64,000 bases of DNA from Pavona decussata (Eukaryota). The notes under the pieces are model-generated. The model worked only from the letters and a program-made list of their open reading frames with translations. It was not told the origin of the DNA and did not search any database. Made by a program: the position numbers and the translations under genes. This document shows, piece by piece, positions 1 through 64,000 of the stretch (positions are counted from its first letter, which is position 1; the number at the start of each line of letters is the position of its first letter). The stretch covers positions 248,001-312,000 of the forward strand of contig CDRNST010000127.1 of the NCBI GenBank assembly GCA_977016875.1, written 5' to 3'.

Positions 1-182
1 TTTTCTAAATTGCTCCAGTAATACCACGAATTCGAAGACAAAGTACAACATTTCGAGGCCTATAGTGACACCAACTGCGCGGAAAATCGATTTAACTGTT
101 GAACCTCTTTGTAATAGGAAGGTAGGCCTCCCTAGGGAAATTTGTACACCATGATTGAAACAGCGATGCAACGTGTTATGTT

Positions 183-480
183 ATGTTTAAAAAACGAGCA
201 GGAGTGTTTTATCGGGTTTAAAATCATGAGGCGGAGCCGAGTGGCTTTTGACCCCATGAAACACGTGCTGCGAGTTTTTTGAACGGCTTCGAAAACATTC
301 CTGGAAAAGCGTGTGTCAATAGAGTACATAAGCAATTATGCTTTTGTGAACGTCGGAAATAAGTATACGAGATAAACACCGCATACTAATGAGGAGGAGG
401 TTCATTGATATAAAGTCACTGCACGTGATGTTTTATCGACCATTTGATAGGTCAGTGGGCTTATGAATTATAAATAATGG
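183..480 (+). repeat. Dispersed repeat with hairpin head, copy 1
   Basis: Colinear with 4083-4416. Confidence 0.85.
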
Positions 481-583
481 TAATTCTACAATGGCGCAGT
501 TCTAGAAATGAACCCTGTTTTAAAGAAGAAACAATACCGCTCTTAAAGTTACCAGTGATATTTTCGTGACAGCAACTACTAAC

Positions 584-706
584 CTATACAATGGCGTTTA
601 TCGGATGCGAGTTGATAGCCTTCATCGCACGAACATTTATAACTGCCAATAGTGTTATGGCAAGTATGGGAGCAGCTGTGTAGCCCAAATAAACACTCGT
701 TCAGGT
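584..706 (-). CDS. Exon 22: calcium-binding EGF domain (gene continues outside window)
   Basis: [40 protein letters not shown]; donor GTTAGT; 123 nt. Confidence 0.88.
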
Positions 707-1987
707 CTGAAATAAATTCGGAAAAATAAATATCTGAGCAATAATCGGCAACCTTTGAAATAAGCACAATTTTAGTCTACCTGGCCGAAAACGTTTTCAC
801 CTATAGCTACCAGTTGGATAAGTAAAGCAACATGTTTACTATGGGGTGAAATATTTTTCTTTTATATAATCATCGATCTCTCATCAGAAATAGCATGAAG
901 CGGTGTTTATTTTTCTGAGGAGATTCGGAGTCCATCTAAGACACCAGCCAGGGTGTTTCATTTTCCTTCTTAAACAGACCGGTAAACAAAGAGAGAACGA
1001 AGAAATAAAATTGCCGAAATTAGTCAGTACTAACGAGGCTTTCAAATCTCGCCAGGTCTGATATTCTTTTTGTATATAGATTTGTGAGCAATAAACCATA
1101 TTCCAAAACGGCTGCTATTTAAATTAGAATTCTTTTGTTCGCGTTCAAACTAGTCTTTAAGCTCAAAAATCAAAAGAATGCTTTACCTTGAAGGAGGCAA
1201 GAACGGCTAATTTGAATGCAAACAAAAGAATAGTAAAATGGACGCCATTTTGGAATAAGGTTTATGAATAAGTTAATTAGCAGCAAGCTATAAAGTCTAA
1301 AGTCGTAGTTACCGTCACAGTGTTTGCGGTCTTTGTTAAGCATAAATCCATTGTGGCAGGTGCACCGGAAGCTACCGTCATGATTAACACAGTAATGCTC
1401 ACAGCCATGCGTGCTGTCACTGCATTCGTTACGGTCTGCATAGAAATGTGAATTAATTATAATTAATTACAATTAATCAAGAATGTGTTTATAGGCCATT
1501 TCCGAGCTGCTTTGAACCTCATTATAAAAGTGAGGCTAATCTATTTATAGTATGAAAGTTAGTTTTCATTCAAATCTAATTTTCATATGAAAAGCCTTGC
1601 ACTTAGCCTCGCTTTCATAATGAGGTTCACAGCAACTTAGAAATGGCCTATTCCTTTACGCCAATGAATTTTAAATATTTAGTGGGTTTTTCATGTTGGC
1701 AGCGCACTTAGCTATCTCAAGCTAGTTTATAGGCACTCCAGTCAAAATATGGGAAACAAATAATCAGATGAAACATTACAGGAGCCAGACCAGCTGGCCA
1801 AGCTCTCGAATCTCTTTATGATGGCCAAATTACCTTATCACCTAAGTCGATAAAACGACATATTCAGTTGACGGATGAGTTAAGCCCCATCCACACCAAC
1901 AAAACATGTTTAAGGACGGTGCCTACTAATAGCGAAGTATTTTCGCGCAGTTTATCACTATGTGGGAAAAGCAGATCTGAGTAGCGG

Positions 1988-2018
<31 letters not shown>

Positions 2019-2133
2019 ACCACGCATTTTTTAGAGATAACTAAGCAACAAATATTCTAAAAAGCAGCAAAGTACAAAGCAATGTATGGCGCTTTTTTCC
2101 AAATTAAAGCTTTATTATCTCTGAAAAATGCAA

Positions 2134-2164
<31 letters not shown>

Positions 2165-2261
2165 AATCACTTGCTAAGTTCTGCTTTCTCCGCATAGTTT
2201 TAAAGCGCACAAAAATATCCCTGTATTAGTATGCATCACCCATAGGAAACCCGAGTATCTC

Positions 2262-2312
<51 letters not shown>

Positions 2313-5300
2313 AACCCAGGTTTAACAAAATGAAAATTGGTAACAGAAAGCTCAACCATTGGCTTTGACATAGAATTCAAGTAAACTTTAACTTATGCTT
2401 TCATTTGTGCTAAATTTGTAGTCAACAAAAATCCAAAAGCAGCTTTTATGAAGGAAACAATTTTAAACTGTGTTTACCTAAACAGCTTTTAAACGTGCTT
2501 AAGCCTTGGTGTGAATGGGGCATTAGACAGAGCGGGACTCGACCACCGGAACTCCGGATTCTTGCGTCCCTAATGTTATCTGTTTGTTGGATTTTTGTAA
2601 CAACCACAAATTAACGATCCAAAACAAACGTAAATTTTTTTTGCGGTGATTCCCTCGAAATAAAGATTGCCGTGAAATTTCTTGGCAAACTTTCTGCGCT
2701 GATGCGCAATGCTATTCAAAGGAATCACCTTAAGTGGTTTGGTTCATACCTTCACAACGTCTTCCATCTGACGCCAAAGTGTAACCATGGTGACACATAC
2801 AGCGGTGTCCTCCATCTGGGAGATTCACACAGTAGTGGTGGCAGCCATATCTCCTTGCAGGGCACCTCTCTTTTCCTTGAAAAAAGTTGGGAATTGAAAA
2901 GGCCCTTTGAGCTATCATTTAATTGCCGTTTCCGAAGTTCATAGAGGGACTCGATCGTTCAAGTTCCCTCATATGAAGAAATGAACCCCATCGCCAGAAA
3001 GATCACATAAAAATTAGCAAGTTTGCCAAGTTTGGTTACGTTTTATTGCGTAGTAACTAGGCTGTGACCTGTCAAAGGTCTCCCAAATTCCATACAGATG
3101 ACTCTAATTCTGAAATGGCGTCTCCCAAATCCATAGAGTCTCTAATTTTTTCCGATTTTTGAAAAGTCTTCTACGTGGTTGCAATCTAACGACAGAACCT
3201 CAAACTTGGAAAACTGACTAATTTTAATGTGGTCTATCTTGTGACGGACTTCAGTTTCTGATTGAATAAAAATTTAAATCTAGTCCACAGTCCCTTTATC
3301 AATTTTGCAACGGGCAATAAAGTTCCCAACCAGATAACAGTCTGGGGCCACCTTACATAAAGGCGATAATATAGTTCAGTAACTTTCTAAGCGTTTACAG
3401 ACGCTTAAATTCCCTAACGTTTTTAGTTCTTCTTTTACCTTTTTGTTTACATACAGTAGTGCATACTCTATATGAAAAACGTTTCACAACAATCAAGACC
3501 AAGTATCGCACACTATCTTGCATCTGCTTAGAAGAGCAAGGACATTTTCGAGCAATTACGTATTAAAACACGTAAAATGACATAAACAAGACTTTATTCT
3601 AGCAAGTAAGCCTAGCAAACGTTTATGAGGAACAACAAATGAATAAAATACATATAAAATACATTCTTTGGAATCCCCTTTCATATGAGTAAAGAGCCAC
3701 TCAACAAGAACACAAATATGTCTTTTTTAAACAAATAAATAAATAAATAAATAAATAAATAAATTAATTAATTAATTAATTAATCAATTCAAAACCTTAC
3801 CTTTGTGATGCTGATTGTAGTGTTTGTGCAACGTTTGTTTAAGGTGATGATAATGCCGCACATTGTTTGATTCCGCGTTTTCATCCGAATGACTTCCATG
3901 ATTTTTGTCGTCACTGGAAGGGCCTGAGGGAAACAAAATTGCATCGTTGGAACATTAACGCAATGCCTCAATTATCGGTTAAGATGAAATAAATGAAATA
4001 AAGAATTTAAAATACTGCTGAATCCACTGCTCTGAAATTAGTTGACGAAAATAAACTTTCCATTTGTGAAATTGTTTAAGCAATGTTTAAAAATGAGCAG
4101 GAGTGTTTTATCGGGTTTAAAACCACAAGGCGCAGACGAGTGGTTTTAGACCCGATAAAACACGTGCTGCAAGTTTTTTTGAACGGCTTCAAAAACATTC
4201 CTGGAAAAGCGTGTGTCAATAGAGTTTATAACAATTATGCTTTTGTGAATGTTGGAAATTAGCATATGAGAAAAACACCCCATAATAACGAGGAGTGTTT
4301 TATCAGCTGATAAAATACCGCATACTAATAAGGAGGAGGTTTATCGATATAAAGTCACTGCACGTGATGTATTATCGACCATTTGATAGGTCAATGGGCT
4401 TATGAATCATTAATGAGTTTTGAAAGTACTCAATTTCTACTCCTTATAACAGATAAGAATATAAAAGAATATATATATAGAATCATGGCCTAGTTTACTC
4501 ACCGTGTGTAGACGTCGTTGTTGGAGTCACTGTAGTTGATATCACTGGTTTGGTGGTTTCCAGTCTCTTTGTGGTCGGCTCGGTTGGTCGCTGAGAAACT
4601 GTAATGACAACGCAAATGAGAATATTTCTCTCTCGAAATCTTAAAGTTATCAGAAATATTCTGACATTAAGTTGCTCCCTTAGTACGCTTTCCATTTATT
4701 CATCTTAACGACTGTTTGTGTCATTAATAAGATGTGAAATCTCGCAGAGCTGGCTTTGTCAATCCTTCAGCATGGTGCATAAGATTTTCAAAGTAGAGAA
4801 AGCAAATTCAAAATGTTAACTGATAAAGCGGGGGCAAATGGAGGCAGAATAGCGAGAAACTCTTCAAATGCAGTGAATTAAGATGTAACTTTAAAAAAGC
4901 TAAGTTCTGAATTTTGAGATAATGCGCCATCAACGCCACACTCTATAAGACATGCGTGGAAACTGCTTACCATGTATAACGTCCTTGTTCTTCAATCTGA
5001 CAACATAAGCCATCGCAGTCGCAACAGAGAGGTGACTGGCCTCTATAAGCTGACACGTGTCCTTGTTGTAGCATCTCACTGTGTAACACCGCTGACCTTC
5101 ACTATAAGCCAGGTCACATGACTGATCCTCGCAACATAATTCTACGCACCGACTTATGTCTGGCACCAGACCCTTCTCCGTGAACACCCCTGAGTCTTGT
5201 CCCCCCTTCAACTGCACGTTGTAAAACGTTTTGTCTTTCTCACAGATAGTGCTGTGTTTGTAGTTCACGCTTTCATCTGGAGTAACTTCAGGCATTGCTA

Positions 5301-8300
5301 CTGGCTCAGCACTAACGTTTCCAAGCTTTTCCACGCTCGCTTCCGCGGCGCTACTAAACATAGCCAAACCACCTCTTTTGATGTAAGAAATCACCGCCTT
5401 TACCGCCGTGTTTTCAATTGGTCGCGTTCGACAGAGATCCCGACTGAAGCAGCTTACAGTATAACAGGTATCTTGTATGACATAAGCCACATGACATGTC
5501 GGAGATAAACAGCACTTCTCAATGCACAACTGAATATCGCCCACGTTTGGAAACTGAGCAACTTCGCCTGCTCCCATTCCTCCATTCAGTATGACCTTGT
5601 TGACTGTTAGTCCTTGGGAGCAGTCGGTTGGGGGCCTGGACGTAGCCATATGACTAGCATCCACGCGGGGGACCCCCAGCATATTACTAAGGGGTTGCGC
5701 AGTCGCAGGAGATTGTGTGGGTTTTACTTCACCAAGAAGGTCCTCCAGTGAAGGTTCTGTTGTTTTCGGAGCTTGCGTGGTCTTTGCTTGAGCTGTAAGG
5801 AGAAAACAAAAACATATTATTGAACGTTTGAATAATTCAACAATTGTTCTTAGGACACTTTGCTTCTATTAGACTCGAATGTTACTTCTCGTCGGTTACC
5901 TAATACTCAATCTTTCAGTAATTTTGGCTTAAATATTTTTGTTGAGTGCTTTCTTATTGTTATGCCACGTCTTCTTAACACAGCATTTCCGTTACAAAGA
6001 TAATTTGAAAATTTAACGAGCAAGGTGTTTATGTTTGAGCAGAGACATATTGTACAGTTTTGATCAAAGCAACGTAAACCCATGTGACATTGCCCATTTA
6101 AACAAATAGATCGACAAATAATCATATTTTACAATTGTTAAAACCAGTAACATAAAAAAAATATTTCTGTTAAGCATACCTTTGAACACTTTCCTGTACA
6201 TATATATCATCTTCAGAGAGAAATTCTTCAACCGGGCAGGCCTGACACTACAAAGCTCTGCAGCGGAGCATTCCAACGCAAAGCAAGTATCTCCCATAAG
6301 AATGGCCACATCGCATGTTCTCACATCACAGCATCTCCGCGCACAATCAGCCATATCTGTAAACTCTGCTAGCCGCGTAAAGTTTCCCGCACGAAGCCCG
6401 CCTACCAGAGTCACGTGATGATAAAGTTTGCTGTGGGTACAGGTTGATCTTGCAGGCTCTGACGTTGTGCTTGGAGGTGCTTTAGTAGTTAACAGCATGT
6501 TCATAAAGTTAAATGCCGTATCTTTGTCATCCTCCGTATAAAAAGCTTTAGCATCAGGGTCAATAAGGACTTGGCTTGCTGGGGCAGTCGATAAATTCTT
6601 GATTTCTTGGGCAAGATGAGGACGAGGTGTCGATTCTAAAAATGAAATACAAGTGGGGTGATCAGTGTTGCAGTTTTTTTTGTTTAGAACCTCAGTTTTA
6701 CTATCGTACTGGCGACTATTTGTTTATTTACCGAATTGATCAAAAGCAAGAAGAACGTCAATTATGTTTTAAGTCGTAATACTCTGATGTTGTCATTCAA
6801 AGTTTATTTTCTTTTAGCCTTGAATGGGAAAACACTGTTTGAAGATATTTCGAACCAACAAGAGAAAAAACAACTTTCACACGTTCCTCGTAATCAATAT
6901 AACCCTTTGTCTTCCTTAATACAAAAGACTACTTACCAGCTTGTTTGTGTCGATCAACAAAACCAATAACAGGACTGTTCTCGGACGGGTTCTTAATAAA
7001 CGTCTTGCATTCCTCCTTGTCGTTGCAACTAATGGCGAAGCAGTTATCCTCCACCATATATGCCACAGAACAATCCTTAATCCCACAGCAAATCTCCATA
7101 CACTCTTCAATAGCACCAACGGGTCCCTTATCAGTAAAATTTCCTGCGCCTAATCCACCTACGAGATCCCTGTTTCTGTACACGTTCCCCAGCTTACATA
7201 TGGAGTTAACGTTTGAGTTGGTTGTCTTGGCTACTGTGGGAGGCATAGCGGTGGTTTTAGTTGCCACACTTGTTGGCCGTTTGTTGGGCTTCGCCGTCGA
7301 TTGTGTAGTTGTTGCTGTTATTTCTGTGGCTTTAGTCGTTGTTGATGGTGTAGTTTGCGATTCCTTTGAGGTGTGCGGCAGAGGCCTAGCAGCACTGACC
7401 GCAGCCGTCGCTGTGCCAAGTCTAGCTTTCGTGGGTTCTCCTACCTGATCCATGAAATCTAAAGTGGTGTTGGGTGTCTTCAGAAGAGGCATGTTCGTTA
7501 AGTGAGTCTTAGCTTCCGAAAACCAAACGGAGTCGGTGTTTACTCCTGAAAATCTGTCCGAGGAAGGACCTTCCGTGTAACTCTTAGTGTAAACAGAATT
7601 TGAATCTGGTTGAAGATGAGTATTTCCACCCATGCTCTCCAGGTATCGATCGATCTCTCCCTCAGGCAGTGCGCGTCTGTACACGTAAATCTCATCAAGA
7701 TTTCCAAGCAAAATCCTGCGTCCTGAGTGTGAACCAAAACCTGCCTTAGCCCCCCAGTCAAGGGATAGCAAACCACTTCCATGCCCCTCCCCTACTAAGT
7801 CACCGTTGACAAACACTCTCGCCACGTGATTTCTTGAATCGTACGTGCCAACCACGTGATACCACACGTTGGGCTGTAGTATTGGCGAAGTCCTAACATT
7901 GAAGACCTCCTTGGCGTATTCGTTTCTATGAAACCATCTTATACGCCCATTGTAGACTTCAAAGTGGTACTGTCCTTTCCTGTGGATTGAGTGACCGCCA
8001 ATTGTGTCAAACAGGGAGTGCACTCCACCAGTCCTCCAGAGTTTTACCCACAATGCAATGGTAACTGCCTCCTGAGGTTTCTCTCTGAAGTGCTCACCGT
8101 CGAGAAGAACATCGCCACCATTGAGTTTAATAGCGGCACCTCGTTTGCCTGGTCTGGCTATTTCAGTACCTGGAACGAGACAATAAATATAAAGGTCAGC
8201 CGTAAGTTCTGTATGAAGGCCAGGACAAATCTTCCCTAAAGGAATTAGAAAAACAATTCGTTCCAAAGCGATCGGATTTACGAGCCTTTGTATCGTATCG

Positions 8301-8474
8301 TCGCACTCTATAATCTATGATTACTGCTAGTTTTAGAGATTATGTTTCTTATTTACCAGTATCCGAGTGCCACACGTTTGTCAATGACATTTGTCACTGG
8401 CACGTGTCAACCACAAGAAATAATGTCGCTATTCTATTCTATTCTATTCTATTCTATTCTATTCTATTCTATTC

Positions 8475-8519
<45 letters not shown>

Positions 8520-11500
8520 ATATTTCTTGCAAATAACTAGGTAATCCAGCCACATGGCTGCGGTGTTGTAATAAATCAAATATTCTATTCTATTCTATCA
8601 AATTTAAATAGCATATTTTGCAGGATATCCCTAAAAAACTACCGATACTCCTTCACAAACTTAGGTGGACAGTCAAATGTGGAATTCAAGACAACAACAA
8701 GTAAACTGTAACCGGTTTTAACTTTGGGCTACTTTTTCATTTTGAAAACGTCTAATGGGGAGTTGAATTTGGATATTTACCAAAAATCAGTTTTAAGAAG
8801 GACCATTCAAGAAATTTTAATAAAAGGCAGTGGTACAGATTAGGTGAGACAGGCTATTGTCGTTTTCACGATCTAATACGTATCGGTCTAATCCATTTTT
8901 TTTGGGCTTTCTTGTGTATACTTGTTGATAAAAACCATTTCTTAATCTTAATTACCTCTCGTTAATCTTGCATCGTTGTTTAGTCCAGATCCATCCACGG
9001 CCACAGAACCAATCACGTGATCAAATCCAAGGTAGAGCGAGAGATAACGGATGTGGTCCCCTGTCACATCATCCATGCTTCCACCCAGAGGACTAAGAGG
9101 GAGTGGGGTGGGGGTCGGAGAAGGTACATCCTCGTCCTCTACCATATCTGTAGTAAAAAAAATAAAATTATTATGAATATACTATATTTAATCCCGTTAA
9201 GTGTTTACAACACAAGCTGTTCGTGGGCCGAGCATTGGAACATTTGAAACAGATATTTCAGATTGAGTACGAGTTATTGAAAATTTATACAACTTTACGG
9301 GAAAATCTGAACAGATCTTTACATCGCCCACATAACGGAAGCGTTGTTCATGTTATATCACTGTAAGGGGACGCATGCGATGCTGGATTCTCAGCTATCT
9401 GCTAAAATTTAAACCATTTCTCAGCTCTCAGTTAATTATGCCTGGTCTCAGTTAACGTTTACTTCTCACGTAATTATTACGTTTTTTATCAGTTATCAGT
9501 GAATCCCATGCAGACCTTCTACTCTACATGCATAGCAAATACGTTTTAGGAGACTGCGATAGTTTCCTTGTATCCTTGTGCAAATTCTCAAACTAAGGTT
9601 TTACACTGTAATGTGCAATCAGTGGAGAAAACAGTATTATAGAAGTTTTTATTCGAATTCTATTCTATTCAAAGCCACTATAGTTTTAATTGTTAAGTGA
9701 AGAGCAATGTATCTCACCTTGACGACTAACAAAGGATATCTGATACTCTCCACCTTCCTCAACTGTACACGTATCTCCACCTTTGCATCGTACCGTATAA
9801 CATTTCTTTTTCTTTAGCATCACAAAATCACAAGCTGGTTCATCACAGCACAGATCAAGACACTCAGCCATATTATCCACGCCAGCCACTTGAAGCAGCA
9901 TGCCTGCATTCCAGCCGTCACGAAGCTTAACGTCATAGAAGAACATTCCTTGAGCACAGAAGCGCTTTGTGCTTGGTGAACTGTATGTGGGTCGGAAGGA
10001 ATCTTGCCTGTATGACAGGAACATGTCACTCGCTGTTAATCTGGTTGGTAGCAGTAGTGCAGTAGGTTTTTGGGTAGTTGGAGGGTTTGTTGGCCGCTCC
10101 TCCAAATCTTGCATCTCTGTGGAAATTATAGAATAGGAATGTATCATTTGTGTCATTAAAAAGGCACTCTTTGTCCAACGAAATAAATTTAGTGAGTTAT
10201 ATGAGATGACCATAAGTGCCGGCTCTTTAACCCGGATTCTGTAATATGAAACACGTAGAGGCGCTATTCATTCAAGAAAAATATTCGGTTGGAAATTCTG
10301 GAAACTTTCCGTGTCAAATTGAGAGGTTTTTTTCCAGCGTTTCAAACTTGCATTCTCGATGGCAGATGAGAAATTTGCGTAATGGCGCAATGATGGTGCG
10401 CGAAGACAACAAAGAGGAAATGGAAAAAGCCTGTACAAATAGAACGGTAATTTCCGTTCTGACTTGTTGGAGGTGTAACTGCACTAAAGTTTAGTCCTAA
10501 CAGGTGTTGTTGTGGATGATATTTTCAAGTCACAGCAGATGGTGTGAAAACATTCTCAGATATATGTCGGAGAACATTATGAAATGCTATCACGAGTAAA
10601 ACTCAAGAAAGTGGCTTTCGAGGATCAAGAAAAATAGACGGACCAGTGTAGATTGTTTAAGTTAATTAGGTTACCGTGTTTATCTTTGAAATATTTTCGA
10701 AGAAAGCGTGCGTACGACGTTGACTTCGTAACGTTTTGCGGCACAACTCTCGACATATATATTTACATCCTCGTCTTTTTCACAGCAAAACGCTCTTCCT
10801 TCATGAAATTTTCAAATAAAAATGACTCAAGTTTTGTAATAAGGGTATATCACTTCAAAAGGAGTGTCATCTCATTTATCCCAGATTTAGTTGGGGCAAA
10901 AGATCACGTGAAGCATTTTGACCAACCGGAAACAAAAGACAACATCTGATGGATGATAATTAATGACATTAGAACTGTGTCGTTTGAGGAACTACTTACT
11001 TCCGTCGAGGATAGACTTGCCGTTTCTTGTGACGTAGTAAACACTGGGCATGTCACCTCTGTACGGGACCGCTGCCACAGGCTCACATAGTTTATTGTTA
11101 AAGCAGTCCACAGCATAGCAGCTATCGCGAGTCATAAAAACAAGGTCACACGACTCGATTTCGCAACAAAGCTTCAAGCAACTTGTACTACCCTTTACTT
11201 GCCCCAGGTCTATGAAGAGTCCTGCGTTCATTCCACCTTTTAACTCACTGTTGAAGTAAAACATCCCTTGCTGGCAGTTTGGTTGTTCATGTAAGGTGAT
11301 CGTGGGTGGAACACCAGCTACCCCAAGCTTTTTGCTAAGGGTTGCAATAGGTGGTATATCAAGTGTTGGCTTAAATGAACTTGATACCACGGTGGGGCGC
11401 GTAGTGGGTATAGTAGTTGGTGTTTTTGTTGTAGCAATTGTGGATGGTTTTTTCGTTGGAGTAGGACGCGTTGTAGCTTTTGTCAAAGATTTCGTGGTGG

Positions 11501-14500
11501 CAGTAGTTTGAGTTGTGGAAGGTGCAGTTGGCTTACGTCGATCCTTGGAAATTGTAGCGTTTGGATGCAGCAACAGCATGGAATCTTCGACCATTTGCTC
11601 AGGAATGAGGCCATCATAACTTCCTTCGTTCAAAGGGATAGTTCCACCTATAAACAAATGCAAGTATAATACATCACCGCAAGGAAGGAACAATTTAAGG
11701 GAACCTCCACTCTGACAATAAACTTTGACGTTACATTGTTGGAAACGTCTACATTCTAAATTTTAGTTTGAAAAGTAGAAATAGCATTCAAGTGTGCTAA
11801 AAACTAGGTAAAATGAGTAACATCTAAACCTGAAGAAGCCTGGTTTGGCCAGCCGAAATATTGTTTTAAAATTTATTACGTTGTGTCAGCTTTGCAGTAG
11901 TCTTTGGACTTCTCATCGTAAAATTATCGTCTATTTTCGCTTTTAAATTTCCCGCAATCCACCATTTTGTATTTTGTGATGTCATACGGTTGCCGCTGTT
12001 GTCAGTGAGCGGAAGATCTTTTGTGTGAAACAATTGAGCAACCGTATTACGTCATGAAATCCAACATGGCAGCGCCCGGGAAATTTAAAAGCGAAAATAA
12101 GAGATAATCAAATCCTGTTTTGTCTGATACAGAAATATTATTTCCATGTTTTCCAACAAAATGTAAAATAAGATTGTTGTTTCAACAATTTATCGTTAAC
12201 TTATTTCAACAGTGGAGGTTTCCTTTAAAAAATTGATAACAATGCGGTTATAGCATTGACGAAAAACTAATGGTAATCAAACTCGTTGATAAAAACAAAA
12301 AACAGTTGGACCTGCATTCAAAGGTCAAAAGTCACTAGTGCTTTCGTGGGCATATCAATACAATAAAAAGTCCATTATCGATGTTTAAACAACTGCCATT
12401 CTAAATGAAGTAACATAATTTAAATGACTCCTTTTCATTATTGGTGCTACGAGAATAGCTAGATAGTAAAATGATACACTAAGTTTTATACCTGCCCCAG
12501 GATTGCATTCTTCCAACAAATCAGCAAGGTCTGAGGCCGCAAGCGCGTGGTTATACATGTACAACTCATCAATAAGCCCTCGGATGCCTTCGGGAATTCC
12601 GACACCAACTTCGCCATCCCAGTTCTGCGACAGCAACCCGTACCCGTCTTTTTCATCCAGAACAGCTCCATTCAGAACGATTTTGCTTTTGTTGATATGC
12701 GAGTCATAGGTTGCACCGACGTGCACCCAATCAAGCGAGTCCACCGTCTGCCTCGTTTCCATACTGAAAATCACGTGCCCAAGGTCGTCAACGTGCGACC
12801 AATAAATGACACCATCGGCGACTTGCAAATGATACTTGGCTCCAGACCCCATCGTTTTGAACAAAGTGGCAGTTCCGGAAACTGAGTCGAGCTTCAACCA
12901 TAAAGCGATGGTGATGCCCTCACGTGGTCGGTTATTGAACCTGGTGAAAATGAGGTGTCCACCGCGCATGCTTAAAGCAGAGCCACATTTGAATTCAGTG
13001 ACAGAGAGGCCTACTTCCGGACTGAGGACGGCGTTGTTGTTATGGCCGGAGGTGTCAAGGGCTGTGCGATTTTCAATGTTTTCAAAACCAATGTGAAGCA
13101 CCAGATATGCAATGTTACCTTTAGTACACAAAATAGTGAAGTTTCAGTTAAGTAACTTGTAGCTAGCTAATCCTGGGGCTTTTCAGCATTCAATACCGAG
13201 ATAATTCTAGAGGATAACGAAAACGGATGGATAAGATAAGAAACCTTTATTTCAATAGGGTAACTCCTTCAGTTTTTCTACAAGATAAAAACTGCTATCC
13301 GTAGAGGCCCTTTATAATAAACTAAATTGAGTGGAAATAATAATGATAATTAAGTACAAATAAATATAGCTATAAAATGTCATATAAAGTAAAAAACTAA
13401 AAATCTAAATGTAATTAAAAATTCTGATCGAAAATTACACAGCCATGATAAAAAAGGCTTTTTTCGTACATTCTAATTTTACTGGCGGGAGTCTAAGTTT
13501 ATCACTGCTCCTTGTCCTTCTGAGAGAGTTGAAACAAGTTACTTTGACTGGTACTGTAACACGGTCACTGCTCTGATACAACCTCCAGCTCCTTTAATCA
13601 AAAGCATCGAAATAGCTTGGGTGTCCATTAATTCTTAAGAGTGAAGGGATTACAAAAGAGTTACTTAAATGAACTTCTAACATTCACCTGCTCTCAATTG
13701 TCCTCGCCAAAGTTGCGTCAAAGAAAGTAAGAACTACTGCAATAATTTTTGCTCAATGCTTATTTATCTATGTTACATTCAAGAGCTTTATACAAACGTG
13801 CCAAAAATTCGTCGTTACCTGATGTTTTTAATGTTAACCGATTGTTCATGCAGCTTTTCCGGGAAGCATAACAGTGCAAGAGGCCTTAAAGATCTCTTAC
13901 AATGTTATGCTAACCGGTTAAACTGGTAATGCCACAATCATCCGGGAATTCCAGTTGGGAATATAGTTTCAGGAAAACCCTGCAATATTTCTAACTAAAA
14001 ACCCTCCAAAAAGCTGTCTTTTCTAATATGAAGGAAACTCACTTAAAAAAATAAACTAAGAATTACTAAAAATATATTTGATGGTCTTCACAACAAAAAC
14101 AGCTAAAAAAAAATAAGTGCGTTTTTTGGAAGAATTCAAAAACGGATTTGTGATCTCCGATCATTCGGATCATGGTGCATCAAAGGAACTGACGAATCTA
14201 TGTCCAGAGTGGATTCGTCGGTTCCTCTGATGCACCGAATGATCTGAGATCACAAATCCATTTTTGGATTCTCCCAAAACAACGCACCTATAGTCTACAG
14301 TTACCTGTTATGGTGTAGATATACGAAAAGATAAGTAAAGGAAATAGCCCACACAAAAGCAAAGGTCATTGAACATATCTCATACAGGCCGATAGTCAAC
14401 CTTCGTAATTAACTTCTACGATACAATTCAACACCTTTATTTAAAGGGGGAGGCGTAATAGCCTATTACAGTTTTCAAGCTTACAGCCCTCAGAATAAGA

Positions 14501-17500
14501 GTGCAGAAATAATACGAAATACAATATAAAATGCGACTCGGTTGTACTGTATACTCCAGTCATAAACAACACAACAGAAAAACGACACAGCTTGTGACAA
14601 CTTTGCAGATATTTGCAACAGAAATTTTGAGAAAGATGTGGCATTTAGAATGAACAAATAAAACAAAAACTAGTCTCCTACAGAAATCGAACTTATAACC
14701 TTCCGTGCATTGGTAGGATACTCTAACTGCTGAGAGCTGAGGAGAGACTCGTGGGGAACTAAGTCACTAAGGCACGGTGCCTTTCAATACCGAGGTATTT
14801 TTGCGCGGTTTAAGACTAAGCGGGAAAGGCAGATCTTAGCAGGGGCTATTGTAATCCGAAAAGAAAACTGGGGCTATCCACGCATTTTTCAGAGGTAATT
14901 ACCCAACACTAAACTGATGTTAAAAAGCTTCAAATTACATAACAATGTATAACATTTTTACCCAAATTAAAGCTTAATTATCTCTGAAAAATGGGTAGTT
15001 ACGACAATTTTTTCTAGCTTTTAATAACCCTTATTAAGATGTGCTTTTCCCGCGTAGTTATAAACCGCGCAAAAATATCTTTATAGAAACCGTCCCGAAA
15101 AGCCCAGAACGTATTGCGCAATAGCATATGGGGCCACCAACTATTTTCGTATCTTTGTTGTTGTTGTTATTGACTCTTTGTAAGACAAAATACCATAACC
15201 CAGATTTGACCTTCTTTCTATATGTAGTGAAATTATCATTTGGCTGTGAGTTTGAAATTTCATTTCTTTACTATCTTTAATTATTCCACTGTTACGTCAT
15301 ATCACCAAGTTAGGCAAGAGAACGCGCAAAATATAAGACCGTAATACACTGTAGTGTCCCGGTTTAACCGGTTTACAACAGCGCGAATACGGACAGACAC
15401 TTCACTGACTTTCTGTGTTGTTTACGTCATTCCCACGCGCTATAAACTGATGGACAGATAATGCCAGAAAAGAGAAGCCAAAAATAACAAACTTTTTTGT
15501 AGTGGAACAATAAATCTCTTATTAGATGGTTTTACATATAATATGGGTGGACATTTTGCTCATTGCTTTTATATTTCCTCGCCCCTTCGGGGCTCGAAAA
15601 AATACTACGCCACTCGCAAAATATACGCGCGTATTATATGTAAAACCATCGAATAAGATATATTTATTGAGCACTCCTACCTTCAGTTGTAGCTGGGATA
15701 GTAAGCTTTTTCTTCCCCTTTTCTGTAATTGGTCTCGTCGTCTTCAAATGGCTTTTGGGTCTTGACCGGCTCTTAGACCTAAACAGCTGTCGTATGTCCT
15801 CAAGTCCCGGTCGCTCGGGATTTGGCCCGCGGGATGGGTCATTCCCTTGTGAGATGTTCTGTGTCTGGAGTAGGGATTTCTGTCTTTGAGATGTAGATGG
15901 CTGTGTTGTATCTTCAGCCGTAGACACAGGCGGCAAATTCCCGGTTATGTCATCTAGACTGACCACTTCCGGGGGCAAATCGTCTCCATCTTCATTATTT
16001 AATTTATTTAACTTTCTTTCCAAGCCACCTGGTGTTTTTAAGCCAAGGTATGTGCTCTGGTTGTCGTTAAGAAGTGGCATGGAATCCTCTGATTTTTGAG
16101 TCTGCTTTGGAGCAGTGACACGTCTGCTGGGCTTACGCTTTTCTCCTCTAATCTCCGCGGTTACTTCCTTAACAGCGCTGTCCGCCACATTGTCAATAAG
16201 CTGCTGTAAAGCATTCCGCCATTTATGTTTCCTCCCTTTGGTAGAAACATTACCACTTACTGCGGATCCGTTGGTTTTCAATAGCGGCGCAATAACCGGG
16301 TGTTTAGCTTCAATTTCAGCAACAATCTTGTCAATGAACGACTGGTTGACGGTGGGATGTTTCGAAACTAAGTTATTCGCCAAAACAGCGTCATTTTTGT
16401 TGGAGTCGCTGAACACTTTATTAGGCTTTGACGTCTTTCTTTGTGCGTCTTCATGGTAATATGGATCTTTGTGATGGTTCCGAAGATTGTGACGCACATT
16501 ATCTAAGACAGAAATTGAAACAAAAACAAATGTTAATTGATCTTCAGCTATTATATTCGCTGCCGAGGTTAATTTTATTTATATTGCGATACGATATACG
16601 ACTAGATACAGTGCCGGTACTATAATATGAACTACCGTAAAATAAAATAAGAACATACTGGGGGAATGTGAAATAAATGTGATGCTATGTTATGTGGGGA
16701 AATGTTGTGGAACTGGCGACTGTTTTCCCAATTTTGTTTCACGAACAAAACAACAGACTACTTACAAAGAAGGGCATGAGCGGATATCTGAATTGAGTTT
16801 ACAATAAACATGTCTTCGTCTTGACAAACAGCATGTTCATTCTATCTTACTGTACACCCTTAATTCACTTTTTTGAAAGACTCTGTAAAATTACCGTGAC
16901 AGATGTTCAGCTGATCAAATCCCTTAAATTCGTCTCTTCTCAAACCTCGAATTTCACGTTCGATTTATCTCTTTCACCTTGCAAGCAATTAAAATTTTAG
17001 AGCTACAGAAAATAGATTTACCGTACACGTTCACCTGTTTCGGATACCTTGCTTTTCTTTGCCGTTAATTGTTTAACTATTATATCAGACAAAAGATGAC
17101 GGGTACATACCAGTAATGTGGACTTGTGGCTTACGCTGTGCGTCCCCGATACTGCTATTCAGCGGACGTGTATTCCCAACAGAAGAACCCAGGCTTATCG
17201 GTTTCGATATTTTACTGGAACTTGTGGGGATGAACGACCTTTGACGCTGTCTTTCTGCCTCACGAGACGTCACTTCAGATTTCTTCTGAGAATTACTTTG
17301 CTGACGGTACATTTTCTTCATTTTCTTATAGATCTGCTTCATCTCCCTCAAGACCGATTCCTCCTCTTTTTTCTTTCTTCGCTGGTGCTTTTTCTCTATC
17401 CTTGATCGAGTTCTCTTTCGGTCAAACTTTCTTCCTTTCTTCCAATCTCCCGAAGCGAAAGTACGCTGACCTTTCTTTTTCCTGTAACTATTCTTTCCTT

Positions 17501-20500
17501 TAACCGATGCTTGCTTTGTCCCTCTCTTGTATAACTCCTGCACACGGCTGTAAATGGTTTTGATATAATCCATGAGGTTGCGACTTGCAGGTTCCCCAGA
17601 TCCTTCAACTTTATCTGTTACGTATTGCTTCACAACTGTAATTGTCTTGTGACTAGGCTTCCCAAAAGAAATTGTAGGGCTAGGCTTCGAAATAGACATG
17701 GCAGGGGTAGACATTCGAGAAGACATAGGAGGCTTGGGTATACGTTCCTCATTCCGCCTTGAGTAATTAGTGACTGCGTTCTTCCCAGCAGTTGCATTAC
17801 TTCTTTGAGAGTGTTGCTCGATTAGATCCTGCAAACGATTGTAAATTGTGTTGATTCTGTCAAATATTGCGTCTAAGTCAGGTTTTTTGTGGCGAGACTT
17901 TCTGTCCTCTCCACGGAGGGAAGTGATACTTTCATGGTGATAACCAGAGCTAGGATAGATGTCTTCGGATGTTTTCACAACAGCGATTTGTTCACTTTCC
18001 TTAATATCATTTGAACGAGTTGATTCTAGACTATGACCGCTTGGGACCAACTTGTGCCTATGTGTATAGTCATTTTTAATGGTGCTTTGCTCAGGGTGTG
18101 ATTTCTCAAACTTTGTGTCCATTTGAGCAAATTCTGACAGCGTAGGTTCGGATTTAGACGTGGTAAAACGAGGTTCGGGCTCTTTAGTGTGTTTGATTGC
18201 AGTATTTTGGACTATATCTCCTTTACGGCCTGATAATTCATCGAAGGGGCGCTCATGTTGCTGTTCTTTTTGAAACTCATCTTCGTTTACATCTTTGCTC
18301 TCTCTTTGCTTATAAAATTCAAAATGCACCTTAGCTGTGGGAGCTATTTGCTCATGAAAATTCTTCATTTGATCTTTGTTCTCACTGCTCGAGCTAACCC
18401 ATAGCTTTCCTTCTGGCAAGTCTGCGTCAGTTTGGTTTTCAAAGTTAATTTCATCTCCGTGTTTAAACTTCTTTTCCTTTCTCTCCTTCTGCGTTTCCAA
18501 CAGGAAATCCGGCTTTGGGGTAGGAGACATCTGTTCGTGAAAATTTTTCATTTGATCTTTGTTCTCACTGCTCGAGCTAACCCATAGCTTTCCTTCTGGC
18601 AAGTCTGCGTCAATTTGGTTTTCAAAGTCAATTTCATCTGCGTGTTTCAACTTCTTTTTCTTCCTCTCCCTCCGCGTTTCCAACAGGATATCCGGCTTTG
18701 GTGTAGGAGACATCTGTTCGTGAAAATTTTTCATTTGATCTTTGTTCTCACTGCTCGAGCTAACCCATAGTTTTCCTTCTGGCAAGTCTCCGTCAATTTG
18801 GTTTTCAAAGTCAATTTCATCTCCGTGTTTAAACTTCTTTTTCTTCCTCTCCTTCCGAGTTTCCAACAGGAAATCCGGCTTTGGCGTAGGAGACATTTGC
18901 TCGTGAAAGCTTTTCATGTCGTCGACGTTTTTATTTCCCGAAACGCTTTGCTTGTCAAATTGAAATGTATCTTTCCTTTCACTTTCATGAGGGATTGCCA
19001 TATCATCTTTGTTTTTGTTTCCAGAGTTAACCCAAACTGGTTCTTCTGGCTTCTTTCCTGTTTTGTTGGTTAGTTTCAGGTTCATAATTTCACCTAACTC
19101 CAGACTATCTTTGTCTGGTTCAGGCTGTCCATACTTATTTTCGAAACCTTCATCAACTCCAACTTTCTTGTGCTTTCCCGATTCCTTCGGATGCCCAGAT
19201 GCACTACCCGCAGTATAAATAACACGTTCTTCTATAGCATGTTCGTCTGTTGGCCTCCAATGGTTCGAATGGTTCTTCTTTGAAAAGGTATGTTGCTCCC
19301 TCAGTCTTTTCTTTTTTGGTAGCGCCTTTCTCGTTGAGTTTACATGATGTGCCTTTTCATGTATTTTTCCATGGAATCTTTGAATGCTGTGTTCCTGTAT
19401 GTTATGCTCATCTGTTGGAGGGTGCCAAGGGGGCCTGTCTGTATCTACAAGAACCACTCTCTTACTTGCGTTGGAATCTATAGCAGACCCTGCATCATTG
19501 TAACCTAATCTGCTCTTTCTTTCCTTTATTTTATTTGAAATCCTTTTTCTCTTTATTTTCCTCAATGGTGGCTTACGTTTGCTTTTCTGGACGTCCCCAG
19601 CTGCAGAACCCGAAGGCGATTTCTTCTTTGTGCGACCTGGCTTGTCCTTTGTAGCCTTAAGAGAGCGAATTTCTCCTTCAAGATATTTATTCTCTTCTGT
19701 GATGTTAAACAGTTTCTTTATCACGATGTCCATCTTTTCATCCGTTGGGTTAACAGTGTGTTTTTTTGTTGCATTGCCTTTAAGTATTAGTTTGTGTTGT
19801 TTGCTCTTCAAATGCGCATCTGTGGTGCGAAGAACAGTTTTATTAGATGAATAGTTACCGACGCTATGCTTCTGATCTTCCAAAGTGGCGTTTGCCGTCG
19901 ATTTAATAACATTGCGAGCTGTAAGTTTGTTGTCTGGAATCACCACAAATTCTTCGTCTATTGTCTGAGTGATGTTCTTCAGTTCAGCGAAGTCTTTCTT
20001 GTAAGAATTCCGGTTTGTCTTGTTCGCTCGAACCTCTTTATAATGAACCACATTCACTGGTTGTTTATCGACAGAATAAAAACCAGAAAGAGTTGAATTG
20101 AAGTCAGACGGCTTTATCACTGGACTGGAATTGTTCTTAATAAAATAAACAACCTTGGGGTCAAACCTTGATTTCCTCGCTGGGACGATCTCACAAGCAT
20201 AGCCGCTTGAGCACATCACTGTGTAGCAGTTATTAAGAAACATAAAAATTAAGTCACAACCAAGTTGTTGGCAGCAAAAGTCAACGCATTGCTTGGTAGA
20301 GTTTACTTTTCCACGCGACGTGAAATTTCCAGCGTGGTATCCCATTCTGAGGGTGACTTCCTTATACTCATCGGAGTGTGCACAAGTTTTATTTTTTGTC
20401 TTAGTGGATTTCATTTTAGTTTGTGTTTCATCTTCGATCGCCTCCAGCACCGCGTTAATTGGTGGCAATGTTGTTGCAGGCTTGGTGGTCGGTTTTGAAT

Positions 20501-23500
20501 GATGGCGGTAAACATGAATGACTGTCGGGTTGAAATTTGGCAGCATCGAGGGCGTTGAACCACAGAGGTATTCGTCAAAACATTTAACAAGGAAACAGCG
20601 ATTGAAAGCATAAAATGCTACATCGCAATCGTTGGCCTTGCAGCATAACTCGGTGCAGATAGACGATCCGTTAACCTTTCCAGCGTCAGTGAATTTTCCT
20701 GCGTGAAGACCTCCTCTGAGAGTCACGTTGTGTTCAGTTACAGAAGAAATACAGCCTGAATGGATTTTCTGTGGTGAAATGGGCGTTTCAGCCATTTGCA
20801 ACAAACTGCTATCTCTATTTGGTGCGGGTCTTTTCATAGTTATTGTGTGACTTGGTATCGTAGACTCATGTGATGGACTAACAAATGACGAGAATAATAG
20901 GCTAGTTTTGTTATTAGCAACTTCTGGTGCTAACAGTTCCGGTTGCTGTGGTGACAGCTTGGGGGGAGGTGCCATGGGTTTCATAGTGGGGGAAGGTTTA
21001 ATGTTCGGTTTCGCTGCAGTTTCTTTCACTTTATCTTCGCCCAAATTTCGTGTAACACGAGAAATCATCGGATTAAAGTTAGTGGCCAAAGCGGGTGTGC
21101 TATCGCACATGCGTGGATTAGAACTCGAGCACGTGACCAGGAAACAGTGGTGGAGTACCATAAAGGCTAGATCGCATATTGGACTTGAACAACAATGTTG
21201 AGAGCAACTCTTCATATCGTTCACTTTACCAACCTCATGGAACAGTCCTGAAGAGAGTCCTCCCCGCAAAGTTTGGTTGTACTCGACTTGGTCTGTTTTG
21301 CAGCTTGAATCTTCCTGAACAGGCGCTTGGGTTGGCAATAAAGGAACAGTGGATTTTGTGCTGAGGAGTTTATTGTGATGACGCAATGGGCTTTTTACGT
21401 GGTGCGGTTTGGGTTTTCTTGTGGCAAGTGGTCCCGAACTTGTTGCATGAGTCATCCTTTGTCTACGCGTTGGCTTTTCATTTCTTTTTAGACTCTCAGA
21501 ATTTACAGATTCAGCATTATGTGACAAAGTTAATCTGCTTTTATCTCCATCATCATTAAAAAGACGCTCCACTTTAGAAGCAAAACTATTTTTACTGTTT
21601 GTGGTATTCTGCGACTTGTGAGTGCCTGTGTTTTTCTTTCTTGGCGCAGTTGGCTGATTCTGCTGATTTACTGCAGTTGTCGGTGTAGGCGTGGAGGATT
21701 TTCCGTCCAATTTAGGGGCTAATGTGTGTGCTTCAGTCGACGTATTCTTCATGCCAGTTGCTTCTGGCCTAACAAGGGCCTTCTTAGGCTTCATGAGGCG
21801 GAACAGCTGCTCTAAGTCGCTATGTGACAATTTCCTATTCCTTTTCTTATCCAATTTACTTTTGAAGCGTTGTATTTTAGCGGCTTTAGATGATGCAGTT
21901 CTCGTGTGCTTTAGGTCAGTTACTTTTATGTTGCCATGATGTTTCTTTATTGGCTTTCTTGCTTTCTTTTTCTTTAGCTCTGGTGCTACCGTCACGTGCT
22001 TGATCTTGTGGTGCGTTGCTTGGTTACCAGGCTTATTTTTACCTTTTTTGCTTTTCATTTTGTAATGTCTTTTGTTATTATGGTGTGATTGCGTCGCATT
22101 GTTCTTGCGATCTAACAATTTCTTGGTTTTTATACTATGTCTACTACTGTTATCAAAAGATTTTACTAGCGCGGGGAGGGTCGAAGACGGTGTAATATGA
22201 TCAGCTTTAACTACGCTTTGAGGATGTTCAACTGTTTCTTGCTCGTCCATAAATGACATAAGTTGCGAAACGTTGGTCCGTCGCACATGCGCAACACGTG
22301 GCCTGAACATACTATTTCTCGCTTGAACTGTCTGACATCCTTTTTTGGTATAGCACGTGACAAGGTAGCACCGCTCCTTAAGCATGAAAGCCACATCACA
22401 CCTGTCAGAGTCACAGCACTTGCGGATGCACTCGCCCATGTTTTCAACCCTCCCCTGGTCCCGGAAATAACCCGATCGGATACCGTTGCGTAGCGTAACA
22501 TTGTAAGAGATCGGGCTGTCGAGACAAGAGAAGGGTTGATTGATTGAGTGTCGAGGGAGGTCTTCTAAAGTCCTTGTTAGCCCAGATGAAAATCCTGACA
22601 ATACTCCCCCCTTTGTTGTTGATTTGTTATGTTCAGTATGAGCTGATGAGTTTGTGTTTAGACTGAACATTGGCGACGGCATTAAGCTCGATTTGTGGAT
22701 GGATGATGCCAATATTGATGGTGTAGCATAGTGGTGGTGGTGTGAAAACGAGGCACCGACGGTTTGATTTCTAATTTGTTGAAGTTTAAGAATCTTGCTT
22801 TGATTTAGAGAAAGTACAGCAGAACTCCAGACTCCTAACTTCAAGATGCTACTGTTCAGCATCACTTGTCTATTTGCTGTCGCTGGAGAGGGACTTAACA
22901 AGTCCGCGAGCTGCTCCGAGTCAAATCTGCCAATTACATCAGCGACGGTAGATTTATTCTCTGTTTGCGAGGTGTTACTCTCATCTCCTTCTCCCATAGC
23001 TGGAAGCGCCGCATCGAGTAGGGAGATCGTCTTTGTTGATTTATGGGTAAACAAACGCGTGGAATTCACACTAGAAATCTTGTTAACATAAACAATTTTT
23101 GATCTGTATTTTGAGGTCTTAGCAGGTACACTCTCACAGAGCTGTTTGTTGTGACATCTGACAGTAAAACAGTTTTCCAACAGCATCAGCGCAAGGTCGC
23201 AATGATTTTCTCCACAACACAAGTCGATACACTGTTGTATATTCACGACTTTTCCATTGTCCTTGAAATGACCCGCGTTTAACCCACCACGGAGCGTCAC
23301 GTTATGTTTTTGTTCGCTGCTCGTACAATTATGACGCGATTCTAATGGAAGTGTAAACACTTTGGAAAACAGCCACTGCGATGGCGAAGGTTTTATCTCC
23401 AATGAGTTTGGCAGGCTTACCGTCCTGGTAGTAACAATCGATGGTAAATAACTGTCCGTAGCTTGAAGAAAACTCAATTTTTTTCCTGTTATTGAAGTAT

Positions 23501-26500
23501 TAAGGCGTGTCCTCTCCGCGCTTGACCCAGAAGGCGAAGGTTTCGCACTGTTTTCCAAAATATTAGTAAAATTATCTTGATCTCGTCGCACACGAGAAAT
23601 GAAAGCAATTCTAGGTGTGAATGTCAAGTTTTTTGCTGGAACAGGATCGCACAAATGCTCGTTATAACACGCGATTGTATAACATCTTGTTAACAACATA
23701 AACGCCAAACTACAGAATTGCCAACGGCAACAGTGCTCAATACATTTTCGCATATTTTGCACGGTCCCTTGGTCTTTAAAAACCCCCGTGTTGATTCCTC
23801 CTCGCATGGTTGCATTGTAATAAACAACTGTACTTTGGCATATTTCATCTTCTGAAAAAGCTCCACTAGTTTCTAATTCTTTCCCAAGGAAGGTGACATT
23901 TCTGGTCCTTTTAGCCCATTCTAAGCTCGATAGGGGCGAATTTCCTATCAGTGAAGATGGCGTAATTGTCTTATCAAGTAGATGACGCGTGCTTTCTGGA
24001 CGTGTTGACATACCTATTGTTTGAATCAATCCAACTAATTCCTGTTTGTTTTCTTTGACTGGCTCAATCGTAGATTTGATTAACGCCCCAGGAACAGGTA
24101 CAGCGGGTGGTACAGTTGGTGACCTTAAATTCATGCGAGGACCAATGAAATGCCTAGTTAATGTCAAGTGTTTGTTATCTGTTATCGTCTCCTGTATAAA
24201 ACTCAATTGGCTGAATAGAGCCAAAGTCCTACTTGAGAGGTGTCCAACAGTTGTCGCTAAACTCTCAAAATCGCTTTCAATTTTGAATTTTGGCGATGAC
24301 GGTTGAACCAACCTGGCCAGAAGATCTCGTACGACAGCAGTCTCATCTCTAGAGACATGCACCAGCTCAGTGAAGTAGTCGGCGTTTCGCGCAGGAATAC
24401 TTTCACAAAGGCGGGAACTAAAGCACGTGACTAGAAAGCATCTCTTCATTATCATAAAGGCCACGTCACATTTGATTACACTGCAACAATGATCAGCACA
24501 CTGCTCAATGTTTGAGACTAAACCGGCATCCAGGAATGAGCCAGCGTTCACTCCTCCGCGTAAAGTTACCTCTTTTTCCAAGTTACCATGACGACAGTTG
24601 TCATGGAGACGAGCCATGCTGGTTTTGCTTTCCGTTATGAGTTCAGTTGATGCAGAAAATAAGGGAGTACTACCTTGAGTTTTCGCAATTGTGTCGATAT
24701 GAGTGACAGATATAATAGGCGAACTTAAATTTCTTCCAACATAGGCCAGCTGTGGTTGAAAGATTAAACTACGTGCTGGAATACTCTTACATGAAGTTTT
24801 ATTGTAACAAATCACTGAAAAACAGCGGTTCAAAAGCATAAAGGCGACACTGCAGTTGGCCCTGCCGCAACAAAGTTCAATGCATCTTTCCATACTTTTA
24901 ACAGTTCCTTCATCTTTGAAATGTCCACTATTGATTCCCCCACGAAGAGTTACATTTTGCCGAGTAATGGAAGCCTTACAAAGGAACTTGTCTTTGACAT
25001 TTTCAGGTTTTGGTGTCTTTTTAGTTGCACTGTTGTCTCCTGGATCTCTAGGAAAGAGGCCCATTGTAAACATCCCGGATCTTGTACTTGGAAACAATTT
25101 GTTCTGTTTGAAGCTGGAGTCGAAAGGCCTTGTTACTGTCTGGCTTTTTCCTTCGGTTGGGAGTGGCACCTTTTTCTGCATGTATATAACTCTGGGTCTG
25201 AATGTGAGAGTCTTGGCAGGAACGCTATCACAAAGTGTTCTGCTCTTACAAGTGACCAGAAAACATCGATTCAAAAGCAAAAATGCCGCATCACATGTTT
25301 TGGAGAGACAACATTGACTGATACATTCAGCATCATTACTCACTGTTCCAAAATCTCTTAAAACACCAGCGTGTACCCCGCCTCTCAATGTTGAATTAAC
25401 GTGTACTGGAGAATGTTTGCATAAAGCCGCCTTGTGTATTCCAGTGATGTTTAAAGATAGTTCACGCAAGGGTTGCATCGCTAGTGACATGTCCAATCCT
25501 TTTGATGCAATCAATTTGGACGAAAATTTGGTTGCCGTTACAAATGCAGACGTTAGCGTTGTGACGGATGGCTTGACCGTTTCTCCAGGAATGATGGTTA
25601 TTCGAAGAGGAGTGTTCAGAACACTTAGGAAAAGAGAACTTGACTCAAAGCTTCTTTCAGTAGCGGAACTAAGATTATGGAAAACAGATGATGGTGCTCT
25701 GACACCATCATCATGAGGATTTCTGTTCTTTTGAGTGAGGATGTCTTTGATGCTTTTAAGCAGCTGTGCAAAATATCCAAACATACCACTTTTCTCGCCG
25801 TTAGCAGCCATTTCTGCTGAGCTTGTTTGCAGTTCTTTTGCTGTATATTGGCGACTTAATTTAATGGTTTGACTACTATCTCTTGTAACTGGTGCACTTT
25901 CTTTCCACATCGAGTGCGAATCGAAATGTTTGACGGATGCCATCGATGGGACCCGGGTTCTGGACAACGGAGGTGTCGAAATCTTGCTGTGTATTGTACT
26001 CGAAAGCTTAACTACATCTGACGGGGTTGGGTTATTTACACGCATGGTTTCAGGACGTGGAAGAGGTGATGGATGTCCATCAAGGCCCGCATATGGTAAC
26101 AAAGCTTGAAACTGTATGTTGTGAGACGTTCTGGATGGCGACGCTCGCAGACCATCGTTACGGATGGAGAGGCTTTGATGTCTTCGGGACCTGCCAAGTG
26201 TAGTTGTTGTTGTAGGGCTCAAGTATTTAGGTGTGAGCTGTGGCATGCGTTGATTGTCAGCGCTGGCCAACAACGTAAATGAATCTGTAGTCTGGAGGTT
26301 CCCTGTTGTTGCTGCTTTGCCAGATTTCACTTTATCATTCAAAACTGCCCTTCTTGCACCCACAGATACTTTGGCGAGCGAAGAATCAGTAGAGGCGCTT
26401 GAAATCCTTTTCGAATTGCCAATCGAGGGTAGGCGTGGTGACATCTCGTGAAGAGGTCTGATTTGCTCTAGTAACGCTCCTGATATCGGTGTTGAGTCTG

Positions 26501-29500
26501 AAATAGTATCATGTGATAAATACTGAGGCATACGTTTTAATGGCTGAAGTTCTTTGATTTCTTCTAAGAAACCACCAGCGAAAGGCTTAAATTCGGGTAT
26601 TTCCACACGCTTGTGTTTCTCGCTAGCCATGGATAGATGACCCACTACAATTTCTTTACTAGTAAGGTCCTTTTTAGTGACTGACGGTGGATAAGCCGTT
26701 GACGCTGTAGTGTAATGCAGAGTGCTCTTCGGCGTCCTAAAGATGCTTGTTCCAGACGAACTTATTGCGTCAACATTCGTGGATGTTTCCTTGCGCAAAA
26801 GGATTCGTCTGATATCACTGAGAAGTTCGTTTACTTTCATGTAATTGGCTGTTGATCTCGATACATTCGATATAAGCTTTTGGATGGAATGATTAAGCGT
26901 CTGTATGAGAGGTATTTTAGGAAAGTTGTCACTCAGTTCTTTCATAATCCTGTTCACGTGAAGATTTTCCTCGGTATTAAGAGAATCATTTTGTTTGCGT
27001 GAAATGTTCTGTTTCCCTGAGTCTACGAGTTTTCTACTTGTTGCAATTTCTTGTGTCGTCATTTCCATATTTGACAGAGAGCCTTGAAGGGACTGAAGAA
27101 GATCCTCTGCTTTCCTTAAGGAAGACGATGTTTGGTTCTGTTTCCACTGAAGCAAGGAGAGTTCCTGTTCAATAGAGTTCAACTTACTATCTTTGTGAGT
27201 TCCATTTGAAGACACTGGAAACTGCAGCAATGACTCAAAATTCAGAATCGCATTGCTTTTCGTAAATGACACTGAGGATTCCGTCTTTCTCTGTGAACAA
27301 GGAGGTGACACTGGCGTTACCTGACTGCTCAAAAGTGAGGGACTCGCCATCAGCGAAGGCGTGCTTTTTTCATTTGATCTTGTGTAATATCGGGGAGGAC
27401 TGTTCATAATTTTGCTAAATGTGAGCATCTCTAACATATACGAAACCGAATTCGTATTTTTCGATGACGGAAGCTGCTTTTGAATACTTTTTGTCTTCGT
27501 TGGTTGAGTAATAATTCGTGTTGGAGTAACTATAATGTTATTGGCATCATTAAAAGAGGATGGTGATGCACGCAAACTAAAAAGCGAATGAGCTGTTCTC
27601 GTTGGCAATGCATTGCTGGAGGATGTTAGGAAATGCGTTGGTAATGGTAATGGTTCACTTGGAAATCCAGCCAAAGGTGAAGTGGATGTAGTTTTCAATC
27701 CTTGAACTGTAGATACTGCTAGTAAGACTCTCGTGGTCCTCGACATGGTAAGTGTGTAGTGTGCCACCAGTACCTCGGGGGTGGCATTTCCAGAAAATGA
27801 AATTTTATGGACACTTTCGTCTAGGGTGGAAGTTATGATATTTATACTCTTCCCAGAAGTTATACTAAAGGTGGGAAAGAACATACGGTCCACTGAATCA
27901 CTCTCGCTCATGCCTCCAGAGCTGTTTGCTAAAGGCCAAGTTGAGGGGGATCCATTGTATAAGACCTTGGCTACCGCTACATTCTTGCTACCTGGATTGT
28001 CTCTAACCTTGCTTAGTTGCACAGTTGTATTTTCGCCAGAAGAATAATGAAGAGATGTACTTAACAAGCTTCTAAGGGGAGGCGCAGAGCTTGGGTTTAG
28101 TGCTTTTCTTGTGAGAGAATTATAATTTTTTAAGTATGAACCAACTGTTATGTTTAGTGCAGTCCAGGTGGATTCGTCAAAAACTGATGATTTCAGTGGA
28201 ATGTCTCCCCTTTTATTCTCCTTAAAGGGATCGCCTCCTTGTACTTTTATGTGAGTTGTTTTCTCCAGAGTTAACACAGACTCTGTTAATACAAGGTTCT
28301 TTGAAATTGCATGGCTGCTTTCTTTATTTGACAAATTCGCAGACGATAATTTCTTCATATCCTCAGTTTGAAGATAAGGCATTGCTGTTGGGCGTAGAAG
28401 AGGAGTTGACGTAATTTTTGATATGGCAGAGTGAGATACTGTCATATTTGATGCTTTTAAGCTCGACGAAGGTTTTACTTTGATAGGCGTATTAAGAGGT
28501 AATGGTACGTTTCCGTCCGAGTACTTATTGGCCAAATTATATGCTCTTGTCATAGAATTCAAACTGAGAGGCGAATGGGTTGAAGAAGCACCATCTGATT
28601 CTATTTGGATTGTGTTGGTGGTTTGATGCTCACGCCTTTCTTTTTCCACTACAGTACTGTAACCAGAAGTTGGAGGGCTGACTGAAATTCTCGGCGACGA
28701 ACCATTTAATGACTCTGCAAAGCTAATCATAGACTTGACCAGTAATGAGTTCATTGGAGCTGTAGCTGCCGTCTCCGCTATGTCACTGAGCTGACGAGGG
28801 ATGATTGATGAAGTTTTGGAATCAATCACTACCATTGCGAGGTTTGAGTGAGTTGTAGGTGTTTTGTTTTTGAGTCCGTCTTCTACGTTAGTGATCTCAG
28901 ATGGATTCCAAGTCTTGAGAGTTCTATTGGATGTGTTTAAATGTGACGTTGCAAGTGAGGACGAAACATTTGATAAACCCTGTGTCTGGATGATGAATGT
29001 TGAACCATTTATATTGCTAAGCGATTTTGACTCCCTTTCCATAGTAGGGATTAGATATGATGGTTCCAAGGTTTTCTTAGGAGTTACACTTCCAAGTACT
29101 GGTGTAGGTTGCTTCAGAGGGGGGAAGACATTAGAGGATTCCAATACAGGGTTCGAGGTTGTTACAACATAACTAGTACCAGCGTTTGATGTCATTTCTT
29201 GACTAGTACGAAGGACACTTGATGATTTCAGTTTATGTGACGCTTCTTTATTATTCGTATTGCTTAATGACGGATTAAGCCCAGGCCGAACAGGGAAGAT
29301 GTAAGATGATTCCGACAATGTATTTGTTTTATCTTTAACAATCACGCCGTGGACAGATGGTGAAATTTCATGCTGAATAGAGAAAGTGTTTGTTGATTCC
29401 AGCGTAGGAGTTGTGCTTGATGAAGCATTTACAATACCAGATGAAGTTAAATGGAGGTTCAGCGAGACTAAGTGAAGAGATTTCTGCGATACCTCAGTGT

Positions 29501-32500
29501 GGGTTCTAGTAATGTTTCCATTATTTCCTTTGCCCTTAGCGCGTTCCAACTGAGATCTGCGAATTGCTGCTCCATCCTCATCAGATGTAACATTGAGGTT
29601 ATCATTATTTTGATACTTGTCGAGTAGCTCCTTTGGAATCATCTTCAGGAAATATTCGACTTCAACCTTGTTCCTCGCTAAATAAACTACAGTAGGTTTA
29701 TAGAACTCTGACTTCGCTGCAACAGTTTGGCAATCAAGTTCATTAGAGCATGACACCAGATGACATCTGGATCCCAACATGAAGACTGCGTTACATACAG
29801 TCGTTTCGCAACATAACACAACGCATTCATCAATGCCGGTTACTATACCGACTGACTTGAAATCACCAGCGTGCTTTCCAAGCTTAAACCGGACGTCACG
29901 CAGTACGGGGCTGCGAATGCACGACCCTTGTTTGACGACTACATCTGTCATCGGCAAATGTTTCTCATCTTTGGGTTTGTTGTTCCCTGTTCTATTAGCG
30001 TTTATCTTTGATGTTTCAGTGTGACTGATGAGCTGTTTTATTAGTTCTGTTTCGTCCTTACTGCGCGCCACATAGGCAACCTTCATGCTTTCCCTCACTT
30101 CCCTACCTTTAGCAGGAATAGCCTCACAGCCTCTCTTGTTAAAACACGCTACAATATAACAGGTCTCATTTACCAAGAATGCCACGTTACATTCCGGTGT
30201 TTTGCAGCACATTTCCACGCACTCCTCCACGCCTTCAACTTTTCCCTCATTCTTTACATCTCCAGCCTCAAGCCCACCACGCAATGTCGAGTTGTTAAAA
30301 ACGAAGGTGTGAGTGCAGGCATAAGATCGTTTTCTGTTCCGATTTTTCCTTTCCTTCAGTAAGCTGTAATCACTCATGAAGGAATAGTCCTCAGATGAGA
30401 AGATGGATGAGCTATTTTTATTTTTATCACCCCCGAAACTCGCCATCGAAAACATAGACGAGCCCACTTGATTTCTGAAAGTGTCCCAAGGCTTAACATA
30501 ACTGAGAGATTGCCTCGTCACCTCACTTTTTCTGCTGGAAGAAAAAGGCTTGCTTGAGATACGTTTGCCAGGTAATAACTGCAACATTGGTGTCACAGAG
30601 ATTGCGTGCCATACGTTTTTTCCCATATTTGCTGTATCCACTTGACTTCTTACAGTAGTAGAGGAAATTCGGCTAGCCCCGCTGCTTAAGCTACTAATCA
30701 CATTTGACATGGATGACGCTTTAGAAGAAACTGTCCTAGACAGTGAGAAACTTGTAATAAGGCCTCCATGCTGCGATGACACGCGTGATGGTATATCGTG
30801 CTTCTTGACGTTCAAATTGTAGACGATATTTTTACTGTTTGTATTAAAATTCGTTCGTGTGGGGTGGATGTAATGAGACCCAGTATAGTCAAGTGCCATG
30901 ACATGTGAGTTACTTTCGCTGGTACTGTTCTTCACATTCAAAATCGTGGATTGGTTTTGACCTTTGATAGCATTTCGGACATCTCTCATGAATGTTGAGT
31001 GACTGACATGCTCTTTGGATTCGGTGAGCAACCGTATTTGTGCCTTCTTAAAAGGCGAGAGGAGATGGCCCAGATTTTTACGGACGCCTACAAATTTGTT
31101 TATCATAAAAGCTTTCTTTGAACCCGTAAACTTGCAGCCTCTCGTCTTGAAACAAATTAGATTATAGCAGTACTGATCAATAAACATTGCAGCTCCGCAC
31201 CCGTGATAATCACAGCAAGCCTCGGTGCATTTTTTCATGTCTTTGATGTCGGGCAATCGAAGGAATTTTCCACTCTTCCATCCTCCAGTTATATTCACGT
31301 TCGTCTGTTCATCGGTGATATCACAGTGCCCTCCTAAGATGCTCTTTGTAAACTGGGTCATTGAATCAGAGCCTATATCACCAGAAGTGGGGCTTATGCT
31401 TCTATTTTGAGCTCGAGCTACAAATGCGATAGCCGTCGTAAAGTCCACCTGCTTTGCTTTCATTGTTTTGCAATCTCTCTTATTGGCACATGCAACTGAG
31501 TAACAATTCTCGCCAATCATGAAAGCTGCATTGCAGGAGCTGCTGCAACATTCCTTTATACAAGCGCTCACGTTCTTTACTTCACTACGCAATGTGAAGT
31601 TCCCGGCTTTTAAACCTCTCTGAAATGTATATCCACGTTGGATACCACCTGATTGAATACAACTTATATGACCTGTAGCCGGGAAAGGGACGTTTTCAAA
31701 AAAGCTGTTGTTCTTTAACGCCATAAACGTTTTTAATTTCGTCGTTCTTGCATTTAATGGAAGACAGCCGCTCTTGTCTTCAGCGCACTTAACGGAATAA
31801 CAATTGTTTTCAACCATGAAAGCAACATCACAGTTTTGTGAATTACAGCATTTATCGACACAAGACGAAAATTCATTTACAATTCCGTGGTCTGTAAAGT
31901 TGCCCGCATTTATTCCTCCCTTAAGGGTAACGCCTTTGAGAACACCACTCACAAGAGGGCATGTCTGTTGTGCTTTGATCTTAGCTATCCCCTTTGGTTC
32001 TGGCTGGGAATGTTTCTTGGAAAGAGTCTTGCGAAAGTATACTATCGATGTGTTAACTTTCTGTGACTTTGATGGGATTGCGTGACAGGCTTTGTCGCTG
32101 ACACAATCAATTGTAAAACAGTTATTGAGTATCATAAACGCTGCATCGCAAACCTTTTTGGAGCAGCAAATGTTGGAGCAGGCTTGAATACTGTCCACCG
32201 TGCCGTAATCTGTGTAGTTGCCGGCGCTCATTCCAGCAAGAAATGTCATATTCTTTAGAACTGTTATGTTCTTTGCGCAGTTTTTAATCGTGAAGTTGCT
32301 GTCGTATACCAGTGAAGAAGCGGTTGGATGACTAGTGGTACTGTACGGCAACCGAAGCATTCTGTCTTTCAGGTACACCACACGGGTATTGATCACAGTT
32401 GTATCAACAGGCAGGACTTCACAGGTTTTCTGACTGTAACACTGTATGGAGTAACACGTGTTTCCAACCATAAACGCTACGTGACAAGAAAGAAGATCAT

Positions 32501-35500
32501 AACATAGTTCCACACACGTTTCCATAGTTTCAACTTTGCCGCGTTCAGTAAAAACACCAGCTTCTAGTCCACCGCGAAACGTAACATAGGTGAATTCTTT
32601 ACTACGCTCAGCATGACTGGAAAGTGTCTTGTTTCGCACGGGTTCATGATGGAAAGAATGCCTGGTCTCAACAACACTTAAATGACTATTCAGTTTACTG
32701 GCAGTGAAAAATGGAATCACTCTGGAATTAGCTGAAGGCAACACAGTCCGTAACGTACTGAGTTGGACAAACCCAGTTTCAATTTTCCGGGTGGTGGCTG
32801 CCGATAATCTTCCATGGCTTTGCAGTGTCATCATTTCTCTTGACAGATGAGATGAAGTGGGCGAGATTAAGTGTGGTCTTGTTGCCGTGGTTTTGCTTAC
32901 TTCTAAGAAAGCCGAGACTTTTGTAGATGTTGCGCTAATGGCCTGAAAATGCGTGCTCACGTTTCCATTCCTTGAAACTATTGTCGTAAAAGAGTTCCCC
33001 TTTACGTAATTTCGTTTAGTTTGAATCATAGCCTCTAGTTTAGTAAATCTCTTTAGCAAAAGTTCTATGAGCTTGTTGTGTTTATTGTCAACCCTAGTTA
33101 ACTTCTCTGGTCGCTCTATTTTAGACCTTTCAATGACAGTGCTGTTCGGGTCTCTCCTCTTTAACTGCAATGCTGCGAGAACTGATGATATTCTCTTCAG
33201 CTTTGACGAAATGCCTTCAAGTTTCAAATCGACGTGTTTGGATATTTCACTCGAGCCATCACCTCTGTCCATTGTTTCATTGAAAGGTAACGACAAGTTA
33301 GCTGAAGTCCTGAGATGATTATTTGTTTCACGCAACACAAGTCTCTGTAGATGACCTAACATGCTTTCAAGTCGAGCAACGGAATGCACCAACCCTGTTT
33401 CATTCTTCAAAAGCTCTCCAATGTGTCGAAGGGCAAGATGAAAGACAGGGCTGGAGACAATTCCACTTGCAAGAGCGCGAACGACCTTTTGTTTTTCCTT
33501 TACTTTACCCAGAGTTTCCTCAAGAGTCCTTTGAAGAGGTTTTGAAGTTATATCCACAGAATCAGTTATGAATGTACCAGCAGTCGAATGCTGGAATGCA
33601 TCAAGACCACCACGGACGGAGGAAGCGCTTGTGATTTCTTTCTTGAAAGCTAGTGACTTTACCGGGGTTCCGTACGATGCATTTACGGACACATTAACTG
33701 CGTCAGAGGAATGCAATGAGTCTGAAGGATCCAAAGTTACTGCGCTAAGGCTAACAGCTATACTCTGTGTCTTTGCAATACTGAGTTGTCTCCCGGATGG
33801 AGCGCTTGTGTTTCCTGACCCAGTGGATGAAATTGGTATTAACTCTGTTTGCCAGATACGAGATACTGAAGTACCTTGCTTTGAGGATTCTGTTAAATTG
33901 TTCTTAACTTTCTGTGATGCTGCCATAGAATCTGGAACATTCGCTGACGGCGTTAAATCGACTCTGTGTTGTTGTGCAAGTTCGACTAGAGTAGCATTTC
34001 CTGCTAGTTTAATAATGAAGTCTTTGCTTTCTATACTATTAAGTGGTTTCGACGTTAAGATGACGCTGCTTACGGATAATTGTAGTTGTTTAGACACTGT
34101 CAATATTACAGGAGTCCTAGTACCATGGCCATGCGAGATATACAGAGATGAGGTTTTTCGAGGTTGGTATGACTTTGTAATCATTATGGTCTGGTTAACC
34201 AGTAGATTGGGCGTTGGTTCTGTTTTCCATTTTCGGGAAGATAACAGTGAATCAGCTGTTGTATGATGTGAAGTACTCGTTGAGGCAGGTTCTACTCTCG
34301 TGGCTTTTAAAGCTAAAGATAAATATTGATGAGTGGAAGTTGGTTCCAAACTCGAGCTGTTTCGATTTAAAGGTGTCAAAGAAAGTATTGTTGCCCTTTC
34401 TACCATGGAAGTTGCACTAACCTGGGGTGAGGATGACGTCGGAAAGGAACTTAAAACTGGCAGCCGTGGTGTATCAGTTGTGGGTGTTTTAAGTAATTCG
34501 TTCTGTTTAAACGTAGGCGCTTGCTTTGTAGCAGGCGAGGGCTCTTCTTTATCAATTGATCTTACGGTGTCTTTCACGTTCATCACAAGAAACGATCTTT
34601 TACTTTCATGAACTGAAATGTTTATCTTTGATGCCGTAAAAGGAAAGTCAAAGCTCTGGATTGGTATATTACTATGTGTTGGTGTTGGGTTGGGCAGAGA
34701 TTTGGCACCAACCAGTTGGACATTATTGTACTCCTGCTCAGCGTCAGGTTTGTTTGTGTGGACAAATGGATTCGTTGAATGTGGCACGCTTGTAGAAACG
34801 CCTGATAAACTGACTAGCTCGACAATCCTTGATGTTACCATGGGAATTTCATCTCGCTCCTGTTGTATCTTGGAAGGCATATAGGAAGGTTTCAAGGTGG
34901 CATGCACTGAACCAGAGAGATCAACAGCGACAGTTGAAAAATGGGTTTGGGTGGGTGAGAAATTTATTAGACTAGCAAGCTTTTCTAGTCTAGGTGTCAT
35001 GGTGGGGCTTTCCTGGAATCTCACTTGTTTGTCAGAAGGACTACTCAGCTGAGATTTCTGTTCGGAGAATGGATGCACCACATCAGAGTTTGTGACGTGA
35101 ATAAGTCGTTGTACGCCTTTAAGAGAGACAAAGCTCAGGGTAGTAAGCCCGTCTAGATTTGTTGTCTTTACAACGCCCCCATCCAATTCCACTTGTGTTC
35201 TAAATGGATCACTTAACAGTGTATTCTGGCCAGAAGAAGTAGCGGCTGTTAAATGCATGAAAATTGGGCTTTCGGTATCATGGTAGAAAGTTGAAAAATG
35301 TATCTCTTTTAGGGAGATGTCCGAGACGCTATGAAGCCCTTGAGGTCTTGGTGTCAAGGAAGGGATCTGATCTCCTTCTATTTGAATGCTTGATGGGCTA
35401 TTCGACTGTGCATTCTGTTTAGTAAACGGTATGATGGTCGAGTTGGTGTAATTCATCACAGGGGTGACGCTAGCATCCACAAAGGAAAGCGATGATTGTT

Positions 35501-38500
35501 TATCACTGGAGGTAATGTCAGACGAGCTTGCAATTTCGCCAACTGCTGATGTGATCGAATATAATTCTTCTCGTTCCTCCTGCATCTGCTCGTTCGCACT
35601 CAGTTCAGAGGAGGTTACGATGGTTGGATGTCCCACTCTTAGATACGCTGTAGTGGCAAACGCACTGGAAGAAGACATCACCTTTGATGAGACGTCCCTC
35701 GAACTAGCGAGTGTGTCTTGACTTGATGTGACAACTGAGACACTACTTTCCTCTTTTATCAAGGAAGGCCTGCCAGACTCTACATTCTCACTACGGTTAT
35801 CAGTATGGCCAAAGGAGGCGGATGAATGTGTCTTTTTGGGAAGGGCATCTGACAAGCTAAAGAACCCCTCTAACTTTGGCGTGATGACAGGGATCTGATC
35901 TCGTTGCCATTGTCTTTTGCTCTGCTGTGCATTTTGTTCAGAGGAGGCAGAAACGGTTGCAGGCTTCATAGCAGTGCTGTATACAGCATCCAATGAAGTT
36001 GGAAAATCTGTCACGCTTCTAGCAATGTCTGATATTTTAGGAAGTCCGTCTAGTCTTGGTGTAACGGTGGGTATCTGACCAGGTTCCATAATCGGTTCAG
36101 GATTTATGTTGTCGGTATCTTTAGCGTTCAAATGCACCGTTGGTGACGATGCTTCTATGGTAACAGAAGACGTCCTCCACTGATAAGCATTCTTGGCTTG
36201 AGAAGGCACATCCTCGCTAGTTTCAAGTATCACGTTTGTGAGCCCACGGTCACTAAGCTTTTCGATCGTCGAGATGCCCATCGGAGGAGTTTCACTTAAA
36301 GTTTCGGTTGTTTGCATGTCAGTATACCTAACCAAGCCGCTGTTAGTCAAATCGCTTGTGGCTTTCACCGGTATGCCACTGTTCGGGGTATCTCTTGTTG
36401 ACAACGACAGGCTTGAAGCAAAGTCCTCCAAAACAGATGCTGTGGCCTCTGATATTCGTTTCTCTTCGCTCTCCACTACTGCAAGCAACAGTAACAACAA
36501 CAACGACTTTATACACTTAAACACACATTTACAGGACACACTTCAAATCCCGCAGGTGGCTTTTAAGCTATTCGAGGTGGGCTCAATTCAAGGAAGAAAA
36601 CGATCTTGCAACAAAAGAATGAAAAACAAAAAAACAAAACAAAAAAAAACAGACAGATAATTCTAGAAGCTATCTAGCGTTTGATTGTCCTGATCTTGTT
36701 GTGTAGTGTAGACGATAACGGCGCGGTAAAAACCCGAACGAAAACAAATACCGTTACCTAAACTTAGACCTCAAAGCTCTTGATTCAATCTGGGAGACTC
36801 TACTGACTTCGAGAAGCAATTTGTGGTGTGGCTTATAGGCAGCATAGGCAAATAGCAAATAGTGAAAGGGTCTGCGTTTTTCTTTTCCTGCTTCTTCACG
36901 TGCACTCGTTGGTGTTTCCAAAGGGGATAACAGCGATAGAGCTGGACATTGGCGTAGACTAAGACAATGTACATGTTATTTGGAGTATAAGCTTACCTGA
37001 CTTGGCATTTAAGCTTGAAGACATCTCTGTGAATGTCGCTGGTTCGGTTGACACTTTTTTGACTGAGCTTCCTGGCAACATATCTGTTCCATATGGACCG
37101 GGATCCGGTTTAAGTGTCTTTGAGGAAACAACAGAAGCAACGACGAATTCCAGACTGGAAGAGGCCATCACAGAACCCTCACTGACGGTTCGTGAAATTC
37201 TTTTCGAGCTATCGGTGCTTGTGACTCCAGGTACCAAGAGTGATGATATAATTTGAAGTTTTTCTGTCGTTAAATTTAAACTAGGGGTATGCCTTATGGC
37301 CTCAATTCTCGACTCAAGCAATATTATTTCTTTCAACTTTGGGGTTTCAAGAGATACACTAGAGCCTAATATGATCGGCAAAGACGAATCATGTGCAGCG
37401 ACTGGGCCTGCTTCAATGGTATATGACTGTACTCGCATCGTGTTCGTTAAGGGAGTTGACAAAGTTATTTTCGAAGATCCCAAAGTTTGTGATTGTAATC
37501 TCAAGCTGCCAGGCAAGTCACCAGGCTCTTTTTCAGGTATCTTTGAGGCAGTGGAAGAGAGCAAGTTGTTTGATGTAACAGGGCTTGCTTGAACTCTTGC
37601 TGTCGACAGCTTCTCTAATTCCTGCAACTGCAACTGAAAGCTGGTAAGACTGCTACCTTCAGTTAAAATGCTGTCAGTTTGTGACGAAGGGGTACTGAAG
37701 CCTTCCAAATGTTTGGAACTTTCTTGCTGCATCTCAAAGCTTGATATCACACTTGTGTCAACTGCCAAGGTCTTGGTCTCTGAGATTAGTATCGCCATTT
37801 TCGTTTTATTCGAAACTCGTGACAGGAGCTCCGTTTTCTTAACAGTCGCGTTACTTCCCGGGTGAATAAGCGTTGTCGTTCTTCCAAGGCCAGATCCAGA
37901 ATCATTCAAAGTCAACAATGGCTGCGACATCAAAACGTATTGGGGAGTTGTCTCGTTTGCAAAGATGTCTGTTTCCGTTTCGTTAGACACTAGTACAGTA
38001 TCATTGGAAGTCATTTCCTCGTCAGCTTTACTGTTATTTGCTATGTCAACAAATCCACTGCCGTTTGAATGAATGTTTCGCACCTTGACTGAGCTCAATG
38101 GGAAGAAGCTACCCATAGTGAAAGTGACATTTTCTGTGTCGCTGTTAATGGAAGACCGGTGCTTTCTTGACACAAAGTCCGTTTTGCTCCTGTATGACTT
38201 GATCTCTGCTAAAACAAACAATTGAATGACACAAGGTATTAATGTGTTTTGACTTCAACGAAAGGCTTGGAAAATTACTTCTTCGTGGCGGTGTCTGTTT
38301 TTCAGCATTTTCAAAACAAAATGTGCGACTTTCTGGAAGTGGATATGATCTTCCTGAAGACTAGATGTATGGGTCTCCTGTAACCGTATTTTTCTTTAAC
38401 CTTCCAAAAAGTACTTTTACATCGTATCTTCGGCAGCTTAAAACTCCGGTAAGATAAGAACATATCTGGTGAATGAGCCTCTTAACTTGGTTTGAGTACG

Positions 38501-41500
38501 CAACACGAAAAAGGAACATCTTGATCTTTATAATAAACTAAGTACTTATTTCATCTTCAATTAAATTACGACATTTAATAGGCTTCTAACTACAAACGTA
38601 TGGGACATAATATGTTAATGTCTTTCTTTCTTCTGAACCGTTTCTATTTCGGAAAGTCTAAGAGTTAGTAGAATAAAGTAAACAAACGATTCATTTGGCG
38701 ATTTAATCAAGGAATAATCATAAAAACGGCCTGCTCTTACTGGACTGAAATTGAAGACAGTTTTAAAATTAAGGCAGATTTGAATGTTACAGTTCCTTAC
38801 CAATGTTCCTACGTTTTCCATGCTTTATCTTGTACGCTATCTGGGGATGGTATTCAGAGGAACGTGACGGTACTGCGTCACACAACATTTCATTGTTACA
38901 GGACACGAGAAAGCAATTGTCTTTCAACATCAGAGCCACATCACACACTTTATGCCTGCAGCATTCTTTTATACAAGTCTCCATGTCCTGGACTTCCATT
39001 AAATACTTGAACTTGCCAGAGTGCGATCCACCGCGCAAGACAACTTCATGAAGCACTTGACTGAAGTCACAAACTTCGGTAGCTATACGTTCTGAAGCAT
39101 TCTCCGGTTCAATCAAATCTTTTAGCACGGCCAACGAGCGCGAATAGTTTGACAGATATTGATGGGGGCATTTTCGGTTGCCATGACAATTCAGGGAATA
39201 ACAGGTGCCGTTTTCCTCCAAAGCAACTTCACACCCTTCAGTCTGACAGCAAAACTTTGCACAATCGCCCAAATCACGCGCTGCAGAGTGCACTGTGAAA
39301 GATCCATCCTGAACTTTGTACTTTGGCTCGCTGATATCATCCAACACACAACGGAGGCTGTTACTGAGGACGCCAGTATTTGGCAAGTGAACATTGAAGC
39401 CTTCCAGTGACTGTTCTTGAAAAGGACGAATGTAAGCCACGAGTGGATGGTACTTATACGCAAAATGCGCTTTAACGCTGGTGCATTTTTCTTTGCTGAA
39501 GCATTGGACGGCATAACAGATCTTAATAACCACGAAGGCTAAATTGCATTTAGACAAACTGCAGCATGCTGCGACACACTCATTTATACTTGTGGCGTTA
39601 TCTTGTCTGGTAAATACACCGGCATAATAACCTCCCCTCAAGGTAACCCCATTTACTACTTCAGCATGGCTGCAAATTTCTTTTTCTTTTCGATTTTGTT
39701 CTTGGGAGTAATCTTTCTCTACGAGCTTCACTGAATTACCAGTATGGAAGCTGTTCGTTAAATTACTATACAAACTGCTTGCATCGGCGAATGTCCTTTT
39801 GAAGTTTGAATTATAAGCATGAATTTTGTCTTCGGTTTGCGGAGAAAATCCCTGAATGATAACTGAATTGTTACTGTCTTCCACTGTATTAAAGCTTGAA
39901 TTTTCCAGCTGTTTGTGCTCTGGTTTGAAGTTGGTTTTCACTTCAACGTAATCCGACGGGCTGTCATCTAGAACATGTTCTGTCAGCTCGAGTTCAGTGT
40001 CACTATCAGAATTGATTTTGTCAAGGGATGTCTTCACATTTAAAATTGATGCTTTGGATGGATTTATGTTACGTGGGGACGCTTCTTCTCCCGTGGTGAT
40101 TGTTGAATTACCATCGTTGCTGGCTTCAGGTGATCCTGCTTTAAAGTTGGAGTTAGTGGAATGTTTTTCTTCTGGATTGAAGTATTGCCACCAGAATTCT
40201 GAGCCGTTGGTTTTTACTTCTACGAAATCAGACGAATCCCCTTCTAATAAATTCCTTGGCGCCTCTGGTTCAGGATTTCTTTCCGTAGTAAAGTTCGCGG
40301 TGGATGTTTCTTCCTTTATAAATGGTACTCTGGTAGGGTTTATGTCTGGAGGGAAGGCATCATTCATTGAGGGCATTGGTGAACTTAACACAGCGCTTGA
40401 ACTCATTCGTTCATTATAATTCGATGACTCAGTAACTGGGTAAGATGCTGTACTCGACTGGGTGCTCATGTTCCACTGAGGGATTGACAGACTCGCTAGA
40501 CCATCTTGTGCCAAATATCCTGGTTTCTCTTCAAGTTGAACTCGATGTTTTTCCACAAAAACCATTCTCGGGTTGAACTTTGAACCATGGAATGGAAAAG
40601 TTCGACAGGTTTTGTTACTATGACAACGTACAAAAAAGCAATCCTGGGATATCATAAAAGCAACGTCGCAAAGTCCAGACTCGCAGCACCATTGAGCGCA
40701 TTCCCGGATGCCATCGGAAAGTCCTTGATTGGTAAATACCCCAGCTTGTCGCCCGAGTCGAAAGGATACATTGTGAAATGTTTTGCTGAAAATACAAGCC
40801 GACTGGTCAAGGTGAGCCATGCCTGACTGATGTTCTGAGGGCCTGTGACCGTACACTGTTCCATTCTTGCTATCCCTAGCTTGTTCCCCGTTAGTCTGAT
40901 TCATGTTCAAGTGAGAACTTTCAGGTGTATCTGTTTCCTTTGACAGGATAATTCTACTTCTATTAGATTTAGCTTGAAGTTCGTTTATGATCGTCAAATT
41001 TACATAGGTAATAATGGGCATGAAAGTATCTACATTTCTGGCAGGGACGGCATCACACAAATCATCGCTGCTACAGTCCACGAGAAAACATCTATCCAAA
41101 ACCATGAATGTCACGTCACAGCCTTTGCTTGCGCAGCAGCGGGTCACGCAATCCTCCTCAGATGATACTATTCCGACGAAGGTGAAATTTCCTGCTTTGA
41201 AACCCCCTCGCAGAGTCACATTATAATATGTGTCACTAGTGGTACAGTTTTCTGGCTTAAAGCTTCCATTTTTCACTTTTGTTGAACTTTGGGTTGTAAC
41301 GTTTTTGGCTGCCTCGTTAGATTCAGGATATGACAAAGCTAGCGCTTGACCTGTGTCATAGTCTATGCCACTCCCAAAAGTGGTAGAGCTAGCCATACCA
41401 GACTCACTGCTTCCACTCTGTTCATCTATCTGCCTGAATGTTTGAGAATTCTCCTCTGAACTTGGAGCCGAAGGAACTTGTTTGTAATAAACTGGTTCAC

Positions 41501-44500
41501 CATGAGACAAACTGCTTCGGTCGCTTAAGTGCACTTTAATTTGAAGCGTAGTACTACCAAACATACCAGACTCGCTTCCAATGTTTTCTTCTTCCTCTTG
41601 CACTGATCCAGAATTCTCACCAGAAGGCGTACTCTCTTCTGATAACGGTTTGTAATAATCGGGTTCTCCATGAAGCTGACTATTCTTTCCGCTTAAATCA
41701 ACCTTCATGTCTACTGATCCTGTCTTACCAAACGCCGTTCGTTTGCCACCTCCGCCTTCCTTTTCGTTCTCTAGGGAATGATTCTCGATTTCTTTGTAAT
41801 CTAACGAAAGGCCATTGCGGAAAGCACTGGCTGGCGACACAGCCATTGACTTGGAAACCTTAACATGGATATCTAAGTGGTTTCTGGTCGTTGTCAGATT
41901 GGGCTTTTCATGAACAGAGGATGGCAGATGAGCTTTAAACATCTCCTTTTGAGGTTCTTCTTCACCTCTTGTCATTCCTCGTGTTAAGACATCTGATTCT
42001 TTCCCACTCTGTGTCGCATTGTGTCCAGCAGCCAGGTTAATCTTTATCTCCTCATTTGAAGATGGTGTATTTTTCAAGTTATGAGCGTTATTAAGAGAAA
42101 CCTCTATTGTCTCATGCTTCATTTCTTCATTGCCACTTCCATTTATTTTGATTTCCAAGAAACCGGATTCTTTTGCTTTTGACGTTAACTTTTCCTCGTC
42201 ATTAAAATCAATGTGAAGGTTTTGATGTTTCCATAGTTCTGAGCTGTTTTGTATTCCGGGACTACCTTTATAGTGGTCTACTTCCTCGGTATCGCTGCTT
42301 GAATTAGCAGACATTTCTTCGACTTTACTCTGCGTATCATGAATAGACATTGGTTGCTTGCTCGGATGTTTTGAGCCAAGATTACCATTACCATAGGTTA
42401 CAGTTGCTATGGCTATGCTATTCTGTGACATGGCTTTTCTCGAGTAAACTGTACTTAGTGTAGTACTGCCGTTGATGCGACTGGAGGCTGTTATGGTAAG
42501 ACTACTTTGCTGGATGGGTTTTTCTATAGATGCGTCTTTAACTGTGCCACTACTGTTATTCTGGAAGTTGTGGAGCCCAGCAAGCTGAGAGGCGTGCTTG
42601 TTGAAGCGCCTGGTCACAAAGACGGCTTCTGTTGAGTACTTGTGTTGATGATAAGGGATACTCTGACACACCAACTCACTCGCACAGTGTACTGTATAGC
42701 AGGATTGGCCTAACATAAAGGCAATATCACAGTCCGGATCACGGCAACACACTTCTAGACAAGTCTTTATGTCAAACAGTTCCCCAATATATGTAAAATT
42801 CCCTGTTTTTAACCCGCGGCGCAGTCCGACATTATGTTCTATAGAGGAGTGTGGGCATAAGCTGCGGCTGTCTGTGAGTCCAGGGTGTTTGTGTACGGAG
42901 GATTTTCGTTCTTGATAAGTCGGTGAATGCGGCTGATACTCTACGTCTTTTTCGCTTAAGTCTACAGAAGGCTCCTTGGCATCATGAGATCTAGTTTTGG
43001 TATGCTTTTGGGAGACGTCTTTGCTTAAGTGTAACTTTCCATCCGTGAAAGAAACACTTGAAGGGAACTGAGAACCATTCGCTGCGGTTAACAGATGTTT
43101 GTTAGGTAAATTTTGTTCTTGTTGGTAAATTGCGCGCATCTTATTCTCTTCTGTCAACTTCGTATCCTTACGTGATTCTGTATTCGTCAGAATGGTTTTA
43201 TCGCTACCAGTCACGCTTTCCTCTTGATATTTCTGTTGCTTCTGTGCAGTGGGACGCGATTTGACGTGACTTGTCACGCTTTCCTCTCGGTGCTCAACTG
43301 AAGTTATCTTATCATTCGGTATCCGTTGCTTATGCGAGGACGGACGTGACTCGGCGTTAACAGTAGTACTTTTTTCCTCTTCACTTGAGCCTCTCCATAT
43401 GTGTGCAATGCGAGGTTGGTATTTTCTGACGTGCTGCGCCCGCACACTGCGACACAAGTTCTTGTGATAGCAAATGACTGAATAGCAATCTTCCCTAACC
43501 ATAAATGCTAAATCACACTGATGATTCGCACAACACTTTTTAATACATGCCCGCATGTTATCAACCTTTCCGTGCCCAACAAAATGACCGGCGTGAATTC
43601 CTCCCAGAAGTGTCACGCCATAATGTGACGGACCGTGACTGCAAAGTGAGATCATTTTGATCACGGGCGTCACGACTTGTACATCAGGAACTCTTACTTG
43701 CAGCTTGTGCACCGTGAATGGTTTTCTTCCTTTTGAAGGTGTAACTGCTTTGAAGACTTTTTCTCCCCGAACAAGAATTTTTTCACCAGCCGAAATCAAA
43801 CGACGGCCAATTTTTACAGCATTTCTGTCTCTTTGGCTTTGTGTCTCGCTCACACTATGAATCTGTACCATGTTTAAGCCGGTTTGTATAGTTGCTTTTC
43901 CAATATCGATCAAATATCTCGACACGTCAAGAGCACGTTTTCTGTGAATAACCGACAAGTTAAGCAGCGTGTCCAGCCGATTGAACTCACTGAAAGTAAA
44001 GGTGCTTTCGCTTTGTTTCTGTGGTCGATTCTGTGATTTTTCTTCCCTTTCAGACATTTCATACACCTTGTAAGGAAACTTTGCACTTGTCTCATTCCAG
44101 TGGCCGTTGTTACGCTCCTCTGATTGGTAAATTTGCTTCCCACCAAGACCTTTGATATCGTGATCTCCAGACTTCCCGTCATGCGCTCCGGGAGGAGCCT
44201 GGTGCTGGTGTAGCGTAACATTGTAAGAGACTGCTCCCGGAGGATGATGGGAAGAGTGTAGTTTGGTGGAGTCATCCAAAACAACTGCAGAAGGTAAAAG
44301 AAAAGAAAAAATCTCAAGTTAAGTTATGTTTCAGAGTAGCAAGCAAATTTCTTCTTTCCTTAGCATGCAGGGAATAGGAGCATTATAACTCACCCTGGAC
44401 AAGATGCTTTTCAATCTCAGTGATACCTCCAACATTTTGCTAAATTTTTCTCATAACTCTTGAATACCTATTTATGCGTTTCAATCTTGTTATTGTGAAC

Positions 44501-47500
44501 GCACGATTACCTGACATCTTGTTTTATAGATTACGGCACCGAGCCGCTCAGTGACAAAATCATGATATAAATCAATATCAACAAGAAGATATAACTCAAT
44601 CTAAATAAAGGAAGTGATCAAAACTATTATACTCGAACAGGGCCTACCAAACCACAAATTAGATGGTGATCGATGGTGGCACCCCTCTTCATCAACCTCA
44701 AAAGATGGTGTCGTTCCTGCATAGCCACACCTCTATCCAGCAGCAAAACATGACAATGAGATTCAAACCTCACTTTACTTTTCTTGTTCATCTAGCAATT
44801 CTGACCCTTGCTAGCTGAATATTTCTGTGTCAACTCAAATTTTAAAGCCAATAAAACTTTGTCGGTAATGTTAATGAGATAGATGGTGTCTTCTATAACT
44901 CCCCTACTCCAGATAAGGTGGGCCCTCTTTTAACAAACTTGTGATGACCAGTTTCCTAAACATTCTTACCTTTTTGCCTGATGACGTGTGCTATTTTGGG
45001 TTTGAACTGAAGAGGCTTTACCGGTACCGTCCGGCAAAACTTTCCAACGCACGCCAAAGAATAGCAATTGCGCTCCAGCATCAGCGCCATTTTGCAGGAC
45101 AATTGCCTGCAGCATAAACGAAGACATTCAGTCATGTCCTTGACTTCTCCTTGATCGGTGAAGTTTCCCGCCTTTCGACCATACAGCAAGGAGTAATTGT
45201 AGAACACGTGGCTATACTGGCACGCGTGTGGTTTGACGTCAACGTGATGGCCTTCGGTGGTGGCTCTGGCCACGGTTTTCGCACCTAGCGACACAGAATT
45301 CAAAGCAGAGGCCACTTATTAAAAAATTTTGAATCAAAGTGTCAAACAAGTTATGTATCAGAGGTAGAGTTTTGAGATATGAAACAGGCAGCAAGGAATG
45401 TTCGTACTAAGTGCCGGAATCAGCCATATTTTCACATAGAATCACTGTAATGATCTGTTATACGTAAGGAATAACGCAAGTAAACTTGCAAAAGCAACAG
45501 GTAAGCCGTACTATCTGGAAATATGGTTTGCCGGCGAGGATTCGAACCTCGGTCTCCTGCATTCAAGACAGACGTGATAACCGCTACACTACAGGCGAAA
45601 CCACGGTAGAAGCGGGCGGAATAGCTTTAATAGCTTATTCTTATTCCATCACTAAGATCACGGGGTCGCTCACTCAACATGGAGAGTCTGATTTCACTTA
45701 GGATCGACTTACAGCGATCTGAATATTCAAATTAATACGTAACATGAAGCAGACAGAAGGAATCTTTGTACTTAGTGAATCAACCATATTTTCACATAGT
45801 ACGTTATACCTTGCTTTTACACCCTAACTTACTTTGCTCCTTTCATATAGATTTTTTTCAGATTTTTTTATTCATGCACTATTTCAAAAGTTTACTACAA
45901 AAGGAAATTACAATATATCACAAAAGTAACATACAGACAACATTAAATTACATTGATGTCAAAGGTAAAATGTGCGCAGTGACCAAAGGAGCTTAGGCTT
46001 TCGAGTTGGTCACTGCTACGTGCAGCTAACTGGCGTATAACGTGCAACTAACAGTAAAATATAACAATATAACAGGTCATTACAGTAGTCCTATGTGAAA
46101 ATACGACTGATTTACTAAGTATGAATATTCCTTGCTGTCTGTTTTATGTGAAATGCCAATGCGAGGTCCTTACACGCCTATCCCAAGTTTATAAATGGCA
46201 TGTCTCTTCAATAAAAATATGACGAAAATTCTTAGCGTCAAAGAAATTAGTACAAATATATCTTTAGCCTTCTATGACTACCAATATTACTCACGATCAC
46301 TAAGCAAAAGCTTATCCTTCTAGAGCGTTTACCTTGTTCATTAAGAGAAACACTCTGCATCTGTGCTACCCAAGTTGTGAAAGAAATTGTTGTTGAATTC
46401 GGCGAAGAAACACTCGGGGAGACACGACGAGTACTGGATTCACCAAGCTCGGCCAACATTGTCATTAATTCCTGGTGGCGAGAATTGACTTCATGTCGAT
46501 GAGAAGTGGTTATCGGGGGCGACGGTAAATAACTAACATGTCGCCCTGACTTGACGACGTCTTGGGAAGATAACAGTTGAGATAAACCTGAAAGTTCTGA
46601 CGTGTCATCTGTGCTGTGCGAGGAAAGCAAAGACGAAGAAGATGCCGCTTTTGAAGACTTGTTGAAGACTGTTGGAAGCTCTCTAGACGTTCCTGGAAAC
46701 TCCGGTAGAGATTTTCTGGATCCAGACGGATTTGTCGTAAACGAAGCCTTCGTTGCTCGGAACACATTTGTTCCATGGCTAACTGAACTCGATATAACAT
46801 TACTTTTCTTCGCCCCTGTGTAAAAACCAAATAACGAATCATTTGCTGGGTACAATTAACAATATGGCTTGGTGTCTCTTCGATACCTCCAGGTTCTATG
46901 CGTGTCGTGGGAGTATATGGTGTACAAGAAAAAATCCAAACTCTTAGCACAGTATTGCAAAAAATAAAATACAGCAAAATAGCCGTCATTTGTTCTTTCA
47001 AGTTCTTTTTTTTATTTCGCTATAATTTCACCTCGAATTCCACTCATCGGTCAACAATCGTTTGACCTACTTTCTCCGACCTTATTTATTTTATTTAGCT
47101 TTGTCATGCCAAACAAATTAGGAACAGAGACAGTGAAAAAATGGCTGAAGACGTACTGCAGCTCAGGTCACTTAAAGTGGCCCCCTCTGACTACGAAATA
47201 TAGAAATAAAATAGATTAAATCAACAAGATGGGGAAAGGAGGGGGGGGGGGGGGGAGGGCATTCCAGTCCACGGGCACATTTTTATTTCAAATAATAGAC
47301 TTCCAAGTCCGCACATAGTCCTGGTCGTATACAGTCTCAAGGGCATTACGTAATTATAAGAAAGTTCTCGCAGGTAGACAAGGAAACGAAGCTGTTAGGT
47401 AATAGATCTTAAGAGCATTCGAGATTGGGGATGATGTCACAAGGGGGGAGCGTTGAGAAGTAACAGTTTTCTGGGGAACAAACGTAGCCTCGTTGTTACT

Positions 47501-50500
47501 AGACTTGCCTCAAGTCGTTTTCTTATGAAAACGGACTTTGAGAAAGTCTACGTGATTACTCGAGGTTCTAGTAATTCTTCCTGAGTTTCGTCATAACTGG
47601 AAATTGGTCATTATCTATGTAAACCACACTGCTAATGGCCTTGAAAAAGGAGACAACATCAAGGAGTTATTTTGCCACTCTGAAGAGAACACAGGGCGCC
47701 CCTTCTGGGATACCAGTAAAGATTTAAGTGTTATTGTTTATGGTTATTTTGAATAAAGAAATATTCGATATGGCCGAACAAAAGCCCGGGTTAAGTAAAT
47801 ATTTAATACGAGTTTACAAAGGCAAAATTCCATTTATAGCCTTACTGCAGACAAAAAACAAATACATCTATGCAAAAGGATTAGAGAGAATTTCAACTCA
47901 TTCTATTAAACCTGGGATACACAAGAAATAAGTGTTTATTTACGAGGTATATCCCTTACGGAAGTCAGTAATGAGCGAAGCAAAATTTCAAAATATTTTT
48001 CTTAAATATTGCATATGAAATCACAAAGTAATTGGTTGAAAATGTGATATGCCTACAAGTGTAAAGATAACGATATTACAAAAAGTGTTCCATTTCAACA
48101 AGATGAAAAATAATGCGTAGCAACCAACCTTAAAATCCAAGATGTAATACCAATCTTCATTTTAGGTACTGTTTGAAGCGCTTTGGCATTGGTCCGATAT
48201 AAATTTAAACGGGTTTAGAAATTTCGAGAAAAAGCGGTGAAGCGACCAAAGTCGTTTCACCCGAAATTCAGGACACGTAGAGTTGTAACCTTAAATTCGT
48301 CTGAAGTACCGTATAACAGCCCTGAACTGAACCACATCATTGAGTCGTGCATTTTTAACACCAATTTTCGCGACGTTGCGTTAAGAAATATTTGAAAAAC
48401 TACCGGTGCCCCATTGATGATCGCTGACCGATGAAGTATAAGCAAACTAAACAGACAATGAACACCAGCGGTGATTTACGACATAGACCAATGAACGATT
48501 GACAGGATTTCAAAATAGTTTCCTTAGAACATGTTACCGGCAAGCTCTCTAATTGCCCCAAATCTCAAGATATCAATTCTCCTGCTACGTGTCCATATGT
48601 TAGTTTTACCATTTGCTCGGAGAATTTGGTAGTTTATCAGAACAATATCCGCTATATGGACTCTATCCGTGTTGAAAACAATGAGGGAATTTCTTTTCTT
48701 TTCTTTTTTAGCTGGAAGAATTCTTTTGACCACTTTAGGTGTTTATTTTGTTTATTTTCAAAGCAATTTTGTTAAGGTAAAGAAAATCGTGAAGCTCTGT
48801 GTTTAAAATAAACGAAAATATTTAGAGGAGTATTTTTTTCAACCCTGACATATCCGCACGTATGCCTTGGGGGATCATGTGTTTCCTAAGGCTACATTAC
48901 ATGAAATAGGGTCACTAACTCAATCGAATTAATCATTTAAACTTTAAACTGAAAGGATTAACCGACACTGAAAGGGAAAATCGCCGAAAAAAAAATTCGG
49001 TTCTTTGCTTTTCTCACGAGAATAACAAGGCTGAACTTTAAACTTTGAAATACAATCAGCAACCCTTCATTGCATAAAAGTCAAGTATTGGGGCGTGTAA
49101 TATCTAATTCTCATTTTCTAAACTCTGTTGAAGAAACCCCCTAGCGTGGCTATTCAAATATAAGCTATTGAGACGCAGTCAGCTTCTTGATATGTATCCG
49201 ATTCTTAAGTTTTCCCACGAAGTTTTTTTAAAGAAAAAAAGTTGGTATTGTGGTGCTCTTACAAGTAGAAACAGTAACAGCCTACCTTTCTCAAATTGAC
49301 CTCTTTTCCTCAAGAAGGCCACCTGCACAATGTCTGAACTAACATCACCGGCTTTCATTTGCCCAGGTTCACACATCTCACTATTGTCACACGTGATCAC
49401 AAAGCAATGCAAACTGCGCATGTACGCGACGTCGCCACCCACGTCACAACTCAGGTGAATACAAGTGCGCATGTCCGGAACAGGTCCCAGCCCGACGGCT
49501 GTGCCGCTTGGAGGAGAAACATCGTGAGATATTTGACTTTCTTGGCAATATTTCACGTCGTCTATTTGTTCTACGGTTTCTCTCGAGTCTGTGGTTTGAT
49601 TAGTGTCTACAGATTGATTAAAATCACTAAAGGGGAGTGTTTCCGTTCTTAAATGAGACATCGAAGAACTGATCTGTTCACCGCGCGATTTTTTGGACTT
49701 TACATTTCTGGGGTTGACTTGTGTTGAAGGCACCACCTTAACTGTCGAGTTCAAAATCGCATTTGTAAATGTTTTTGACCTGTCTCCCAATAACAAAAAG
49801 TTGCTGTTATGGAGAGAAACGTTTCTTTTCAAAGTGTTCTGAGTGCTTGGCAAGACATTTGAAGTTACAGCACGCGTACCAAGTTCCGAATGCCTGGGAC
49901 TCGTGTAAAGTTGGACTCTCAGTGTCACTTTTGGGATTAATAGAGTTGAAGAATGTTTGAGCGCATGTGTTACTTCTGAAGATCGCGCGACTGATTGTGT
50001 TGCTAAGCTCCAGTGTTTTAGTGAAGAGCGTGACTTAACTGGAGTTATCTTGTCTACCGCACCCTTCAAACGAAGGGGTGACGGGGCCGAAGTTGTTTCA
50101 AGGCGCCTCCCCTTCTGAGGATTGCGTGACACAGCTAAGGAAGGCTTCTGTTTAAACGCTTTGTTGGAATTTGCTGAAATAGCTACGGTAGTCTTTTGTG
50201 CAACACTCTCAAGGGAATAGGGTGTGGGTGCTGGTGTCGGTTTACTCCTTTCGCTTTTCAGAAGGTTCAGTGACACTGTTGGTACCGTCTTTTCAGTCTT
50301 TGAAGCATTGCGTGACGCTGCGTGTGCGGTTATTCTCTTGCCAGGCTTGTGAGGTTTGATTGCTCTTGCATCTGCTTCGGCTTTGAGAATGAAGTCTGAA
50401 GGGTGATGTGCCTTTTGCGAAGGAGCTGTACAACAATACAATTAAGAAAAGTCAGACGCCTGAAACTATCATCTAGTTGACACTAAAATTTAATTGATTC

Positions 50501-53500
50501 ACATTAAATAAGTAAAGCAACAGGTGTGTGTCTTTTGAATCTTACTCGATCTGAAAAATCAATTCCCCTAATCAGAAATCATCTCCTGGTATAATGAAAG
50601 GCCATTCACTGCACAAAATTTAGCACCAACATCCACAAGTTACAAAGTAGTCAAACATGCAACTGGCAAATCAGAAATTTCCACTGTCAATTTTAGCTCG
50701 TTCCTCAAATTCTAGAGTCTTTTTTTTGTCTTAAGTGTCCATTTTTAACCACAAGCCTCTTGTAATTTTTTCGGTAGTGAAACTGTACTCGGAAACATGC
50801 ACCGGACATGCACATGCACATCTAAATTCCGGTTTCCATTTTCCTCCGGAGAACTTGTATAAGAAAGTTAATGTAACAAAAGTCATTCAAAAAGAGTTTT
50901 AAACCACTTACCACTATTCGCAATTCTGTGGACGCTTGTGGCGTAAGAAAGCTGAAGAACGAACTTGCTGTCTTTCGCCGGTATCCATTGGCACTGCGTC
51001 TGGTTGTTACAGTGAACAGAAAAGCACCGTTTTCCCGCCATAAACGCCGCGTCACACTTGTGCGATCGACAGCACAACCTTTGACACACGGACATAGTGC
51101 CCAGGTCCCCATGATCCACGAATGTTCCGGACTGGTAACCATTAGCAAGAGTGGCGTTGAATACAATGGCGCTGTGTTGACACTTGTTAACACGGGGTCG
51201 AGGCCATACATGATCTGGGAGAGAGAGCAAAAATGAACGCACAAGCTGAATAGCAACTTTTTTTTGGTCTTTCTATTAAGGTTAGTAATATCAAAAACTC
51301 GTAGCTAGTATTCTCCTTCATACGAAAGACGCTAACTGCTATATTTCGCTCAGCGGTTGAAAATAAACCGGAACAAAACAAATACTATCTCTTGCTTCTC
51401 ATTTTCTCTATTGAGAAATTAGTCAAAAAAGAGCCGCTTCTAGCATCGGAAAGGATATATTTTTCGCCTTTATTTCAAGGCTAACAAAAATATAAAGGGG
51501 AAGTATCATGGAGTTTTTGGTATCTTTTGTTAAAAATGATGAAATAAGACCTTCAATCAGCTGCCAAACAATTCTAGAATGACGACAGGAAAGAAGTCAA
51601 CTCAATTCTTGAAAGGAATCTGTTTGTGATCTTTGCTAGTGAAATTTGGAAGCGAAAATGCGAGAACTTGAAAAACATTAGCCTAGCATTTGTCAAGTTT
51701 CAATCCATACCGGCCTACTCTGTCTCTGGCCAGAGGCACTAATCGACGGTTTTATTGAACTGGGGTGATAATTTATAACAAACTTGACAATTATTTCGTT
51801 GTTTCTGCTGACAGACAAACATTTTTCGGTTTTTGAAATGACAGTAAATTGCCGTGATACTTCCCCTTTAAACACCAATCAAGAAAAAGAAAAGTTCTTG
51901 CCTGCGCACAGAAATTAAGTAAAGGGATTTTTTTCCGTACCCTACAAAATAAAATGACCCATAACTTGTCTAGGCGCCAATCTCGCTCTTTTTTTTTTTT
52001 TTTTCATACTTTTTGTATTTCTGTTCAGCTTCAATAAACCAGTGTTAGTGTACTTAGATATATCGAAACTATTTCGTATTTTTTCCGACAGCTTAAAAAA
52101 GTAATATAGTGGTGTTTACTAAAATGCAGTATTTATAAAATGGCGTGCATTTGAGGGGGATGGGGCGGGTTCAACTACGAAAATCAGTATACCATTACTT
52201 GACACCAGAGCTTGTAGCCTTCTAACTCTTTCAAAGTGAGAGTAACTTAAGGTAAAAACGACTTCTCAGCCTGAGCATTTTTCGCAAGACTGACAGTTCA
52301 CGCTACAAGCCGCTTCACTGGAGCAATTGAAACAATTGTCAAGCCAACCGCAGCTATATCAATATTAACAAATTTTCACCGAATTCCAAATAAATATCTG
52401 TAAACATTCACTGAAGCGTACTCAAGGTTATTGCTATTGACCCACGGGGGAAGGTGATCATGGCAAAGCAAAGTCAACTGAAACGACGCGTAACTGATTC
52501 CGCACGCTGAAAATTTTTCTTCGCACTGATGAACTGCCCTTGAGCTTCGCGCAAAAAAATTCTACATTAGAATTAGTAATTTTACGCTTATTTGTGAAAA
52601 GCTAAAACACTGATATTTTTTGTGTTGGGAAATCAAAAACGTCTAGTATTATTTTAAGGACAATTTATCGAAATTCATTCATTTTTTATCCAGTGAAGAT
52701 GTCTATAATTTCGGTTACAAATATGTGACAAGATGGTATATACTTCCAGATCGTCGTTGCGCGGAACTGACGCACATTAAAAACAGCGAACTCGGATCCG
52801 CCTACGATACATTGCTTAACTCGAGATAGCACTACCTTTTGAAGGTGTGAATAAAATCCTCTAGCGTGGGTACTTAACTGTGGTACTGTTTATCATGCTC
52901 TAACTTTTACGTCTGTAGCTGAAATCATAGTACAGTATGTGACCATTCAAATGAAAGCTACTGAGCAGTACTTTCCTGTGGTGCTGTTTATTATGCTGTA
53001 CAAGGTGGTTCTAATTTTTGAGTCTGTAAATGAAATCCTAAAGTGTGACCATTCAAATGAAAGCTACTGAGCAGTACTTTCCTGTGGTGCTGTTTATTAT
53101 GCTGTACAAGGTGGTTCTAAGTTTTGAGTCTGTGGATCAAATCCTAAAGTATGACCATTCAAATGAAAGCTACTGAGCAGTACTTTTCTGCGGTGCTGCT
53201 TACTATGCTGTAAAAGGTAGTTTTAATTTTTGAGTGTGTGTATGGAATCCTAATGTCTGACCATTCAAATGAAAGCTACTGAGCAGTACTGTTCTGTGGT
53301 GCTGTTTATTATGCTGCCTTTGTGACTTTAACGTTTGAGGCCGATGCAAAAATCCTCGAGTGTGTGGCGATTCAAATGAAAGCCGTTGACCCTTATTCCT
53401 GTGTGGTACAGTTAGTTTTTTCTTTTCAATATTTTCAAAGACGGTTGCAAATTTTGGATCTCTTTCCCGTTTCCACCTCAAGTGCTTCTAAAAGCAAAAG

Positions 53501-54441
53501 GGTTATAATGTCCGGAGTCCAGGGCTGCTCCACTTTATGAAGCTTTCATGATCATACATTTAGAAGGAAAGTAGCCGCAACAAATCAATTCTTGTCTTAA
53601 ACGGAATTGTATGTCAAACGTTCTTATTTTTTTCTTTTTGCGGCGCTTGTTTCATTCCACTTCGGTTAGATCATAAGTGCCTCCGGGACCGCGTCATTCT
53701 TCTTTCAAACAAGAAAACGAAATCTTTTCCACAAATGGCGGCGAAGACATCGACAACAATAAAACTTTTCGAAATCCAAGAGCAACCTACCTTGTATTAA
53801 TTAAACACCGGCTGCCATATTACAGACCTACTTGTCTTTGACCGTTAGAATACAGATAAGACCTGTTTAGCTTGCGCCACCGTGCATTACGAAGCTCGGT
53901 AGTAAAGAAATCATAGATCTAAAGATCAAATCAGTTCCTACCTTGCTGAGTACCTTTTCTTGCAGCTAATAAGTTTGTTTCACCTTCGTAACGCGAGCGC
54001 AAACTGATGCTTCGAGATTTTCGATACAAACATGACCGATTACCACAAGAGGCGCCAAAGCAATTTCCTTGTGATACAACAGAATGCTTACACCATGTTA
54101 GACCACAACAGCGCGATAAACAGCCATGGAGAGTTGTAAATGAGCTAAGAAAACGCCGGGATCCATGTCTGAGTTTTCCATGTTCATAGATCCCAGAGAT
54201 AAATGCGTAAGTTATGTTTTTGCCATCCCCCTCGCAGGTGTGTGTCGATCCCGAGTAGTCAAAACTTGCGAAGGTACCTGCAGGATGAAAAGTGCTTTTA
54301 GGAAAGCATAAAAACTAACAATCACACGCTTTTCTCCTTGTCAAAAGGTACAAAATACATACCAGCGAAGAGAAGAAGTCCTAGAGTAAGAAATGTCAAG
54401 GTTATGTTGTCTTTTATGGTTGGAATGTGAACCGTATGCAT
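584..54441 (-). CDS. Giant multi-exon gene (22 exons in window, 3' end beyond position 1): secreted/surface protein with ~33 MANSC/MANEC-like (PAN/apple-fold) 8-Cys modules, mucin-like linkers, 2 LamG/ConA-like domains, >=3 EGF domains; >11,500 aa
   Basis: Hand-spliced from GT/AG boundaries. All introns are phase 1 and all internal exons are multiples of 3. The motif C-x8/9-(V/S)TLxGGxxAGxFxxxGxVxxxxxCxxxCCxxxxCDxAFxxxxxCYxxxCxxxxxC recurs across many exons. That all exons join into one transcript is inferred. Confidence 0.8.
1091..1265. mobile_element. Short MITE, TIR related to 58315-58688
   Basis: ATAAACCATATTCCAAAACGGC / GCCATTTTGGAATAAGGTTTAT. Confidence 0.65.
1313..1435 (-). CDS. Exon 21: calcium-binding EGF domain
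   Basis: [40 protein letters not shown]; 123 nt; below the ORF-track cutoff. Confidence 0.88.
1491..1651. mobile_element. Short palindromic MITE
   Basis: ATAGGCCATTTC...TGAACCTCATTAT / ATAATGAGGTTCA...GAAATGGCCTAT. Confidence 0.8.
1884..2521. mobile_element. Outer MITE hosting the 1914-2306 insertion
   Basis: TIR GCCCCATCCACACCA / TGGTGTGAATGGGGC. Confidence 0.65.
1914..2306. mobile_element. TTAA-flanked MITE (Kolobok-like) nested in another MITE
   Basis: TIR GGACGGTGCCTACTA / TAGTAGGCACCGTCC; TTAA at 1910-1913 and 2307-2310. Confidence 0.85.
2750..2875 (-). CDS. Exon 20: EGF-like domain
   Basis: [37 protein letters not shown]; 126 nt with splice sites. Confidence 0.88.
3733..3785. repeat. 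(AAAT)n/(AATT)n microsatellite
   Basis: Seen directly. Confidence 0.9.
3801..3923 (-). CDS. Exon 19: His-rich spacer ([40 protein letters not shown])
   Basis: Acceptor TTTCCCTCAG, donor GTAAGG; 123 nt; frame differs from the ORF-track call. Confidence 0.72.
4083..4416 (+). repeat. Dispersed repeat with hairpin head, copy 2
   Basis: Colinear with 183-480; hairpin GTGTTTTATCGGGTTTAAAACCAC...GTGGTTTTAGACCCGATAAAACAC. Confidence 0.85.
4503..4598 (-). CDS. Exon 18: Thr/Pro-rich spacer ([31 protein letters not shown])
   Basis: Acceptor TCATTACAG, donor GTGAGT; 96 nt. Confidence 0.75.
4971..5792 (-). CDS. Exon 17: two MANEC-like modules
   Basis: ORF 4930-5682 extended to acceptor TTCTCCTTACAG; donor GTAAGC; 822 nt. 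Confidence 0.85.
6180..6635 (-). CDS. Exon 16: one MANEC-like module
   Basis: ORF 6064-6504 extended to acceptor TTCATTTTTAG; donor GTATGC; 456 nt. Confidence 0.85.
6937..8169 (-). CDS. Exon 15: rest of LamG-like domain 2, Thr-rich stalk, one MANEC-like module
   Basis: [28 protein letters not shown]; 1233 nt with splice sites. Confidence 0.87.
8429..8518. repeat. (ATTCT)n + (TAT)n microsatellite
   Basis: Seen directly. Confidence 0.95.
8956..9147 (-). CDS. Exon 14: N-terminal part of LamG-like domain 2
   Basis: LSLYLGFD...DGSGLNNDA parallels exon 11; 192 nt with splice sites. Confidence 0.82.
9718..10116 (-). CDS. Exon 13: one MANEC-like module
   Basis: ORF 9686-10213; acceptor TTTCCACAG, donor GTGAGA; 399 nt. 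Confidence 0.85.
11000..11647 (-). CDS. Exon 12: Thr/Pro-rich stalk plus one MANEC-like module
   Basis: ORF 10992-11693; acceptor TTGTTTATAG, donor GTAAGT; 648 nt. Confidence 0.85.
11699..12224. mobile_element. TTAA-flanked MITE (Kolobok/piggyBac-type target site)
   Basis: TIR GGGAACCTCCACT / AGTGGAGGTTTCCT, TTAA on both sides, internal palindrome 11938-12092. Confidence 0.75.
12492..13118 (-). CDS. Exon 11: LamG-like (concanavalin A-like/pentraxin-type) domain 1
   Basis: Motifs [37 protein letters not shown]; 627 nt with splice sites. Confidence 0.85.
14114..14291. mobile_element. Palindromic MITE
   Basis: Near-whole-length hairpin: GTGCGTT...GGATTTGTGATCTC...GGTGCATCA.AGGAAC.GACGAATC / reverse complement. 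Confidence 0.8.
14673..14767 (-). repeat. Degenerate tRNA-derived SINE head
   Basis: Box A/B-like remnants on the minus strand (CAGCAGTTAGAG...GTTCGATTTC); recognised by pattern only. Confidence 0.4.
14768..15138. mobile_element. Degenerate second copy of the TTAA-type MITE at 1914-2306
   Basis: Colinear similarity (GGGAAA.GCAGATCT, GGCTATTG.AATCC.AAAAGAAAA, TATCTCTGAAAAATG, CAGAACGTAT). Confidence 0.7.
15508..15669. repeat. Palindromic mini-element with central GCCCC-TTC-GGGGC hairpin
   Basis: Arms TCTTATTAGATGGTTTTACATATAATA / TATTATATGTAAAACCATCGAATAAGA. Confidence 0.75.
15681..16502 (-). CDS. Exon 10: low-complexity/helical linker
   Basis: ORF 15664-16497; acceptor TTCTGTCTTAG, donor GTAGGA; 822 nt. 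Confidence 0.78.
17111..36478 (-). CDS. Exon 9 (19,368 nt; 6,456 codons): 16 MANEC-like modules, mucin-like, coiled-coil, basic/His-rich and tandem-repeat segments
   Basis: Uninterrupted ORF 17085-36539; acceptor ...GTTGCTTGCAG|TAG (NAGNAG), donor G|GTATGT. Confidence 0.88.
18340..18915 (-). repeat. Coding tandem repeat, 183 nt (61 aa) x ~3
   Basis: CTCACTGCTCGAGCTAACCC at 18381, 18564 and 18747. Confidence 0.92.
36997..38208 (-). CDS. Exon 8: Ser/Thr-rich mucin-like linker
   Basis: ORF 36959-38221; NAGNAG acceptor (TAG|CAG|), donor GTAAGC; 1212 nt. Confidence 0.8.
38801..44284 (-). CDS. Exon 7 (5,484 nt): seven MANEC-like modules with acidic/Ser-rich linkers
   Basis: ORF 38787-44279; acceptor CCTTCTGCAG, donor GTAAGG. 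Confidence 0.88.
44970..45314 (-). CDS. Exon 6: one MANEC-like module
   Basis: ORF 44956-45315; acceptor TTTTAATAAG, donor GTAAGA; 345 nt. Confidence 0.8.
45381..46145. mobile_element. Inverted-repeat-bounded element containing the tRNA-like gene
   Basis: ~80-bp imperfect inverted repeats at 45381-45462 and 46068-46145; third (direct) copy at ~45747-45799. Confidence 0.6.
45527..45598 (-). tRNA. tRNA-like gene/pseudogene (72 nt, type I body, TGA at anticodon position)
   Basis: A-box TAGTGTAGCGG; D stem GTG/CAC; anticodon arm TCTGT-CTTGAAT-GCAGG; T arm CGAGG-TTCGAAT-CCTCG; acceptor stem only 5/7 paired. Confidence 0.6.
46333..46815 (-). CDS. Exon 5: Ser-rich linker
   Basis: ORF 46247-46855; acceptor TTTTTACACAG, donor GTAAAC; 483 nt. 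Confidence 0.7.
49286..50425 (-). CDS. Exon 4: S/T/K-rich linker plus 6-Cys variant module
   Basis: ORF 49179-50441; acceptor TTGTACAG, donor GTAGGC; 1140 nt. Confidence 0.8.
50912..51214 (-). CDS. Exon 3: one MANEC-like module
   Basis: ORF 50883-51242; acceptor CTCTCTCCCAG, donor GTAAGT; 303 nt. Confidence 0.85.
52860..53410. repeat. ~106-bp tandem repeat, ~5 copies
   Basis: GACCATTCAAATGAAAGCTACTGAGCAGTAC recurs at 52941, 53047, 53153 and 53259, with degenerate flanking copies. Confidence 0.9.
53942..54277 (-). CDS. Exon 2: divergent MANEC-like module (TCEGDG...[32 protein letters not shown])
   Basis: Acceptor CCTGCAG|G, donor G|GTAGG, 336 nt open, 8-Cys spacing retained. Not in the ORF track. 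Confidence 0.8.
54363..54441 (-). CDS. Exon 1: start codon and signal peptide ([27 protein letters not shown])
   Basis: First in-frame ATG after an upstream TAA, hydrophobic core, donor G|GTATGT, phase 1. Not in the ORF track. Confidence 0.7.
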
Positions 54442-56365
54442 TTCTTCATGGTGAATGCTATTCGACGACCACCATAAAATTTAGTGAACTGAAAACAATC
54501 GCTCTGCTGGGAAGCGAAAGGCGGGAGTCATTTCACCCGCCTAATTAGCGGATTACTGTTGCGTCTAGATTTTTGTTAAGATTTCCTCGGAGTTAACAAG
54601 CGTAAAACTTTCGACCGGCCGTTCAGTGTGGAAAATCAATGGTGTGTGGAAGATTACATTACGTCATGTGGAAACAGGTCTTGTAGCTTTGGTTTAGTTT
54701 TGGATGTGGACAAATTTAAACATCAGATCACAACCCAGAAAGGCTCTATCCTCATGTGGGATAAACCAAAACTGGCAAACAATTTGACTGAGTCTTGTGT
54801 TCTTTACTGTAACCAAGGCAAATTACCAAGAAACGACGCACGGAACACTAAACCTGTCAAGATTTGATCTTTTGTTGCGAATGTTTGTTTTGCCATTTCT
54901 GGACTTCGTTTGTGACTCTCTGCCACCTTACAACAAGAAACCAATTATTCGCGGATCAATTGAAACTATGAAAAATTAATGCAGGTACAAGCAAGAGTGT
55001 GAAAGGTTTTGACAAGCTAAATGTTTGGATGGAAGTGATGCGTTTAAATAAGGAAATGACTTATCTGTGGCCCTAAATCAGTGCAATTAGTCAAGAAATA
55101 ACGAAAAATAACACTGTCAGATGTACCGAACTTGGTATCTTCCCAGCTAGGCTAAATTTGCCACAGATAACAGTTCAGTATTGACTCTCCAATTTCTTAA
55201 CTGGAGAGCAAATTCAACACAAATTTGTCGGGCAAATGTCCCGTAAAAGCATAATTACATTTCGCTTCGAAAAACCGGCAAACTGCTCCGCCTAGCAAGC
55301 CCTTGCCAGAAACGCAAGGGAAAGTCTTGAGCCGAGGTTTCCATGTGTGTGCTTCCCTCCGGCATTAAGGCATGATTAATCACACACCTTGCGGCCAAAT
55401 TATCCAGGAGAAGAATAATATTAACTTCATTACAGTGCTGTCTCTTTTCGCAAAGCCTAACAGAAGTGACCCACTAACTGAAAGGGGGTGGGGAGGGACT
55501 ATTACGCGGTCGAGCAGACCCGTTTGTGTTAGAAGAAAAACGTATTCCAGGATTTTAATTTGACTAGCAACGTTTTGAGTTTATCGAAATGAAGGAAAAA
55601 CCAGTGGGTGCTTAAGAGGGGACAGGGAACGCATGGAGGGGCAGGGGTCAAGACAGGTTGGCGTTTCCGCTTACTTGCACTCTTCACATCCGGCACTTCA
55701 CCCCTTTCTTTGCATTCTTCGCCTCTTTGCACTTTTGTTATTGAAAAATTGATATCAAACAGTATCGCACAATATGACAATTTCTTTGTAATTTCTCTTT
55801 CTTTCTTTCTTTCTTTCTACCACCCCTCAATGTCGTCTCTCGCCCATTTTTTCACTCCCTCCAATTTACATTTCCCGTTTCCATCTTTTGCTTCCAATCT
55901 CCCTCCTTATGCTTGGTCCGCACCGGGCTTTTTAACGCAATGTGGCGGCCAAGTTGAAGTCTCAATATTCCAAGAAAACGTATAAACCATGAAGGAACTT
56001 GTGTTAAAGAAAAACGAAGAAAAATCTTCGTCTTGACTGGCTGAGATTTTTGGATTTACATGTAAGATTTTTTCCCTCCAGGTGTGTGGCAAACCGTAAC
56101 TTAGTTTTTCTTGGCGTCCAGAAACTGACAATACCCTAATTAGACTTTTTAACACCCTTTCAAAAATTGGAACATTTTTACTGACGCAGTCGGCTGTGAA
56201 CTCGGACATTGCTTAGTGGATTGGAACGTTCAAAAGCCGAGCGGGACACAGAGGCAAAAAGCACTCATCGTTGTAGAAACATCAGTTTGATGCGGCTCGG
56301 CTCTCCAAACCCTGACTATACCTCATACCAAATCAGTAAATTTTCGGTATCGTTTTGTAGACCTG

Positions 56366-58199
56366 GCGTGCGTTTCTCAAAACTCCCGAGAACTTTTCGG
56401 GCCCGAAAACATTTCGGGGCGCTTTTCGGGTGTTTTTCTCGGGTCCCGAAAAGTGTTTCTCAAAACACCCGAAAGTGTCCCGAATTGTCTCCCGATATTT
56501 TCGGGAATCTTTTCGTGTTAGAGCTGGAAAGATTATTTTAGAACACAGTTTTTTTTATGGTAAAACTTTAATTTTTTCCAGCTAAAAACTGTAACTGTAT
56601 TTGTAAAATAAATTTACGTGTAAATGCTGTTCCTAAAAACAGATTTCAGCGCAGATACTACTGAGCTAACTAGTTCACAACGTGAAGACTTTGGTTTCTA
56701 TTTTAATCATGACCTTTCAAATTGACCGTTGTTGCAGTTCGTCAATGTTTCCATATACCTGTCAAACCGTCAAGACTTGTCAAAGTTTCCATGATACTAT
56801 TGGCTATTCGTTTGAATGAACTGAAAACGTTGCTCACAAATCCCCCAAAAATAAAAACAAGTCAAGGGATGTTTTGGTTTTGAGCAAGTTTTAGCGTCCT
56901 CGGACACCGCATTACCATGAACTCGAAATTTCGAGGTGGAGGCTGATAATTATACAAGAAATAAGTTGTACTGCAAGAAAATGGCTTATCACATTTGCAG
57001 CTTAGCGTTGTCCGATAAAAGTTTTCCAGAATCAGACAAGGTGGGTATCTTTCATGTTTTTTTAGTTGCTGTTTTTGATTTTCTTTTACGAAGTTGTTGT
57101 ACAACCTGTTTGGCGAATACTTTTTCTACATTACCTGAGGATGAAATGATAAATTAAGAGATACCTTAGTCTAGATATAAGTCACTGAGGATAAATTTCA
57201 GCAGCCTGTGTCTTTTAAGCTAGCGCTTACTTACCATGCACCATGGATGCATGCACAAACGGGGAGTGGTAATGAGTCCTTCGGTTGCGGTCGTGATTAA
57301 GGCGATCGAGATGTTCTAAGTCAACACAAAACTTAGGCCAACGTTGTCCACTGTATGAAGACTTATATCCTTAGTGAAAGCTTTCTATTTTACAATAAAA
57401 TAAGCTTAAGTTGAGCTTTAATAATTCTTAAAGCACGAAATCGAGCGCCATGAATCCGGTTACAGTTTTCGCAATCTCGGCGAGTAAATAGGCCAATTTC
57501 AGTTTGAAAACATTTGACTACATTTGTAGGTTTGAAGTTGAGCTTCCTCTCAACCGATTTACGTTAAAAGAGACAGAATTAATTGTCCGTTATACACTTA
57601 AAATATAAAATTTAACCACACTATCAAACTCGGCAATATGTGAACTGCTGAGGAAACTATCAAACTGTCTTTTTTTGGTCTATAATCTCTCAAAAATCAA
57701 GTTTTTTAAGTACGAATTTCACTTCTTTTGCCTTGTCGGTCGTCATTCTTTGAAAGTTCAACTTAAAATACCTGATTTGTAAGAGTTACCTTCGTAAATT
57801 TACTGGAATCAACAAAATCTTTAAGTTCATCTATACGAAGTTTTTGCGCGCACTATTAAACGCATGTAAACCTATGAGATTTTCAGAAATTTTCTCTCGG
57901 TTTTTAAACATTTTTAGCTTGAGTCTAACCCAGTATCTGTCAATTAACTCAAACTCTCGTTTTGGATAACTTTTTCCTTGATAATAGTAACGCAATACAA
58001 CCATTCAACTGAAAAAAGCATTCCCGAAAACGCATTTCGGGAGCTTTCTAGCACCCGTAAATTATCGGGGAAAATTACGTGACTTTTCTCGGGCCCGAAA
58101 ATTTCGTGTGCTTTGAGAAACACCAGAGAGCGTTTTCGGGAGCTTTACGGGGAGCTTTTCGGCCCCGAGAAGTTCTCGGGAGTTTTGAGAAACGCACGC
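56366..58199. mobile_element. Non-autonomous TIR DNA transposon (PIF/Harbinger-like), 1.83 kb
   Basis: Perfect TIR GCGTGCGTTTCTCAAAACTCCCGAGAACT, 3-bp CTG duplication on both sides, subterminal CCCGAAA motifs, no transposase ORF. Confidence 0.85.
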
Positions 58200-58314
58200 C
58201 TGGCCTCTAAAATCCGTACCCATTTTCAGACCTTGAATGGTTAAAATCTATCACTTTTTCCTTTCCGAACATGCCTTTACAGCTTCTATAGTAGTGTACC
58301 CCTGAGGGGGGGAA

Positions 58315-58688
58315 AATAGACCCTTCTCCAAAATGGCAGCAGCAGATTTGAATGAATTAAAATTGAACTGAATGAAAAACTGATACCAGCACTGGAAAGA
58401 GCACCTTTACTTCAGTAACCTTGCAAAGTTTCAGCATATTAGGTGTTATATCAGCTTAAGAAATGTAAGATGAAATTTGACAAATTTGCAGACGTTTGTA
58501 TGAACGTCTGTAAATTTTTCATTTTTCAACTTTAATAATTACATTTTCTCAGCTGACATTACACCTGACATACTGAAACTTTGCAGGGTTACTATAAATG
58601 TAAAAGTACGCTTTCTAGTGCTGGTATACGTTTTTAATTTTACTCGCTTATTTGAATTTTCGGCCGCCATTTTGGAGAAGGGTCTATT
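58315..58688. mobile_element. Palindromic MITE abutting the DIRS end
   Basis: TIR AATAGACCCTTCTCCAAAATGGC / GCCATTTTGGAGAAGGGTCTATT; the interior is also an imperfect inverted repeat. Confidence 0.85.
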
Positions 58689-59261
58689 GAAATTGGAAAT
58701 TTCATCAGTGCGCGAAGCGCACGCATTGAAATTATAATTTCACGAGCAAACCGAAATAAGATATAATAGCGTATTCTCCCCATTCAAGCCATTTCAAAGT
58801 CAAATCGAGGCTATAGAGCCTCGCTTCCGTGCTCTCCCCTTTCATTCTCCAAAATCGGTGAGCGCAAGGGAGCGGAAGAAGACGAGTTGAGACGTAGGAT
58901 AGGAAACAAAATAACTTTATTGTTATGTAGTAACCGCTTTGCACGTGAAAAACGAATGCACTACATTGATAATAAACAATGAAGTGATAAACGCAACAAT
59001 TATGGAGTACAAACGTGTGCTCAAACATTCCCAAAGAGTGGAATATCGTAACTATCAAAAAATGCATGACATACAGCTTGAATATGAAAAACTACAACAT
59101 TGATCAAGTCACTGTAAGTCTCCATTAGGCCTCTTCCAAGGGTCTTGACTGTCACTACACATCCCAGTTGTGCTTAGCACCTGGAAGGAGGAAGCAAACC
59201 GAAATAAGATTTTGTCTCTTAAATCCCTTATAGGGAACATAAATGGGTGGGACAGGGTGGG

Positions 59262-59378
59262 ACGCTATTATATCTTATTTCGGTTTGCTCGTGAAATTAT
59301 AATTTCAATGCGTGCGCTTCGCGCACTGATGAAATTTCCAATTTCACTTCACAAACCTCAATAAGATATAATAGCGTA
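59262..59378. repeat. DIRS internal complementary region (ICR)
   Basis: 59262-59346 is the reverse complement of 58688-58772; 59341-59378 is the reverse complement of 63666-63703. Confidence 0.93.
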
Positions 59379-59390
59379 TGTTCAAAGCAC

Positions 59391-62205
59391 CTAACCTTCC
59401 TGGAGCACCGTGGCCTGGAAGGCATCCTGTCCTGTCCCCTCAGAGACAATATCCCTTAAATAGTGTCTTCTGAAAGTGGACTCTTTCTTCCACTTTGCCA
59501 TGTTCATTATCTCCTGACATGAGAGCCCTTTAGCTTTGGCCTTAGAGGTTGAAGCACCTCTGGTTGAATGAGCTCGAAACTCAGAGGTGTCAACCCCTGA
59601 TTCTTTCATCATTTGTACTAACCACCCAGCAATTGTACAAGGAACTACCTCCTTATGTGGCTTGATATAGCTCAACAGTAGCTGATTTTTATTGCAATCA
59701 GAGCGCCATCCTTTAGTGCGTTCTAAATAACAATTTATGGTTGAGACAGCACATAAGTCAGGGTTAGTGTCAAAGGCAGTGAATGTCAACTTAAGGGGAC
59801 ACTGACCTTTCTTCCTAGATTTTGTTAACCGACCAAGCTCAAAGACTATGCAGCTCTCTTTTACTGTCATGTATCTTAAATCAAGAGCCCGAAGGTCAGA
59901 GGATCTGCCTGCTGAAGCAAGAGCAAGCAGCATACTCAGCTTAAGGGTCAACTGTTTGTCCGAAAGGTTGGCATCACATCCTAGAGTGCAAATAAGATCT
60001 AGCACCCTATCAACATCCCACATCACCACATACCTTGGTTGTGGTGGCCTGGCATTGAAACATGCGTTCAATACTTTGCAAACCAACTCATGTTGCCCAG
60101 CCTTACAGCCTTCAATGGGCTTGTGAAATGCTGAGATTGCTGAGCGGTGGTTATTAAATTGTACGATAGCATCTGCCTTTGTTAAACATTTCTGTGAGGT
60201 AATCAGCTATAGAGGCCACAGTGGAGCAAAATGGATCAATTTCTCTCTGATGACACCAGCCACACCACTGTGACCAGGCGCTATTGTAAGCGCTCGTAGT
60301 TCCCTTGCGCCAGGAGTGGGAGCTGAGTAACTCGGCAGTTTGCTCTGAAACTCCTTTTGCAAGGATGTTTTGCCTGAAACCATCCAAGCCGCTAGTTGTA
60401 AGCTTCCTTGTAGAACAAGGGGGTGTGGCTGTTGACTGGGAGACATAAGGATGTTCTCGAGAGGGAGGAGCAGAACTGGCTGTCTGCAATACATTTCTAG
60501 TAGAACTGGGTACCATGCTTGTGTATGCCAAGTTGGTGTTATCATAACTATTGTTGCCAGGTCTTTCCTGATCTTTGCCAGACAACGGCAAATCATTGAG
60601 AAAGGTGGAAAGCTGTAACCTTTCAGTTTCGACCAAGGAATCTGAAAGGCATCTGTTGCCTGGGCAAATGGGTCTGGAAACCAACTGACATAGTTCATCA
60701 GTTGAGCATTGAGACGGTCGGCAAACAGGTCTATCTCTAGGGGCCCCCAGAGTTGGTCTAGCGCCTGGAATATGCTGGGATTCAGTTTCCAACTGCTCGA
60801 GTCCCAGAAGTGCCTGGACTCCCAGTCTGCCTCGTGATTGTATTTTCCAGGAAGATATTCTGCTGTCAGTGTAATTTGTTTGGTCAGAGCATAACCCCAT
60901 AATTCCTGGGCTATCCCTACCAATACCGAGGATCGTGTACCCCCCATTTTCAATACATAAGCCACTGCTGTCCTGTTGTCCATTCTCAGGTGGACATGCA
61001 ACTGCCTTTCTTTGGCAGTGAAAGCTCTCACAGCAAACAATGCTGCTTTCAACTCCAATGCATTGATATGAAGGGTGTTTGATTCCTGCTGAGACCAAAG
61101 TCCCCTTGTGCGAACCCCTTGGCAGACTGCTCCCCAGCCCTGCAGTGATGCATCTGTCGTTATTACCAGGTCGGGGGCTGGAGTAATTATTGACGGACCA
61201 TTCCAGGTGGAAATCTGATCCACCCACCATTGAAGGTCGTTCTGACAATTCTGGTTGAGTGATACCATTGTCTCGTAACTCTTTCCTGCTAGCAGACCTT
61301 TCACTTGCAACATTTGCAAGGGTCGGTAATGCAAGGGTGCAGGGAGAACAGCCTGCATTGACGAAGTCAGTTTCCCAATTACGTTGGCTAGGGTTCTGAC
61401 GGAGGCAGTTTTTTCCCGAATCAGGTCTCTGCAAGACTGGATGAGTTGATTCATTTTTTCCTTTGGCAATGATAAGTTCATTTCCATTGAATTTATCACA
61501 AAGCCTAGGCACTCCATGCAATGTGAAGGATCTAACACTGATTTCTTCCAGTTGATTACAAAACCCAAATTCTGAAGTAACCAGAGGGTTGAGTCCCTGT
61601 CCCGCAATATTCCCCCCCGAGTCTGATTGAACACAATGATATCGTCTAGATAGACAATCATCCTCAGGCCAAACCTGCGTAACAGGGCCACCACTGGTTT
61701 CAACAGCTTTGTGAAGTAAAGAGGGGCAGGAGCTAGACCAAAAGGGAGGCAAGTGAACTGATACCGTGTGCCCCCCCAAATGAACCTCAGGAAAGGCTGA
61801 TGCTGCTGGCTCATGGGTACACAAAAGTAAGCATCTTTGAGATCTATCTTGATCATGAAATCCTTTTCCTGAATTATATGTTTGAGGAGGTGCAATCCCT
61901 CCATTTTGAAGTGTTGATACACTATGTGGGAATTCAACCTCTTGAGGTTGATCACTGGTCTGCTCCCCCCGTCTTTCTTTGGAACCAGAAATATTGGACT
62001 GATAAACTCCCCTTTCATTGGAGAGACCACCTGAATCGCCCCTTTTTGCGACATCGCTGCAATTTCCTGCTCTATGTTTTCTTCCTCTGACTGATTGTGA
62101 GATATATGAGGGGGCATATTTGTCTGGAGTGGAGTTTGTTGAAAGGGAATCACCACACCAGTGACTATTTGTAAAATGTACTGATCTTGTGTCAGTAATC
62201 TCCAA
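59391..62205 (-). pseudogene. DIRS1 tyrosine recombinase ORF, split by a +1 frameshift near 60156-60158
   Basis: SAM-like N-domain (RKGTTSAYNSAWSQWCGWC) in ORF 60154-62205. Removing one base gives YRTINNHRSAISAFHKPI, which joins ORF 59391-60086 carrying the catalytic R(SSDL), HSTR, W and Y (TFRRHY). Confidence 0.88.
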
Positions 62206-62654
62206 TTGGTTTGAAAAAACTGGAGTCTCCCTGCCAATGGCAGAGACCTGCTTAAAACTGATGTGTCCAACCCTAGTTTTCTTAGAGCTGGTTGGATGTC
62301 TGTTGGGACTATCTGTAATGACGTCTCCAGAATTTCTTTTGCAATCTGGGGCTTGTCTTTTTGATTCAGGTGCTCTCTTTTTGACCCTGAATTTAACTGA
62401 CTTGCCTTTTGGATATCCTTTGTAGTTAGAGCTCTTTCCTCGGAAGGAGACAGACTTGCCCCCACCTCTGCTCTGAAATGAGGGCCCATGACGAAAGGGC
62501 TGAGAGCTTCTGGAATCTTGCCTAGAATACCTTTTGCCTCAGTAGACCTGAGGGGACGGCCAGGAAGTGGAACCAGTAATATGGTGTGAAATCTCCTTTG
62601 TAGATTTCCTAATCTTTGTTGCTGTACGGAGAGCCTTGTAGAACTTTTTCCCAA
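60207..62654 (-). CDS. DIRS1 pol: reverse transcriptase + RNase H + Dam-methyltransferase-like (MT) domain
   Basis: PVINLKRLN, IDLKDAY, LPFGL, YLDD; TDAS/HINALEL/DN (RNase H); IDLFA...DAF...FPPF (MT). True start uncertain. Confidence 0.93.
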   Translation of the reverse strand: MGKSSTRLSVQQQRLGNLQRRFHTILLVPLPGRPLRSTEAKGILGKIPEALSPFVMGPHFRAEVGASLSPSEERALTTKDIQKASQLNSGSKREHLNQKDKPQIAKEILETSLQIVPTDIQPALRKLGLDTSVLSRSLPLAGRLQFFQTNWRLLTQDQYILQIVTGVVIPFQQTPLQTNMPPHISHNQSEEENIEQEIAAMSQKGAIQVVSPMKGEFISPIFLVPKKDGGSRPVINLKRLNSHIVYQHFKMEGLHLLKHIIQEKDFMIKIDLKDAYFCVPMSQQHQPFLRFIWGGTRYQFTCLPFGLAPAPLYFTKLLKPVVALLRRFGLRMIVYLDDIIVFNQTRGGILRDRDSTLWLLQNLGFVINWKKSVLDPSHCMECLGFVINSMEMNLSLPKEKMNQLIQSCRDLIREKTASVRTLANVIGKLTSSMQAVLPAPLHYRPLQMLQVKGLLAGKSYETMVSLNQNCQNDLQWWVDQISTWNGPSIITPAPDLVITTDASLQGWGAVCQGVRTRGLWSQQESNTLHINALELKAALFAVRAFTAKERQLHVHLRMDNRTAVAYVLKMGGTRSSVLVGIAQELWGYALTKQITLTAEYLPGKYNHEADWESRHFWDSSSWKLNPSIFQALDQLWGPLEIDLFADRLNAQLMNYVSWFPDPFAQATDAFQIPWSKLKGYSFPPFSMICRCLAKIRKDLATIVMITPTWHTQAWYPVLLEMYCRQPVLLLPLENILMSPSQQPHPLVLQGSLQLAAWMVSGKTSLQKEFQSKLPSYSAPTPGARELRALTIAPGHSGVAGVIREKLIHFAPLWPL

Positions 62655-63473
62655 ACAAAGTCTTATGAGACTTGGTTAATGAAGTCCCGTGTTTAGTAAG
62701 AAGTTTTTAGGCTTTCTTCATGTCCCCTGTGAGGCGAAAGAGGACTGCCAGCCTATGTGTATAAGAAAAGCTTACTTTTGCCTGTCCCAGAAGAGAGACA
62801 GACTGTTCCACCAGCCTAAGGCAGTCAAATAAATCGAGATCTTCACTGGATTCCCCAGTGCGAACTTTTTCTGAAGTAAGCCATAATTTCCCAAGTGGTC
62901 CCATGACATTAGTGAGTCGGGACTGAACCTTGGATAGATTGTTGTCACTTTCACGACCATATGACTTTCCGAGAGACTCAAATATCTCGTCCAAATAATC
63001 ATCGACTGCTGGGGTTTTGAGACAATCGATACTGGGTACTGGGTTGGAATCCAGGACTGTCTCATGAATGGATTTGTCTTTTACATAAGTAGTGAATTTG
63101 TCATTCACGTATTTCACCATGCCCTTTGTCAAGTCAAGCTTGTGACAGGCTTTGGTTTCCGTGTCAAAACGCACGTATTCATCACCCTCGTGCTTCGGCG
63201 GGGTGTTGTTACTAGTATCTCGCTCAGCCAGTTTTTGACGTTTCTTGTGAGCCGTGTGTCTATATCCGACTTGCTGGAGTCACTGTCTTCACTCGATGAA
63301 GAGCCAGACTCACTGGAACTACTAGAACTGCTTGAGGACTCCTGACTTTGCCTCCGTGAAGCAGGTAACTGAGAGCCTTTCGACCGTTCCGTTGAAGGCG
63401 TGGAACTAACCCTCTTATCTGGGGTGATTGCCTCATCTGAAACCGCAGTAGAAATCTCTTCGTTATCCGCCAT
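62540..63473 (-). pseudogene. DIRS1 gag-like ORF1, disrupted (frameshift ~63260, premature TAA 62707-62709)
   Basis: MADNEE... Ser-rich N-terminus shifts into HKKRQKLAE...VRFDTE...LSKVQSRLTNVMGPLGKLW. The frame continues after TAA (KLLTKHG...TLFGKKF). End coordinate approximate. Confidence 0.75.
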
Positions 63474-64000
63474 CTGTATATTAGCTTTTCCAAGCAGGAT
63501 GGCTGAATTTGCGAAGGATTCGAGCAATTTTTGAAGCCGACGAGCAGCGGGAAGCGAACTAGCGCGAAGCCATTTTGGAGAATGAAAGGGGAGAACACGG
63601 AAGCGAGGCTCTATAGCCTCGATTTGACTTTGAAATGGCTTGAATTGGCGGGAAAACGGGGAGAATACGCTATTATATCTTATTGAGGTTTGTGAAGTGA
63701 AATCCAAAACCGAGATGGTAAGCTCCGTTATTTACAAGCTACTTAAATGTTTGATGGAAGACAGCTTCCCTGTTTCTCACGAGCTTAGAGAAGCTTGTAA
63801 ACTACAAGAACGAGATCAACACGAAGGAACAGATAAAACACCCCTTGTTTCCCCATGTTATGTCACACTTTCCACGCGAATTAGAGAAACGAAACAGAGC
63901 ATGGTCACGCCACCGACAATTCTGTCTGCGAAGTGACAGAAAAGGCGAAAGAAGACACAGATTTCGCAGGCTACTACAAACCTTTTAATACTCGTAAACA

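Follow-up and report, generated by a model that had tools for sequence, protein, structure and literature searches.

The DNA examined here, a 64,000-nt stretch of the Pavona decussata genome (the window), in all likelihood holds most of a single minus-strand gene of ~60.6 kb. Its 28 exons comprise ~35.3 kb of coding sequence and would encode a giant surface glycoprotein of ~11,774 aa, anchored in the membrane with type I topology. Sequence comparison identifies the gene as the scleractinian orthologue of the Nematostella gene NVE19315, also known as 2030T and LOC5501396. Pre-miR-2030 lies in intron 10, and its mature miRNA would, by analogy with Nematostella, cut its own host transcript.

Splice mapping placed 22 exons on the minus strand of the window. 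All introns between them are GT-AG and in phase 1, and none of the exons contains a stop, which agrees with a prior interpretation of the same DNA (the sequence-only reading) that had joined a signal peptide to 22 compatible exons. The in-window coding sequence sums to 34,477 nt (~11,492 aa), or ~11,503 aa when exon 18 begins at an alternative acceptor, 4631. The gene had been described as open at the window edge, and extension to the left carried it ~6 kb further, adding six exons: an Ig exon (-916 to -1194), three EGF_CA exons, a transmembrane (TM) exon (-5230 to -5393) and a last exon (-6121 to -6156). Across the whole gene 26/27 introns are GT-AG and in phase 1, every internal exon starts and ends in phase 1, and there is one signal-peptide exon and one TM exon. 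No terminal-exon feature or in-frame stop was found between exons 1 and 28. These features predict that all 28 exons are joined in one transcript.

All exons, including those beyond the left edge, are on the minus strand. Exon 1 (54363-54441) begins with the ATG at 54441, encodes a hydrophobic leader and ends at a GTATGT donor; another coral (L006) has a colinear counterpart at 73% identity. Exon 2 (53942-54277), located by Pfam, profile search and splice mapping, encodes MANEC module 1, which is divergent and has 8 Cys. Module 2 is in exon 3 (50912-51214). Exon 4 (49286-50395) contains a linker and the degenerate module 3 and is conserved in coral L006, and exon 5 (46333-46815), colinear in the same coral, is an S/T-rich linker without Cys. 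Exon 6 (44970-45284), found by Pfam, profile search and a Pocillopora gene model, encodes module 4. Exon 7 (38801-44284; 5,484 nt) encodes modules 5-11 and has orthologous ORFs of 1,500-1,900 aa in many corals. Exon 8 (36997-38205) is another linker without Cys. The giant exon 9 (17111-36478; 19,368 nt, ~6,455 aa) encodes modules 12-27 with three linkers of 1,011-1,415 aa, and is followed by a linker exon, exon 10 (15681-16502). Exon 11 (12492-13118) encodes the first Laminin_G_3 domain, supported by Pfam and orthologue alignment. Modules 28 and 29 are in exons 12 (11000-11647) and 13 (9718-10116), and exon 14 (8956-9147) is a short conserved spacer without a Pfam match. Exon 15 (6937-8169) combines the second Laminin_G_3 domain with module 30; exon 16 (6180-6635) encodes module 31 and apparently forms one ORF with exon 15 in a distant species (L008). 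Modules 32 and 33 share exon 17 (4971-5792). Exons 18 (4503-4598) and 19 (3801-3923) encode T-rich and His-rich spacers, respectively. Neither is covered by an orthologue alignment, and exon 18 is for that reason the least certain exon. The last three in-window exons encode an EGF domain (exon 20, 2750-2875) and two Ca-binding EGF domains (exon 21, 1313-1435; exon 22, 584-706).

The domain content was examined with Pfam and with an iterated profile search of all six frames. The profile search returned 33 MANEC/KIAA0319_N modules, all on the minus strand and in the order 27, LamG, 2, LamG, 4, exactly the count and arrangement first proposed. From the N-terminus the complete order is signal peptide, 27 MANEC modules, LamG, two MANEC, LamG, four MANEC, a Thr/His-rich spacer, three EGF, an I-set Ig, three Ca-binding EGF, a TM helix and a tail of ~30 aa. 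In every large open frame KIAA0319_N (PF23597) and MANEC (PF07502) scored far above the curated cut-offs, with 129-210 bits for KIAA0319_N in the large exons (cut-off 27) and 46-86 bits for MANEC (cut-off 25.5). Pfam also identified two Laminin_G_3 domains (within 12388-13143 and 6932-8314) and three in-window EGF/EGF_CA domains (2733-2918, 1173-1466 and 582-776), all of which had been anticipated. Each module is ~85 aa long. The modules had been described as 8-Cys units, and an alignment of all 33 does contain 8 conserved Cys columns, of which 4 are invariant and 3 conserved at ≥90%; a few modules are degenerate, that of exon 4 having 6 Cys. The 33 copies are spread along ~11,000 residues rather than present as a single N-terminal copy. 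The single N-terminal copy is a naming convention of MANEC, not a structural requirement.

An AlphaFold model of a single module (pLDDT 91) was compared with known structures using Foldseek. The top matches were 2MSX, the MANEC domain of HAI-1, and 5H7V (probability 1.0, TM 0.58), followed by PAN/apple domains of plasminogen, HGF and factor XI. A profile search of the module also matched 2MSX (E = 6e-4). The proposed MANEC/PAN fold is thus borne out by Pfam, the model and the best structural match. Structural similarity beyond the MANEC domain is weak (TM 0.4-0.56, E > 0.05).

The linkers contain no Cys, which is confined to the modules. They had been called mucin-like and S/T/P-rich, a description that holds in moderation: S+T+P make up 21-32% of the long linkers, there is no VNTR array, and the last linker is K/E-rich. 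The only coding tandem repeat detected by TRF is 183 nt x3.1 (61 aa x3). The protein has 185 N-X-S/T sequons, and the S/T-rich linkers, which reach 1,400 aa, are probably disordered and glycosylated. Heavy mucin-type glycosylation is not assured, because S+T+P reach just 21-32% and tandem repeat arrays are lacking.

The region left of the window supplies the I-set Ig, three Ca-binding EGF domains, the TM helix and the short tail, which ends in KKSLFSWxE. The protein had been regarded as secreted. Given the TM exon and the conserved cytoplasmic tail it is not simply so, and a type I membrane protein is predicted instead. The TM helix, a basic stop-transfer sequence and KKSLFSWxE are kept from corals to Nematostella, and their conservation argues for a retained cytoplasmic function. 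It is quite improbable, in our view, that the product serves mainly as secreted gel or ECM material (mucus, larval glue or the organic matrix of the skeleton) and has an anchor that is transient or skipped by alternative splicing. The ectodomain is huge, with glycosylatable linkers and many sequons, the phase 1 symmetry of internal exons would allow TM-proximal exons to be skipped in frame, and membrane mucins are commonly shed. Against this stand the conserved anchor and tail, and Pfam found no SEA, GPS, vWD-type cleavage or polymerization, or NIDO-AMOP-vWD domains; the juxtamembrane position is filled by EGF, Ig and EGF. There is also no obvious inter-chain disulfide domain, since Cys is restricted to the modules. 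A skeletal-matrix role, one of the functions first suggested, is unlikely to be ancestral because the orthologue is present in a non-calcifying anemone. We favor a membrane-anchored product and infer that it forms an extended apical-surface (glycocalyx-type) scaffold, displaying numerous binding modules of PAN type that would serve in adhesion or recognition.

Orthologues support the order of the exons. In coral L006 exons 1-9 are colinear, and exons 8 and 9 are one uninterrupted ORF. The Oculina, Montipora and Nematostella RefSeq models are colinear with the gene from exon 9 through the TM exon. The Nematostella protein LOC5501396 (P0033; 6,953 aa) aligns in 20 colinear segments that begin in exon 9 and reach the last EGF exon; the TM region and KKSLFSWxE match too. 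LOC5501396 was taken to be the miR-2030 target gene from its published equation with NVE19315 (PMC8141815); NVE19315 is also named 2030T (Praher et al. 2021, PMC7935066). Conservation to Nematostella covers the number and order of modules and their Cys pattern, as well as the tail and the LamG, EGF, Ig and TM domains.

Public models are all fragments, and 0 reach from exon 1 to the TM exon. The three RefSeq models begin at a Met inside exon 9 and lack a signal peptide, the Pocillopora model (P0206) is partial, and the Oculina GenBank annotation lists two separate loci, ACROYT_G032462 and G032464. The sequence-only reading had expected automated annotation to split the gene in this way. The annotations match a reading in which the locus is two or more adjacent genes, with exons 1-8 encoding a secreted N-terminal poly-MANEC protein and a separate membrane protein starting in or just before the giant exon, and the RefSeq starts in exon 9 could be genuine internal starts and not a sign of truncated predictions. 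We nevertheless consider separate genes unlikely. A signal peptide is missing from the models that begin in exon 9, though all of their domains are extracellular. Independent models bridge the supposed boundary, with those of Oculina and Desmophyllum (P0056 and P0041) joining exons 7, 8 and 9 and that of Pocillopora connecting exons 3, 6, 7 and 9. The single ORF formed by exons 8 and 9 in the other coral, the phase 1 junctions and the lack of a stop or terminal-exon feature likewise argue for one gene, as does the placement of the miR-2030 target sites.

The miR-2030 hairpin lies in intron 10 at 13850-13932, oriented like the gene, with the mature 5p arm at 13891-13912. The mature sequence is an exact 22/22 match to published spi/nve-miR-2030. 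The hairpin has an MFE of -47.7 kcal/mol (z = -6.6) and is conserved in the same intron in three other corals. miR-2030 is one of only two microRNAs reported to be conserved across Cnidaria. Neither the intronic hairpin nor its two exonic target sites had been seen in the sequence-only reading.

Target site 1 (22491-22512) is in exon 9, inside MANEC module 24. As at site 2, the miRNA sequence matches the plus strand and the minus-strand mRNA is complementary to it. Here 21/22 positions pair, the one exception being an A·C mismatch at position 5 of the miRNA. The site encodes I-S-Y-N-V-T-L, and a single copy of the peptide SPISYNVTL is present in each of 35/35 giant-exon orthologues, Nematostella included. 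Target site 2 (44211-44232) lies in exon 7, close to its 5' end. Pairing is perfect at positions 6-20, and there are 3 mismatches. It encodes A-V-S-Y-N-V-T-L-H and lies in a 23-nt block that is invariant in 5 species while the flanks diverge. Both sites encode S-Y-N-V-T-L and both are conserved across corals. In the 602-Mb genome they are the two best antisense matches to miR-2030 and the sole near-perfect sites; four other matches within three mismatches are at chance level, as a reversed-pattern control gave three. The two targets flank the boundary that separate genes would require, one on each side.

In Nematostella the miR-2030 precursor is in an intron of NVE19315, the host transcript is sliced at two sites, and the gene and miRNA are co-expressed at the oral end (Moran et al. 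2014, PMC3975064). If the coral gene behaves likewise, its transcription would also release pre-miR-2030 from intron 10, and the mature miRNA would pair almost perfectly with the coding sites in exons 7 and 9 of its own host mRNA. Slicing, demonstrated only in Nematostella (PMC3975064), would then be expected in corals as well. The resulting incoherent feed-forward loop may cap or buffer the output of the 35-kb mRNA.

The linkers are far less conserved than miR-2030 and its sites, and the giant-exon ORF varies from 5,630 to 10,958 aa between species. It might be argued from this that the miRNA is the chief conserved functional product and the coding region a largely dispensable carrier transcript, specific to its lineage and fast-evolving; we regard this as very improbable. 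Uninterrupted ORFs of 5,600-11,000 aa are retained in dozens of species, and the domains and tail are conserved to Nematostella. The only strong targets of miR-2030 lie in the host's own coding sequence, an arrangement that would be hard to understand unless the level of host mRNA matters. We thus prefer the reading in which the giant protein is itself a conserved product.

In the searchable literature no characterized protein with the same architecture was found, in line with the original expectation. KIAA0319, KIAA0319L (AAVR), LRP11, HAI-1/SPINT1 and MANSC1 are type I membrane proteins with the same module family, 8-Cys pattern and PAN/apple-like fold. In these vertebrate proteins a lone N-terminal module precedes PKD, Kunitz or LDLa domains, whereas the coral protein has 33 modules with LamG, EGF and Ig instead and is 10-20 times longer. 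No Kunitz or LDLa match was found in it. A KIAA0319/AAVR-type receptor was rejected, as PKD must follow MANEC in such a protein and no exon had a PKD match at E ≤ 0.01 in Pfam.

Tandem PAN/apple modules in Toxoplasma MIC4, Eimeria PAN proteins, factor XI/prekallikrein, plasminogen and HGF bind protein or carbohydrate. They share the fold class (for plasminogen and HGF, in the N-domains), and some were among the structural matches. These proteins differ in having just 4-11 modules with another Cys pattern, and they lack long linkers and a LamG/EGF/Ig/TM region. Many tandem MANEC modules are also present in Hydra LOC100203833 and Dendronephthya LOC114528113, the former aligning to the LamG-MANEC exon, but these proteins are much shorter (1,700-2,300 aa). 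The same coral genome contains at least 49 further MANEC modules, clustered at other loci and mostly in small open frames (~100-430 aa); a genome-wide search found no near-perfect miR-2030 site at these paralogous loci. With these and the Hydra and Dendronephthya proteins, the presence of many MANEC modules in one protein is not peculiar to the gene in the window.

MUC16/CA125, like MUC4, MUC12, MUC13 and MUC17, is a giant type I glycoprotein with a huge Ser/Thr-rich exon, juxtamembrane EGF and a short tail. The coral protein resembles these membrane-tethered mucins, MUC16 especially, in its size and topology, one enormous Ser/Thr-rich exon, dozens of small globular ectodomain modules and EGF adjoining the membrane, and it has the signal peptide, single TM helix and short cytoplasmic tail of this class. 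Its modules are MANEC/PAN whereas those of MUC16 are SEA, the autoproteolysis domain not found in the coral protein. Mucin PTS domains are usually >40% Pro/Thr/Ser in tandem repeats, in contrast to the coral linkers with their lower content and single 61-aa x3 repeat.

The gene is not new to the literature, its Nematostella orthologue having been reported as host and target of miR-2030. The Nematostella RefSeq model lacks the signal peptide and N-terminal exons, no description of the domain architecture of NVE19315 was found in papers that call it 'unknown' or 'uncharacterized', and what is known of slicing and expression comes from Nematostella. The two orthologues share an intronic miR-2030 and two nearly perfect complementary sites in the transcript. 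What is new is the recognition of the coral gene as the orthologue of this Nematostella host and target, published as an "unknown protein".

The product of the poly-MANEC gene is most probably a single type I membrane protein, ~11,800 residues long, whose ectodomain is modular. The DNA of the window is AT-rich and eukaryotic (GC ~41%), and scleractinian corals are the nearest named relatives of its proteins. All poly-MANEC features lie on the minus strand, where open frames of 6,485 aa (36542-17088) and 1,843 aa (44318-38790) are accompanied by a dozen smaller ones. Exons were mapped by scoring donor/acceptor pairs between successive open frames, and the junctions were checked against orthologous protein alignments. 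A hydrophobic leader begins with the ATG at 54441 and runs up to a GTATGT donor. 22 exons fall within the window, of which exon 9 (36478-17111, minus strand) is the giant exon; the internal exons are all symmetric in phase 1 and contain no stop codons.

The sequence-only reading proposed extending the locus leftward to find the C-terminus. C127:238001-248000, the adjoining 10 kb of the contig, was added, and orthologous RefSeq proteins located six further minus-strand exons left of the window. The first encodes an I-set Ig domain, the next three EGF_CA domains, the fifth a TM helix and a basic stop-transfer sequence, and the small last one GEKKSLFSWTE and a stop codon. The TM exon is found at 4472-4801 of L003, the locus holding the left extension (window positions -5230 to -5393), and the last exon at ~3845-3880 of L003 (window positions -6121 to -6156). 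The protein had been described as secreted; the TM exon and the conserved tail correct that description to a membrane-anchored protein that is not simply secreted. The end of the cytoplasmic tail, KKSLFSW-x-E, is kept in Oculina, Montipora and Nematostella. To our knowledge it matches no recognised sorting or PDZ-binding motif. Summed over single exons, the coding length is 35,325 nt or 11,774 aa, with 34,477 nt (~11,492 aa) inside the window; all searches were run exon by exon.

The Pfam search placed KIAA0319_N and MANEC far over the cut-offs in all these minus-strand frames; two exons of the window matched Laminin_G_3 and three matched EGF/EGF_CA. An iterated profile search of all six-frame ORFs of the window identified 33 MANEC modules, all on the minus strand and in the order 27, LamG, 2, LamG, 4, in agreement with the count and order read earlier from the sequence. 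Across the aligned modules Cys is shared at eight columns and the motif N-V-T-L-R-G-G recurs; module-to-module identity is only ~30%. The linkers between modules contain no Cys. In the protein as a whole Ser plus Thr account for ~20% of residues, in the long linkers for 16-26%, and there are 185 N-glycosylation sequons.

A structure model of a single module, built from the module alignment, reached a pLDDT of 91. Its best structural matches were the MANEC domain of HAI-1 (2MSX, 5H7V), followed by plasminogen, HGF, factor XI and other PAN/apple domains. 2MSX was also matched by the module profile at the sequence level. The MANEC/PAN assignment of the sequence-only reading is thus upheld by Pfam, by the structure model and by the matches to 2MSX.

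Several other features were recorded in and around the gene. The sole coding tandem repeat, 183 nt (61 aa) x3.1 with 93% matches, is at 18355-18917 in exon 9; it sits in the K/E-rich last linker and suggests a recent local expansion. A non-coding tandem repeat, 106 nt x3.6 with 91% matches, occupies 52938-53316 in intron 2. Intron 5 holds a tRNA-Ser(TGA)-like sequence at 45524-45598 on the minus strand (Rfam, 51.9 bits; also identified by ARAGORN); it may represent a genuine tRNA gene or the start of a SINE derived from a tRNA. The intron after exon 22 contains a ~300-bp interspersed repeat (~175-478) with at least 40 genome copies of 86-91% identity on many contigs. Some of its matches are inverted over ~100 bp, and it resembles a SINE or MITE. 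Upstream of the gene, the minus strand carries a DIRS-like retroelement at 59394-63731. In one of its frames an RVT_1 reverse transcriptase precedes a weak match to a Dam-like or PCIF1-like methyltransferase, and the next frame encodes a tyrosine recombinase (Phage_integrase); overlapping long ORFs had no Pfam match. Pfam also gave no match for plus-strand ORFs within the giant exon (at 24856-25317 and at 33568-34266) or for small ORFs lying 5' of exon 1, and these were taken as chance.

Whether the 28 exons belong to one gene or to several was judged from indirect lines of evidence, which agree and are consistent with one gene. A single signal-peptide exon and a single TM exon bracket domains that are all extracellular, and 26/27 introns have phase 1. 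From within exon 9 as far as the TM exon, the gene is colinear with RefSeq models of Oculina patagonica, Montipora foliosa, M. capricornis and Nematostella vectensis. Exons 7, 8 and 9 are joined in an Oculina GenBank model and a Desmophyllum model, and exons 3, 6, 7 and 9 in a Pocillopora damicornis model. In L006, a locus from another coral assembly, exons 1-9 are all present in unchanged order and orientation, including the signal-peptide exon, and exons 8 and 9 form a single uninterrupted ORF of 6,937 aa. In one more distant species the ORF orthologous to exon 15 holds a second MANEC module, consistent with fusion to exon 16. Exon 7 is also tied to exon 9 by miR-2030, since each exon carries a site for this miRNA. 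Automated annotation was expected to fragment the gene, and it does: no public model is complete, and the models that start in exon 9 lack a signal peptide.

miR-2030 is one of two miRNAs earlier reported as conserved across all Cnidaria (Praher et al. 2021, PMC7935066). The window was searched with the mature sequence printed in PMC3962355, which generated three matches where none is expected by chance. One of them, at 13891-13912 on the minus strand within intron 10, is in sense orientation and exact. It lies in a hairpin of textbook shape with an MFE of -47.7 kcal/mol (z = -6.6). Rfam at gathering thresholds reported only the tRNA, and not the mir-2030 family, in the window plus the 10-kb extension. 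In three other coral assemblies the hairpin occurs in the same intron, directly upstream of the first LamG exon; the duplex is kept, with compensatory changes in the lower stem and the loop-proximal pairs.

The other two matches are antisense and lie in coding sequence of the host. The exon 9 site (22491-22512, one mismatch) encodes I-S-Y-N-V-T-L within module 24, and the exon 7 site (44211-44232, three mismatches) encodes A-V-S-Y-N-V-T-L-H. Positions 6-20 of the miRNA are perfectly paired in both duplexes. Across the 602-Mb genome seven matches with three or fewer mismatches were found, of which the miRNA itself and the two host sites are the best three. The other four have internal mismatches, and a reversed-pattern control gave three matches. 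This shows that the two host sites are the only strong targets of miR-2030 in the 602-Mb genome.

Conservation of the exon 7 site was compared at the nucleotide level and that of the exon 9 site at the peptide level. At the exon 7 site, a block of 23 nt is invariant in five species, one of which has diverged flanks. For exon 9, each of 35 giant-exon orthologues, Nematostella's included, has the site peptide SPISYNVTL exactly once. The arrangement of host, miRNA and targets is kept in reef corals.

The poly-MANEC gene is the orthologue of Nematostella 2030T (NVE19315, LOC5501396), so named and listed as an uncharacterized protein by Praher et al. 2021 (PMC7935066). In Nematostella, two sites in the host transcript are almost fully complementary to miR-2030, and both are sliced (Moran et al. 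2014, PMC3975064). The literature searched for MANEC/MANSC in cnidarians yielded only the single-module nematocyst protein NSP5, and the main text of the Nematostella matrisome paper does not mention a MANEC protein. The sequence-only reading was right that the architecture is real, and it is new to the literature searched; the gene was already known as host and target of miR-2030, without a protein identity. The novelty is the architecture and its connection with the miRNA circuit. The product of the self-targeting host, "unknown" or "uncharacterized" in published papers, is now identified as what is most probably a single membrane-anchored protein of ~11,800 residues with 33 PAN/MANEC modules. 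Known MANEC architectures, which had one module per protein, now extend to dozens, and studies of expression, proteomes and knock-outs in Nematostella and corals gain a corrected gene model.

In dozens of coral assemblies the giant exon has an orthologous ORF, 5,630-7,666 aa long. In L012 (ENA ERZ25071792, ctg18748), a locus from another coral assembly, the giant-exon ORF from locus position 7341 is 10,958 aa, versus 6,485 aa here, and in some species the protein may exceed 15,000 aa. At least 49 further MANEC modules are clustered at other loci of the Pavona decussata genome. Among these loci, C131:305771-402561 has ~26 modules and C303:107491-133956 has ~12, in both cases mostly in small open frames and nearly all on one strand. 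Both hold paralogous poly-MANEC genes and lack miR-2030 sites. Since all named homologues are cnidarian and further clustered modules occur in the genome, poly-MANEC proteins are a cnidarian gene family, of which the miR-2030 host gene is the largest member.

By analogy with Nematostella, miR-2030 would be co-transcribed with its host and would slice the host mRNA. Such a circuit would act as an incoherent feed-forward loop, restricting or buffering the output of host mRNA. Both target sites are written in the conserved S-Y-N-V-T-L motif of the module, which suggests that the miRNA arose from module coding sequence. Inverted duplication of the target exon was considered as the source of the miRNA; in local alignments of the hairpin region with both target regions, similarity was confined to the duplex. 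Corals and sea anemones diverged more than 500 million years ago, according to a preprint. Our joint reading, held tentatively and at somewhat less than even confidence, is that miR-2030 exists essentially to autoregulate a single giant gene, possibly having originated in its module coding sequence, and that host, intronic miRNA and two coding sites form one unit kept since the coral/sea anemone divergence. The protein would represent a cnidarian-specific class of membrane-anchored poly-PAN surface scaffolds, and its dosage would need close buffering in one particular cell type at the oral end. Why a giant surface protein needs built-in miRNA buffering becomes a testable question.

Judged by anatomy alone, the protein may be an extended, glycosylated surface scaffold on which many PAN-type binding modules and a pair of ConA-like LamG domains would be displayed. 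The conserved tail would anchor it and probably bind a cytoplasmic partner. An ancestral role in the skeletal organic matrix is disfavoured because Nematostella has an orthologue. A KIAA0319/AAVR-like receptor was rejected, as PKD domains are absent. The mucin-like scaffold proposed earlier holds only in part, and membership of the canonical mucin family was rejected: there is no VNTR, PTS content is moderate and a SEA domain is missing. The poly-MANEC protein resembles MUC16-type membrane mucins in architecture alone: a giant exon, numerous small modules, EGF domains next to the membrane and a short tail are common to both. In the three features just named, which define mucins, it differs from them, its only coding tandem repeat being the 61-aa x3 one.

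Follow-up and report, generated by a model that had tools for sequence, protein, structure and literature searches.

On the minus strand of the 64-kb window (the whole stretch of Pavona decussata DNA analyzed, 64,000 nucleotides) lies a gene whose product is a type I transmembrane protein of approximately 11,000 residues, with 33 MANSC modules and Laminin-G, EGF, and Ig domains in its ectodomain (Table 1). The middle part of this ectodomain is encoded by one giant internal exon. A transmembrane segment and a conserved tail (...KKSLFSW.E) are present in full-length models and lie downstream of this exon. In the similarity searches each exon was queried singly.

TABLE 1 Features of the gene around the giant exon (positions in the window)
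Feature	Position(s)	Strand	Details and evidence
Giant internal coding exon with long spacers and 16 of the 33 MANSC modules (12-27)	17111..36478	-	Frame, splice sites, Pfam, gene HMM
Span of modules 12-18	29673..32600	-	
MANSC modules 12-18	32600-32364, 32264-32028, 31946-31710, 31646-31413, 31313-31077, 30305-30063, 29909-29673	-	Pfam and gene HMM
Span of modules 19-27	20136..25409	-	
MANSC modules 19-23	25409-25173, 24968-24732, 24584-24348, 23828-23592, 23315-23079	-	Pfam and gene HMM
MANSC modules 24-27	22514-22278, 21290-21048, 20741-20505, 20372-20136	-	Pfam and gene HMM
183-bp (61-aa) tandem repeat, 3.1 copies, 93% identity	18337..18917	-	Charged sequence; copy number varies among close relatives
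Upstream intron, 518 nt	36479..36996	-	Donor CAG|GTAAGC at 36996; pyrimidine tract and CAG acceptor at 36479
Downstream intron, 608 nt	16503..17110	-	Donor GTATGT at 17110; acceptor ...tgtcttAG at 16503
Preceding exon, 1,212 nt, phase 1-1, zero MANSC modules	36997..38208	-	Coral protein models and splice sites
Second large exon (exon 7), 5,484 nt, phase 1-1, 7 MANSC modules	38801..44284	-	Gene HMM and splice sites
Downstream exon block, Laminin_G_3 and MANSC modules 28-33	4975..16502	-	
Downstream exons, first four	16502-15652, 13140-12490, 11648-11004, 10132-9719	-	
Downstream exons, last four	9148-8954, 8179-6944, 6636-6190, 5844-4975	-	
miR-2030 precursor hairpin	13846..13925	-	5p mature arm 13891-13912, exact 22-nt match
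Candidate miR-2030 target site, 1 mismatch	22491..22512	-	Inside giant exon; codes for (P)ISYNVTL where module 24 begins
Second miR-2030-complementary site, 3 mismatches	44211..44232	-	Near start of the 7-module exon

The first-pass annotation of this DNA had described a stop-free frame of 19,368 nt between a CAG acceptor and a GTATGT donor, and this description was borne out, with the frame assigned to the minus strand. The exon (3 × 6,456 nt) is entered and left in phase 1, and the open reading frame around it (17085..36539) encodes 6,484 aa. None of the 6,455 codons in the coding frame is a stop, whereas the other five frames contain 212 to 504 stops each, and none of them stays open for more than 243 codons; from the base composition, the probability of a stop-free frame was calculated to be approximately 1e-171. 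The exon contains no undetermined bases (N). On the coding strand, the acceptor reads ...ttgttgttactgttgcttgcAG| before the first base at 36478, with a pyrimidine tract preceding the CAG, and the donor, of the G|GTATGT type, reads ...ATTACTG|GTATGTACC after the last base at 17111. Beyond these borders a stop is reached in at most 8 codons at one end and in at most 20 at the other. The giant exon is thus real, and the likening of its size to that of the titin and MUC16 exons holds for one uninterrupted coding unit with canonical splice sites. Such exons are rare but have precedent, as giant coding exons are known in the vertebrate genes TTN (~17 kb), MUC16 (~21 kb), and AHNAK. A literature search for a published description of the exon at 17111-36478 did not find one.

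When the exon was searched against Pfam in three thirds, 5, 5, and 6 KIAA0319_N/MANEC (MANSC) domains were found, a total of 16. The curated thresholds were passed by both families, with PF23597 (KIAA0319_N) scoring 127 to 159 bits per third (cutoff, 27) and PF07502 (MANSC/MANEC) scoring 36 to 73 bits (cutoff, 25.5). Nearly all of the 16 aligned modules, of approximately 80 residues, carry the seven-cysteine pattern C..CC....C........C....C......C, and their median amino acid identity to one another is 35%. Using an HMM built from the gene's own modules, 33 were counted in the window, with 16 in the giant exon, 7 in exon 7, and one or two in each of the other open frames, exactly the distribution claimed at first pass. 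The modules make up 20% of the giant exon; the remaining 80% (~5,200 residues) consists of spacers that are either Ser/Thr rich or charged and Lys/Glu rich, with an approximate composition of 16% S, 10% T, and 6% P. The exon had also been called mostly nonrepetitive at the DNA level, and self-comparison agreed, the sole self-match being the 183-bp repeat array. Its 5' 3.8 kb is single copy in the 602-Mb assembly. The accompanying statement that the introns are full of transposons was checked for one intron, in which positions 45849 to 46068 belong to a repeat family of approximately 220 bp with at least 40 scored copies and 937 candidates in the assembly.

A comparison of exon structure in related species had been suggested by the first-pass annotation, and approximately 30 other coral or hexacoral assemblies keep the same frame open. 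Thirty-two orthologous uninterrupted frames were identified, at lengths of 5,630 to 7,666 aa and identities of 29 to 95%, and each ends 4 to 40 residues past a conserved ...PQVH.T|G(M/K)YP motif, which corresponds to read-through of G|GTATGT or GTAAGT; one of these two donors is found at the same codon in the approximately 30 relatives. In a metagenome locus for which the DNA was checked directly (L002), a 6,530-codon open frame holds 16 modules, with the donor at the same spot. One relative (P0004) has a frame that begins only at giant-exon residue 728. Both ends of the exon are bridged by annotated coral proteins: protein models of Desmophyllum and Stylophora join the preceding exon onto the first residues of the giant exon, and those of Oculina and Montipora are colinear with its last ~3,000 residues and then with the next exon, jumping from 17112 to 16497. 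The first ~170 nt of the downstream intron align at ~69% with distant corals, in one of which the intron is ~345 nt long. When proteins derived from spliced transcripts were sought across the giant-exon donor, by a word search with the last 1,200 residues, the matches consisted only of genomic read-through fragments, and the matches found with exon 7 were genomic as well.

Purifying selection on the exon, proposed at first pass, was corroborated by three lines of evidence. Across the 3' 45% of the exon, measured in related corals other than P. decussata, dN/dS was 0.146/0.154 for modules versus 0.440/0.449 for spacers (>2,100 spacer codons; Fisher P = 2.7e-24). Relative to the three closest relatives, 9, 15, and 35 indels were identified, every one of them in frame. 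Codon-position periodicity in the spacers (chi2 of 79 to 116 per 1,000 codons) equals that in the modules, in comparison with 1 to 14 in introns. The spacers are fast evolving yet translated and constrained. For the 5' ~1,000 residues, the support consists of the open frame, periodicity, and the occurrence of in-frame indels only.

The giant-exon protein is colinear with the product of Nematostella LOC5501396 (NVE19315) in both tblastn and blastp chains. A phylogeny of the 33 modules had likewise been recommended. In a module tree, the giant-exon modules (W12 to W27) match Nematostella modules N01 to N15 one to one, with 13 of the 16 paired, most with support of at least 95/80. Because of this pairing, the module array is older than the split between Actiniaria and Scleractinia and the layout approximately 500 Myr old, rather than the product of a recent expansion. 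Judged from these comparisons, the gene is the stony-coral ortholog of the cnidarian gene 2030T, and the two proteins have the same transmembrane segment and the same cytoplasmic tail. In Nematostella, the 6,953-aa NCBI model begins at what corresponds to module 12, so that the 11 modules upstream of it are missing; 2030T of Nematostella is known here from its protein, and the coral gene from its exon structure as well. In the microRNA literature 2030T is an unknown or uncharacterized protein, with its domain content and exon sizes undescribed (PMC3975064, PMC7935066). The present analysis gives it an identity at the domain level, that of a giant transmembrane protein with 33 MANSC modules.

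Nematostella 2030T is the published host and target of miR-2030, being expressed and sliced at two sites (PMC3975064), and miR-2030 has been reported as one of only two microRNAs common to Cnidaria. An Rfam scan of the window gave no matches to microRNA families, a tRNA being the only match; the hairpin was located with the 22-nt miR-2030 sequence printed in PMC3962355, and the results were read alongside that paper, PMC3975064, PMC7935066, and PMC8141815. With a folding energy of -39.2 kcal/mol (z = -6.7), the hairpin sits two introns downstream of the giant exon, between exons 15652-16502 and 12490-13140, on the strand of the gene. It occupies the same intron in L002 to L004 and is 88 to 91% identical in distant corals. 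Two sites complementary to miR-2030 were identified, against a chance expectation of zero matches. The peptide encoded by the site in the giant exon is invariant from corals to Nematostella, and four distant coral loci share all 22 nt of the site; the other site encodes a conserved island, VSYNVTL, that lies outside every module. This arrangement, an intronic miR-2030 hairpin plus two nearly complementary sites in the host transcript, is that of Nematostella 2030T (PMC3975064, PMC7935066), where slicing was shown by degradome analysis and RLM-RACE (PMC3975064). The giant exon thus carries one of two predicted miR-2030 slicing sites, and the origin of the microRNA from a downstream intron would place the exon within the published host-and-target feed-forward loop.

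The explanation that best accounts for these observations, and that we hold with considerable confidence, is that the stretch truly is one giant coding exon, belonging to the coral 2030T ortholog. A frame open by chance, or a relic in decay or without expression, is hardly conceivable and is already refuted by the comparative data: besides the probability calculated above, the frame is open in approximately 30 assemblies, dN/dS is below 1, expression of the Nematostella ortholog and its slicing at two miR-2030 sites have been shown (PMC3975064), and the candidate site within the exon is identical in nucleotide sequence among corals. Prokaryote-style ORF callers report a stand-alone protein of 6,470 aa, as would be expected of a separate gene without introns or of a fusion artifact of annotation, but such an origin is very improbable, as the frame is entered via a pyrimidine tract and AG and exited via GTATGT, with stops soon beyond both. 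The frame also has neither a signal peptide nor its own terminal stop, and the parts of the gene that encode the transmembrane segment and the tail lie downstream. Colinearity with the Nematostella protein and with four annotated proteins of corals extends into neighboring exons.

An alternative that deserves more weight, though still unlikely, is that the sequence is coding but does not form a constitutive single exon, being skipped whole, interrupted by exitrons, or provided with internal starts to give short and giant isoforms, like the giant ankyrin exons. Like its two upstream neighbors, the exon begins and ends in phase 1 and has a length divisible by 3; it contains two GGTATGT donor-like sites and seven acceptor-like tracts. 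The Pocillopora damicornis model pdam_00022242 joins 32720-30909, 30419-29493, and 25430-24954, skipping spacers, while Oculina isoform X2 and the Montipora model start at giant-exon residues ~3527 and ~3405, respectively. However, the genomic frame of Pocillopora (P0032) stays open through the segments that this model drops (e.g., 1,315 codons in one piece), which hence are not ordinary introns, and the internal starts vary by species, as expected from 5'-truncated models. The spacer dN/dS of 0.44 and the restriction of indels to in-frame events also argue against this alternative. Strong donor-like hexamers are mildly depleted within the exon (3 versus 8.6 ± 2.8 expected; 1.6% of shuffles), an effect too small to carry weight. 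A more doubtful variant is that the exon is a frame-neutral phase 1-1 cassette in some transcripts, with the miR-2030 loop dosing the giant isoform separately from the short one; if true, there would be isoform-specific autoregulation around an exon that, reaching ~23 kb in some corals, would be one of the longest conserved coding exons of animals. Returning to the genuine giant exon, we infer that it is constitutively included in Pavona mRNA. The introns on either side are short, at 518 and 608 nt, and have canonical sites, so that splice sites could be paired across the introns; such intron definition, suggested by the architecture, would free an internal exon from the size limit that normally applies. 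The mature product may be a giant glycosylated surface or matrix-contact molecule.

Like the exons of TTN, MUC16, AHNAK, ANK2, and ANK3, the coral exon is a single internal or central exon on the order of 10 to 20 kb that encodes a long, largely extended or disordered stretch of a huge structural or surface protein, although the vertebrate and coral proteins are unrelated. Long internal exons tend toward encoding disordered regions (bioRxiv 10.1101/2022.04.03.486857). The giant exons of ANK2 and ANK3 (7.8 kb; PMC12798937) are alternative, whereas the coral exon shows no sign of being so. A mucin-type central exon, with PTS tandem repeats, was considered and rejected: in contrast to mucin exons, Ser, Thr, and Pro together reach only ~32% of the spacers, and there is no DNA-level tandem array other than three charged copies of 183 bp. 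The seven-cysteine module (PF07502/PF23597) in a single-pass membrane ectodomain is shared with KIAA0319, KIAA0319L (AAVR), LRP11, and HAI-1. These vertebrate proteins have a single N-terminal MANSC module, compared with 33 in the coral protein, which has Laminin_G_3, EGF, and Ig domains instead of PKD; the likeness is in the module only, and orthology is not claimed. An internal exon of ~19 to 23 kb, seen as one unit in coral and hexacoral assemblies, would have been kept open for ~500 Myr amid ordinary GT-AG introns and is therefore a natural test case for the recognition of very long exons. Annotators should be aware that gene predictors insert false introns into the giant frame, the Pocillopora model being an example.

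Growth by intra-exonic duplication or by wholesale intron loss had been put forward for the exon, and neither process is recent; the only demonstrable recent duplication within it is the 183-bp repeat. A paralog on another contig of the Pavona genome (C131 of G000, ~305 to 402 kb) carries a series of at least 25 consecutive MANSC modules, all on one strand, with the opposite exon architecture, as every module has its own exon of ~300 nt with AG/GT borders. The pitch of these modules matches that of giant-exon modules 12 to 16, which is compatible with ancient intron loss in the giant exon but falls short of proof.

The first-pass annotation had described a 19.4-kb stop-free coding frame between a CAG acceptor and a GTATGT donor, and this giant frame is confirmed on the minus strand. 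The frame at 17085..36539 (6,484 amino acids) was by far the longest in the ORF listing of the window. A pyrimidine tract and CAG extend up to position 36479, with the first exon base at 36478, and the exon ends in ...ATTACTG at 17111, followed by GTATGT. The sequence contains no N, and no stop occurs in the 6,455 codons of the coding frame (P ~1e-171 from base composition), whereas the other five frames carry 212 to 504 stops each, with a longest open run of 243 codons. The exon is a member of the known class of giant coding exons.

Features in the window and on contigs C131 and C303 of the same assembly
Feature	Position	Strand	Details
Giant exon	17111-36478	-	19,368 nt = 3 x 6,456; phase 1 in, phase 1 out
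Upstream exon	36997-38208	-	1,212 nt, multiple of 3, phase 1-1
7-module upstream exon	38801-44284	-	5,484 nt, multiple of 3, phase 1-1
Tandem repeat in giant exon	18337-18917	-	183 bp, 3.1 copies, 93% identical
Conserved start of downstream intron	16943-17110	-	first ~170 nt
miR-2030, exact copy	13891-13912	-	strong hairpin (13846-13925), intron two exons downstream of giant exon
miR-2030 complementary site	22491-22512	-	1 mismatch; inside giant exon
miR-2030 complementary site	44211-44232	-	3 mismatches; in 7-module exon
tRNA-Ser(TGA)-like sequence	45524-45598	-	intron; Rfam 51.9 bits
Interspersed repeat	45849-46068		~220 bp
Open frame	60207-62654	-	815 aa
Paralogous multi-MANSC gene	C131:305000-403000 (locus L006, 379500-389499)		one module per ~300-nt exon
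Paralogous multi-MANSC gene	C303:107000-134000		one module per ~300-nt exon

Word searches with the giant exon matched stony-coral and sea-anemone proteins. Its last ~3,000 residues are covered in a single piece by annotated models of Oculina patagonica and Montipora foliosa, which then proceed through exons at 16497-15652, 13140-12490, 11648-11004 and further; the downstream exons of the gene encode Laminin_G_3, MANSC, and EGF domains. Models from Desmophyllum and Stylophora lead from the 7-module exon through the 1,212-nt exon as far as the beginning of the giant exon, and thus both of its borders are backed by independent annotations. A single C-terminal transmembrane helix followed by a short conserved tail (...KKSLFSW.E) in the full-length models indicates a type-I membrane protein, with a total length estimated at ~11,000 residues. 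All searches used the exons as separate queries. Loss of any one of the three large exons would leave the frame intact.

Across the window's minus strand, an HMM trained on the modules of this gene found 33, 16 in the giant exon and 7 in the other large exon, exactly as the first-pass annotation had counted, with one or two per open frame elsewhere. The 16 are KIAA0319_N/MANEC (MANSC) domains in Pfam, with a median identity of 35% among them. They make up 20% of the giant exon; the remainder is spacer, mainly ~1,290 residues ahead of the first module, 1,420 in mid-exon, and 1,000 at the end, rich in Ser/Thr (S 16%, T 10%, P 6%) and, near the 3' end, in Lys/Glu/Arg. The exon had been called mostly nonrepetitive at the DNA level, and its sole self-match is the 183-bp repeat, which encodes a charged 61-residue unit and differs in copy number from the closest relatives (gaps of 122 and 64 amino acids).

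The frame was uninterrupted in 32 orthologues in the protein collection, including Montipora and Pocillopora frames identified by named-model matching. These are plain ORF calls, stand-alone frames of 5,630 to 7,666 amino acids (the longest implying an exon of ~23 kb) with MANSC as their sole domain type, at 95, 89, 79, 56, 52, about 45, and 29% identity to the window. In a tree, two of them group with Nematostella, outside the stony corals. Their starts are translated pyrimidine tracts, and nearly all stop 4 to 40 residues past a conserved motif, ...PQVH.T and then G(M/K)YP, where G(M/K)YP is a translated donor, G/GTATGT or G/GTAAGT. The one frame checked directly in metagenomic DNA, at coral locus L002, is open for 6,530 codons with 16 modules, has its donor at the same codon, and is followed by a 345-nt intron. 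A constitutive internal intron would need to lack stops and keep the frame in every one of these genomes.

Exitrons, exon skipping, and internal starts are unlikely alternatives to the single exon, even taken together. The giant exon is frame-neutral and could be skipped in frame. The Pocillopora damicornis model leaves out spacers, but the Pocillopora genomic frame is open across the omitted parts, one of them 1,315 codons, and the model's "introns" are best read as predictor artifacts. Oculina "isoform X2" and the Montipora models start within the giant exon; however, they do so at differing positions, which looks like 5' truncation. A word search with the final 1,200 residues of the exon found no transcript-derived protein spanning the donor.

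Purifying selection, as previously proposed, was observed when dN/dS was calculated for L002 against two other corals, a DNA-level test that covers only the 3' 45% of the exon in other coral species: 0.146 and 0.154 for modules, and 0.440 (2,137 codons) and 0.449 (2,246 codons) for spacers, where pN was below pS (p = 2.7e-24). Most 150-codon windows gave 0.14 to 0.5, and the few near 1 reflect unusually low pS, not high pN. Internal indels between the window and its three closest relatives (9, 15, and 35) are all in frame. Codon-position periodicity (chi2 per 1,000 codons) was 79 to 116 in spacers and 76 in modules versus 1 to 14 in introns. The 5' ~1,000 residues are least conserved, at 8 to 20% identity to distant corals, and one relative's frame begins only at residue 728.

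Growth of the exon had been attributed to intra-exonic duplication or intron loss. When the 33 modules were placed in a tree with the 21 from Nematostella LOC5501396, modules 12 to 27, those of the giant exon, pair one-to-one and in order with N01 to N15, and modules 28 to 33 with N16 to N21, which makes the 16-module layout older than the sea anemone/stony coral split, ~500 Myr ago (PMC7935066). Judged by this pairing, recent module duplication is ruled out as the cause of growth; the sole recent in-exon duplication is the 183-bp repeat. The paralogues on C131 and C303 have the opposite architecture, one module per small exon. The C131 gene carries at least 25 modules, every one in a separate exon with AG/GT borders, and its ~300-nt pitch equals the 100- to 112-residue spacing of modules 12 to 16, making ancient intron loss plausible, although the data also allow ancient in-exon duplication.

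Short introns (518 nt upstream, 608 nt downstream) with canonical splice sites flank the giant exon. Pairing of splice sites across short introns is an established route around the internal-exon size limit, and the giant exon is probably recognized in this way. At the start of the downstream intron, ~170 nt align at ~69% with distant corals, whose spacer protein barely aligns, and could be splicing-control elements. The 345-nt intron is 85% identical between L002 and another metagenomic coral locus, L005.

The Nematostella orthologue (NVE19315) hosts miR-2030 and is its target: two sites in its transcript were shown to be sliced (PMC3975064), and Praher et al., who call it 2030T, list it among conserved targets (PMC7935066). 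According to a 2026 preprint, Stylophora was the only coral in which this was seen (10.64898/2026.05.09.724056). The 22-nt sequence given in PMC3962355 matched the window at three places where none was expected; as in Nematostella, the gene carries the hairpin in an intron and two complementary sites in its exons. The same host-and-target arrangement was found in four distant metagenomic coral loci: the corresponding intron holds an exact miRNA copy, and all 22 nt of the giant-exon site are identical. That site encodes the start of module 24, a peptide invariant from corals to Nematostella. Around it, several 150-codon windows (L002 residues ~3815 to 4434 versus L005) have a pS of 0.05 to 0.10, versus ~0.2 elsewhere, which may be RNA-level constraint. 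The second site encodes a short island conserved in most corals, outside any MANSC module; the RNA site, not the protein, may be what keeps it conserved. The sole RNA-level evidence, the expression and slicing of the Nematostella orthologue, is indirect for P. decussata. The giant exon sits in a gene familiar from miRNA work, for which the literature searched held no protein- or exon-level description.

Upstream of the 7-module exon, the tRNA-like sequence lies ~250 nt from the interspersed repeat, which has at least 40 copies at 88 to 94% identity and 937 candidates genome-wide. The 815-amino-acid frame upstream of the first MANSC exon has reverse transcriptase and Dam-like N6-adenine methyltransferase domains, the domain pair of DIRS-type retrotransposons.
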